Shown here: piece by piece, positions 1 through 64,000 of the stretch
How the letters are laid out: each line of letters opens with the position of its first letter
Position numbering within the stretch: the first letter of the stretch is position 1
NCBI GenBank assembly: GCA_051313645.2
Contig: JBNRSN020000018.1
Span: 18,538,001-18,602,000, forward strand
DNA length: 64,000 nucleotides
Source of the DNA: Centroscyllium fabricii
Taxonomy: Eukaryota
Direction of reading: 5' to 3'
The notes under the pieces: model-generated
The model's database searches: none
The model's input: only the letters and a program-made list of their open reading frames with translations
What the model was told of the DNA's origin: nothing
Made by a program: the position numbers and the translations under genes

Positions 1-580
1 TGTAATGATGTAGCTTCTGCAGCTTTTTTGGGCAGCATGTTCCATGGACCTACTACCCTCTGAGTGATGTAGTTTCTCCTCATCTCAGTTTTGAAAGAGC
101 AGCCCCTTATTCTAAGATTATGCCCCCTATCATAGAATCATAGAATCCCTACAGATAGAGGCCATTTCAGCCCATCGAGCCTGCACCGACACATATCCCA
201 CCCTATCCTCGTAACCCCACATATTTAATCCCCCTAACACTAAGGGTCAATTTATCATGGCCAATCAACCTAACCCGCACATCTTTGGACTGTGGGAGGA
301 AACCGGAGCACCCGGAGGAAACCCACACAGACATGGGGAGAATGTGCAAACTCCACACAGACAGTCACCCGAGGTCAGATTTGAACCCGGGCCCCGAGCG
401 CTGTGAGGCAACAGTGCTAACCACTATGCCACTAGTTCTAGTTTCACCCATCATTGGGAACATCCTCCCCACGTCCACCCGATCCAACCCCTTCACAATC
501 TTATATGTTTCAATAAGATCTCCCCTCATTCTTCTGAACTCCAATGAGCAGAGTCCCAATCTACTCAACCTCTCCTCATA
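1..580 (-). mobile_element. CR1-clade LINE 3' ORF2 fragment, interrupted by a SINE
   Basis: Minus-strand LGLCSLEFRRMRGDLIETYKI motif at 432-580; the LINE continues at 1-130 on the other side of the SINE. Confidence 0.8.
131..431 (-). mobile_element. tRNA-derived HE1/V-SINE-like element (tail type A)
   Basis: Reverse complement of GTGGCATAGTGGTTAGCAC...GGTTCAAATC head, V-domain core and (ATTCTATG)n tail; same family as 39782 and 52154. Confidence 0.85.
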
Positions 581-767
581 TGAAAAACAAACTAGAAACC
601 ATAAAAAAATGAAAAAAAAATTCTGCTGGAAATCATAGCAGGTCCGGCCGCATCTGTGTCAAGAGAACAAGCCAAATTCATTGTACTTGAAAACAAAATA
701 GAGGAATATGATTAAATCAACATCGGATTGACGTTTCTCAGATCTGACAATAAAGATAGAAGGGGGT

Positions 768-977
768 GGATTTGGGGAAACTGGTTCTTTAACTGAACAG
801 TGTCAGAACTGGGCAACAGTGTGGAGGAATTTGGGGAAACTGGTTCTTTAACCGAACAATATCAGAACTGGGCAACAGTGTGGAGGAATTTGGGAAACTG
901 GTTCTTTAACCGAACAATATCAGAACTGGGCAACAGTGTGGAGGAATTTGGGGAAACTGGTTCTTTAACTGAACAAT
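768..977. repeat. Tandem repeat, ~59-bp unit, ~3.5 copies
   Basis: TGGTTCTTTAAC recurs at 782, 841, 899 and 958. Confidence 0.9.
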
Positions 978-1560
978 TTCAATCTGGGTCAAGCTGGGAA
1001 TCCATGGAGTGCAGTGCACCGCCACCTGCCGGGCTTCGCCAGTATTGTAGCCTGGCCAGGTTAAAGCTGCAGCGACCACAGTGGGAGGGGAGGGGGGTGT
1101 TTGTAAACAGGCAAAAACATCAGGAGGAGGAGGAGGGGGGGAAAGCTCTCTGATCGGACTGTGTGTACAGTCAAGCAACGGAAAGATAAGCGGATCAGAG
1201 ATAAACAGACAACACGCCTTCGTTGTCTGACTGCCTGGATTGTAATCAGAGCCATCAGCAGAAGCATTCCATCTGGGCAGCACGACTTTGGATTTTCTGG
1301 ACAAAATTAGTGAACTGTTGGAGACCGTCATTTATTTTATTTCACACAATTAAACAACGAGCACATTTCGCTGCCCAGTTCAACGAATATGTGGCTTGGG
1401 CTTCGAAGTTACCGGGGGAATAGCTGATACATCTTTATGAGGATTCTTTAAATGTTTGTGGCTGAATGTCATTTTAAATGCACCACCGCTATATAGTGCT
1501 TAGAGCTAGAGGGATCGAGGGATATGGGGAGAAGGCAGGGACAGGGGCAGGGTGCTGGGT

Positions 1561-1990
1561 TTCAATTCAATTCAATTCAATTCAAGTGTTATTGTCATTG
1601 CAGAGTACTAGTACAATACAACGAGACGAAGACTCGACGCTCCTGAGAGTAGTGCAAATAAATTACATGCAAATTGCATACAGTAAAGTACATTTCAGGT
1701 GTGCAGGTACCGGAGTTTATTTTTAGAGTTCAGGAGGCTGACAGCCCTGGGGAAGAAGCTGTTCTTAAATCTAGTCGTGCGGGTGCGAATTGATCTGTAG
1801 CGTCTCCCGGAGGGCAGGGGGGCAAACAGACTGTGGCTGGGGTGTGTGGGGTCTTTAATAATGTTCTGAGACCTCCGTAGGCAGCGTTTGAGGTAGATGC
1901 TTTCCATTGACGGTAGCTGGGTGCCGGTGATTGGTTGGGCAGTTTTGACTACCCGCTGCAGGGTCTTCCGGTCCAAGATGGTGCAATCAT
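1561..1990 (-). mobile_element. Rex1/Babar-like LINE 3' end inserted in a CR1-type tail
   Basis: Minus ORF ...KDPTHPSHSLFAPLPSGRRYRSIRTRTTRFKNSFFPRAV; (TTGAA)n tail; host tail pieces at 1507-1560 and 1993-2066. Confidence 0.8.
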
Positions 1991-2065
1991 CTGATTTGGC
2001 TGATCAGCCATGATCTCATTGAATGGTGGAGCAGGCTCGAGGGGCCGAATGGCCTCCTCCTGCTC

Positions 2066-2347
2066 CGGGTGCTCCAGTTTCCTCCCACAGTCGAAAGATG
2101 TGCGGGTTAGGTTGATTGGCCAGGATAAATTGACCCTTAGTGTTAGGGGGATTGAATATGTGGAGTTACGGGGATAGGGTGGGATATGTGTCGGTGCAGG
2201 CTCCAGAGGGATATGGGGACAGGGCAGGGGCGGGGTGCTGGATTTGGATGATCAGCCATGATCTCATTGAATGGCGGAGCAGGCTCGAAGGGCCGAATGG
2301 CCTACTCCTGCTTCTATCTTCTATGTTTCTATCCTCTATGTTTCTCT
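2066..2347 (+). mobile_element. 5'-truncated HE1-like SINE (tail type B)
   Basis: GGGTGCTCCAGTTTCCTCCCACAG core followed by ...GGGCCGAATGGCCTACTCCTGC...TTCTATG tail. Confidence 0.8.
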
Positions 2348-4398
2348 GTTAAAGCAATTTTTAAACGTAAAAAAAAATAATGCTTTAATTGAATTCGTGG
2401 GAAGTTATATCATTCCCACATACTTCCAAAATTCTGCCCGAATGAACCTTTAGAGCTAAACTTTGCAGGCGTCTTTTTTTTTTATATCATCATTTTATTG
2501 AATTGGTTGATCCGGGGTTGGAGTCTGCCCCCCCCCCCCCCCCCTTTGTAACAGAAATCGTGTCTTATATTCAGGTATCAATTCATTAATCCAGCGCATT
2601 AACGATTATTGGGCTCCTTTGATATTCACCATGACACGCCCGAATGTCCCTTGATGGGTAACTGCAACAATATAGGGGCGTAAATTGGGACAATGAAAAG
2701 CTTCCACGTTTTCCGGAAAGATGTTTATGATACAGTTTCGTGACAAATTGCAATAGGAGGATTGGCCGCGCCTCCGTTTGCAATCATTTACAAAAGGGGA
2801 AGAAAAAAAAAACTATCATCAAACCAGGCAGCCGGTTATCTGGGAAAAAAAACCCCAGCCAAACAAACATATCTTGCTGCACTGTTATCTACTTGTTAAC
2901 AAAATGTTATCAGACCCCAGTAAACATCAGCATTGCTCCAAGAGCCTTTATCAGTAATGAAGTATTGGAAGCCCATCAATTAGTCGACTCGAGGGCGTTT
3001 ATTACATAAAATAGACCATCAGACGCATTTCTATAACCGGCTTATCAAAAGTTTTTTTGAAAAGAAAAAGAAAACGTGGCTGTAATCGGTTTGTTTATTA
3101 GCCCCGGAAATCTGACAGCGATATCATTTTAAAAAATAAGTTCGGGATCCAAGGATGAGAACAGGTCGCCCGTTCACCTCGGTCCAATTGCTGGAATTAA
3201 ATGAATAACTGAGAACGAACGGTGAAAAAATGAACCATACCTGAAATTATTTAAAATTTTATATTCATATGTACAAATAATCTCAATCAAGCGCGTTTCT
3301 TTGTTTGCTAACACGGTGTCAATGTTTCAGTAAATAAATGATTGGCAGTAACTGGCAGCGTTGAATATATATCTAATCAACACTGGCCGCTTATACCAGA
3401 TACCTGGAGGCAAATATACAGCAAGAATAGATTTATACACTTGTGTGTGTGTCTGTGCATCTTGTATTTCAAACTCCACCAGACACTGGGAAAGATAAGT
3501 CATTCTTTTTATATTGTATTGCAATATTACAGACTGGTACAACAGGTAATTAATTAAATGATTATGCTTAATTCCAGACTTTGATTCCAGACTCTAAGGC
3601 CAAACTATTAATTCGCTTGGAATAAACTGATCTCGATGCAGGAGCTTGCTAAATTGTTGCTTGTTTCCCCGTCTTAACAGGCTGTCATTCTTATTTATTG
3701 AAAAAAGATGCAACATTTATATTGAAAGGTTTGGTTTTTTTTTTAATGTGTGTGGCAGGGGGGGGGGAAAATAAAATCTGAAATGTAAACCTGTTCAGTG
3801 GCCGATGACTTTGGGCCGACCTTTTTGAAAATGGCCTATGCATGCGGAATAATGGTCTCCTTACAGACATGGAAATGGCTTAGTCCTATCGCTTTCTCCA
3901 TGGCAACCATCAAAGTCATAATCTAGCAGGGATAAATGAGTTATGAAAACGCAGAAGTGAAGACGGGATTAACCCGATCCGAGGTGCAGGATGTCAATCA
4001 GAAAGCCTTGCAAGAAGAAATAAATTGTCGCATTTGCTCCCCCCCACCCCCCACCCCACTAAATCGTATCATTTAAGTTAGTTATTTGGGGAAGGAGGCT
4101 CCTTGCGACCCCAAAGGTACAACTTTTGCACTTTCATCTATTTCTAAGGCTGAGTCTGTCTCTTTCTCTCCACTGGGTCCAACCCCTTCAAATATATCAC
4201 GTCAGCCTCTGAACGGCATTAACTCAAAATCTGCCCCTCAGATTTGCCGCTTGTTTCTTTCTTTCGGATTATTGAGATCGTTTGATGCTGGCGGGTTTTT
4301 AAAAATCGTGCCGGCTCTTTGGAGCCCATCGCGGCCCCCGACCGAGGGAGCCTCTCCGCTTAACCCTTCGAGCGCTGCGCTCATATCGCCTGCTCCAA

Positions 4399-4700
4399 TA
4401 TACAATACAATTCAATTTATTGTCATTGTAAAGTGAACATACACAAAACAACGAAATGCAAACATGCAATCTCCCAAATTATTAAAATGTCCTTTAGTCC
4501 CAGTCTGATCCATTCCATCCCACCAGGACCACCTGGCGCTGCAGCCACGATGCGCCCGGTGCCCGGCCACGCAGGCCCTGGCGCTCCGGCCACGACGGCC
4601 TCGTGACAGGGACAGGCTCTGAGTACCAGGGCAACAAGCCCAATATATCCAGAACACCCTGTACAGGTGAAGACAGCTCGCCATTCTCCCCATTATATAT
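4399..4700 (-). mobile_element. Short unclassified retroposon with a Rex-like AATGACAATAAA tail
   Basis: Starts TACAATACAATTCAATTTATTGTCATT (reverse tail) followed by a GC-rich body; 5' boundary uncertain. Confidence 0.4.
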
Positions 4701-4822
4701 ATATTCCTAATCCTGGATTTTGTTCGATTTTGAGCCAATATATTGCATTAAACGTCTACAGTTAGCTATTTTGTCATATGCTCCATATATTTCAATATCG
4801 TGTTATGTAATTAAATTTATGA

Positions 4823-5269
4823 AGAGTGAGAGGCGATCTTATGGAAACATATAAGATTGTGAGGGGGTTTGATCGGGTGGGTGCGGTGAGGATGTTTCCA
4901 CTGATGGGTGAGACTAGGACTAGGGGGCATAATCTGAGAATAAGGGGCTGCCCTTTCAAAACTGAGATGAGGAGGAACTTCTTCACTCAGAGGGTGGTGA
5001 GTCTGTGGAATTTGCTGCCTAAGAGAGCTGTGGAAGCTGCGACATTAAATACATTTAAAACAGAGATAGACGGTATCATAGAAGAATCATAGAATCCCTA
5101 CAGTGCAGATAGAGTTTCCCAGCTGATAAGGGAATAAGGGGTTACGGGGAGCGGGGAGGGAAGTGGACGTGAATCTAAGATCGGATCAGCCATGATCCTA
5201 TTGAATGGCGGAGCAGGCCCGAGGGGCCGTATGGCCGACTCCTGCTCCTACTTCTTATGTTCTTATGTT
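4823..5269 (+). mobile_element. CR1-clade LINE 3' fragment
   Basis: RGDLMETYKI...EMRRNFFTQRVVSLWNLLP, 3'UTR and (TTCTTATG)n tail; small inverted SINE-tail scrap at 5076-5112. Confidence 0.85.
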
Positions 5270-7190
5270 ATAATTTGTGCGTGTTTTGAGAACTGGCCAG
5301 GAAATTCAATATTGGAAAGGTCGCTTTTTCATTCTCGCCAAATGGACGCTCCGTATGTTTGGGGGTGCCAATGGTTGGGGCTATGGTATCTGTCTCCCCC
5401 CCCCCCCCCCCCCACCTTGATCCACCCCAAGTGCTTGACGCTTGGGGAGATTTCCTCCGTTATTCGCTGACTTAGTTCCCTTCGCTATAGAATGCTGTCA
5501 ACTTCAGCAATTCTGTGTCAAACCCTCTCCCGGTCTGGGACAGTCAGTCCACGGACCACCGCCCGAATCATTAAATACCATGTTAAACCATTTAAAGATA
5601 TTTTAACAAGACGTGGTGAATGTGTGTGTGCACATGTGAGTTCCTGCATTCCAGTTTAAAAAAAAGATCTAACGAAATGATGTACATGTGCGTTCCAGTA
5701 AAATTATGTCATAAATTTAATTACATAACAAGATATTGAAATATGTGAACCATATGACAAAGAGCTAACTGTATACGTTTATTGCAATATATTCTATATA
5801 TGTATTCAATTTAAAAAACTTCATTGGCATGACAGGATACATCCCTATGTTGCCAAAGTATAAAAACATAACATACATAGTTAAAATGCATAGATACAGA
5901 TACAGATATATTATATCTATGTAAGTACCTAAAACTTTGTGGTAAGGTTCATCGGAAAAAAATACTGCTTCTTTGTCAAGAATCCCATCGCATACTTCTA
6001 ACTTATTGCTCCCATGTCAATATACAAACTTTCCTCCCATAAACTACAACGCTGTCATTGATCAGCGGCTTGTATGTGCGCGTTTTGTCTCATTTGATGA
6101 CACCAATTGAAATTCTCAATAGTCTTTTAATTCGCAAAAAAGAAAAAGTGTTGAGTTTATATAGGCGGAATCCAACTGAACTCACAGAGAGAGAAAAGTT
6201 AAGTCAATGTGGTGACCCCTGGCCATTTGATATTGGGATCTTTGACACTCGCTGAGGACTTCGCAGCAGTCTGCAACACTCGGACAACTCATTGCTGTAA
6301 CCGAAGCCTTGTGAAATGAGGGCGATCAGTAGAATCTGATAGCTTCAAAGTTGGGCTCTGTAAAGAGTTGAAGACATCTTAGCTGTGTGGAAAGGCCGAT
6401 CACCAGCAAACCACCGACAGGATGTCGCCAGGCGGGGTGTAAACGCTAAACGACATTTATTTGTTCCAGTGATTGCAGTGAGAGCGAGTCCCTTTTCACA
6501 GGAGCCCCCGAATCTCCACAAACAGCCATTCACTAAGCCGCTTACAGACTCTCTAATAATACTTTAATGAATTGCCGAATGGAGCAAAACTGAAAGCAGC
6601 CTACATGGCTCAGACAGCAGCAAAAACAAATGTAAAAATCGCAGCATTGTTAGTCCTGCACTCACCACAGTATGGCATATTTAAAAAAAAAAAATGCGAT
6701 TTAACTTTTTTAAACTTAATCAATGATATATCCAATGAAGAACTTAAAGGTATATTTTAAATCACTGATAACAATTAGATTTATATGCGTTGTATTATTA
6801 AATATATGCAAGTATTCTAGTTTTATTAAATATAATTTACGTTCATATGAATCGTATTTCAAAATGATCAGGTAAAGAAAGATTAAATTACAATGAAAGA
6901 TTGACCTAGCTTTCTAATATACGCACTCCATACTTCACTATATATCCCATCAATACGATGGGATTTCCATAATATAAATCGGATTTCTAAAATTGTTTTC
7001 CCCTTTTCACTCCCGTGTGAATAGCATATTGTTCATATTTATGAAAGCAAACTTGAACGTCCCTGTGCAAGATATAAACTTTTACTGAAATGGCTAAGAT
7101 TGTATATAACCTGTCCCAGATATAAATGAACGCTGTGTAAAAATGACACTCCCCTGTTTATCACCACGGTTAACAATACACGAAGGAATA

Positions 7191-7366
7191 TTGCAAGAAG
7201 TCACACAACACCAGGTTATAGTCCAACAGTTTTATTTGAAATCACAAGCTTTCGGAGCGTTGCTCCGAAAGCTTGTGATTTCAAATAAAACTGTTGGACT
7301 ATAACCTGGTGTTGTGTGACTTCTTGCATTTGTCCACCCCAGTCCAACACCGGCACCTCCACATTA
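7191..7366. mobile_element. Penelope-like palindromic insertion (family A)
   Basis: Inverted arms centred near 7259; flanked by the GAA(G/A)GAATATTG duplication. Confidence 0.75.
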
Positions 7367-7861
7367 TGAAAGAATATTGGCGGTGGAGGTGAGCTTTTCC
7401 ATACGATTGGTATTCTAATGGAATTATCGCCCTAGTTTATTAAATAATCCGAGTCTAGGAGGACCCCCCCCCCCATCTCCTCTCCAGCTCTGCATGTCAG
7501 TTCCATAAAGGCAAAATCGACCAACCAGCGACCCCTGTGGAATCGGTGTGATTTAGAATCGGGTCTGTCAATAAATGGATTGTCACAATATGAGATTGTC
7601 TCCCCAAACAATCTGAGAATGGTTGGAGAGGTGGGTAGTGGGTGGGCGGGGGGCAACCAAACACAGGATGGGAGAAATTTAAAAAAGTTGAATTAAAAAG
7701 TTATGCTGCTGTTTCCATTCAAATGGGGGACAGTAATGTGTTCTTCTGTTAAAGCACTGAGCTTCCTGGCTGCTAAATATCTTTTTATCCCCAATTCCTC
7801 TCCCCACCCCCCCCCCCCCACCCCGTGACTTTAACACAACTATATTTAATATCAAATTAAC

Positions 7862-7997
7862 TTCTCTTTCACCTGAGGAAGGAGCTGCGCTCAGAAAGCT
7901 TGTGATTTCAAATCAAACTGTTGGACTATATAACCTGGTGGTTGTGTGACTTTGTGCATTTGTCCAGCCCAGTCCAACACCGGCACCTCCACATCAT
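7862..7997 (+). mobile_element. Penelope-like terminal repeat (family A) with hammerhead motif
   Basis: TCAC-CTGAGGA-AGGAGCTGCGCTCA-GAAA-GCTT-GTGA at 7869-7905, then the family body ending CACCTCCACATCAT. Confidence 0.75.
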
Positions 7998-9949
7998 ATA
8001 TTAATATTGGCCTGTCTGTGTTTGCATGAAATGACTTGACGTCGAGCAGTAGTTGCGGGCACGACCTGCCAAATCTCCTGAATCAGAGGCCAGCCTTGGA
8101 TTGCCAAACACCTCGCGGATGCTCCATGTAGATGAATTTGTCTCTCTGCACTTTATTCAAACACAATGAAGACTTTGCCATCTCAAAGATCAATTGCTTG
8201 GAAATAATTCTCACCGCGCTCTGCCTTTGTCTTAAGTACAAATAAGATCTCAAGTGTGAGGGGAAAGTGGGGGGCGGGGGGGTAGAGGCGGTGGGTGGAC
8301 GAGACGAGAGAGGCTGGGATTGAAAGCGGAGGCGAGGGGACCCAGAGGAAGATGTGCATCCAATCATTAACATTGCAAATATCATGCAAATCTATCACTG
8401 GCAAAGGGGGATGAAAATGCGGGTTAAATACGTGGAGCTAATTTAAAGAAAAACCTGCAATGATTATGTGGGAATAGATAATGTGTAAACATCTCTCCAG
8501 GATCGTATTTATATATACCGGGTGGGTGAATGTGTTTGTGTGTGGTTCTATGGTGATTCTGCTTCAGCATCACCTTGGAACCGCACAGACACCCAAACAT
8601 TAATGGAAATGGACAAGAATTCCTGAAGATGTTCATTGTTCCCTATTTTTTTGTTGTTGCCCCCCCCCTTCGTAAAGTCACTCGTGATGTTCGGGAAACC
8701 AGAACAGGGGACCTAAAATGTGGAGGGGGGGGGGGGGGGGTTGTCTCCGCGCAGATCAGATCTGCAAGCGCCACAACTAGAAACACGCAATTATTATGCA
8801 AATGCCAACGTTTAAATTTGCGTGGAGGTGCCGAAAATAAATGGCTAATTACGCAGAGGACGGGGTGATATAGGTTGTGCATCCCGATTGCTGTTGTTCT
8901 AGATTGCTTTACTGTTCAGCTTGAGCTTGGAGAGCGAACAGCGGCTTTTGTCTGCAAGGCCAATCAATCAGAGGAGAAATTCAGAACACGCGGTTTAAAA
9001 ATGTGTTTGTGGAAGAAAGCGGATACAGAGAGAGAGAGAAAAACCCGGAGACAGCATTTCTATAGGCGCTTGTCTCCCACATATGCAGTGCAAGGGGGGA
9101 AAACAGAGGTTCCTTAACAGGATCAATAGATTAACAAACAAAGAAACTGCCAAAGTGGCTGCCAATAATGCGACTGCAGACTTTTTTTTCCCCCCCTCTC
9201 TTCAATTTTTTTTTGGGTCAAAACCTATCTCGAGATGTTGCGTGTATTTTGACAATAATATGTTTCAGGATGATCGCCGGCGTCGTGCGAGATATATTTG
9301 CAAAAAAAAACACCCCAGCAAAGCAAGAATATACACACACAAGGCATCAAGATCATCCTCGTCCCATAATTAATCTTTTGCGCGGCTTGCTTTAGATTCG
9401 GGTGGTGTTTTAGGAATGTGAGAGTGTGATGATATTTGTGGAATGCTGAAAACCTCGCCTCCAAACCACCCGTTTAAACGGCTTGGCAATATAAACACCC
9501 GGGGAAAAGAAACTGTTTTGGAAGAATTGAGCTAACCCCTTTTTCCTAACAGGCAAAATTATTCGTGGGCGATCCAAACGCTTATGATAATTATCATTGT
9601 TTTAAAATAAATATTCCAGGCATGCGGTCTGAGGAAAATATCTGGCGGTGTTTTTTTGGGGAGGGGTAATGGGGAGGTGGGGGGGGGGGAGCGCGCAATT
9701 TCAGGTCGTTCTTGTTAATTTCAGGCTGGAAATTGACACACTAATTAAACAGCACTCGAACACTCAAAGGCAGCTTATTGGCCTTATCAGATCCACTATA
9801 TTTTCCCAATTAAAATCGAAAGGCATTGCCACTACCCCCTGGATGAAAAATAGGGGGCTTTACAACGGTGACCATCGCATTTTACATCAGATTCATTGTG
9901 ATGTATTAGATGCAATAAATTATCCAATGTAACAAAACACTGAAAGTTG

Positions 9950-10080
9950 AAAGGCTGATTATCTGTAGCGCAGAGATAAGGCTGCATTATTCCAGATCAT
10001 TATGAATCCGACGTTGGCGCTGACTCCTTTCTTAATCAGGCGTTCTTATCCTGGCTCCGTGAGCAGCACAGATAAGAACC
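9950..10080. promoter_or_regulatory. Candidate upstream GATA-site enhancer
   Basis: TATCTG-N8-AGATAA at 9960-9979, plus CTTATC near 10045 and AGATAAG near 10070. Confidence 0.4.
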
Positions 10081-12589
10081 AAGTAATTTATAATTCGCCA
10101 CCTTCACCAATATTTAAAAAGTCAGGCCAAGAACGCCATAAAAAAAAAACACTAACGCGGGCCCCAGATGAAAAATTGTTGGTATTAACACAATTTAATT
10201 AAATGTTCAGCCCATGCCTCAGAGAGAGAGAGAGAGAAGGGGAAAAAAGAATATTGACATAATTATTTTTTTTACTGTGACTGTCACAATTTTGGTTGCG
10301 AATCAGGGACATTCAGGCGGTATTAAGACCTCCTTTGATGAATCGGATGCCGAGGGTTTGATTACATCATTTGCCCGAAGATGACCACGGAATAAGATGT
10401 TAGATCGAGATACAACACCGCAGCGGATAGTATATCCCGGGAGTAATATCATTATTCCCATTCTATCTTTTTTTTGTACTCTGCTCGTCCCTGTTAAAAA
10501 ATCTTTGTTTTTTTTTACAAAATTGAGGGTGACCTGTCTCAATGATATTTTAAAGGCATTTCTACATTGGTGGGGTAGTTATGAATGAGCACCAATAATA
10601 ATTTCGTTACATTAAGAAGTTTCAAATTATTCTCAACAGCTCCCACTTGGCAGACCTGATCACCTTGCTCTCGTTTGCTGCATTTCATCGATTTAATAAG
10701 AAAATTACCACTGCTAATTACCTCATAGAGACAACCTTATTCTTACTTCGGCTTCCCAGATATGTCGGGACAGAAAACAAATGCCAATCATGCTGTGCCC
10801 CGACATGAATAATAATCTATTCTGGGGGGGTGGCGGGGGAGAGAACGATTCTCAAATAGTTTCAAAAATAAAGATAGAATTACATATTGAAATAAATCTC
10901 ATATGTAGTTACAGGTTATAAGTACATAATCTTAATCCATCCTTTTCGAGAAATATTACATTCGGATGTATTATTCTTCGAACATTTCGTTTTTATATCC
11001 CGTTTTAATATTAATCTGTATCAAACTATCTGAATGTGGGAGAGTGTGTTTCCGATTTCATTTCCTCTCCTGTGAGTCATGTAATGTCCATTGGAAACAC
11101 GCAAAATGTTTTTTAAAAACCAGATAAAAAGCAAACAAGACTGACGGATCAGTGGGCGTCTGTCACAACACAAAGGAGCGGGGTACCTGGTGTATTGGGT
11201 ACACAGCGAGTAAAATATTACTCAGATTAATATATGTCAACTGTTATCAGTCAGATCGCCCAAATTGGCTCCCCCCCCCCCCCCTCACCCCTCATATTGA
11301 GTTGGCAAAATAAATTATTTGACTGTCTCCTGCTTCTATCCGCAGTCCCTCAGCCCCTGCATTCAAACACTGGCCCTGTATTGTGTGCAGGATTTGGTCT
11401 CCAGTCGTTTTGATAAGGCTAATATCTCACCGATCAATTAAAACAAAAAACCCCGAAACTGCGATGCATAGAAAACGTGTCAAACGTATGCCAATCACAA
11501 GCAAGAAAATCATTCATGAAAAAAAATGGCACTAAATTAATTATATCTATTTAAAAAAACAATGCATATCGTTTTAATATCTATTGGTTTCGTAGTCGTG
11601 ACCTCTGGTTTAACTCCTCGTTTTGTGATTTCAATCTGGAAAAAAAAAGACACAACAATGTCGCTATAGTATAATAAATAATTATGTTGTATACATTGCT
11701 GCAGTTGCAAACAATAGGAATTGGATAGCGTGCTATTCTGCTCTAACGGAATCCGTCACTCTCTGCGTCACCTGCAATTGTTCATTATATTGAATGAATA
11801 TGGAGAGGGGGGAAGATGCTTTCTTCATCTTCTGCAATAAACCTAAAGTCGGTTTCATCCATGTCGGCCCGTGACTTCCTCGAAATTATTCCATTAACCA
11901 GCTGCAATTCGGTTCCTTCTTTCTGAATTTTATCATGCCTTGTTTGCTATTTAATTATCTTTAATTTATTAGCTTGATTGAATTCGCTTACCGAAGATAG
12001 AAATTGCAGCGATCAGTTTACACTTAACATACAAGGAGATACAATGGATGATATCCAAACTCCTTTCATCAGTCCAGTGGGCCTTTAATCAGTTTCCACT
12101 CGATTTCTTGCGCGCAGTTAGAAAATAAGAAATGTACAGAACGCAGGATGAGCAAAACGGGTCAAGAATTGTCACGGAGGGGGCTTTGATAGTTGGGGTG
12201 GGAGGGGGGTTAGGGTGGATATTACCAGTACCGGATTAAATTTATCATTATTCTAATCACACAAAGAGCGAGGTGGGGTGGGGGGGAAAAAAACACTTTT
12301 CTCAAATCCAGCTTTAATTTCGCGTGAGGAAAATTCTACTCTCGCTGTAACAAAATCTTCACTTTATTTTTGTTGCAAAGATACTATCTGTAACACTTCT
12401 GAAAGATTATCTTTGCATTAAAGGCATCGATTCGAATGCTCTACATTAGGAGCATCTCTTTCCCTGGACCCTCTGACGGATCCCAGCCCAGTGACCGTGG
12501 GACAGTCTGAAATAACTGAAAGGGTTTTTTTTTCTGTTATTTAAAAGTGTGATCGCCCTTCCGGCGCCTTGTTGTTATATGATTAATAA

Positions 12590-13286
12590 GAAAAGTTTGC
12601 GTGTGAAAATCCAGGTAAAATGATGCAACGACAAAACAAAAATTGGACCCGTTTATTCCATTCATTAGTTCAATGGGAGGGAACCCATCTTGAGGCAGAG
12701 TTAGTGAGAGCTGTGTGTGAGAGGCTGTGGAGATCTGGAGATTGTAATATAACAGTCATATTAGATTCTGTAAAACGATCAATAGAACCGGCAAAGGCTT
12801 TTTTATTTCTGGGCATTTCAAACATTTCTATATCGCATTCGGAAATTGCTTTGTTAAAAAAAAAAGCAACACCAAGTCATTTGCATCAGAGAGATTACTC
12901 CTCCCTGACATCACCACCGCGCTTATAAAACGGGCATGTTTGTTTGCTGTTCTCTCGACACGAATAAAAGCATTTTGAAAAGAAGATTTTAATCGTCTTG
13001 TGTCGATGGTCATTCCCTCTCCCTGACCTGTGAGCCACCTTAACAACCCGGAAGAGAACTGGAGAGGCTGGCTTTAGGCGAGCAGACAGGGAGGGCTGAA
13101 TGAAGGGGTTTCGCTGGTTGAAGTAACGAGCTGGGCTTTCAGAGCACATCGCTCGTCTGTCTGTCACTCTGCAATAACTTTTGGGAGAGAGAGAGAGCGA
13201 GAGAGAGAGAGAGAGAGATCAGGGGAAAAAAATCCAACCCCAGCGAGCTGCCAGCACCAGGTTCCTCCACAACAAGAGCCGAAGAG
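12590..13286 (+). promoter_or_regulatory. Candidate distal promoter and non-coding exon (exon 1a-like)
   Basis: ATTTGCAT at 12879, TATAAAA at 12924-12930, GA-repeat leader, donor GAG|GTCAGT at 13287; about 11 kb upstream of the proximal promoter, similar to the mammalian two-promoter layout. Confidence 0.45.
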
Positions 13287-14274
13287 GTCAGTAAATATTT
13301 ATATTTTCTCAACATATCTTCTCCACGTGGAGCGGGGCCAGCCCCAAAGGCGCTCAATCGCAGGGGGGTGGGGGGGGGGAGTTAAATTAATAACAGTTCG
13401 GTCCTCACGTTAAATAAAGAATAATGCAGGATTAGTAAACCTTTGCTGTGGGCTGCAATCTTTTTCTAATGTCAAGCCGAATTTTGAAATGAAGCTACGC
13501 TCTGAAACCGATCAGAATCGATTTAACAGTTTGATCGGGAATGACTCGATATCAATTATTTGATATAATTCAAGCAAACGATGGTTTTTTTTTTCCCCCT
13601 CTGCGCCGGTTTGATTGGAATTTAGACACGATCCTGAAACATTAATAGAAATAACCTCCAAATGCCCATTCACGTGGGACAACGTGGCAAGCTGATCTCG
13701 GTATCATGTCAAAAAATAAAGAAGCATTTGAGTAAATTTGCCTGATGTGAAACTGATCGCGATGAATAGTGGTTCTGACCTTTAAATTAAATATAGTCAT
13801 AACTTAATTTCAGTCGCATCTTGGAAGATCCTTCCCTACGTTACAGCTGATCGCATCAATATCCACTCTGCAAAGACAGTGGGCATCGCACTGGGTGAAA
13901 TAATCAAAATTAATTCCTATTTGGTTATTATTACAACTGGTGGGGCTCCTTGGCAATGCAGCGGTCTGATCGGGTGTAGATATGCATACAATAAGCTAAC
14001 AATGTTTTATGGTGAGAGACTGATCGGACACTGTATCGGGTGGGGTGGGGGGGGGGGCGCTTTCTACTGTGTTGGAATGGAAACTCAATTAATGGACTTT
14101 GACGGGTGAGAGGGAGAGAGAGAGAGAGTTACAGGTGCAAACTGCAGGCTTTGAACTGCACAAAATATGAAATTGAGCCTGATTAACCCGGCCTGGAATG
14201 TAAAGGTGTCAGAGAACGATCTGAACGCGATGGGTATCGCTGCGAACCCTTTATTTCTTTAAGCCAGATGCTCA

Positions 14275-14402
14275 TTCACCTGACGAAGGGGCAAAAGCTC
14301 CGAAAGCTTGTGATTTAAAATAAAACTGTTGGACTATAATCTGGTGTTGTGTGACTTCTCGCATTTGTCCACCCCAGTCCAACACCGGCACCTCCACATT
14401 AT
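14275..14402 (+). mobile_element. Penelope-like terminal repeat (family A) with hammerhead motif
   Basis: Family body; AACCCTTTATTT duplicated on either side (about 14246 and 14403). Confidence 0.75.
14276..14313 (+). ncRNA. Minimal type I hammerhead ribozyme motif
   Basis: Stem I TCAC/GTGA, core CTGACGA, extra A, stem II GGGGC-AAAA-GCTCC, GAAA, palindromic AAGCTT stem III region. Confidence 0.6.
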
Positions 14403-15017
14403 AACCCTTTATTTAACAAACGAAATATTAATTTTACTCAAAGTGGATATGCTTAGCCCGATTATAACCTAAATATCGTAATTTCTATTTTTGCGAATGG
14501 GTATATTAGAATCCGGCACTGACTCAATCGATGTGGTGTATCGCAGAGGAATTTATTAACGGAATAAGGTTTTTTATTGGGGGGTGGGGGGGCGGAGAGA
14601 GCTTTGGGCAGGTATGTTGCACGGGTATGCTGACAGCAATGGTTCAACGCACCACGGTTGTGTCCGGGTGTCCTCCTTTCTGTTGGCAATGAAGCATTTG
14701 TGCTCAAGTTCTTTAAGGCGGTGAGTGATATTGGCTGCCCCCCCCAGATCTGTTGAACAGAATCGGCGAGGGGCAGAGTGTCACCCGGGAAGGTCGTGAT
14801 TTTAACAGTTTCTCTTCCAACAAAATACTGATCAATTTCATGTCAATTTCACTTTTTGCAGACAGGGGCTTCCTGTCTTCCCCTGGGTAGATCCATCAAC
14901 GGGAACATCTGTAAGTGGAGTGTGGATATGTTTATGTATATGCGTGTGTGTTATATGTGCATATATGTGTTTATTCGTGTTGATGTATATTTATGTGTGT
15001 GTGCATTTGTATATGTG

Positions 15018-15185
15018 TGATGTGGAGGTGCCGGTGTTGGACTGGGGTGGACAATTGCAAGAAGTCACACAACACCAGGTTATAGTCCAACAGTTTTATT
15101 TTAAATCACAAGCTTTCGGAGCGCTGCTCCCAATAAAGCTGTTGGACTAATATACACATGTATAACCTGGTGTTGTGTGACTTCC
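15018..15185 (-). mobile_element. Penelope-like insertion (family A), partly inverted
   Basis: GATGTGGAGGTGCCGGTGTTGGACTGGGG... followed by an inverted partial copy. Confidence 0.7.
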
Positions 15186-15456
15186 TACCTGTGTGTTTGC
15201 GAATACATGCATGTGCAATGTGTGTACATATATGTTTATACATATATGTGTGTGTTTATATGTGGAACTTTTAAAATGAATTCACTAAAGGTTGTAAATG
15301 TGAAGTGGTTCGGATGGAGGTGATGCACTTTGAACCTCTATCGGGGATTTGAATATCCCACTAGTTATCAATTTTAACATAATGTTGCCCATCTACCTGC
15401 TCCCTGTCTGGGGGGCAAAACTGATGGCCAGTCTTCGACATAGCATTGAAAGCCAT

Positions 15457-15638
15457 AATGTGGAGGTGCCGGTGTTGGACTGGGGTGGACAAATGCAAGA
15501 AGTCACACAACACCAGATTATAGTCCAACAGTTTTATTTGAAATCACAAGCTTTCGGAGCTTCTGCCCCTTCGTCAGGTGAAAGAGAGACTGACTTAAAG
15601 AACGCACATAATCTGGTGTTGTGTGGCTTCTTGCATTT
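15457..15638 (-). mobile_element. Penelope-like insertion (family A) with minus-strand hammerhead motif
   Basis: Motif at 15544-15581; TAG(C/T)ATTGAAAG duplicated at the flanks. Confidence 0.75.
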
Positions 15639-16151
15639 TAGTATTGAAAGGGCAGCGAATCACCTTGTCCCCGTGGATCCGGCTCTTAACCCTAGCACCA
15701 GAACGCATCTCATTGCTTTCAGTTTTACTCCGACTTTCGTCTTTTTTTTACATAAAGGACACGGTGGCCGCAATGTGAACCACTCCTCGAACCAGACAAA
15801 GGCGACCCGGCCTGTCTGATGCTATTTGTGGAGCTGCGATCTTGCTGTGGCGTGCAGATCAAAAAATAAGAGGGAAATGAGTGAACACGAACGTATACGC
15901 GGTGCTTCCTTTGAAATCAAACCTAGAACAGATAGCGATCAGTGCGCGGATTGAACTGGCAATGAAACCGCATTTCGTTTAAAACTGCGAAATGGGTCTT
16001 GTTGGGATGTTAAAACATGTCTTAGGAAACAGCAAACGGGTCGCATGGATGGGCCCCGTTGCCCCAGCGGGTCTTGTGAAACTTGACAGAGACGCCGACA
16101 GATAAAGAGCTATCTCATTAACCAGCTAAACTTTGCGATGGAACATGTTCC

Positions 16152-16625
16152 ATTCAATTCAATTCAATTCAAATTTTATTGTCATTGCAGAGTACTAGTA
16201 CAATACAGCGAGACGAAAACTCGACTCTCCCGAGAGTAGTGCAAAGAAAATAAATAAATTACATGCAAAATGCATACAGTAAAGTTCATTATCAGGCGTG
16301 CAGGTACCGAGTTTCTTTTTAGAGTTCAGGAGGCTGACAGCCCTGGGGAAGAAGCTGTTCTGAAATCTAGTCGTGCGGGTGCGAATTGCTCTGTAGCGTC
16401 TCCCGGAGGGCAGGGGGGCGAACAGACTGTGGCTGGGGTGTGTGGGGTCTTTAATAATGTTCAGAGACCTCCATAAGTAGCGTTTGAGGTAGATGCTTTC
16501 CATTGACGGTAGCTGTGTACTGGTAATTCGTTGGGCAGTTTTGACTACTGGCTGCAGGGTCTTCCTTGCCAGACAGTGATGCAGCTTGTCAGTATGCTTT
16601 CTATTGTGCAGCGGTAGAAGTTGGA
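16152..16625 (-). mobile_element. Rex1/Babar-like LINE 3' end
   Basis: Near-identical to 1561-1990; same ORF motif and (TTGAA)n tail. Confidence 0.8.
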
Positions 16626-17995
16626 GAGGATGCGGCCGTTCTTTGGCCCTTGCCATCCCATGGCACTGTTTGCTGTTAAGGGGTTTAGAAAGCACGGTGC
16701 GTCGGAGCAAGGGGATGGCTGCAGGCGCTTTTATTAACACTGTTCTGCATTAAAGATACACATTGTCACCTCTGAGAGGCGATAGGTCCTTCCTGATACT
16801 CGAGGGAGGAAGCACTCGAGTTCAGAATCGACTGTTGCAGTTATCTCGGCGCAGTCATTGGCCGCTATGCCAGGTCGAGTATTGTGCCTGACAAAGTAGG
16901 AGACTAGTCAATAGCTGGGGGCCAGTGCCCCATCTCTCACTCTGTCTACCGTAAACACACCACGATATCGTGGCTGGCGGCTCCGTTTCGGTAAACCGGA
17001 CGATTAAAAAAAAAAGAATAAGCTGAAAGATCCATCAAGTCTTGTAACGGGACGCAGACACAATGCCGAGGCACAATGTTAATGGGCTGGGCTGTAACTT
17101 AGTAGAAAGCATTCACTCTACCTGCTGCGGTGCAACACTCGCTGTGAGGCCAGGATTGTTCTGGTCGCTATGAACGCTTTACGATTTGGTTACAGATAGC
17201 GAACAGAGCAATTCTTCCCCCTCCCCAATAAGACAATGTTAGGACGAGGAATGGCATACCCTCGCTCCGTGATAATACAGATTGTAATCCTGTTTTCAGC
17301 CCAACCCGCGCGCACACACAGACAGACAGACAAGTTGGTTATGATTAATATTTACTGGAATTGTGAAAAAATTCGGTCCAATAATATTCTAGCCTGTTTC
17401 ACGCTTTTCCCTCCTCGGCCTGACATGCCAAAGTGGAAGGACTGATTGCCTTTTCAGAAAACGTCGTTGTGTGCAGATTTATTAAGCTTCTCGCAAAATG
17501 TATACAACGTTGCTTCTACAATCCTTGTCAACCATCGCCCATCAAGCTTTGTGAATGGGATACGGCGTAGAAAGGTTGACATCGGTGCAGTGTCGAGATG
17601 GTCACACACTCAATGTAGCCACAGTCTAGTACATGTATCGCTGACCAGCTTTCTCCTCACTAACTACACGTTGCCCAATTCACACACGAGCTCACCTCGA
17701 AACTCTCCTTGTTTGTTTGTTAAGGTTACTTTAGACGACTTAAGCTTTTTTTAAAAAAACTTGTTTTGGCGAAGAGAAAGCAGACGCGCTAAGAGAAATA
17801 TTGCATTCAGGACCTGCAGCACATGAATGAAGGATCCGACTTCAGACAACGCAAAGCAACGCTCGCTGCCTTATGTTCATAACAAGCCTCAGTTATTGAA
17901 AGAGTGAAACTCACCGGAACTTAACAGTCTGCCACCTGAAATTGACATGTCATTGCTCAACGTGTTCACACACGCAAGGCAGGGACTTAAACACA

Positions 17996-18125
17996 NNNNN
18001 NNNNNNNNNNNNNNNNNNNNNNNNNNNNNNNNNNNNNNNNNNNNNNNNNNNNNNNNNNNNNNNNNNNNNNNNNNNNNNNNNNNNNNNNNNNNNNNNNNNN
18101 NNNNNNNNNNNNNNNNNNNNNNNNN
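17996..18125. other. Assembly gap (130 N)
   Basis: Run of N. Confidence 1.
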
Positions 18126-18408
18126 CACTCACACTCACACTCGCACACTCACACACACACACTCACACACACACTCACACACTTACACACACACACACTC
18201 ACACTCACACACTTACTCACACACACACTCAGACACTCACACTTACACACTCACTCTCACACACTCACTCACACTCACACACACACTCACACACACACTG
18301 ACACTCACTCACACTCACACACACACTGACATACTCACTCACACACACTCACTCACGCACACACACTGACACACTCACTCACACGCCCACACTCACTCAC
18401 ACACACAC
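18126..18408. repeat. Degenerate (CA)/(CACT) microsatellite
   Basis: CACACTCACA low-complexity tract next to the gap. Confidence 0.95.
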
Positions 18409-21400
18409 CCCGTATCCAGATCAGTAAAGGCACATTTTCAGAATATCGGGAACATTGTTTTCTTATGAAAGTATCGCACAATCACTGATTGACCATTTTT
18501 TGCGCTGTTCGGTTCTCTGATTTCGCCTGACCATCAGACTGATCAATTTTCTGATCAAAACACATTTCTCCTCTGCGTGTCACCACTGAACTATAAATAT
18601 ATCAGCGCGGCAACACCTTGACTCCTTCTGTAAGCGATAAATCTGATAAGAATCGAATTAGCACTTAAAGAAGAATGTTCTGGGGAAGAGGGGAGGACAA
18701 TAAATAATCAGCCTGTCCTTACTACCTACACATCTCTGGGTTCCTTTACCCAAACGATTCGCTTGTGAATGTCAGATCCGTTCCATAAATCTGGAAACCT
18801 CCGCGTGTTTATATCAAAGTTGATTTAGAAAGAGCCCAGTCACTAAGCAGATTGATAAAAAGGCGTTGTAATTACAATTTGAAATAGAATGCGACTAACT
18901 AATTCCATTACCTTATTTTTTCATACACGTTTCCTCAAAGGGTTTATAAAAGGCTTTTTTGTTAAAAAAAAGAATAATTGTAATCCATTAGGATAGTAAC
19001 ATATCTAAACTATGTCCGACTTGAAGCACCCTGTCTGTTAGTTACCGGCCAGTCCTGTCCGCACGCACACCTACTCGTTTGAACGGACCTCTAATATTAA
19101 TATGCAGAAGTCAGTCGCTCTATTTTAAGTTATTTTTTTACTGGCTAACATTATTTTCTTCTAACAAATGTGGGAGCTGTCCGCCTCCAGGCTGTGTGTC
19201 CTCCTCGTAACCCTGCGCCTTAGCCAAGGGCTATTTATACAGCTTTACCTGCACAGGGGAGCGGTGATTAAACCAAATATTATATATACTGAGAGAGCGA
19301 GAGAGAGAGACAGACAAAGATCAAATCGAACCGCAAAGCGAGGCAGTGCGACTGTTAGCCGGTTAATTAAACAGTAATGTCAGGCTAGTCAGGATCTGCC
19401 CGCTTACACGTGGTTCATCTCCAATGCGGTGTGTGATCACAGCAGAACAGCAAGCATGTTCTTGAGTCTTTTGAACGAGATCGATGTGAATCGACGGATA
19501 ATGTTCCCCAGGCTATTTTTTGGGGGTTTTTGGTCTCTTTTTGGATCGTTCAACTGGAAAGAGAGAGAGAGAGAGAGAGAGATACCGTTTGCATTTTCAT
19601 TCACTCTTGATCTCTATACTTGAGTGTAACCAGATGCAAAAAGGGACATGAAAACTAGTTCTGCGTTTGTATGTTCAATTGTATATGTCCCTTTTTCTGT
19701 GCTTTGGCAACATAAGATGTATCTTGTCATGCCAATAAAGCAATTTGAATTGAATTGAGAGAGAGAGATATACAATCCACATCAATCGCGGTGGCGCGCC
19801 TTTTAAAATTCAAATCAAATTGAATGCTAGTTTTTTCTCACTCTCCATAATTGGTTTTTTTTTCGCGTTAATTGTTGAAACAATGGCGCCTATTAGCGGG
19901 GTCCCGTCAATCAGAACACACCATGTAAACTGGGCGGGATTACAAGTGACAGCTGAAGCATACTAACCAACCAAAAAAAACCCAGGTCTTCTTCAGACAC
20001 TCCGCATTTCTTAAAGTTTAACAATTGCAGGGGTACAAAGACACATCTGCCGCGTTCAACAGAGAGCGCCAATTGTCACACGCAACAAGTTATTAAAGCC
20101 CCTATTCTTTCAATCCGTCATTTTACCATATTCACCACCGCCCCCCCCCCCCCCCCCAATCGTGTGTGGTCGCCCTCAATAAATTATGGTCCATAGATTG
20201 TAATTATAGTACCGCTGTTCCCGTGTCATCACTCATCCACGGTACTTACTGAGGTCAACTGCTTGGGCTTGTTAAGCTTTGCTTTGCCAAGACCGTACCT
20301 GTAAGTGTTGGGACGCGAGGTCCTTCCTGTTTCATCAGCATTAAGGAATTGGGGGCAGATTGGGCCTGGGCCTGGGCCAATGCTTCGAATAAAATGCTCT
20401 TCTGTACACGACCTGTTCTTACAGTCCAGTGTTAACGACAGGTCACTGTATATACAGCATCTGCTTGGCCTATTCGAGTGCTCGGTGAGACTTCTGATTT
20501 CTGATGAGGTATCATTGCTGTCCTGAGAAGGTTTAAAAACCAAAACCGAGGATGGAAGGTGAGCAGGTTAGTCTGGAGAGAGGGGACGGGAGAAAGAAAG
20601 TGAACAATCTAGGACCCAATGTTGTACAATGGAAAAACTACGCTGCGAAGGAGGCATTCGGCCTCTTTTGAAAGGGACAGTGTCCATTTTATTGTTAAAG
20701 TAGCCCGGCTTTTGAAAGCACACGCATTATTACACATGATATGCTTGCACGGTTATCCAGGTTTTCTGTGCATCAATAGGCAAGGAATTAGCCACAAACT
20801 TGTAAGGCAGAAATCAATCGCCATTTTAACCATCTCCCGCATTCAAAGAAAATACAAAGATCTTTTTTTTGTGGGTGACGTGGGAAAAGTTATGTTTGAA
20901 ACGCATATTGTGCCGGTTCTGTGTGGTAATCATGAAGATTGATTAATTTTTTTACTCTTCGCAAAACCCAGTCATGCTGAATAAACAGGAACTCTATGTT
21001 TAGGGCCAGCACCACAGTGACTAACATCAAAAGGATTCGCGACCTTATTTGGAATTAGGTTGGATTGCTAGTTAGTGCAGCAACTCAAGTCTCTGATCCT
21101 GAAAAAAACAAATGCATTTTCGGCCTCTGTCAAGATTTAATTCAATTCAATTCAATTCAATTCCGTGAATTTTTATCTTTCAGCAAATATTTTTTTGAGA
21201 TGGCGAATAAACAGTGCGCGCACGCCTGTCGGCACCCGGAATCTCCAGCTCTTAGTGGGGGTACAAATTAAACCTTGGAAAAGTGGTCATGTTTAGAAGG
21301 GCATTCATTCTTTAAAAAAAAAATCCAGAACAAATTATTTTGCTCAGAATCAACAATATTTATTTTCTCAGCACTATCTGGCATAGACGAAATGATGGCC

Positions 21401-21956
21401 TCCCCCCCCCCCCCCCATCCCGCACCCCCCAGCCCCCACCTCCTTGCATGTTGTTTCCGGTGGCACGCCAAGCCTTTTAAATATGAAATTCCCTTTGCTC
21501 TGCTCTCTCATTGTACTCGGCTCATTTCCTGACTGTTTATTCAACTAGTGACGTCACGTCAAGTGGCGTCGGCGTGGCTGGGCATTTCAGTGAAGTGCAT
21601 AGTATCAAAAGAGCAACCTCCCATTTTCCAATTACATACTGTCAATCTGTGGGCCAGAACCCGCCAAGCTGGGAATCAGACACTAAATACCACCCCGGGG
21701 CCCTCCTATTCCGAGGCAGTGAAGTGGAATGATTCTCGAATGCCAGTCTACCTGAAAGAGAGAGAGAGAGGGAGAGGGAGAATAGAAAGGGAGGGAATAT
21801 CACCTGTTGCCATCCTTTGCTTGGGTGGGGGGGGGGGGGGGGGCTGGGTTTGGAGGGGGGGAAAAAACATATCTAGGAAAATATTTTTCCCAAACGAACC
21901 TTTTTTGATTTGCTCCTGAGCAAGCTGACCTGCAAAACGCCAGAATATCCTCTTTA

Positions 21957-22342
21957 GGTGGCATAGTGGTTAGCTCTGTTGCCTCACAGCGCCAGGGGCT
22001 CGGGTTCAAATCCAGCCTCGGGTGACTGTGTGGAGTTTGCACATTCTCCCCGGGTCTGCGTGGGTTTCCTCCGGGTGCTCCGGTTTCCTCCCACAGTCCA
22101 AAGATGTGCGGGTTAGGTTGATTGGCCAGGATAAATTGACCCTTAGTGTTAGGGGGATTGAATATGTGGGGTTACGGGGATAGGGTGGGATATGTGTCGG
22201 TGCAGGCTCGATAGGGATCGAGGGATATGGGGACAAGGCAGGGACAGGGTGCTGTGTTTGGATGATCAGCCATGATCTCATTGAATGGCGGAGCAGGCTC
22301 GAAGCGCCGAATGGCCGACTCCTGCTCCTATCTTCTATGTTT
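21957..22342 (+). mobile_element. HE1-like tRNA/V-SINE (tail type B)
   Basis: Pol III A box TGGCATAGTGG, B box GGTTCAAATCC, core, CR1-type tail. Confidence 0.85.
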
Positions 22343-22711
22343 ATTTCCCCAAGTGTTACCGTGTGCTGGTCAGAGGGCAATACACATTTCCCAAGTTTGT
22401 ACGTGTACGTCATTGTACGTGTACAAAGTGCTGTGAAATGCTCAATCGCAACTCCGGATAACAATATATAAAATAGTCATTAATAACTACAAGAAGAAAA
22501 AGGCATTTAATTTTCAGAACCCCTCCTCACTCAATCACCACACTGCACCCTTGTTACATATTCACCGCACTAAGATGTTGCTCAATATATAGAAATGGTC
22601 TGTTTTAACATGAGGCCAGCGTTTGCTCGTCGATAAATTAAAATGAGAAGTCTTTCACGCGTAAAATACCTTGAGTATTCAGAGTGTTTATCCCGGTGTA
22701 ATAAAGAAACC

Positions 22712-22870
22712 ATGATGTGGAGGTGCCGGTGTTGGACTGGGGTGGACAAATGCAAGAAGTCACACAACACCAGGTTATAGTCCAACAGTTTTATTTGAAA
22801 TCACAAGCTTTCGCAGCGCTGTGATTTCAAATAAAACTGTTGGACTATAACCTGGTGTTGTGTGACTTCT
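22712..22870. mobile_element. Penelope-like palindromic insertion (family A)
   Basis: Inverted arms; exact 11-bp duplication AATAAAGAAAC at about 22700 and 22871. Confidence 0.8.
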
Positions 22871-22921
22871 AATAAAGAAACAATCAGTCTCAGGATGGAC
22901 AGAATCTTTTAAAATATAATT

Positions 22922-23357
22922 TTGAGAATAAGGGGCTGCCCTTTCAAAACTGAGATGAGGAGGAATTTCTTCACTCGGAGGGTGCTGAGTCTGTGGAATT
23001 TGCTGCCTCAGAGAGCTGTGGAAGCTGGGACGTTAAATACATTTAAATTGGAGATAGACAGTTTCCCAGCTGACAGGGGGGGAGGGGGTGGTGGAATAAG
23101 GGGTTACGGGGAGTGGACGGCGAGTCTAAGTTCGGATCAGCCATGATCCTATGGATGTCAGAAGTCACACAACACCAGGTTATAGTCCAACAGTTCTATT
23201 TGAAATCTTGTGAACTCCGAAAGCTTGTGATTGCAAATCAAACTGTTGGGCGATAACCTGGTGTTGTGTGACTTCTGACATGGTCCTATTGAATGGTGGA
23301 GCAGACCCGAGGGGCCGTGTCCGTGTGGCCTATTCCTGCTGCTACTTATATTCTTAT
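22922..23357 (+). mobile_element. CR1 3' fragment interrupted by a family A palindrome (23154-23281)
   Basis: RIRGCPFKTEMRRNFF...; tail split with ATG(A/G)TCCTAT duplicated around the palindrome. Confidence 0.75.
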
Positions 23358-23362
23358 TATTG

Positions 23363-23700
23363 ATGATGTGGAGGTGCCGGTGTTGGACTGGGGGGGGGGG
23401 GGGGGGACAACAAATTGTAAGAAGTCACACAACACCAGGTTAGAGTCCAACAGTTTCATTTGAAATCTTGTGAACTCCGAAAGCTTGTGATTGTAGTCCA
23501 ACAGTTTTATTTGAAATCACAAACTTTCAGAGTTCAGAAGATTTCAAATGAAACTGTTGGGACTACAATCACAAACTTTCAGAGTTCAGAAGATTTCAAA
23601 TGAAACTGTTGGGACTACAATCACAAACTTTCAGAGTTCAGAAGATTTCAAATGAAACTGTTGGACTATAACCTGGTGTTGTGTGACTTCTTACAATTTG
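23363..23700. mobile_element. Penelope-like rearranged palindromic insertion (family A)
   Basis: Inverted arms with an internal ~54-bp tandem iteration; TTCTTATTATTG duplicated at the flanks; ends about 100 bp from the first CCAAT box. Confidence 0.75.
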
Positions 23701-23794
23701 TTCTTATTATTGCATTTTGTTTAAAATGTGCCTTTTTTTTATTGACTTTTTTTTGGGACGAACTTAATTGCGGAAGCGAATTGATTAGCGTTTG

Positions 23795-24120
23795 CAGCTG
23801 ACCAATAGTCACAAGCATGTCTTGTCCAACCCTCAAGCTGTGCACCAATCAAGCGCGCCTGGGGAGGAGGAGTTTCCTTGTGACAATGGTGCCCAGGCGC
23901 TCGGCCAATGAGGGGCCGCCGGGGGGGGTGGAGGAGCGGTGGAACAGTGGGAGGCCCGCCTCAGCCAATCGGCGGCGCAGCCCAGGGCGGTCCGGCCAAT
24001 GAGAGGGGCGCTTAAGGGCGGAGCGCGGCGGCGGCGCGGAGGCCGGCAGAAGGAGGTCCCTGATTGGCCGCGAGGGGCTGGGTTGTTTTTAAGTTTCGAC
24101 GCGCCGTGCGCTGAGCCGAC
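23795..24120 (+). promoter_or_regulatory. GATA3 proximal promoter (CpG-rich, six CCAAT boxes, GC boxes)
   Basis: CCAAT at 23802, 23845, 23905, 23965, 23996 and ATTGG at 24063; GGGCGG boxes near 23984 and 24016; sharp GC/CpG peak about 0.9 kb upstream of the ATG. Confidence 0.8.
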
Positions 24121-24121
24121 T

Positions 24122-24347
24122 GGCGCCATCCGCCAGCTCAGAGAGAATGCCTCCACTGTAAAAAAAAACTGGGACCTGGACACAATCTGATCAGTCAGAC
24201 TCTCTCTGTGCCCACACAGCCAATGTGCGCGGCTGATAAAAACTCTCTCAGCCAGCCAGCCAGCAAAAAAAAAGGTTGGTCTTTGCATTCATTCTTTTTT
24301 TGTTGTTGTTGCAAAAATAACAACCCATTCATTTTAAAACCCAAAAG
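24122..24347 (+). other. GATA3: Putative non-coding first exon (exon 1b-like)
   Basis: Follows the promoter; begins GGCGCC...AGAATGCCTCCACTGTAAAAAAAAACTG, resembling my recollection of the mammalian GATA3 mRNA 5' end; donor AAAG|GTATTG at 24348. Confidence 0.55.
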
Positions 24348-24788
24348 GTATTGTAAAATTGTTCTATTACCCCAAATATTGCAGCACTGGATGCATTTAC
24401 GACAAGAAGTATAATTACTGTAATTAAATAGTAGCCGCGTTGAAGCTAATCATTTAGAGGATAATTATTGATCAGGTTAAAGTCTCGGTTTTGGGGTGGG
24501 GTGGGGGGGGGGGGGGGTGGTCGTGCATTCGATACCAAGTGAATCCAGGCGATGCAACTGATAGCTTTTATTTTAAAAATTGTTCCTTGTTAATAACTTT
24601 TTTACCGCATTCAGTGAGGCGAGGCATTCGCCGTTTTAAATTAGTTTCGATTTTTAGATCTGTTTGCTGTTTGATTTTTTGTGTGTGTGTGTGTGTGTCT
24701 CTCGCATTAAAGTGGGGGGGGGGGGTCAGGTGTTACTTTCGTCTGAAGTAATCTTGGTTTTCTTTCCCTCTTGCTCCCCGCTGCACAG

Positions 24789-24939
24789 GTGTATGAGCCA
24801 ACAGCCGCCAAGATCACTCTCTGGATTCTGTAATTTAAAAAAAGACCAAATCTTGGACTTTTAGTATACAGACATATATATATATATATATATACATTTT
24901 TTTTTAAAACCCAAGTTCGTTCGGAAAGTTTTGGTCGCG
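24789..24939 (+). other. GATA3: 5'UTR part of the first coding exon
   Basis: Polypyrimidine tract and CACAG| acceptor ending at 24788; contains a (TA)n run and an upstream ATG at 24793. Confidence 0.6.
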
Positions 24940-25174
24940 ATGGAAGTTGACCAGCCCCGTTGGATGACTCACCATCACTCGGCCGTGTTAAATGGGCAGC
25001 ATCCCGACTCTCACCACCCCGGGCTCGGCCATGGCTACGTGGACACGGGGCCCTATCTCCCGTCCGACGAAGTGGATGTACTGTTCAACATCGACGGCCA
25101 AGCTAACCACGTTGCATCCTACTATGGAAACTCGGTCCGAGCAGCCGTGCAGAGATACCCGCCGCCCCACCATG
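24940..25174 (+). CDS. GATA3: GATA3 coding exon 1 (N-terminal transactivation region)
   Basis: ATG at 24940 reads [31 protein letters not shown]...[32 protein letters not shown], the GATA3 N-terminus; phase-1 donor G|GTAAGT at 25175; 235 nt. Confidence 0.96.
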
Positions 25175-26476
25175 GTAAGTAAGACTGTGAGGCGTCGTCG
25201 GTGGCTTTAAACATTCCCCCCACCCCGGGGGGGTGCATTCGCAGCTCGACAGATATTTATCCACATTTCAGAGAGGGAAACAACCCCCATAAGTGAAGTG
25301 AAATTAGATCTGATCAGACTGCCTTTATTTCGAATTTTGCTTTAAAAACTTTCCTGGAGGTTGGGGTGGGGGGGGGGGGGGGGGGAGTGCAAGCTAACTT
25401 ATATGGAACTTTTTTTTAAAAAAATGCCTTTTAAACTGTGTTCCAAGAAGGCAACGTTTTATTACTAACCAGGGAACAAAAGAAATTGCTTCCTCTTGCA
25501 ATTTCTGGTCTGAAATTGACATATTGTTCGAGACCTTGGACACTTGGGCCCTTTACTGCAAGCACTTCCCGGATGTACTAGGGAGGTGCTGTTTGGTGTG
25601 TCTCGAAACTATTAATTTTTTTTTAAAAACATTCATTTACGATGTCAATTGAAACCAGGTTTTCTAATCCGTTAGGGATTATTACATTCACCGCTGCCTG
25701 TCGCAAAGTTTGACATTTCAAAGCTTGACTGGACACTTGGTACATAACGCTCTCATTTTTTTTTTGTTGTGTGACCATTAGCAGCGTGGGCGTTCATTTT
25801 GTAACCTGTTGAATGCCTTTAAAAGCTGTCATTGGCGGTGCTTGTCCGTGACAGGTTTAGTGGCTGGCGGAGAAAGCTATATATATATTTGATCAACTGA
25901 AAGTACCTTTGTGGCCTTTGCATTTCCCCCTACCGCTTAGCGTTTATGTGGCACACGCACCGTAAAAGCAATTCTTACTTTTATCTACAAAAAAAACCCA
26001 CGTTAAATTTGTATCTAAAAAGATGTATCTGGATTGCCGTTGTAGGTTCCACCCTGCACGGTCCTTCCCATTAGTCTAACACACCATATCGACCGCAGTA
26101 CACATTATGCATAAAGAATGATATGTGGAGGGAATTGAATACTGTCCAACAAGCGTTTAATATTGTCCGAAAGGCAGAAAAAAAAACGCCTCTTAGCGTC
26201 AGCACATTATCCTTGATGAAAGTTTGGGAATATGGATAAAGATGAGCATAAACAATTAAAACAGGCAGCACCACTACCAAAAGGGGTTCATTTTAAGGTA
26301 AAAACTGAGTATCAGACTGCGAGTCTTAAGAATTTATATGATTTGAAATTTAAAAAAGTTTTACTGAGACTGGCATTGAGGCATCCATGTCAAGTACACT
26401 TGAAATACATTTCAGTAGGGATTTTGATGATGTGCTATGTTGTATACTGATCCACACCTTTATTTTGTCATTCTAG

Positions 26477-27016
26477 GGAGTCAGGTTTGCCGCCCTCCTC
26501 TGCTTCATGGCTCTCTGTCCTGGCTTGATGGAGGTAAAACCCTTACCTCTCATCACAATGCTTCTCCTTGGAATCTGAGTGCATTCAGCAAGGCTCCACT
26601 CCACCACAGCTCCCCGGGAGCGCTTTCCGTCTACCCTCCGTCCTCATCGGCATCCCTCTCGGCGGGACACTCCAGCCCTCACCTGTTCACTTTTCCCCCA
26701 ACCCCTCCCAAGGATGTCTCCCCAGACCCTACCATCTCCGCCTCTGGGCCCAGCAGCTCCAGCCGCCTGGAGGACAAGGAGTGCATCAAGTACCAGGTGT
26801 CCCTGGCTGAGGGCATGAAGTTGGAGACAGGATCCTCTCACCCCAGAAGCAGCATGTCATTAGGAGGGTGCTCCTCCTCAGCCCATCACCCTCTGGCCTC
26901 TTACCCACCTTATGTCCCTGAATACAGCTCCAGCCTCTTCCCATCTGGCAGCCTGCTAGGAGGATCTGCCCCAGGCTTTCCTTCCAAAGCAAGACCAAAA
27001 GCTCGTTCCAGCACAG
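26477..27016 (+). CDS. GATA3: GATA3 coding exon 2
   Basis: Acceptor TTCTAG| at 26471-26476; reads [21 protein letters not shown]...[17 protein letters not shown]...RPKARSST; donor G|GTAAGC at 27017; 540 nt, phases consistent. Confidence 0.96.
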
Positions 27017-29700
27017 GTAAGCATCACTCCATTCCTTACTAAACAAGGCATCGGGCACCAACCATGGTGTTGCTCACTGAAGCACCTGGAGGCACTGTGA
27101 AATCAAGGTTACTGTATGAAATTGATAATCTTACCTGTATATTTATCATCTAGATATCAGAAAGTAGACGCCCTTAGTCGGAATTCTGAAAGGAATTGTG
27201 AACTCGTCACAGCTCTTTGGGATAAACAAGTGTGTACCAGTGCACAAATAAACAGAATGCAATACTTTAGAAAGATTTACATTAAATAAGTAATTAAGAC
27301 ATTCTAGTCTGTATCCAATTTATTCAAGCAGTGCCTGCCATATACGCCACATTGAGTGCCATAAATGTCCAGATCGAACTTACTTTTGCATTAAACCCCA
27401 CTGTGAATTCTTTTTGAATTCAAATTGGTAATAAGTAAAACACATGTACTCACCAATAGGGGTTAGTGTTGGCTTATAATTAGAACTGAAGAACTGGGGC
27501 ATATTTGCAGTAATACATGCATCCTGTGATTATATCACGATTAGTAATACCGCTTGGAAAGGGACTTACATGGTTGAATTTGACGAGATGTCAAATCCTA
27601 ACACCCCACCCCTCCAAACACACATACACACAAACTGTAGCTGATGGGTGTACTTCAAAAGTACTTCATTGGCTGTCAAGTGCTTTGGGACATCCTGAGG
27701 TGGTGAACGGGCGCTATAGAAATGCAAGGCTTTTTCTATGTAAAAATACTAAACTAAACTCTATTGCAAAGCACTACAGTAATACGAAATGACAGCAAAC
27801 CTATCTTATATTGACACAGACTTCAAACCTAAACACTGGAAATAACCTATCTTGTCTTAATATCAAACCACCCCTCCCATTTCCTCCTTGAGCGCCACAG
27901 GTACAGTATAGTTCAGAGGTTGCTTATCAACCGTGGTAGTAGTTTAGATGTCAGTTTGATCCTACAACAACCTGAAGACCACGAAACAGAGGGAAACAGC
28001 AATTGTCTTTCCCATTAAACGTTGCACTTGGCAATGTAAAACTATACCCGGAGATTTGTAATCGCTGTTATTGTTGCATCTGAACTCAATTTAATCTAGT
28101 GCATGTTTCCCGATGAGAGCGATCCGACGAGTCTGATCCGATTTTTGGAGCTGTGTCGGCGGAGCGGTTAATAGGACTGGGACAAGCAGACTGGCCCTTT
28201 TCGGGTTTCTGTGTTTTAGTTAATCCAATTATTTTCAGACTGATGCACGCGACAGTTACATTGTTTATCCAGCGCCGTGAACTTTAATAGGTTCCGGATG
28301 CGGCAAGACACAGGCCAAACTGCAGAGCAGCCCAGAGAGAGAGAGAGACAGAGAGAGAAGAGGGGGTTGTACAGCTTCACAAGTTGTGCATGCTATCGGT
28401 GACTCAGTAAAGCCAGCGAGCCCGAGATTAGCTAGTCGGCAACATTGATCTAATTAATGCAAGTATTAATCATTGACAGTGTAGTAAACACAAGCATACA
28501 CATTTATTATCAACCGCCAATAAATACATTCCTTCATTAAGACCTCAATTTTATATATTAAGTAATTACAGGTTAGGTAATGGGTAAAGACAATCCACAA
28601 AATAACAGGGAAGTGGTTTCTCCGCTCAGCAATATTTATTTTGCAGTTATTTCTCTCATAAATGTGTCTGATTATGAATTTTTGTTGTTGCATTTTTTGT
28701 ATTTGCGTCTATATGTTGCGTGAATGGCGCTTCCAAAATATTCCGCCACAGTTATATTGTACATGTTGGTGGGATTACTGTGAGATTAATAGCTATTTGT
28801 GCGGCAGATCAGGTCCTAGGGCTAATTTATTGAAAATGACTTGCATCAGCTGGATTTCTACAAAGCTGTTCTTGTAGTGTTGCATGTGGCAGCAGACTAG
28901 GCGTAAGTTGATACACGCTAGGAGTGGGGGGGGGGGAGTTTAAAAATAGGTCATTTTTTTTTGTCGCTCTGCTGTGATGGTTTTTTTTTTTGACACACTT
29001 TATTTATGAGACTTTTTAATGCATAAGTTAGGTATTTGCGGTTTGGAAAAGCCCGAACCGACAGGAGGTTTGGCGCAACGCTATCCTCGCTTCCCCCCCC
29101 CCCCCTTTTTTTTCCATGTTAAAATTAAGAATGGATACCGGCCATTTAACGACGAAATATTTGGGAACCTGTTCTGGTTGAGAGGACGGGTGCCTTGCCC
29201 TCGAGTGTTGTTCGCCTCTATAGCGAGCATGTCAAACTGCAACTTTTGGAGAAAAAAAAAACGGTAGCTTTGTGGTTAGCGTGCGGATGCCTCCTCTCAA
29301 CTTATTTATTTCAATACTCTGTGCTAGCAGGCTCTTTAAAGATTCACCGCAATTTTGAGGAGCGACCAGGCTCGAACCGAAACAGTGAATTAGGGGGGCG
29401 GGTAGTTGAGGAGGGGGGCAAAAAGTGATTACAACTTCGAAGTTAAAGGTGGTAGGTAGTGCAGAGGGGGGAAAAATTGAAAGGGTGAACACATTCTGTA
29501 GTTGTGATGTTACCAGCTAACTATTAGTTTAATTCTTGCGGTTGTCACCGCGTACACTGCGCCAAACTGAACATACAAGTGTTGCCACACGAGACAATGG
29601 GACGTATTAGTTTCATTATCTCTCACCCCCTTCAAAAAATACACCTCTCCAGCATCAGGGCTGCTGCACTCCCCTTTCCAGCTCACTTTATTTTCAGTTG

Positions 29701-29871
29701 TGATGTGGAGGTGCCGCTGTTGGACTGGGGTGGACAATTGTAAGAAGTCACACAACACCAGGTTATAGTCCAACAGTTTGATTTGAAATCACAAGCTTTC
29801 GGACCGAAAGCTTATGATTTCAAATCAAACTGTTGGACTATAACCTGGTGTTGTGTGACTTCTTACAATTG
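29701..29871. mobile_element. Penelope-like palindromic insertion (family A)
   Basis: Inverted arms centred on TTTCGGACCGAAA near 29803. Confidence 0.75.
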
Positions 29872-31276
29872 TCAGCTGGAGACAGTGTTTATTGATAGTC
29901 CCTAAACCGGCGACTTCTTGGCTTGTTTTTTTGTGACGTTCTGCTCAGTCGACCTCTGAGCTGGGGGGCCGAATTTTTGGATTTGTGAAACTGATATTAC
30001 TTTGAGTTTGAAGACAGCACGGGCTCCGAATCAGTCAGGATTGATCACAATACCCCTCTCCCACCCCACCCCCCCTTTTTTTTATTGTTTATTAAAAAAT
30101 CTAATGCACAAAAGTCCCTTTTAATGTGTGAGTCTTCTTCAGACTGGCATACAGAATAAATGAGCAATGCATTGACCCTTCCCCTTCTGTTTTTTCAGGG
30201 GATCGCGAAAAAATACTTCGTGACTGTAAATTGCACCATATGGAAGTTGACCGATCAAGCTGTAGTGAACTGGGGATATGTGCATTCGACATTTTAATAG
30301 GTGTGCAACTTTATGTAGGTCAGGACATTGTCCAGTATGTGGCATATGATTGTCAAAAAAAAGATGTCAACTGTGAACAGCTAGGAGTGCTCACGTAGTC
30401 ATTACCAATAGATGATGTGTATTTGTTTTGCTCTACTGATGGAGACAGCCAGCCTTAGCACAGTTGACACTTTTGCATCTAGAAATTAAAATTTTTGTAG
30501 TGTCCATGGCAATTTAATTGAAAACTGTAAAATGTACAATTATCCATTGTTTTAAGTTTGTGTATGTGTGTGTGTGTGTATGTATGTGCATCAGTCATAT
30601 TTTAAAGTTATTTATCAATCTGTTTACGCTGCCAGTATACAGCAGGCTGACTCTTGTGGAGCTGATCCGAAGTTGGCAAATATATAAATGGGAAATAGTC
30701 TTTCTAAAACTTTTTTTTTTTGTCCATTTATGTGAACCCACCAGTGCATGTAAATGACTCGTTTCGTTATCTGTTGGCCCTCCAATAAACATCGACCATT
30801 AAAGTTTCGTAATAACCTTTGGCTGGCGTTTACAAATAGCTTTAACAAGATATCCTAACCTCCAAGTTAAAGACTGCACTCAGCCTAATGCAATTGTGTT
30901 CCCACCGCACCGCAAATATTTTCCTAAAAAGTGAGTTAGCACACACTTGATCGTACGTCGATGTCCTCTGTGGCGCCATGCACATTATGTAGAAATTAAA
31001 TAAAGGATCATTTTAAAGAGCACTGAAATGCACTAACCATCATAAGTAATGCTAAAGCATTTTCACATGTACTTTTACAATGTGATGTACTGAAAGATAA
31101 ACGAAAGCAAAGGGCCCTGCAAAAATATAAAGGAAAAACAACTGTGTGATTCTGCCTGTGTAGCAGAAGCACATTATATATGAGCAAAATGTGCCAAAGC
31201 ATTCTAGCTACCTCAGCCTGGGTTACAGAGGTACCTTTGAGAGTGGACGATTCCACACTTGGCTTCCAATATTATA

Positions 31277-31510
31277 CGATGTGGAGGTGCCGGTGTTGGA
31301 CTGAGGTGGATAAATGCAAGAAGTCACACAACACCAGGTTATAGTCCAACAGTTTTATTTGAAATCACAAGCTTTCGGAGCGCAGCTCCTTCCTCAGGTG
31401 AAGTGACCAGGTCACTTCACCTGAGGAAGGAGCTGCGCTCCGAAAGCTTGTGATTTCAAATAAAACTGTTGGACTATAACCTGGTGTTGTGTGACTTCTT
31501 ACATTTGTCC
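31277..31510. mobile_element. Penelope-like palindrome with two back-to-back hammerhead motifs
   Basis: Centre GTGACCAGGTCAC at 31403-31415; motif on - strand 31365-31402 and on + strand 31417-31453; TCCAATATTATA duplicated at the flanks. Confidence 0.8.
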
Positions 31511-32013
31511 AATATTATAACACAACCTTTAATGTTTTACAACTCTAATCCTCAAAATCGGTCATTATGCCTACCCAACTGCATCCATTTGTACAGTCCA
31601 TATTTGTGAAGTAAAACATATCTGCATTGCAGGCAGGCCTGTAGACAGGTCCAATAGTAATTCTACCCACACTATCTATAAATACATACAGTCAACGGTA
31701 CATTCAGATATAGTACTCAGGCAATTGTTGACGTTGTTTAACTGGGGTGTACATACCTAGCTCTACTAATATAGACAATATTCCTGCATGGAAATAAATA
31801 ATCAGGCTTGGTTTCCGAATGCAGCCACTTGGGTCTCTGCACGTACACTGTAAGGCAGTGTTGTCCACTCGAAATTGTTGTCCAGGTGCAGGTCTGGCTA
31901 TGGAGACACCATCGCCACACGTACTAATTTTATTAGTTTTATTAAATGTAATTAATTTTATTAGGGGGATCAGATTTCTCTCTCCCTTCCATATGTGCGT
32001 TCTTTAAATCAAC

Positions 32014-32150
32014 CTCTCTTTCACCTGACGAAGGGGCAGACGCTCCGAAAGCTTGTGATTTCAAATAAAACTGTTGGGACTATAACCTGGTGTTGTGTGA
32101 CTTCTTGCAATTGTCCACCCCAGTCCAACACCTACCGGCACCTCCACATC
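32014..32150 (+). mobile_element. Penelope-like terminal repeat (family A), single arm
   Basis: Family body with an intact motif at 32021-32058. Confidence 0.75.
32021..32058 (+). ncRNA. Minimal type I hammerhead ribozyme motif, sense to GATA3 pre-mRNA
   Basis: TCAC-CTGACGA-A-GGGGC-AGAC-GCTCC-GAAA-GC-TT-GTGA. Confidence 0.6.
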
Positions 32151-32632
32151 GTAATTTTATTAGAAAACACCTTAATGCACTCACACAATACAAGTGATTG
32201 CACCTCCACATGTGTGTGTTTACTTAACAAGAATCTGCCACCATTCAGTAACCAAGGAAGTAAAGCACTCACAAGGGTGAAAAAAGAAACACATTTGCTT
32301 TCAAGTCTTTTAACCAACAAACGCTCAGAAAGGTTAACGCACACAGGCAGGGGATGAGTATTGAGATCACATGGCCAAGAACGCTGTCTATTATGCACGT
32401 TTTTGGTTGCTAATCAGAAAGGCAATTAGCCACTTCTAGATTTCCAATCAGCCACATGTGGCTAAGTGGTTAATGCATTTTTTTTTTGGAGAGCACTCGC
32501 TGCAACACGGCACCGGTGCAGCGAGTGCAGCAATGCATGGGCCCGGCTTGCACGTGGAATGATTCACCTCCTGAAGGGGTGGCGCGTTGAGGGTGTCTGG
32601 AAGTGACTGACTGGCTTGTGATTTTGTTTCAG

Positions 32633-32778
32633 AAGGTCGAGAATGCGTGAACTGTGGAGCCACCTCGACCCCCCTGTGGAGGAGAGACGGCACAGGCCAC
32701 TATCTGTGCAATGCTTGCGGTCTGTATCACAAAATGAACGGCCAGAACCGACCCCTCATCAAACCCAAGCGGAGATTG
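32633..32778 (+). CDS. GATA3: GATA3 coding exon 3 (N-terminal GATA zinc finger)
   Basis: Acceptor TTTCAG|AAG; [49 protein letters not shown] (C-X2-C-X17-C-X2-C); donor |GTACGT at 32779; 146 nt. Confidence 0.97.
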
Positions 32779-33485
32779 GTACGTAGCAGGGGATCAAATG
32801 ATCAAACAGCAGGTTTTCATTTCCTGATCTGAGTAAGATTTTTTTTTTGGGGGGGTGGTGGGTTTGCGGAAATTGACACGACACCTCGAGTACTGCAACC
32901 AGTTCTTCAAATGTCTTGGAAGGAAAGGCGACTGCCGATCGACGCGGGTATTTCTAGTATTTTTCTGACACCCAGAAACGAGAAAGAACAATATAACACG
33001 TCTTGTTTTTTTTGAACGCATTCAACGCCTTTTTCATGGTCAGAAGCTGCAACTTCTCACCGAAGACATCGGAAGTTCAAATGGAAATTACATCGGTGTA
33101 AAATAATAATAATAATAATAATAATAAAGTCCATTTGAAATCTTAGCAAGCAATACGTTCCTTCAGTGACATTTTTAATCGCACTCTGACTTCCTGAATG
33201 GCTCACAGAAAATGTACTTGTTGGTTTTCCGTTGTCAGTGTTGGAGGTTGGCTATTTCTTTACGTCATTGAGTGGGACCCGGTTCGAACCCTTTTTACAT
33301 ATTGTACAACCCACTTTAGGCACGCCATGTCCTCCTTCCATTTTAAACCGATATAATGCAGTCTGTCTGAATGACCGACCCTTGTTTGCTTTTCACAAAC
33401 CAGCCCAAAACCCCATTTGACAGGCCTTCCCTTCCCCCCAGAGCCTCGTGGAAACGCTGCTGTCACCTCAGCCATCAATACCCGT

Positions 33486-34025
33486 TAAGAAGTCAAATGC
33501 AAGAAGTCACACAACAAACACCAGATTATAGTCCCAACGGTTTTATTTTAAATCACAAGCTTTCGGAGCTTCTGCTCCTTCCTCAGGTGAAAGAGACTGA
33601 CGTTAAGAAGTCACACAACAAACACCAGGTTATAGTCCCAACAGTTTTATTTGAAATCGCAAGCTTTCGGAGCGTTGCTGCTTGGCCAGGTGAAGTGGGG
33701 AGATGCTGTGTTTATTTACGTGCCTCTCTCTACTTCACCTGAGCAACGCTCCGAAAGCTTGTGATTTCAACTAAAACTGTTGGGACTATAACCTGGTGTT
33801 GCGTGTATTCTTGCATTTGTCCACCCCAGTCCAACACCGGCACCTCCCCATCATCAATATCTGTAAGAAGTCACACAACACCAGATTATAGTCCAACGGT
33901 TTTATTTTAAATCACAAGCTTTCGAAAGCTTGTGATTTAAAATAAAATTGTTGGACTATAATCTGGTGTTGTGTGACTTCTTGCATTTGTCCACCCCAGT
34001 CCAACACCGGCAGCTCCACATCATC
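33486..34025. mobile_element. Cluster of tandem and inverted Penelope-like family A arms
   Basis: At least five arms in mixed orientation; CATCAATA(C/T)C(C/T)GT recurs at about 33473, 33852 and 34022. Confidence 0.75.
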
Positions 34026-34034
34026 AATATCTGT

Positions 34035-34168
34035 GTCATCGACCTGAAACGTTAACTCTGTCTCTCTCTCTCTCTCTCTCTCCACCGATGCTGCCTGGCC
34101 TGCTGAGCCTCTCCAGCGTTTTGTGTTGTTGTTTGGGACTTTCCAGCATCCGCAGTATTTTGCTTTCG
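34035..34168 (+). mobile_element. Penelope-like terminal repeat (family B), partial
   Basis: GTCATCGACCTGAAACGTTAACTCTG...GATGCTGCCTGGCCTGCTGAG; same family as 62395 and 63040. Confidence 0.6.
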
Positions 34169-34639
34169 CGATATCTGTGAATCGTTCACCCTACAATTGG
34201 CGAGGGATATATCACCGGTAGCCTCTTTAGCCCCGTCTTCATTGGAACCTGGCTTATTCTGGCTTTTAATATGTCACTAGTTTGCCAGAGCCCTTGTTCA
34301 GACCGCCCTGCTGCCCCCTGGAAATAAAAAATAAATAAAGTTGATTATAATTTGTTGCGGATCAATCAGGGTGCATTTTCTGTTGTTGTATCAGTTGTAT
34401 TCCCTTGTCCAAACCATCCCGCTCCCAGGGCACTCCTTCATCCGCTTGTGAAAATGTTGAATCTAATGACTGACCCCCTAATGGAATTCCAATCTTTCAC
34501 AGCCTCGTTAGGATCGGAAAACTTTCGAGGGAGGGAAATGTTTGCAGTGCATTTATTTGGCAGCGGGTCTCCCCTTTCTTCCTGTTCTCCCCCCCACCCC
34601 CCACCCCCAGCCGCCTCCCCTACTCTCTAATGTAAAAAG

Positions 34640-34720
34640 CTGAACTTCCTTTGCAAAGGCGGCCGGATATCTGCCGGCTCCAGATAACTGCTTTCTACAA
34701 CAACATCGCTTCCCGACCTC
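34640..34720 (+). promoter_or_regulatory. Candidate intronic enhancer core (ETS + TATCTG-N8-AGATAA)
   Basis: ACTTCCT at 34644-34650; TATCTG 34668-34673, 8-bp spacer, AGATAA 34682-34687. Confidence 0.45.
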
Positions 34721-35195
34721 AAAACACACAACGGTGTTTGAACAAGAAATCGGGAGGAGGGAGTGGGAGTGTGTGTGGGAGGAGGAGGGGGGGGGGGGGG
34801 GGTGGAACGATTAAAGTTTGGTGTAGAGAGTTTCGGGTGACTGTCTAAACAGGATCAGCTCGCAGTCTATGTCATCAGGAGAAAACTATGTGTGCCACCC
34901 GATTAGTCCGGACTGTTCTCTGTACTCACAGGACAATAACACGTATTGAGAGTTATTCAATCCAGGAGTCGTTTGAATTGTGTCGATTTGTTTTTTTAAT
35001 TAAATTGGACCAGCGCACGTCCTAAAAAAAATATTTTCGCATTCTGTTCCTGGGAAAAGGAAACTGGGAATCGGCTAGCAGCACCGGGAAAATCAGGGCT
35101 TAAACTAACGAAACTTTATATTATAGCTGGACTCCTTGAGTATTAGAAATATACCAAGAATTTCAGCCCCATCCCAGGCTCGCTGTCCAAAGAGA

Positions 35196-35690
35196 CATAG
35201 AAACATAGAAGATAGGAGGAATAGGCCATTCGGCCCCTCGAGCCTGTTCCACCATTTAATGAGATCATGGCTGATCATCCAAACCCAGCACCCTGTCCCT
35301 GCCTTCTCCCCATATCCCTCGATCTCTATCGAGCCTGCTCCGCCATTCAATGAGATTATAACTGATCTTCCAGACCCAGCACCCTGTCCCTGCCTTCTCC
35401 CCATATCCCTCGATCTCTATCGAGCCTGCTCCGCCATTCAATGAGATTATAACTGATCTTCCAGACCCAGCACCCTGTCCCTGCCTTCTCCCCATATCCC
35501 TTGATCCCTATCGAGCCTGCTCCGCCATTCAATGAGATTATAACTGATCATCCAGACCCAGCACCCTGTCCCTGCCTTCTCCCCATATCCCTTGATCCCT
35601 ATCGAGCCTGCTCCGCCATTCAATGAGATTATAACTGATCTTCCAGACCCAGCACCCTGTCCCTGCCTTCTCCCCATATCCCTCGATCCC
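35196..35690 (-). repeat. Tandem 91-bp iterations of a CR1/SINE tail (5 units)
   Basis: GAGCCTG anchor at 35240, 35331, 35422, 35513 and 35604. Confidence 0.9.
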
Positions 35691-36785
35691 TTCAGACATC
35701 AACCATTCTCCTGCCTCAACGTATGCCTTTGTATTCCGTTAATAGAGCACAATTTTCTTTTGGAAGATGTTCTATACAATGAACTGCTTGCCAAAGAATT
35801 GAAGGATTTTTGTAGAATGTTTTTTTTATCCCGATTGGGATTGCAGGGCTATGGGAAGAGAGAGGGGGGGGGAGTGGGACTGACTGGATCGCTCTTCGAA
35901 AGAGCTGGCACAGACTCGATGGGCCGAATGGCCTCCTTGTGTGCTGTACTGTTCTATGATTCTGTAATTAACAAATTGATTCGGTTTAAACAAACAATTT
36001 AAGAGCCAATTTTTAAGCAAGGTTGACATTCTTGCATATATAAAAGAAAAAGCAAGCAAAACAAAATGTAGCATTTACAAATCTTAAGTTCAGTCCTTCC
36101 CCTGCAATTGTTTAATGATTTGTGGAACATTTGACAGGCTATGCTTTAATCAGTTTCTGTTCACTTGCCTGGCTGTTACTCATCCATTTTAGTTGGGGGG
36201 GGGGGGGGGTTGTAAGAGCATCAAAGTGACTACAGGTAACATTTGTGCTGATTTCATTTTCGATGGGTTTAGGCTTCAATGAACTCGATCTTTATCCGAC
36301 GATCTATTCACCATGTACAGTAGAGACAGCGGACGTACAGTCAATCATCGCTTGTGTCTGCATTCCCAAGACAGTTAAAAAAAAAAAGCCTCCTGTATAA
36401 TACATAAATTTTAGAAAAATAAAATTCAAAAGCACAGAAGGAAGTTGAATCTCTATAGCGCCTTTGATGACCTCAGGTAGTCCCAAAGCATTGACAGCCA
36501 ACCAAGTGCCTTTGTTGCAATGTAGAAAATGATTGGATTGGATTGGATTCGCTTTATTGTCATTACACAGTACAAGTAAAATGCAACGAAATTAGGTGTG
36601 TCCACATTGAGTTTAAAAAGGTCCTGCACCTTTGGGGGGGGGGGGGGGGGGGACATTCCAATGATCCAAAAGGACTGTGCATTAGATTTATAAAGTGGCG
36701 AGATGAAGCACAATATATTGATCTGCACTCAATCCTTGTGACTTTGCTTGAATAGACAGATTTTGTGCCTGGTCTTTTTTTTTAA

Positions 36786-37100
<315 letters not shown>

Positions 37101-37107
37101 TAATATA

Positions 37108-37235
37108 TGATGTGGAGGTGCCGGTGTTGGACTGGGGTGGACAAATGCAAGAAGTCACACAACACCAGGTTATAGTCCAACAGCTTTATTTGAAATCACA
37201 AGCTTTCGGAGCGTAGTTCCTCAGGTGAAGTGAAG
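37108..37235 (-). mobile_element. Penelope-like repeat (family A), possibly extending to ~37380
   Basis: Family body with a damaged motif (GGAGCGTAGTTCCTCAGGTGAA). Confidence 0.7.
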
Positions 37236-37676
37236 AGATGCATATAGGCACAGAATATATAGTCAGAGAACAATGCTAGATGATTACAGGTAATCTTTCC
37301 AACTGCCCTTTATCACACCTCGGCAGAGAGATAATCACCGCAATCAAAGGTGTAAATGGTGTCCAAACAGGTCAGTCAGCAAAACATTCCATCAAAGAAC
37401 AATGAGGTGGGGTCACAAGGGGTCACGTTAACATAGACCCTGCACAGGTACGACGGGCAGAACGGCCTCCTTCTGTGCCATGATTTAAAAAAGTTGTCAT
37501 TTTTAACAGGAAGGACTAGAGCGGATGGTTTGTGGATTAAAGATGGCTTAAAACAAATAGGCGCACCTCGCACGTATTCTGACTGCAGCTAACGTGTGAA
37601 ACTGATTCAAATTAGAATTGTTGAGATGAAACAATCAGCATAAACCGGCAATGAAGAGTTACTTGAAATATAACCA

Positions 37677-37820
37677 TGATGTGGAGGTGCCAGCGTTGGG
37701 CTGGGGAGGACAAATGCAAGAAGTCACACAGCACCAGGTTACAGCGGCGCTCCGAAAGCTTGTGATTTCTAATAAAGCTGTTGGACTACAACCTGGTGTT
37801 TGTGTGACTTCTTGCATTTC
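37677..37820. mobile_element. Degraded Penelope-like palindrome (family A)
   Basis: Inverted arms; AAATATA at both flanks. Confidence 0.65.
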
Positions 37821-39078
37821 AAATATAGCTGATAGAGAAAGCCAACGTTAGGAAGAAGCGGGACTCCCCACAAACACACGCCAACAAGTTAGCCATCGGT
37901 AGTGCGTTGATGCTGGGCAACACGGTGAGATAACATTTGAATTTAACAAGTTAATCGCCTCCCCCCCACACACAAAGAAAGTAGGAGACTGTCGAGATAA
38001 TTTCAAGTGAAGAAAACAGAAATGGAATGGGCTGAGCGGCCGATATCTGTGCTTGTAAACTAAAGGTGTAGGAGACTTGAGCGACCAGAAAGGTTTGTTC
38101 TGTTGAGCTGTCGGGGCTGAAGAGTTAACGATCCCGTGAGGTCAAAGCAAGTTAAATAAGACCCGGAGTTTCGCTGTGACACAGTCGTTCATTGAAAGAG
38201 GCGAGAGGGGGGTGGGTGGGGGAAATGACCCCGGCAAAGCTATAATAAATACATGGTATATAAATCTATTACTATGTAAATTAATCCGGGGGGGACAAAT
38301 GATGTGCGTTTGGTCAAACTTTTGCTGGGTCTGATTGCAGACAGCAATGTTGTGAAATAAATTCGGCGAGTCAAAGTAGGTAACTGATTCTGAAAGTGAA
38401 ATTGAAGGCGATTCAGTTGTAAATGAGATGGAATTGAATGTGCGGCCCAATGTAATTGACTTGAATTGGTTAACCTGTTAATATGTGGCGCCCGGGCACT
38501 CTTCATCAAATTCTGTGGAGTGAAGGTTGACAAAAGGGCGAAATCATTAAGTGCACGGTGCGAATTGCAAGCCAGACCTTTTTGGGTTGTGTCCTCCCCC
38601 CGCTCCCCTGAAATGTGCCGAGGAGGCGGGGCGGGCTGTGTGGGAGAGACCACCTCTGTTGTCAGTTTATTGGGGAGGATTTAGAGGCTGTGGTCGTTGT
38701 CACGTGAGTGGCGCCAGTCTAATTCAATCAATTAATCCTTACGGTGCATCAGTGTGGGCAGACTTCCTCTGGTGTGCATTTCTCTGGCTGCTGCCAATAA
38801 ACTTTAGCCCACAGGCTCTCGGGTCTTGTTTGTTGATTTAGGCTCTGCCCATCTCTGTCCAGTCTTATTATTAGCAAGTTTACAAGAATGTCTCAAAGTG
38901 TTACATTTGAAGAAAGATAATGACTAGCCTCTAGAACTCCTAAGAGTTCAAATAGTTGCATTGGGCTTTGCATCGCTCTGGATCTTTGATGTATTTGCCA
39001 GTAATTTTAAACAGGTATTGCACACGATCTCTAACTGCCTATTCCCACATCAGCAACCTCTGTTGAACAAACATTTAT

Positions 39079-39300
39079 TTGCAAGAAGTCACACAACACC
39101 AGGTAATAGTCCAACAGTTTTATTTTAAATCACAAGCTTTCGGAGCGCTGCCCCTTCTTCGTCGGGTGAAGTGAAGTTGATTCCAGGGGCAGACGCTCTG
39201 AAAGCTTGTGATTTAAAATAAAACTGTTGGACTATAACCTGGTGTTGTGTGACTTCTTGCATTTGTCCACCCCAGTCCAACACCGGCACCTCCACATCAT
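39079..39300. mobile_element. Penelope-like palindrome (family A)
   Basis: Inverted arms; TGAACAAACATTT duplicated at about 39064 and 39300. Confidence 0.8.
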
Positions 39301-39698
39301 GAACAAACATTTGATTTTGAAGCCCGATAACTAGATTTGAGGGGCAGCGATTGGCCTGATGCTCACTAACAAACCCCGATTTCTTTATCATTTTGATGAT
39401 ATGCTCAGTAATTACATTTCCTCTCCCTTGTCAATACAGTCTAGGTAATATTTCATTAAATCTGTACTACCCCCTCGTCTATGCTCAACTGGTTAGCCTA
39501 AGGGAAACATATATAACATCTAAAGGTGTCCTACTGTGAGCTGAGAGTATTTGGATCATATTGTAATGTACTTTCCTTACCATTAAGCCTCCATTACAGA
39601 CATATAAGACCTATAAAATATTGCAATATGTCATGATGTAATAGCTTATTTAGCAAGAACAGTTGAGTGTGCTATGATTTTAGTTGTAAGGAAGACCT

Positions 39699-40157
39699 AC
39701 ATTTATATAGCAACTTTCATGATGTCAGGACGTCCCACAGTGCTTTACAGCCAATGAAGTACTTTTTAAAGTGTAGTCACCGGGCGGCACGGTGGCACAG
39801 TGATTAGCACTGTTGCCTCACAGCGCTAGGGGCCCGGGTTCAAATCCGGCCTCGGGTGACTATCTGTGTGGAGTTTGCACATTCTCCCCGTGTCTGCGTG
39901 GGTTTCCTCTGGGTGCTCCGGTTTCCTCCCACAGTCCAAAGATGCGCGGGTTAGGTTGATTGGCCAGGATAAATTGACCCTTAGTGTCAGGGGGATTAAA
40001 TATGTGGGGTTACGGGGATAGGGTGGGATATGTGTCGGTGCAGGCTCGATGGGCCGAAATGGCCTCTGTCTGCACTGTAGAGATTCTATGATATTGTAAT
40101 GTAGAAAACGCGGCAGCCATTTTGCGCACAGCAAGCTCCCACAAATAGCAATGTAAT
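39699..40157 (-). mobile_element. Old SINE remnant (DeuSINE/AmnSINE-like with L2-type end) split by a younger SINE
   Basis: CATTTATATAGC...GGACGTCCCA...CAGCCAATGAAGTACTTTT...|...TTGTAATGTAG...GCACAGCAAGCTCCCACAAA; related scraps at about 27643-27730, 36452-36528, 43620-43720 and 53462-53520. Family name is from recall. Confidence 0.5.
39782..40092 (+). mobile_element. Full-length HE1-like SINE (tail type A)
   Basis: GGGCGGCACGGTGGCACAGTG head, B box, core, GCACTGTAGAGATTCTATGAT tail. Confidence 0.9.
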
Positions 40158-40914
40158 TCAATAGATTTGAATAGTTACTGTATCAACAAAAATACATAGG
40201 TAACTCTATAGATGGAGTGGAAACTGGCTAATTTTCCGTGCATTAATTTAAATTTAAAGAGCAAATTTCCGCAGTCACTGATTTACAGTATTGAGTTAAA
40301 ATACATAGAATTGGTAAGTGTTGCAGTCATTAATAAAAGAGAAGAATGGCATTAACTAGCATTGAATGCAGCAGCCTCAGTACAGATTTGCTGACTAGAA
40401 GTGAACTTGCCTCAATGGGACTGGATGAGGTGCTGGCCTGGGTCATGTCGCCTATTCAGGTAGAGTAGCTAGGTAGTGCAGAGAGCCTCCGAGCACGTGC
40501 TATGTATCGGGAGAAATGGTGATGAAGAGGAATGATGGCAGCATTTTAGCAATGGCAAAACAAATAAAATTGCTTGCATAGTTTTAAAATGACTCAACAA
40601 TTTCTTATGATTAATGTCATGCCTTTTGAGTTCATCAAAGGCATAAGTTCAAATGCATCCACACCATAGTAATGTGTTCACTGTACGATTTGGGAAAATC
40701 ATCATTTAACACATGTTCAAGACACTTCAAAGCACTTTGTTCAATTAATTACATTGGAGTACAGTAACTGTTGTTATGTAGGCATTTGGAATATGCAGCC
40801 GAAGATTCATTAGTTTGATGACAGTATTAAAGTAAACCATTAAGTGGTATAGCAGATTTATGACTACAGAAGATTTTGTTTATGCCCTGTACTAAAATAG
40901 CTATTTTTGGTCTT

Positions 40915-41170
40915 AGAAACATTGAAGCATAGAAGATAGGAGCAGGAGTAGGCCATTCGGCCCTTGGAGCCTGCTCCGCCCTTCAATGAGATCATGGCTG
41001 ATCATCCAATCCCAGTATCCCGCCCCTGCCCTCTCCCCATATCCCTCGATCCCTATCGAGCCTGCACCGACACATATCCCACCCTATCCCCGTAACCCCA
41101 TATATTCAATCCCCCTAACATTAAGGGTCAATTTATCATGGCCAATCAACCTAACCCACACATCTTTGGA
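40915..41170 (-). mobile_element. 5'-truncated HE1-like SINE (tail type B)
   Basis: Reverse complement of the family core and tail. Confidence 0.8.
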
Positions 41171-41796
41171 CCCGCACGTCTTACCATTGGAACAGCATTT
41201 TTTCAGTTAGGAAAGGGTTGACTATCATTCTATTGGGCCAGTTTGGTGGATTGTCTCCCACTCATAATGTACATAAGAGGACTTCACTCCTTGCTCCTCA
41301 GTCTGACTTATTATGGGAATCTTCCTGATTGCTGCCTTCTATCGTGGGATTGGGGAAGTGGAGATGGGGGTCCAACCTATAAGAAGGAAAAAGAGATTTA
41401 GAAACTTTCTGAAGGTCCGTTCTCTACTGTGCCGGCACTGTGGAGAACTTGTTTTCAGCTTCGGATCAGTTGAGAAAAGTGACTACTCTTTAGGGGCAGT
41501 TGCAAGCTAGAGTTTGGAAAGCAGACAGCTGCTTTGGCCTTACTCTTTGAAGACACACACCTTGAGCAGAGATGGAGTTGAAGTCATGGGGCACAATGTG
41601 ACAATATACGCTGAAGAAAGATTTGCATTGCGGAAGGGGTGGGGGAGCTGGTGGAAAGTGAACAGCTGAGAAAGCCATTGATTAGGGAACCAGTTTAAGA
41701 TTGGAAGGGCTTGGATTTTCTTTGCCTGAGGCAGTAAGTCAGCAAGTGAGAACCTAGAAAAAAAGTTTCAGTTGTCCTGAGGGATCATAGAAGCAC

Positions 41797-42106
41797 AGAA
41801 ACATAGAAGATAGGAGCAGGAGTAGGCCATTCGGCGCTTCGAGCCTGCTCCGCCATTCAATGAGATCATGGCTGATCATCCAAACCCAATACCCCATCCC
41901 TGCCTTCTCCCCATATCCCTCGATCCCTATCGAGCCTGCACCGACACATATCCCACCCTATCCCCGTAACCCCACACATTCAATCCCCCTAACACTAAGG
42001 GTCAATTTATCCTGGCCAATCAACCTAACCGGCACATCTTTGGACTGTGGGAGGAAACCGGAGCACCTGGAGGAAACCCACACGGGGAGAATGTGCAAAC
42101 TCCACA
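41797..42106 (-). mobile_element. 5'-truncated HE1-like SINE (tail type B)
   Basis: Reverse complement of the family core and tail. Confidence 0.8.
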
Positions 42107-42448
42107 TAGATCAGTGAAGTCCATTCTCCAAATGTAAATGAGGAACTCATTCAAAGTCTATTAATTGGTCCTCAGTTTCTTCGCCAACTAACTGGCCAGG
42201 CAGATGTTGTAGTTGGAGGTGATGGCGAGGTCAAGGTGACATGTTTGCTCACTATCTCACATGCAGCAAGTACAAATATTATACACTGAAAACTGGCGAT
42301 AGGTCAGAAACAATAGTTTACTGTGTCTAGCAGTCAGAGAGAAATATGTACATTTGGTGTTGCCTTTCTGGTTTTTAACAAAAAAAGGGTTTCAGCCATG
42401 GACTCTGCTGAGTTAGCAGTTTTTATCTTGGACAGTGGTTGGGGTGGT

Positions 42449-43390
42449 AACATAGAAACATGGAAGATAGGAGCAGGAGTCGGCCATTCGGCCCCTCGAG
42501 CCTGCTCCGCCATGCAATTAAATCATGGCTGATCATTCAAATTCAGTACCCTGTCCCTGCTTTCTCCCCATATCCCTTGATCCCTTTAGCCTTAAGAAAT
42601 ATATCTAACTCCTTCTTGAATATATTTAATTAATTGACCTCCACCGCCTTATGTGGCAGAGAATTCCACAGGTTCACCACTCTCTGGGTGAAGAAATTCC
42701 TCCTCATCTCTGTCCTAAATGGCTTACCCCTTATCCTTAGCCTGTGGCCCCTGGTTCTGGACTCCCCCACCATCGGGAACATCCTTCCTGAATCTAGTAT
42801 CTCCAGTCCTGTTAGAATTTTATAAGTTTCAATGAGATCCCCTCTCAATCTTCTAAACTCCAGCGAGTACAAGCCCAATCGACCCAGTCTCTCCTCATAC
42901 ATCATTCCTGCCATCCCAGGTATCAGCCTGGTGAATCTTTGCTGTACTCCTTCCATGGCAAGAACAACCTTCCTTAGATAAGGCGACCAAAACTGCACAC
43001 AATACTCAAGATGTGGTCCCACCAAGGCCTTGTACAACTAATAATAATAATAATAATAATAATTCAACTTTATTGTCATTATACAATGTACAAGTACATG
43101 AACAACAAAATGTGATCTTGCAAGCTCCCAAGAGTCCCGCAAAGCCGCTGCGTCTGTGCGCGCCGCCATTCCATCTTTCCATCATTCTGACAATCTTCAG
43201 CCAACCGCCCCTCCCCGGGGCTCCTTTCGTGACCTTCTGCACCTGGTATTCCCTGGTGGTCACCCCTCCAAGTACTAACCAGGCCTGGCTCTGCTTAGCT
43301 TCCAAGCCTTGCCAGTGGCCCTGTCCCTAGCCCCAGGAACTGCAGCAAGACATCCTTGTTCCTGTACTCAAACCCTCTCGCTACGAAGGC
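42449..43390 (-). mobile_element. CR1-clade LINE 3' fragment interrupted by a 5S-derived SINE
   Basis: YKALVGPHLEYCVQFWSPYLRK...RRLRGDLIETYKI...NFFTQRVVNLWNSLP; the LINE resumes at 43342. Confidence 0.85.
43040..43340 (-). mobile_element. 5S-rRNA-derived SINE (SINE3-type)
   Basis: Minus strand 43306-43233 reads CTTGGAAGCTAAGCAGAGCCAGGCCTGGTTAGTACTTGGAGGGGTGACCACCAGGGAATACCAGGTGC, the 5S internal control region; ends AATGACAATAAAGTTGAA(TTA)n. Confidence 0.8.
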
Positions 43391-44712
43391 AGTTGGGTTC
43401 AGCAGCCCTTGGCTGGGGAGAGGAAATAAATCAACAAAGGTTCTTGCTTATAATCATAATCCAGTCATCGTTCCGCCACCCCCCCCCCCACACACAATTG
43501 AAAGTGCCTGTGTTTCAGCATTGGATGAGTACAGAATTAGGCTTAGCTGTGATGTTTTTATAGTTGAATAGCTAGCGACACCATCAAACATAAGAAATAG
43601 GAGCAGGAGTAGGCCATTTGCACAGTAAGCTCCCACAAAACAGCAATGTGATAATGGCCAGATCATCTGTGTTTCTGTGATGTTTGAGTGAGGGATAAAT
43701 ATTAGCCCAGGACAAATTTGAAACAAATTCCTACAGTCAGTGGCAGACAGTTAGTTCCACATGGCAACTCACCAGGGGTTGAACTATCTTCCAGAATAGG
43801 TGAGCAGAAACTCAAGATGCTTTCATATTGCGCAAGTCCCACGACTAGTACCACTGTGTTCCCACGTTGCTGGCCTCAGGCAGACGGCTGTGAACCAAAT
43901 GTAAAACTGCCGACACTTCCTAAGAGCGGCTGCCGCCATTTAAATTTGATCCTTCCCTTTGGGTTTTAGCAACTCCTAAAGCAGTTTTGCATTTATCTTC
44001 CCGCCAGCTGCTCCAGGTCCATGCTTTGAGAACCCGGCAGCATCAGCACGAGATCAAAATATTTAACAATACAAATCTTCAAGCACGATTTTCATGCAAC
44101 ATGTGTGCAATCCGCTTCCAAATTGGAGTTTCATCTCGGCTGTGCAAAACTGCGTGCAGCTGCAACATTCTGGATCCTTAATCCCAAAATTGGTCGCATT
44201 TCCTCCTGTGCAAATTTGGCATTTTTAACCCCTGCATGTGGCGTGTGCCACAATCAATCTGAATGGATTTGTGTGCACCCTTTGTGTGTACAGGGGCTGC
44301 AAGCCGTTTGATAGAAGATGGCTTTTTTCGTGTTATTGACCTAAAAAGGTGGAGGGAACAGGTGAGACCTGGAGAACATCCAAGTCGTATAGTTTGCAAC
44401 ATGATGAGTAGAGTGAACTTTACTGTCTTTGCAATGCTAAGAAGTTTGCTCAGAACATTTCCCAGTTTCCTTTACTTGTTATTTTGCATTATGATAAGAA
44501 CATAAGAGATAGGAGCAGGAGTCGGCCATTCGGCCCCTCGAGCCTGCTCCGCCATTCAATGAGATCATGGCTGATCATCTGCCTCAGCTCCACTTTCTTG
44601 CACTATTCCCATATCCCTTGATTCCCTTAATAGCTAAAAAAATTAAGATCAAGCCCTACATATGGCCACTCGGGTGAGGTACCAGATGATGTCTAGTATC
44701 CAGCATGAGCTA

Positions 44713-45637
44713 CAGACTGAGCACCGTTAATCCAGCGCCCTCGCGACCAGGCCAGTGCCGGACCTCCGAAAATTCGAACCACTGAAGGATCGTGGGAGGG
44801 TGCGGGGGCCACGCGGTAGAACACTCCCCGGGGCCCGGAGCGCGCGGGTAGAACACTCCCCGGGGCCCGAAGCACACGGTGGGACACTCCCCGGGGCCCG
44901 GAGCGTGTGGTAGAACACTCCCCGGGGCCCGAAGCACGCGGTAGAACACTCCCCGGGGCCCAGAGCGCACGGGTAGAACACCCCCCGGGGCTCGGAGCGC
45001 GCGGGTAGAACACTCTCTGGGGCCCGGAGTGCGCAGGTAGAACAGTACCTGTGGCCCGGAGCACGCGGTAGAACACTCCCCGGGACGGAGTGGATGGTGG
45101 CGCAGTGGTTAGCACTGCTGCCTCGCAATAAGGAGCTCCTGGGTTCGAATCCGGCTTGGCCCAGGACCTCTCTGCGTGGAGTTTGCATGTTCTTCCCGTG
45201 TTCATGTGGGTTTCCTCTGGGTACTCCAGTTTCCTCCCACCACCCAAAGACATGCAGGCTAGGTGAATTGGAGATACTAAAAATTGCCCATGAGTATGTG
45301 TGTGAGATATAGTTCGTGGAGTTGGGGGTGTTGGGGGATATGGGTAGGAGGGGGGTGCTGGGTTTGGATGATCAGCCATGATCTCATCAAAATGGCGGAG
45401 CAGGCTCGAAGGGCCGAATGGCCTACTCCTGCTCCTATCTTCTGTGATAGAACACTTACAAAACCTAAAAAAACAGAAACCCAAACGCCCGACGCCTTCA
45501 GCGCTCGCCCACCCTTCGCGGGAAATGGTGGCGCCACCGAGCAGCTGCTCTGCAAAATGAAGAGCGCCGGTTTCCAATCGTGCTGGACCACTGAAGCTGC
45601 CGGACCATCGGGTGCCGGATTACCGGTTCTCAACCTG
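44713..45637. mobile_element. Tigger/pogo-like MITE with 32-bp minisatellite (~10 units) and nested SINE
   Basis: TA|CAGACTGAGCACCGTTAATCC ... GGATTACCGGTTCTCAACCTG; SINE variant at 45092-45445. Confidence 0.75.
45092..45445 (+). mobile_element. tRNA/V-SINE variant nested in the MITE
   Basis: TGGCGCAGTGGTTAGC A box, GGTTCGAATCC B box, diverged core, tail type B. Confidence 0.8.
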
Positions 45638-47034
45638 TTGTACCTTTAGCAATGGATGGGTAGAAATGGAAGAGGAATAGGGAACTTTGGTTGCCTGAGT
45701 GGGTTTAATTTTCTCTTAACCTTAATTTTCTGTATGCAATGGAGAGATTAACACAATTTCACTACTTAAGCACTCTACTTACTTAGTTTGTTTGAAAAAA
45801 ATGGAAGCAAAATGCTTTGAAGGCACAATTGTAAATTTAACAGCCAGGACTGTTTTAGCCATTTAGCTGTTATCTCGTGAGCAGCGCACACAATGTTTTA
45901 CATCCACGCTGGATATAACGCAAAAGATCTACAGAGGGTGTGAAACAAGAAAAAGTGTTCTAAGATCTGTGCAGAACAGTGCTCGAGGCAGTGTTCAGAT
46001 CAACACTTTGACCCATCCATTTGGGCGACACTGTATCGTACTTGGGTGTGATCACAGTGCCTACTCTGTGTCAGCAGTTTCTTTTTTCTGAAACCTTACT
46101 TTTAAGCGTGAAGAAAATGAAGCTATTTAAAGGAATTGAAAAAAACCTAACAGATCAAAGATCTTTTAAAAGCAACGGTTCTAATAAACTGGGAGTTCAA
46201 TTCTCCCACTAAACAGTCCATAACGGGGGGGGGGGGGGGGGGTTCCATTGCGTGACAAGCAGTGCAGCACATCAGAACAAGAAAGAAACCCTTTCCAAGA
46301 TACTTGGCGGCAGTTGTTAAGGAAATGAGTCTGTCTAATAATTCTGTACAGTCACATTACGCATCGTTTGTGGTAGCTGAATTCAGTTGTCAGAACCGGG
46401 TTGGGAACTAAAAAAGGTGGAGTCCACTGTTGATGAAGTTGGTAAAATGTTCCGTTCTTTTTGATGCTACACCATTGTTAATCAAGGGAAATGTTTCAAA
46501 TATGCAGTCATTTCCTGACATTTACCACACAAACTATTATTGTTTTAGATTGAGCGCTCTAAAACGCCTTAAGATTGAGGCCCTTCTTGATTCTGTACTT
46601 AAAGGCTCATCGGCCTGAAAATCAGCCTTGCTAATCCCTGTGGTGCGATGTCCTGAAGGTGTTAGTTTTCCACTTAAAACCTGATTGACAGCTGTTGAAG
46701 TTACCTAGTAGTGCGTCTGAAGACTGGAATTGAGCAACGGAATTGTAAATGAGGACGAGCTTAGATAGTACTCCTGGAAACTCGAGAACATTCCTTTTCT
46801 CGTGCTCTGGTATTGTAACATTTTCTGTGACAATACTGTGTAAAAGGCACAGACGGGCAAACATAAGGAGCACCTCGGGTTTAGACAGTAAATGTTTCTG
46901 TTTTGATTTCAAATAGCAGATTTTCTATTTTCTAGCTACTTGTTCGTATGTACAATACACAGAATGTATTATTGAAAAATATTGTCACAAACCAAATTCA
47001 GCAAGCTGTACTTTTTGTTGTAGTAAACCTAGTA

Positions 47035-47779
47035 CAGGTTGAAGTTCGTTAATCCGGCACCCGAAAAACCGGCAGCTTCAGTCGTTCGGCACAGATTTTC
47101 CCGACTGCCCGGCACATGCGCAGACAATTCAAAATGGCTGCCGTCGGGGCTGGGCTTCCCTTTCACCTAACATATACTCACTGGATCCCGGCTTAGTGAC
47201 CACCCCGATGCCGATGGTCAATCCCAGGCCCAGAAGATGAGCTGTTGTGCCAGCCGCCTTTCGCAGGACGCGATACAGGCAATTCTCGGTGCCCATCGCT
47301 GCCGGAGGCTCCTGCCTGGCTGCGTGCTGACGTCACCGCGCTCCGAAGCTGGCGTGCGGTGGCGTCACGTGAGCCGGGCTTGAGCCGCGCATTGGGCCTC
47401 AGGCCCGCTGGAGCCGTGCAGGCCGATCCCTGATCCGCAGCAGAATCGATGGCTGCGTGCTGACATCACCGCGTTCCGAAGCTGGCGCGCGGTGGCGTCA
47501 CGTGAGCTGGGCTTGAGCCGCGCATTGGGCCTCAGGCCCGCTGGAGCCGTGCAGCCCGCTCCCCGACCCGCAGCAGAATCGAGTGCGAGTTCCACCCGAC
47601 CCTTGGGCTGAAAATCAGCTTCCAGATACCGGCGAGCGCATGTGCAGAGCATTTAAAATTTTGCGGTGGCCATTTTGAATGCTCTGCGCATGCGCCGCCG
47701 TGGCTTTAATAATTCGGCGTTTTCAACAATCCGGCCGGGTGCTGGTCCCGACCCTGCTGGATTAACGAACTTCAACCTG
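47035..47779. mobile_element. Tc1/mariner (Tigger/pogo-like) MITE, 745 bp
   Basis: Perfect 21-bp TIR CAGGTTGAAGTTCGTTAATCC, TA on both sides, internal ~133-bp tandem duplication (about 47318-47582), no transposase. Confidence 0.9.
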
Positions 47780-48172
47780 TAGTAATATTTTACAGATCAA
47801 GAGGTTACACACAGTTCAGTTCCCAGTCTGTAGTGAGTTCGCTCATCTTCGCTGAGAAAGCAGTTGGGTTGTTAAAATTTAGCCTCCGCGACCTTGCGTT
47901 AGGAAAGGGAACGATGAGATGGAGTTCTAACTCCTGATAGCGATTCAGGGAATCCCGCTGGAAAGTTTGTGCGTGTATGTGTGAGTACAGCATTGGGTTC
48001 GGCCCTCTGTAGTTGAATAGCCTGCCAATACTCACTGTCTAGACTCGCACGTGCAGGGTGGCATCTTCAGTGAGAGCTGCCCGTGCCCATAGAACCATAC
48101 CTCAGCAAAGGTCAGCACTTACAACAGAGGAAATAGTAGGTTTGGGGAGGAGGGGGGAAATAAAATATAACA

Positions 48173-49262
48173 CCGGTTGAGCCTCATTAACCTGGCACCC
48201 TTGGAACCAGGCCGGTGCCAGACCATTGAAAATTTGGGGGTAGAACACTTCCCGAGGCCCAGACCGTGTGGGTAGAACGCTCCCTGGGGCCCGGAGTGCG
48301 CGGGTAGAACACTCCCTGGCGCCTGGAGCACGCGGGTAGAACACTCCCTGGGGCCCGGAGCGCGCGGGTAGAACACTCCCTGAAGCCTGGAGCGCGCGGG
48401 TAGAACACTCCCCGGGGCCTGGAGCGCGTGGGTAGAACACTCCCTGGGGCTCGGAGCGCGCGGGTAGAACACTCCCTGGCGCCTGGAGTGCGCTGGTAGA
48501 ATGCTCCCCGGGGCCCGGAGCGCGTGGGTAGAAAGCTCCCCGGGGCCTGGAGCGCGTGGGTAGAATGCTCCCTGGGGCCCGGAGCGCGTGGGTAGACCAC
48601 TCCCCGGGGCCCGGAGTGCGCGGGTAGAACACTCGCTGGGGCCCGGAGTGTGCGGGTAGAACACTCACCGGGACCAGGAGCGTGCGGGTAGAACACTCCC
48701 CAGGGCCTGGAGCGCGCGGGTAGAACACTCCCTGAGGCCTGGAGCGCGCGGGTAGAACACTCCCCGGGGCCTGGAGCGCGCGGGTAGAACACTCCCTGGG
48801 GCCCGGAGCGCATGGGTAGAACACTCCCCAGGACCAGGAGCGCGCGGGTAGAACACTCCCCGGGAGGGAGCCCGGGGATAAAACACTCCCTGGGGCCTGG
48901 AGCGCATGGGTAGAACACTCCCCGGGGCCCGGAGCGCGCGGGTAGAACACTCCCCGGGGCCCGGAGCGCGCGGGTAGAACGCTCCCCGGGGCCTGGAGCG
49001 CGCGGGTAGAACGCTCCCCGGGGCCTGGAGCGCGCGGGTAGAACGCTCCCCGGGGCCTGGAGTGCGCGTGTAGAACACTTCCCGGGAGGGAGCCCGGGGA
49101 TAGAACACTAAAAAGCAGAAACCCAAATGCCCGATGCTTTCGGCGTTTAACCACCCTTCGCGTGTAACAGTGGCGTCGCCGAGCGGTTGCTCCGCAAACT
49201 GAAGACCGCCGGTTTCGATTCGGGCTGGACCATCGGGTGCCGGATTACCGGTGCTCAACCTG
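48173..49262. mobile_element. Tigger/pogo-like MITE with expanded 32-bp minisatellite
   Basis: Degenerate left TIR CCGGTTGAGCCTCATTAACC, right TIR GGATTACCGGTGCTCAACCTG|TA; same family as 44713 and 52600. Confidence 0.8.
48238..49108. repeat. GC/CpG-rich minisatellite, 32-bp unit, ~28 copies
   Basis: Consensus GGGTAGAACACTCCCCGGGGCCCGGAGCGCGC; TAGAAC-like anchors every 32 bp from 48241, with two 30-bp variants. Confidence 0.95.
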
Positions 49263-49297
49263 TATCTGAAAAGTATCTTTTCTTTCTTCATCTATAG

Positions 49298-49597
49298 ATT
49301 AACCGGCCACTGACCATGAAGAAAGAGGGAATCCAGACTCGGAACAGGAAAATGTCCAGCAAATCCAAGAAAAGCAAAAAGACCCACGATGGTCTGGATG
49401 AGTTTTCAAAAAGCCTCATGGACAAGGCCAGTTCTTTCAGTCCCACGGCTCTCACGAGACACATGTCCCCGATTCACCATATTCCACCCTTCAGCCACTC
49501 TGGCCACATGCTGACGACGCCAACACCAATGCATCCATCTTCCAGCCTGTCCTTCGGACCTCACCACCCCTCGAGTATGGTCACCGCGATGGGCTAG
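49298..49597 (+). CDS. GATA3: GATA3 last coding exon (basic tail and C-terminus)
   Basis: Polypyrimidine tract plus CTATAG|; [25 protein letters not shown]...[17 protein letters not shown] then TAG at 49595-49597. Spliced CDS is 235+540+146+126+300=1347 nt, 448 aa. Confidence 0.96.
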
Positions 49598-51030
49598 AGG
49601 CCTCCTGCTCAGAAGCTTGGGACTGCAGAGCAAGCCTGCTTTGCATTAACATTTTCCAAATGAGAGAGAGAGAATAAAAAATAGCGAGCAACCGTCAACC
49701 ATTTTCAGATGGTAGGAAGCCTCTGAGACAGGACGACCATAAACTATACTTCTGTTAGTAAGCTTCGCTTCAGATAAGAGTTTCCCTAGACATCATCTGC
49801 AAGGAGCTCAGTATGCTGTGTATGTACGCTCCACCACTGAATCCTCAACCACCATTTGTGAATACGCCATTGTAGACTGATCACCTGTTTATTTGTGAGA
49901 CAGGATCTTGTTGCTGTGAAATATAATTTTAAACAAGATGCCACCCACCCTCCCTTCCTTTCCCTCACCCCCAGCCCCAGCCCCCACTCCACCCCCACCC
50001 CCAATCCTGCAAATACCTGTAAAATATACAAGGAAGAATGGGTCAACTGTAAGAGACCGCGTGGGAGCTTCTTGTGTGTACCATGATCAGCCGCGGATGG
50101 TTGGAGAAGACCCTCGGACTGAGGGGGAGACGCAAAGAGGAGACAGCAAACTGACTGAAGAGAGCCAGACTACTCCTCTCTGCTCGTAAAACTGCCGAAT
50201 GCAAACTCCCAGATCTACTGCCTCACACCAGCGGAAGTTGTTTGATGCATTACCTTGTAGACAGACCATTTATCTGGGCTTCAGCCTCCACATAGGAAGT
50301 GCTATCAGTTGCAGGCAATCAGTGTTATACACGGATATTGCCAATGAGGACTCCGGACAGCTATTGTCCCTGGCTGAAATGCATTGTGAACAAGTTCCTG
50401 TAACTGTTGTTTGTATGTAAGTAATTCAGACTACCAGGAGAAGATGTAGAAGAATTATTTCATTACACGCTTTACAAACTGAATGGTTGTATACATTTAA
50501 CAGAATTATAATTGCTAGTGGGGAAAAAAAAAAGACTGCTACAGTTTTTGTTCGATAATATTTTTTTTCTTTAAAAAAAAAATAAACTAGATTTAATTTT
50601 GTTGATCTAATGCGGTTCTGCTTGAGAGGGTTTTTTTTAAATTTTGTTTTGGTTTGCTGATGTTTGGATGGTTTCCTGGCACCACAGCGTCTGTTTTTGC
50701 TTGTCCCTCTCACCACAAAATTTCTGCTTTTGTGGCTGTACAGGAAATATGAAAATTGCATGTTAGCACTATTGGCCTCGAAGCCTAGGGCCTAGTGACA
50801 AAATACTGTGGTTCTGGTAATGTGTACCTCCTGTGATCTTCAGGTCTTGCTCTGAGGGTTTCTGTAGCTTTGAGAGTTAAGTACTGTAACTGTCGTCTCC
50901 TTAACTTCACGTAAAACATGAAAAAAAAATTATTAAAAAAAGAAACTTAGCTCCATGTACAACTTTTAACTGCTACAGTCTATTTTATTTTCTAAAAAAA
51001 AAAGTGAATAAAACATTTACAGCTTCTTTA
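49598..51030 (+). other. GATA3: GATA3 3'UTR (end approximate)
   Basis: Repeat-free, AU/U-rich sequence after the stop; AATAAA at 51007-51012 followed by U-rich sequence; other AATAAA at 49673 and 50581. Confidence 0.65.
51007..51012 (+). terminator. Probable polyadenylation signal of GATA3
   Basis: AATAAA with a downstream U-rich tract (about 51045-51080). Confidence 0.55.
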
Positions 51031-51925
51031 GTCTATTTACAAGCCCTTTCTTTTAAAAAAAGATCTTTTTTTTTTGCTTTCAACTTGTCCAATCTCTTCT
51101 ACCTCAACCACATGAAGTTAATAAAGGACTAAATAACTGTAAAAACTCATTAAATTCAGCACATCTGGGAGTTAACAAGCAAGTTATGGTCAGTCCTTTG
51201 AACAGTACAGTGCCAGAAAACCACCCAAAACCACTGTTGGTGCTGTGCACCCATACCAATGGGGCAGAGCATACACATAATATAATAACCACTTGTGCAT
51301 CTTTTTAGTGGCTGGATTTTAAACACGTCGTCCATTACACCTCTTGTTTTCCTTTATTTTTCATTGTAAAATAATTCCTGTCTTTTTTCGAGGTACTGAC
51401 AAAGCCAAAAAAAAAATGTGCAATATGACATAGAAAACTGGCAGCGTAGACAAATGTAACAGGTTCTAAGTTATTTGTACATTATGCAGTACCTTTCAGA
51501 TGTGGAGCTTTTAAGGATACAGTATTTCTCTTTTTTTTTTCTAGTAAAGTAAGTTATTGGTGAATAGATATTACCTGACCTGTTCCTATCCCTTGTAAAG
51601 AATGGAATACTATGCTACTTGTATTAATAAATGACCAGACAAAGTGTACAAGTTTGAATCCGTTGTCTTATGTAGTGACCTGGCCTTTCCAGTTGTAAGG
51701 CTCTGCAGGTTGGGCTGGATAAATCTGTTAAGTGGGCTCGAAGGGCCAAATGGCCTGCTCCTGCTTCTATCTTCTATGTTTCTAAGTGTCCATTGTGAGT
51801 GGGTAGGGCATAAATTTGAGACTGATTTGCATGCTGTTCTTCAGTTGAGGGAGAACTGGCTGATCAGCATTTAGGAATTGGTACTCTGCCATATGCATGT
51901 GTGTGTGGGTGTGTGTGTATATATA

Positions 51926-52564
51926 CAGGTATACAACCTCTTATCCGAAACCCTTGGGGTCAGATGTTTTTCGTAATTTGGAATTTTTCGTATTTTGGAA
52001 TTTTGATATTTTCACAGTGAAATTAAACACAAAATAACCAAAAATATCAGAGAGCAGCAGAAGCACGTGTGACTGATAGCAGCGCTGAGACACAAATGAT
52101 GGCTCACACCTACGTGGGTCGAGCGTCGGCCATGTCGGCGCAACTCGGGTCATGGTGGCATAGTGGTTAGCACCGTTGCCTCACAGCGCTAGGGGCCTGG
52201 GTTCAAATCCGGCCTCGGGTGACTATCTGTGTGGAGTTTGCACATTCTCCCCGTGTCTGCGTGGGTTTCCTCCGGGTGCTCCGGTTTCCTCCCACAGTCC
52301 AAAGACGTGCGGGTTAGTTTGATTGGCCAGGATAAATCGACCCTTAGTGTGTTAGGGAGATTGAATGTGTGGGGTTACGGGGATAGGGTGGGATATGTGT
52401 CAGTGCAGGCTCGATAGGCCGAAATGGCCTCTATCTGCACTGTCGAGATTCTATGATTCTATTCTATGATTCTATGTCGTGCACACGAGTGACGCTCCAG
52501 AAAAAACTTTAGGTTTTCAGAGCTATTCAATTTTCGGAATTGCGGATAAGGAGTTGTATACCTG
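51926..52564. mobile_element. Tigger4/Zombi-like MITE with nested SINE
   Basis: TA|CAGGTATACAACCTCTTATCCGAAA ... TTGCGGATAAGGAGTTGTATACCTG TIRs; SINE at 52154-52476. Confidence 0.75.
52154..52476 (+). mobile_element. HE1-like SINE (tail type A)
   Basis: A and B boxes, core, (ATTCTATG)n tail. Confidence 0.85.
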
Positions 52565-52599
52565 TGTGCATATCTATATATATATATATATATATATAA

Positions 52600-52977
52600 T
52601 TTGAGGACCGGTAATCCGGCACCCGATGGTCCGGCAGATTCAGTGGTCCGGCACGATTGGAAACCGGCGCTCTTCATTTTGCGGAGCAACTGCTCGGCGG
52701 TGTCACCATTTCCCGTGAAGGGTGAGCGAGCGGCGAAAGCGTCGAGCGTTTGGGTTTCTGTTTTTTTAGGTCTTCTAAGTGTTCTATCCCTGGGCTCCTT
52801 CCCAGGGAGTGTTCTACCCACACGTTCCGGGCCCCGGGGAGTGTTCTACCCACGCGCGCCGGGTCCCGGGGAGTGTTCTACTCGTGCGCTCCCCCCCGAT
52901 CCTTCAGTGGTTTGGAATTTTCAGTGGTCCGGCACCGGCCTGGTCCCGAGGCTGCCGGATTAACGGTGCTCAACCTG
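52600..52977. mobile_element. Third copy of the minisatellite MITE (~4 units, opposite orientation) inside a (TA)n tract
   Basis: GTTCTA anchors at 52781, 52811, 52843 and 52875; right TIR GGATTAACGGTGCTCAACCTG|TA. Confidence 0.8.
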
Positions 52978-54646
52978 TATATATTTGTTATATATATTAT
53001 ATATATATTTTTATATATATAATATTTTTATATATATATATTTATATTTTTATATGTATGTGTACAGAAAAGCGTGTACATGTGTCTTAAAATAGACATA
53101 TGGCGCACTACGTCAATAATATATTACAGCATTGGTTTTCAAGCTCTTCTGTGTGGCGGGCCCCCCTGCAATATTCCTGCACTCCTGGGGATCACGCAAA
53201 AACATTGACACACTTCCCAGCTACTCCTTGTTTTAAGCCGACAAAGATGGTGTCAAAGCTACCCCTGAGGCAAAACAATGCTATCTTTGCAGAAGATATT
53301 ATTAGTGTACAGCGACCTCAATAATGTGCGAGAAAGCCATCGTATATAGAAAATCCCGATGAGCCTTTTTTGCATCCATTTGTGGATTTGCTAGGGTGCA
53401 GACCCCTCCCCCCTATTTGGAAGCCTATGGCGATATATTAACGACGAGATTTCATTCAATTACAACTTCATTGGATGTGAAACGTTTTGGCACGTCATGA
53501 AAGTCGCTATATAAATGCACATTCTTTAACTCAAGATGGAGTATTAGGGAATTTAAACTTCCAAGGTAAAATTTAACATTTACATCACGGACTTATTTGG
53601 GAACTATGAGTTCAGTTGAGAAAATTCTGGGAGGAGGGGAGCCATTATGACATTATTGACTTGGCAACCGGAAATTGACATGTGCGATATTATCAGTTTA
53701 ATAACACGGAGTGACACTGCCATCTCAGCGGCTGAATCGACCGTCACCAGTGCGGCTCCTTGTTTAACTTTGACAGATGTTAGATGGAGAGTTTCATTCG
53801 GACGGTCAGGAGGCAGGTCGGCGCGCTGTCTCTGCTGTGACCTCTGCCAAGCGATGATGCCAGCTGACAATTGACACACGGGGCGGCATGGAGCCCACAG
53901 CAAAAGGCAACAGAACACTCAATTCCTCAGCACAGTCTCTTATTTATTTGGGGAGGGGTTTGGGATCTGCAGAAGAGGCACCCACGCGCATGCAGAGCTG
54001 GGCCCGACTCCAGTACATTATTCTGCTAATGCTGCAATGCAATCAACGAGCCAACACTGAAAGCCCTTTTTCTGACGCACAATTCTTATATTTACAGATT
54101 TGTGCAGTCATTGGCATTTTGTTGCGTAGATTCCAGACACAGAATAAATGGAAGCAAATCACTGATCTGAAATATCCACAATCTTTCCATTTGTCACTGA
54201 AGATCATCATCTCTGCCAATCATCCTTTACTGCAGGTTGACTCCCCTCTGTGACTGGTAATGCCAATTATGCTCGCCCTGTAGGAGGCCTAGGTGGTGGG
54301 AACAGAGATAAATACAGATGGCTTACATCTGGAATTAACATGCTTCTCTACACCTTAGTCACCACTGCAAAGTTCGGAGGACTAACAGCCTGTTGATGTA
54401 AATGACACATGCTCCAACAAAGATCTTCAACTGGTATGTTAGGGTCTGGACATATTTTATATTAATACTGAATTTAGCGATTGCCCTCTGCCTCCCATGC
54501 TAGTACTGGGGCAAAATGGGGCCAAGACTCCTACTCTTGATCACTATCCACTGGTTCTTGGTGTGTGGGCTTGGCTGTGAGCCCTCTCAGTCCGCCAATA
54601 CTCTCCAGACACGTATCCAGAAGAGCCATTTGGGCATGGTATTATA

Positions 54647-54936
54647 ATTTAATAATTCAACTTTTATTGTCATTATACAATGTACAAGTACATGAACAAC
54701 GAAATGTGATCTTGCAAGCTCCCAAGAGTCCAGCAAAGCCGCTGTGTCTGTGCACGCCGCCATTCCATCTTTTCCATCATTCCGACAATCTTCAGCCAAC
54801 CGCCCCTCCCCAGGGCTCCTTTTGTGACCTTCTGCACCTGGTATTCCCTGGTGGTCACCCATCACAAGTCCTAACCAGGCCTGGCTCTGCTTAGCTTCCA
54901 AGCCTTGCCAGTGACCCTGTCCCTAGTCCCAGGAAC
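54647..54936 (-). mobile_element. 5S-rRNA-derived SINE, second copy
   Basis: Colinear with 43040-43340; 5S-like segment at 54828-54902; same 5' end. Confidence 0.8.
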
Positions 54937-55635
54937 AGGGCGGCCGTTGGCTATGGATCCATACCCCAACAAGAGCTGCCACTTTCAATGGAGATGGAGA
55001 GAAATCTGGAAATTTAAAAATAAATTATCTTTATATTCATAATCAGTAATCATAATCATAACCATACCATAATCACAAGATTGGTATGAATGAGGCACAT
55101 TTTAGTTTATCGGTTTCAAAAGGCCCGACAGTGCCATCAATAACAAGAGTATTATAAATATTTTTAATGGGGATGAATTGTACATTTAATGCAACTGCCC
55201 AATGTAAAGTTGATCAAAAGTGATTTTCATATTTAAACTTTTAATAATTACATTTAATAATTTGAGATAGACATTGTCGAGTTGGAACTTAGGAACGTAG
55301 GAACATGATTGTGCCAGTCAACCCCTCGAGCCTGTTCCGCCATTCAGTGAGATCGCGGCTGATCTGCGACCGAACTCCATCTACCCGCCTTTGGCCCATA
55401 TCCCTTAATACCTTTGGTTAACAAAAATCTATCTGTTGGCTGTTGTGAATAATTAAAGGTGCATTGGTATTGTTTGAAAGTCATTGGCAACTGCAATTAT
55501 TAAAGTGACGCAATGACGTAATTCATACAGTGATACGACTCTTGTTGAAAAATTTGCTGTGTCATGACAGCGTCATTGTGTGACATGGGACTCTTGTATC
55601 GTTCTGTCCTCAAGTTTCCTTTTCACAAAAGACAT

Positions 55636-56519
55636 TGGGCCCTGTTTTCCTGTGCTCCAGAAGAGCTGCACCCCCACGAAGGGGGGTCAGAAATGCCTCG
55701 TGGGGGTGCAGCTCGGGTGATTACCAGAAACGTGAATTTCCTGTGCTGATGGGCAAGGGGCTTCAGCTTCCTACCCAGGAAGACTTTGAGCTGCCGATTT
55801 CCTGTGGCAGCTGCTCAAAATGCGTGTGTATCACGTGGGCAAGTCTCTCTTCAGCTGCACATTTAAAAAGCAGTCTTAGAGGTGCTGCAGCAGCTTTGAG
55901 AAGTGGAGAAACACGTTTAAAGGTAAGTTTTTTTTTGATTCCTTTGCAGATATTTGTCTGTGGCCTTTCAGCTTTTAAATGGGTAGTTTTTTTTTTGGTG
56001 AAAGTGAAAAAAAAACGGGGTTTTAACGCGATGTCAGCAGCTCTGATGGCCATCACAGCTGCTTAATTCGTGTTAAAAACCTGTTTTTTTTCCACTTTCA
56101 CCAAAAAAACCAAAAAACTACCCATTTACAAGCTGAAAGGAATCAAAAAAAAACTTACCTTTAAACGTGTTTTTTTCACTTCCACCAAAAAAAGCCAAGG
56201 TGCTTCCTAGAAACTTAAAAAAAACAAGGTGCTTCCTAGAAACTTTAAAAAAACAAGGTGCTTCCTACCCGATATTCTTTGTCCTGAGGCCGATTCTGTG
56301 CTTTGTGCGGGGGGAAAGCCGACCTCAGTGGGCGTGGCCTGCTCACAACCTATGCACAAAGCACCTCGCACCAAAAAAAAACAGACCCCTACGCAGCAAA
56401 AAAACCCGGCATTTTCCACAGGAAATTGCCGTCAGAAAAAAAAAAATTACGTGCGCGTGCGCCGCGGGTGCACGTGAGCGCACACCCGCAGCAATCGGGC
56501 CACAGGAAAACAGGGCCCA
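55636..56519. mobile_element. Non-autonomous DNA transposon (possibly PIF/Harbinger-like) with a large internal palindrome
   Basis: Perfect 19-bp TIR TGGGCCCTGTTTTCCTGTG; internal inverted arms about 55908-56172 centred on TGATGGCCATCA; superfamily assignment tentative. Confidence 0.75.
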
Positions 56520-56659
56520 TCGTTTTGTAGGATTAGGTAACTGAATGGGCCAGATTTGGTCTGTGGGTTTAACGTTGTGAGCGATGGGAATCACTTCAGG
56601 TGTTGTCAGAAAAAGCTCACTTTAGACAACCCAGGAAACAGCTCTTGTATGCAGCATGG

Positions 56660-58470
56660 AAACATAGAAGATAGGAGCAGGAGGAGGCAGTTCGGCCCCT
56701 TGAGCCTGCTCCGCCATTCAATGAGATCATGGCTGATCATCCAAATTCAGTACCCTGTCCCTGCTTTCTCCCCATATCCCTTGATCCCTTTAGCCTTAAA
56801 GAATATATCCAACTCCTTGAATATATTTAATGAATTGGCCTCCACTGCCCTCTGTGGCAAAGAATTCCACAGATTCACCACTCTCTGGGTGAAGAAATTC
56901 TTCCTCATCTCAGTCCTAAATGGCTTACCCCTTATCCTTAGACTGTGACCCCTGGTTCTGGACTCACCGGCCATCGGGAACATCCTTCCTGCATCTAGTC
57001 TGTCCAGGCCTGACAGAATTTTATAGGTTTCGATGAGATCCCCTCTCAATCTTCTTAACTCCAGTGAGTATAAGCCCAATCGACACAATCTCTCCTCATA
57101 CATTATTCCTGCCATCCCAGGTATCAGCCTGGTAAATCGTTACTGCACTCCCTCCATGGCAAGAACATCCATCCTCAGATAACGCTACCAAAATTGCACA
57201 CAATACTCGAGGTGCGGTCTGATCAGGGCCCTGTACAGCTGCAGCAAGACATCCTTGTTCTTATATTCAAACCCTCTTGCTACGAAGGCCAACATACCAT
57301 TTGCCTTCTTAACCGCTTGCTGCACCTGCATGCTTACCTTCAGCGACTGGTGCACAAGAACACCCAGGTATCATTGCACTTCCCCTTCTCCCAATCTATT
57401 GCCATTCAAATAATAATCTGCCTTCCTGTTTTTGCCACCAAAGTGGATAACCTCACATTTATCCACATTATAGTGCATTTGCCATGTTTCTGCCCAATCA
57501 CCCAACCTGTCCAAATCGTACTGGAGTTTCACGACATCCTCCTCATATCATACCCTCCCACCCAGCTTTGTGTCGTCTGCAAATTTGGAGATACTACATC
57601 CAATTCCCGTGTCCAGATCATTAATATATATATATTGTGAACAGCTGGGGTCCAAGGACCGATCCTTGCGGTACCCCACTAGTCACTGCCTGCCACTCAG
57701 AAAACGACCCATTTATTCCAACTCTTTGCTTTCTATCTGCCAACCGGTTCTCTGTCCAAGTCAATACCTTGCCCCCAATCCCATGTGCCTTAATGTTGCA
57801 TGCTAATCTCTTATGTGGGACCTTATCGAAAACCTTCTGAAAGTCCAAATACACCACATCCACTGGTTCTCCAGTAGATTAGTCAAGCACGATTTACCTT
57901 TTGTAAATCCATGTTGACTTTGTCCGATCCTGTCACTGTTTTCCAAGTGCTCTGCTGTTACATCTTTTATAATGGACTCTAGCATTTTCCCCACTACTGA
58001 TGTCAGGCTTACCGGTCTATAATTCCCTGCTTTTTCTCTACCACCTTTTTTGAATAGTGGGGTAACATTAGCTACCCTCCAATCCATGGGTACTGTTCCA
58101 GAGTCTTATCGAGTTCTGGAAGATGACCAGCAATGCATCTACTATCTCCAGGGCCACTTCCGTAAGTACCCTAGGATGTAGATTATCAGGCCCTGGGGAT
58201 TTATCGGCCTTCAATCCCGTCAACCTCCGCAAAACCATTTCCTTACAAATACTGATTTCTTTCAGTTCCTCCTTCTCATTAGTTCCTATGTTCCCCGACA
58301 TCTCCGGGAGGTTGTTTGTGTCCTCCTTTGTGAAGACAGAACCAAAGTATGTATTTAATTGGTCTGCCATTTCTTTGTTCCCCATTATAAATTCCCCTGA
58401 TTCTGATTGCAAGGGACCTACGCTTGACTTCACCAATCTTGTTCTCTTCATATATCGGAAAAGCTTTTAT
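56660..58470 (-). mobile_element. CR1-clade LINE ORF2 (reverse transcriptase) fragment, disrupted
   Basis: Frameshifted RT motifs: [61 protein letters not shown], then C-terminus and tail. Confidence 0.9.
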
Positions 58471-59095
58471 AGTCAGTTTTTATGTTCCCATGTGTTATAG
58501 ACACCAACAAGAGGGACACGCTGCCATTTGTAGACATGGCTGGCATGCACAAACCCATTTTGGAGCCAACACTTTGATTTTCACCTCGAGCCTTATTCCT
58601 AGATGTTTCGATGAACAATTCCCTTTTTGCCTCATTAAGACATTTTCGGAATAAGAAAAGGCCATTAGGCCCAACAAGCCTCACTCATATATTGAGCCTG
58701 AGATTGATCCTACTAACCCACCTTTTCTCCATTTCCATCAACACTTCTTTCTCCAGAAACATGTCTAATTGTCTCTTAATCCTATTCGTGCCAGAGAGAA
58801 TTTGTTGAGCTTTTATTCTTCCCACTTGTAAGCAAATAAATTAGATTCAAAGTTTGAATTCAAATGAGTGGAACTGATGTCTCCCTGCACTCAGAATTAT
58901 TAGCTGCCTCTGCTCTGCCACAGAGCAAGGCAGTTTGATCCATTCAAGGGAGTAGAGTTATTATTATTTTGGTCACCTTCGCCGTGCATCCCCGCATGGC
59001 TGCTGAATCGCACAGTCTGTTTGGCCTCAGGATGCTCTCACCTCCCACTAACTTGCTTCCTCCGTACAGTGTGTGGATTACTCTGGGGCCACGAG

Positions 59096-59497
59096 CACGC
59101 TGGCACAGTGGTTAGCACTGTTGCCTTACAGCACTGGAGACCCGGGTTCAAATCCAGCCTCGGGTCCTATCTGTGTGGAGTTTGCACATTCTCCCCGTGT
59201 CTGCGTGGGTTTCCTCCGGGTGCTCCGGTTTCCTCCCACCGTCCAAAGATGTGCGGGGTTAGGTTGATTGGCCAGGATAAATTGACCCTTAGTGTTAGGG
59301 GGATTAAATAGGTGGGGTTACGGGGATAGGGTGGGATATGTGTTGATGGAGGCTCGATAGGGATCAAGGGATATGGGGAGAGGGCAGGGGCAGGGTACTG
59401 GATTTGGATGATCAGCCATGATCTCGTTGAATGGCAGAGCAGGCTCGAAGGGCCGAATGGCCTACTCCTGCTCCTAGTTTCTATGTTTCTATGTTTC
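59096..59497 (+). mobile_element. HE1-like SINE (tail type B)
   Basis: A and B boxes, core, tail. Confidence 0.85.
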
Positions 59498-59857
59498 TGG
59501 CCAAGCCTTACTCCTGCAAAGTGGACCTTGTGGCCTGCGCTTTTCTCAGAGGAACTTTCCGAGTGCACCGTGTTTTGTGGCTCAGCCTCCCTCCTGACAC
59601 CAGACACCCAAATTAAGGAGGGCCTCTTGGATCGTGCACCCTGCGGAAATGGTAGCCGGGCGGCTGTGTAAATACGAGCTCATTCTGAAGCTCGTGCAAG
59701 TCAATACAGGCCAGAATCTCTCCCATTTCAGCAGACTGCTGGCTCTGCGAGGAGCGTCACTTCAACAAGCTCACAAGTCAAAAAAATATGTATGTTGGAA
59801 TGTAAAGACGGAAAATTATATTTCTAAACCTCGAGGATGTGGAGGGAAAAGGGCAGC

Positions 59858-60130
59858 TGTGATGCACGATCAATTATACTCGAGACGAGGTTAAGAACAT
59901 AGCTGAGGCTTTTATTACCAAAGAACTGGAGTGCAGGTCTCGTCACTAACCGGTCCTGGAATGCCACGAGGTCAGCAGTGCTACCACCTTTATACTGTGG
60001 CAGCCTGTGGGTGGAGCCAGGAGGCGGAGCCGGCTGAGTCATCCCAGGTAGCTCTCAGGTCGGCAAGAGGTAACCCTATACAACACAGAGTAACTATATA
60101 CAATACAGTGCAATACAATGGTTCACCACA
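59858..60130 (-). mobile_element. Probable solo LTR (273 bp)
   Basis: TGTGATG...CACCACA termini; on the minus strand TATAAAG (~59990) precedes AATAAAA (~59912); no clear 4-5 bp TSD. Confidence 0.55.
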
Positions 60131-60407
60131 AGCTGCCCACAAGATTATTTAATTCCTGCAATAAACTCACAAATCCCAATCCATGAACCCAAGGGATGGC
60201 AATCTAAGTGATCTGATTTTACTACTCCCTGGCACTAGCCCAAACGTGGACCCAGTTTCACCAACTTGTGCCACGCTCTGTTACTTTATTTGGGACTTCA
60301 GCATGACACAGAACGATCCTGTTACTATGTTCAAATATGACACTGAGTCATTTAAAAGAAGATCTTATCAACATTAGGCACTTTACGGACCTGCTTACGG
60401 TGGTCTC

Positions 60408-61820
60408 TGAACATTATTAAAGACCCCACACACCCCAGCCACAGTCTGTTCGCCCCCCTGCCCTCTGGGAGACGCTACAGAGCAATTCGCACCCGCACGA
60501 CTAGATTTCAGAACAGCTTCTTCCCCAGGGCTGTCAGCCTACTGAACTCTAAAAAGAAACTCCGGTACCTGCACGCCTGATAATGTACTTTACTGTATGC
60601 AATTTGCATGTAATTTATTTGCACTACTCTCGGGAGCGTCGAGTCTTCGTCTCGTTGTATTGTACTAGTACGGGGTAAGCAACAAAGTGGTGGGATGGAT
60701 TGAGAACTGGCTGGCTCAGAGGAAGCAGAGGGTAGTGGTAGAAGGCCAATACTCGAGCTGGAGACCGGTCACCAGCGGGGTACCACAGGGGTCGGTGTTG
60801 GGGCCACTACTGTTTGTAATCTTCATCAATGACTTGGAGGAGGGGGCTGAGGGGTGGGTCAGCAAATTTGCAGATGACACAAAGATTGGGGGAGTAGTGG
60901 ATGAGGAGGAAGGGAGTAGAACGATTCAGAGGGATATAGACAGGATGCAGAGCTAGGCTGAAGAATGGCAAATGGAGTTCAACACGGGGAAATGCGAGGT
61001 GATGCACTTCGGCAGGGCAAATAGGAAGAGGCAATATAGGGTCAACGGCAGGATCCTGAGTGAAGCAGAGGAGCAAAGGGATCTGGGAGTATATGTACAC
61101 AGATCACTGAAGGCTGCCACCCAGGTGGACAAAGCAGTAAAAAAGGCCTATGGTGTATTGGCCTTCATCAACAGGGGAATAGAGTTTAAGAACCGGGAGG
61201 TCATGCTGCAGTTGTACAGGTCACTGGTGAGACCACACGTGGAGTACTGTGTGCAGTTCTGGGCACCGTACTACAGGAGGGATGTGGAGGCACTGGAAAG
61301 AGTGCAGAGGAGATTCACCAGGATGCTGCCGGGAATGGGGGGAAAGTCATACGAGGAACGGTTAAGGGAACTGGGACTCTTCTCCCTGGAACGAAGAAGG
61401 AAGAGGGGGGACCTGATAGAGATGTATAAAATGATGAAGGGGATCGACAGGGTAAATGTGCAAAGACTGTTTCCCCGGGCGGGAAGAACGACAACAAGAG
61501 GACACGAGCACAAGATTCAAGGAGGAAGATTCAGACGGGATGGCAGGGGCAAGTTCTTCACACAAAGAGTGGTCGGGGAATGGAATAGGCTACCATCTGA
61601 AATAGTGGATGCGGACAGTCTGGGTGCTTTTAAAAGGATGATAGACAGGTACATGGAAGGGAAGGAACAGTAGGGGGGACAGGAAAAATCAGAGACGAAA
61701 TAAGGGCGGCACTACATTGAGGGCCCAAGAGCCTGTACAGTGCTGTATGTTCTATGTTCTATGTACTCTGCAATGACAATAAAACTTGAATTGAATTGAA
61801 TTGAATTGAATTGAATTGAA
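60408..61820 (+). mobile_element. Rex1/Babar-like 3' end split by a CR1 insertion
   Basis: 60408-60671 matches the other Rex copies; tail resumes at 61763 as GTACTCTGCAATGACAATAAAAC(TTGAA)n. Confidence 0.8.
60672..61762 (+). mobile_element. 5'-truncated CR1-clade LINE (RT C-terminal half, one in-frame stop)
   Basis: [21 protein letters not shown]...KFADDTK; TAG at 60954-60956 then same-frame ORF to 61673; (TTCTATG)n tail; GTAC at both junctions. Confidence 0.9.
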
Positions 61821-62394
61821 TTTACATCTTTCCGGACTCAATTCCCATTTACACCTCCTTTAGACCCATCTTTTGTTCCCATACTTGTCCCATTACCCTC
61901 TCCTTTCACCTCGCACCATCACCCCCTCTGTCATTTAATCTCTCCTGCCTTTCGCCCGAACACAGACCTTTTGTTCTATTCCCCCCGCCCCCCCCCCCCC
62001 CCCCCCGCCCCTTCCCTGCCTCTGTACCTGTTACAGGAAACTCTTTGATATCCGGCACTGGCATGTCGCTGGCCTTTCAAAATTTCCGGATGACGGAGAG
62101 GGTTATCTACCGAGGCTATTTTTAACAAAGAAAACCAAAAAAAATCAAGAAATGTGCAGTATACAGTAATTGGGTCCTCACCTACAGAATGTTGTGTTAA
62201 ATGGATGTGGATTGTGGCAGCTTGGAGAACTACCCCCACTGACTAACTCGGCCACCACAGGAGACTCGGACTTGGCAACATTGCCGGTTATTGAGGTGTT
62301 GTTCTCGGAGCGAGAATTTTGCCGGTTAATAGAAAATTCCAGATATTTTAGGCGCCGGTTAAACAAGAGTTTCCTGTACTTCTCCAACGTTTTC

Positions 62395-62482
62395 TAGTTC
62401 TGACGAAGGGTCATCGACCTGAAACGTTGCTCTCCACAGATGCTGCCTGACCTGCTGAGTATTTCCAGCATTTTCTGTTTTT
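62395..62482 (+). mobile_element. Penelope-like terminal repeat (family B) with hammerhead core
   Basis: AGTT-CTGACGA-A-GGGTC-ATC-GACCT-GAAA-CG-TT; the 3' strand of stem I is lost. Confidence 0.6.
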
Positions 62483-62508
62483 TTATTTTATCAACATTGT
62501 TGCTCAGT

Positions 62509-63005
62509 TAGGAACACGGGAGCAAGAGTCAGCCATTCAGCCCCTTGAGCCTGTCCTGCTACTCAGTTAGATCATGGCTGATCGGTACCTCAAGTCCATT
62601 TACCCGCATTTGTTCCACATCCCTTAATACTCTACCTAACAAAACTCCATCAATCTCAGTCTTGAAAATTTCAATTGACCCGCAGCATCCGCAGCCTTTT
62701 GGAGGGGCGAGTTCCCGATTTCTTTGTGTGAAAACGAGCTTCCTAATTTGACTCCTAAATGGCCGAGCTCTAATTTTAAGTTTATGCCTTCTTGTTCTGG
62801 TTTTCCCCACCCGAGGAGATAGTTTCCCCGGATAAGCTCAATCCCTTAATCAAGGCACCTCGATTCGATCAGCCCTCAACCTTCTAAAGTCAAGGGAACA
62901 CAAGTCAAATTTGTGTAACTTGCCCTCATAATTTAACACAATAATGGGATCATTCTGGTGCCTCTGCCCTGCAGCCCCTCCAAGGCCAATATATCTTCCC
63001 TGAGG
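62509..63005 (-). mobile_element. Degraded CR1 3' fragment
   Basis: Remnant HKLKIRARPFRSQIRK and SLDFRRLRADRIEV motifs plus tail. Confidence 0.65.
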
Positions 63006-63039
63006 GATAGCAAAATCCTGTGGATGCTTGATATCCAAA

Positions 63040-63140
63040 ATAACAACAGAAAATGCTGGAAAAACTCAGCAGGCCAGGCAACATCTGTTGAGAGAGAAAT
63101 AGAGTCAACGTTTCACGTCGAAACCCTTCGTCAGGACTGA
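63040..63140 (-). mobile_element. Penelope-like terminal repeat (family B) with hammerhead motif
   Basis: Minus strand AGTC-CTGACGA-AGGGTTTCGACGT-GAAA-CG-TT-GACT (63138-63103). Confidence 0.6.
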
Positions 63141-63225
63141 AAAAACACAGGAAATGAAACAGATTAACAGGCCAGTTTGGGGGTAGGGAAATGGCGATGA
63201 AAGAACAAAAGAGAAGTGTCATCGA

Positions 63226-64000
63226 GTCATAGAATCATAGAGTTATACAGCACAGAAAGAGGCCCTTCGGCCCATCGCGTCCGTGCCGGCCATCAATCCC
63301 ATTTTCCTGCATTTGGTCCATAGCCTTGTATGCGATGGCATTTCAAATGATCATCTGAATGCTTCTTAGGGCGGCACGGTGGCATAGTGGTTAGTACTGT
63401 TGCCTTACAGCACTGGAGACCCGGGTTCAAATCCAGCCTCGGGTGCTATCTGTGTGGAGTTTGCACATTCTCCCCGTGTCTGCGTGGGTTTCCTCCGGGT
63501 GCTCCGGATTCCTCCCACAGTCCAAAGATGTGCGGTTTAGGTTGATTGGCCAGGATAAATTGACCCTTCGTGTTAGGGGGATTAAATATGTGGGGTTACG
63601 GGGATAGGGTGGGATATGTGTCGGTACAGGCTCGATAGGGATCGAGGGATATGGGGAGAAGGCAGGGACAGGATGATCAGCCATGATCTCATTGAATGGC
63701 GGAGCAGGCTCGAAGGGCCGAATGGCCTACTCCTGCTCCTATCTTCTATGTTTCTATGTTTCTTGAATGTTGTGAGGGTTCCTGCCTCTACCACCCTTTC
63801 AGTCAGTGAGTTCCAGATTCCAACCACCCTCTGGGTGAAAAAGCTCTCCCTCAAAATCCCCTCTAAACCTCCCGCCCCTTACCTTGAAACTATGCCTCCT
63901 TGTTATTGACCCCTCTACTAAGGGAAAAAGTTCCTTTCTATCTACCCTATCTATGCCCCTCATAATTTTGTACACCTCAATCAGGTCCCCCCTCAGCCTT
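63226..64000 (-). mobile_element. CR1 3' fragment running off the window, interrupted by a SINE
   Basis: ESFFTQRVVGIWNSLTERVVEAG on the minus strand; tail at 63226-63367. Confidence 0.75.
63369..63761 (+). mobile_element. Full-length HE1-like SINE (tail type B)
   Basis: GGGCGGCACGGTGGCATAGTGG head through TTCTATG tail. Confidence 0.85.

Follow-up and report, generated by a model that had tools for sequence, protein, structure and literature searches.

The GATA3 locus of a shark is crowded with mirror-image copies of a short repeat bearing a ribozyme motif, which raises the question of what these copies are, how they came to be inverted and whether they serve the gene. The stretch of DNA analysed (the window) spans 64 kb and contains the host gene on its plus strand at 24940..49594, with coding exons at 24940-25191, 26476-27021, 32629-32790, 36816-36950 and 49229-49594, identified as shark GATA3 by its best matches in Pristiophorus (95%) and Scyliorhinus (93%).

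Insertions of one repeat around GATA3

Searching the whole window by blastn with the longest arms as queries revealed 33 arm pieces in 15 clusters, all between 7192 and 39298, and no further pieces in the rest of the 64 kb. The cluster at 33494-34021 comprises three nested insertions, giving a total of 17 insertions at 15 sites, of which 12 are head-to-head inverted pairs with their 5' ends meeting and five are solo arms. The earlier note on this DNA, which described about 15 insertions of one repeat, mostly head-to-head, is thus borne out. In 11 of the 12 pairs a tail of 29-42 nt is present on one arm only, the other arm being short by that length, while in pair 23156 both arms lack it. There are 15 full and 14 short 3' ends, and the 5' ends are scattered from ~60 nt upstream to ~56 nt downstream of the hammerhead core. 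Arms measure at most 190 nt in all 17 insertions and none of them includes a coding remnant or reaches coding sequence; head-to-tail tandem units with complete hammerheads are likewise absent among the 17.

Eight of the 15 insertion sites precede the GATA3 start codon. Pair 7192..7367 joins a tail-less minus arm (7192-7258) to a full plus arm (7262-7367), with an exact helix II hairpin at the junction and a 12-nt duplication with one mismatch (7182/7368). Full solo plus-strand arms occupy 7853..7996 (basal helix II pair of the hammerhead broken; duplication doubtful) and 14255..14402 (hammerhead intact, core at 14280; perfect 12-nt duplication 14245/14403). Pair 15018..15184 lies in a TG-rich tract and has no clear duplication, its minus arm stopping at the base of helix II and its plus arm being short and interrupted. 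Pair 15455..15638 combines a long minus arm, with an intact hammerhead at 15577, and a tail-less plus arm of 31 nt, with microhomology at the join, within a 12-nt duplication with one mismatch. In pair 22712..22870 (12-nt duplication) the minus arm is full and the tail-less plus arm begins at the predicted cut site. Pair 23156..23278 sits within another repeat and has an 11-nt duplication with one mismatch, and the complex pair 23363..23701 displays a re-inverted junction, slippage, 52-nt internal repeats and a 12-nt duplication.

The remaining seven sites are intronic. Pair 29700..29873, in the intron after exon 26476-27021, has its junction in the 3' strand of helix II and a doubtful duplication. 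In the near-perfect palindrome 31277..31511, which has a 12-nt duplication, the hammerhead is intact on both strands (31397-, 31421+). The longest solo arm, 31937..32151 on the plus strand, consists of element sequence from ~31965 and is flanked by a 12-nt duplication (31925/32152). In the nested cluster, a solo tail-less minus-strand arm (33495..33600; intact hammerhead at 33586; 12-nt duplication 33483/33601) sits where an older copy ends; pair 33605..33853 has unlike arms with both hammerheads damaged; and pair 33862..34023, at the 3' end of the latter insert, is joined where helix II ends and has a duplication of at least 10 nt. A full solo minus-strand arm at 37108..37236 has a deletion in helix II and no clear duplication. 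Pair 37676..37819 comprises a short full-ended minus arm and a longer tail-less plus arm that begins in helix II, and pair 39078..39299, in which the helix II loop differs between arms, has a perfect 13-nt duplication.

Overall, duplications of about 12 nt were found at 10 of the 15 sites (score of at least 9, at most one mismatch), a score reached by 0.5% of 1500 random site pairs in a test favoured by the manual setting of insert edges. The four duplications quoted in the earlier note all fall at insert edges (22699/22870, 31265/31508, 39064/39300 and 23351/23701). Flanks are 68% AT against a background of 56%, and none of 5000 random sets was as high. The 31937..32151 insert is absent from the orthologous site of organism E (one 3256-nt contig, run X12). 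Because the duplications enclose both arms, the inversion dates from insertion. The mirror-image repeats around shark GATA3 are real insertions with a hammerhead-ribozyme motif.

The hammerhead motif and its copies

The reference hammerhead lies at 32021..32058 on the plus strand and comprises helix I (32021-24/32055-58), the core (32025-31), an extra A (32032), helix II (32033-37/32042-46), GAAA (32047-50) and a palindromic helix III (32050-53), with cleavage predicted after 32054 (U17). Core positions C3-A9, G12-A15.1, U16.1 and H17 are all present together with helices I and II; the motif had been described correctly, including its minimal type I anatomy. Like the minimal type I hammerheads of metazoan Penelope-like elements (PLEs), it has a 4-bp helix I, an additional nucleotide separating positions 9 and 10.1, a G10.1-C11.1 pair and a palindromic 15.2-16.2 with no loop 3, whereas helix II has 5 bp as opposed to 7-8 bp in Schistosoma, and position 17 is U; metazoan PLEs also present dual motifs ~100-700 bp apart on opposite strands (PMC4209133).

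An intact core with a five-pair helix II is retained in six of the 33 arm pieces (14280+, 15577-, 31397-, 31421+, 32025+ and 33586-), five others are damaged (7873+, 33690-, 33740+, 37224- and 39165-) and the remainder are truncated. Pairing is present in 95.5% of 88 cells, a figure that includes two copies of a second family and is not controlled for relatedness. Double changes occur at 6 of 11 pairs when those two copies, from a family of unproven homology, are included; within the repeat family alone helix II changes on one side only (G-U/A-U). Rfam models are not expected to capture hammerheads that lack helix III, and the model search proposed in the earlier note returned no Rfam hammerhead among 34 matches (E up to 5). 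Sub-threshold Rfam miRNA-hairpin matches on the palindromes were dismissed as generic hairpins.

The predicted cut site is spanned by 26 arm pieces, the templates of which were therefore uncut; uncleaved RNA is the main PLE substrate (PMC11167929). Cleavage as the event that sets the 5' ends was rejected, since the predicted cut coincides with the start of only one of the 24 paired arms. One junction, found in two inserts, begins 2 nt downstream of it.

Probable Penelope-like affiliation and rival origins

As a class, the shark inserts are known biology. The PLE insertion unit consists of an inverted 5'-truncated copy plus a 30-40 bp tail (PMC8557442); palindromic head-to-head pLTRs with 8-10 bp duplications, as well as solo pLTRs, have been described (PMC3846280); and the tail is defined by two RT start sites, with both strands of AT-rich targets cut and extended (PMC11167929). 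The inserts resemble these EN+ units (Penelope/Poseidon and Neptune) in having head-to-head arms, an optional tail on one arm, truncated 5' ends and junctions that are palindromic or contain microhomology, and also in their short duplications of AT-rich target, their solo pLTRs, the use of older copies as insertion sites and the hammerhead within the repeat. An inverted 5'-truncated copy lies at the 5' end in 12 of the 17 insertions, the tail is confined to one arm in 11 of 12 pairs, and the AT-rich target duplications are accompanied by an empty site. They differ in that all shark copies are reduced to the pLTR with no linked ORF, and in duplications of ~12 nt versus 8-10 bp in rotifer examples. 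The one-arm tail, a known PLE signature, indicates that the inserts are most likely 5'-truncated pLTR insertions. Architecture thus speaks strongly for the PLE origin that the earlier note proposed, through the minimal type I hammerhead, the inverted arm without the 29-42 nt tail and the AT-rich ~12-nt duplications, while membership stays unproven because no parent RT/GIY-YIG was found.

The search for that parent covered several sources. Contrary to the claim that the window holds no RT ORF, Pfam RVT_1 matches three of its 264 ORFs of at least 70 aa (57624-58105, minus; 60669-60953, plus); these fragments bear LINE-type GVPQG motifs and are presumably CR1. The other half of the claim holds, with no GIY-YIG match, and none of the 264 ORFs is a PLE-type RT plus GIY-YIG ORF linked to the repeat. 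A DNA pattern search gave no parent locus in viral contigs, metagenomes or prokaryote genomes, an archaeal match (L001) having no similarity beyond the pattern and being attributed to chance. Searches with the peptide read in the frame of the 3' ATG gave no matches, a weak negative given the short queries. A search of openly accessible papers brought up nothing relevant to hammerheads of shark PLEs or to junctions in helix II.

The arms themselves speak to how the pairs were made. The 12 pairs show 11 distinct junctions, one of them occurring twice, and 7-8 of these 11 fall within hammerhead helix II. Arms of one pair have seven derived variants in common over 569 columns, compared with 0.0011 per column between pairs, an excess matched in none of 20000 permutations. 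Between the arms of pairs 23160, 33605 and 37679 there are 4-6 differences that are not shared, and in 39080 the loop is unlike in the two arms; a single template therefore does not hold for all pairs.

We consider it probable, at roughly 80%, that the 17 insertions are 5'-truncated PLE pLTR copies inserted by a parental GIY-YIG/RT protein and probably dead on arrival, rather than working cassettes aimed at GATA3. The parent protein would nick both strands of AT-rich DNA ~12 nt apart, and mostly uncleaved RNA would be reverse-transcribed from either of two starts ~30-40 nt apart, generating full or tail-less ends. Reverse transcription would break off after 50-190 nt, frequently at helix II. 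An inverted second arm would follow, in most cases copied from the same template, either through fold-back or primed from the opposite target strand, and may be attached to the target by way of short microhomology. The ribozyme would act as a dimer in the parent's tandem transcripts; in the stumps it is mostly truncated or buried in hairpins.

The earlier note favoured a non-autonomous PLE-derived family, which would imply a dedicated master, either a solo pLTR or a transcribed palindrome, mobilised in trans. We regard this as possible but doubtful. It would explain why all 17 inserts have arms of at most 190 nt with no coding remnant and why no copy reaches coding sequence; the shared junction of 23156 and 23363, which have separate duplications, also agrees with it, as does segment 31965-32014, for which coverage is confined to runs X1 and X5 and lacking in X12 and X17, and which is thus lineage-restricted. 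Non-autonomous PLE derivatives are on record (bioRxiv 10.64898/2026.07.22.740005; PMC8557442). Among them, non-LTR retrozymes, found in a chondrichthyan genome, are likewise ORF-less, pLTR-related and equipped with a type I hammerhead, but they form head-to-tail tandems with at least two same-strand ribozymes (bioRxiv 10.64898/2026.07.22.740005), whereas the shark copies, truncated to varying extents, stand head-to-head or alone. Further evidence against a dedicated family is provided by the diversity of junctions and 5' ends and by the element's continuation in other genomes, where it reaches 25 nt or more upstream beyond the longest copy in the window, features that fit ordinary 5' truncation. 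In run X17, taken by guess to be RNA, 20 contigs continue past the 3' end with a consensus that begins at ATG, as if into an ORF, with an agreement of only 0.45. With no parent found either, the dedicated family is unsupported.

A DNA-level origin, as DNA-transposon MITEs or by hairpin rearrangement after single-arm insertion, would suit the MITE-like combination of inverted arms and target duplications, the shared arm variants (which DNA fold-back or conversion could also give) and the re-inversion and slippage in the 23363 insert, but is highly improbable in view of the asymmetric, tailed outer ends that are not terminal inverted repeats, the variable inner ends, the solo arms with their own duplications, the hammerhead and the position of both arms inside the duplication.

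GATA3, helix II and the record of integration

Selection of the inserts as cis-regulatory ribozyme or hairpin cassettes on GATA3 RNA, through pre-mRNA cleavage, dsRNA or small RNA, is very unlikely. A span of 32 kb about the 5' part of the gene contains all 15 sites, with none at 40-64 kb (post hoc p ~5e-4), two intact sense cores (31421 and 32025) lie 604 nt apart in one intron, and the hairpins formed by the pairs range from -66 to -193 kcal/mol. However, four shark-related runs contain the repeat family in very high numbers, on tens of thousands of contigs per run, contigs that break within the repeat; GATA3 is therefore probably not a special target, which argues against a special link to a developmental gene. 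The copy at 32025 is missing in organism E. The ribozyme plus hairpin cassettes of the earlier note are disfavoured as functional units by the lack of an intact ribozyme in 27 of 33 arm pieces and by the head-to-head geometry, which places paired arms on opposite strands and buries them in long hairpins: palindrome 31277..31511 folds as a single hairpin (-192.5 kcal/mol) in which the 31421 core is fully paired. In terms of folding energy only, two monomers (-20.8 kcal/mol) are no less favourable than a double-hammerhead fold (-19.9 kcal/mol). According to the literature, cleavage by minimal PLE hammerheads is poor or depends on protein, and only one of nine Xenopus dimers cleaved (bioRxiv 10.64898/2026.07.22.740005).

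The loading of a developmental gene with intronic hairpins of 50-118 bp is an observation of secondary interest.

Within the preferred reading of truncated PLE copies, the junction bias hints at snap-back of cDNA at helix II. Tentatively, and with a likelihood well below even, helix II rather than catalysis might be the switch point, where RT stalls at the GC-rich helix or shortly beyond it, the cDNA snaps back onto the complement of that helix and the mirror arm is primed, with finished palindromes transcribed and re-inserted as units; this last element is suggested by the junction common to 23156 and 23363. If true, a switch at helix II would offer a concrete mechanism, open to counting across a genome, for the head-to-head structure of PLEs that has long gone unexplained. 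The inserts preserve intermediates of PLE integration in a dense natural archive that bears on the question of self-priming versus twin-priming, and, with the repeat on tens of thousands of contigs per run, a shark assembly would allow inversion starts to be counted directly.

Arm insertions and hammerhead motifs in the GATA3 locus

The locus is that of shark GATA3, its exon at 26461-27015 matching GATA-3 of Pristiophorus and Scyliorhinus at 95% and 93% identity, respectively; the coding exons comprise 24940-25191, 26476-27021, 32629-32790, 36816-36950 and 49229-49594 on the plus strand. When the longest copies (arms) of the ~130-bp repeat were used as queries against the window, 33 arm pieces were recovered. 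They form 15 clusters confined to 7192-39298, eight of them located upstream of the GATA3 start codon and seven in introns. The head-to-head inverted repeat insertions of the earlier note are real and were well described, and the 15 clusters were resolved into 17 insertions: 12 head-to-head pairs, in which the 5' ends of two arms meet, and five solo arms. Cluster 33494-34021 contains three insertions; one is a solo arm flanked by a separate 12-nt duplication (33483/33601). At 33473-34035 one target motif is present three times and hosts the three nested insertions and a copy of a second repeat family, forming a reuse hotspot. All 15 sites fall in one 32-kb part of the 64-kb window (p of about 5e-4, post hoc), a confinement partly due to repeated use of the same targets. 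A 130-nt assembly gap at 17996-18125 lies within a CA-rich microsatellite.

The four target duplications quoted in the earlier note all proved genuine. A duplication score of at least 9, with one mismatch allowed, was found at 10 of 15 tested sites versus 0.5% of 1500 random pairs, a favourable null, given that insert edges were placed manually, that at 31937 with the help of the run-contig comparison. Duplications are mostly 12 nt long and are doubtful or missing at 5 of the 15 sites, while insert flanks are 68% AT versus 56%, a value reached by none of 5000 random sets. Mobility is shown independently of the duplications, because one 3256-nt contig of sequencing run X12 (organism E, depth 15), whose intervening letters are not resolved, connects 31926 to 32154 without the 31937 insertion.

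In the reference hammerhead motif at 32021-32058, helix I spans 4 bp and is followed by the core and one extra A, helix II spans 5 bp with G10.1-C11.1, and helix III is a palindrome without a loop; the cut is predicted after 32054. This agrees with the metazoan minimal hammerhead of Penelope-like elements (PLEs) in PMC4209133. Rfam returned no hammerhead match in the window. A loose core pattern occurs 14 times versus 5.8 expected (0 of 100 shuffles reach 14), nine occurrences belonging to the main arm family and two to the second. Core and helix II are kept in just 6 of the 33 arm pieces, damaged in 5 and cut off in the remainder. Helix II substitutions within the main family affect one side only; once two second-family copies (62400+ and 63134-) join the comparison, double changes appear in 6 of 11 base pairs, the helix III palindrome included, in a test that ignores relatedness of copies and joins families whose homology is not demonstrated. 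Ten listed core positions are invariant across the main family and these two copies. Among 40 of 72 variant rows from run contigs, only N7, one loop base and C11.1 were hit in the core and helix II. By computed folding energy, a double hammerhead has no advantage over two monomers.

The second family is older and also carries a minimal hammerhead, with the two central bases of the helix III palindrome swapped. Its copies lie at 34035-34151 (+), which likewise starts inside helix II and adjoins the main family's cluster, 62390-62489 (+), 63037-63143 (-) and 606-658 (-), the last comprising the 3' part only.

Penelope-like ends and the putative parent element

The outer ends of the arms are bimodal, 15 reaching a common 3' end and 14 ending short of it. 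In 11 of the 12 pairs exactly one arm is short, by 29-42 nt, while pair 23156 is short on both sides. This decisive pattern, which the earlier note did not contain, is that of the PLE tail. According to PMC8557442, PLE copies are 5'-truncated, lie next to a truncated copy in inverted orientation and carry an extension of 30-40 bp at one end; PMC3846280 reports head-to-head inverted terminal repeats (pLTRs) with palindromic junctions, solo pLTRs, an optional 31-bp tail and duplications of 8-10 bp, and proposes self-priming. For purified anole Poseidon protein, PMC11167929 describes cutting and extension of both target strands at AT-rich sites, a tail defined by two adjacent reverse transcriptase (RT) start sites and uncleaved RNA as the main substrate, with which the 26 arm pieces spanning the predicted cut site agree. 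The tail pattern, the published architecture and the uncut templates therefore indicate that the inserts work like PLE insertion stumps. We consider them truncated PLE terminal-repeat insertions of a known kind (probability roughly 0.8); their formal membership stays unproven, since the searches linked no parent with RT plus GIY-YIG to the repeat.

No such parent was found among 264 window ORFs of at least 70 aa, in the contig collections or by peptide searches, and the three RVT_1 hits in the window all belong to LINE-type fragments between 57 and 61 kb. The copies could also stem from a dedicated non-autonomous master, a reading to which we give the smaller share of belief. Hints of a longer parent come from consensus loose ends that in X1 and X5 run on upstream of 31964, from three copies of the window terminating in ATGG in good start context, and from 20 X17 contigs extending beyond the arm 3' end from an ATG, with low agreement (0.45). 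The stretch 31965-32014 is the upstream part of one subfamily, covered in X1 and X5 only; the loose ends just 5' of it carry a splice-donor-like motif, and a pyrimidine tract plus AG precede the hammerhead, possibly reflecting a short intron within the pLTR, such as other PLEs have.

Contigs on a 421-nt stretch number 30,532 in X1, 6,279 in X5, 2,424 in X12 and 3,320 in X17, counts that partly fall on a second repeat at ~32210-32290 and do not represent copy number. Over the arm, summed depth is higher by orders of magnitude than over the unique flank. The arm family is very abundant in several organisms, which makes it unlikely that GATA3 is specially targeted. A moderately repeated element at 32150-32299, right of the 32025 arm, is present in all four runs. 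Among the papers listed by literature searches, none dealt specifically with a shark PLE hammerhead family, which may well be catalogued already in Repbase or Dfam, both outside the search.

The inserts do not fit the definition of non-LTR retrozymes given in bioRxiv 10.64898/2026.07.22.740005, where one of nine tested dimers cleaved; chondrichthyan families may be among those of its supplements. That the host has selected the inserts as ribozyme cassettes is very improbable: such ribozymes need a same-strand dimer (PMC6765202, a review), which pairs cannot supply because their two ribozymes sit on opposite strands, any transcript of a pair is predicted to fold as a hairpin (-66 to -193 kcal/mol), and the only intact sense cores in GATA3 pre-mRNA are 31421, fully paired in the predicted fold, and 32025.

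Other repeats of the window

Decayed LINE-type RT and 3' ORF fragments, which we take to be CR1, lie at 57624-58466 (-), 60669-61673 (+), 42630-43037 (-) and 56747-57139 (-), with Pfam RVT_1 in three ORFs. They are accompanied by a shared 3'-end/SINE-like repeat in many copies, whose density is higher in 35-64 kb, a zone in which the hammerhead family is absent past 39.3 kb; at 35238-35691 a 91-bp unit of this repeat forms four to five tandem copies. GC-rich 32-bp minisatellite arrays occupy 44783-45100 and 48142-49207 in the last GATA3 intron, with a related unit near 52850. A long imperfect hairpin at 55963-56141, unrelated to the arm family and with sub-threshold Rfam miRNA matches, is possibly a MITE. 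At 15334-15819 (+) the arm's antisense strand is open in one frame over its full length; this frame has no Pfam match and is probably incidental.

Origin of the mirror arm

Derived variants common to both arms of a pair number 7 in 569 columns versus 0.0011 per column between pairs, a level reached by 0 of 20000 permutations, and both arms therefore usually derive from one template. Routes from that template to the mirror arm could be cDNA fold-back, twin priming on one multi-pLTR RNA, or conversion at a later stage. One rule for all pairs is argued against by 21 differences not shared between arms, of which 15 belong to three pairs, and by insert 39080, whose arms differ in the helix II loop. 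The 12 pairs present 11 distinct junctions, so the inversion is normally made anew; inserts 23156 and 23363 have one junction in common and separate duplications, which suggests one palindrome copied again or a local duplication.

Read by eye, 8 of 11 independent junctions have their breakpoint within helix II or at its edge (seven without the edge case 33862). The excess, tested as 7 of 11, has a p of 0.002-0.02 according to the range assumed; since the interval was picked post hoc and the uniform null ignores natural truncation skew, it only hints at helix II as inversion breakpoint. In insert 15020 the first arm stops at the base of helix II, while the centre of insert 7192 is an exact helix II hairpin bearing the complement of a loop variant that other copies in the window display, an arrangement expected from cDNA snap-back. 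Among the papers listed by literature searches, none dealt specifically with inversion junctions at helix II. Snap-back at helix II would constitute a testable addition to known PLE insertion biology.
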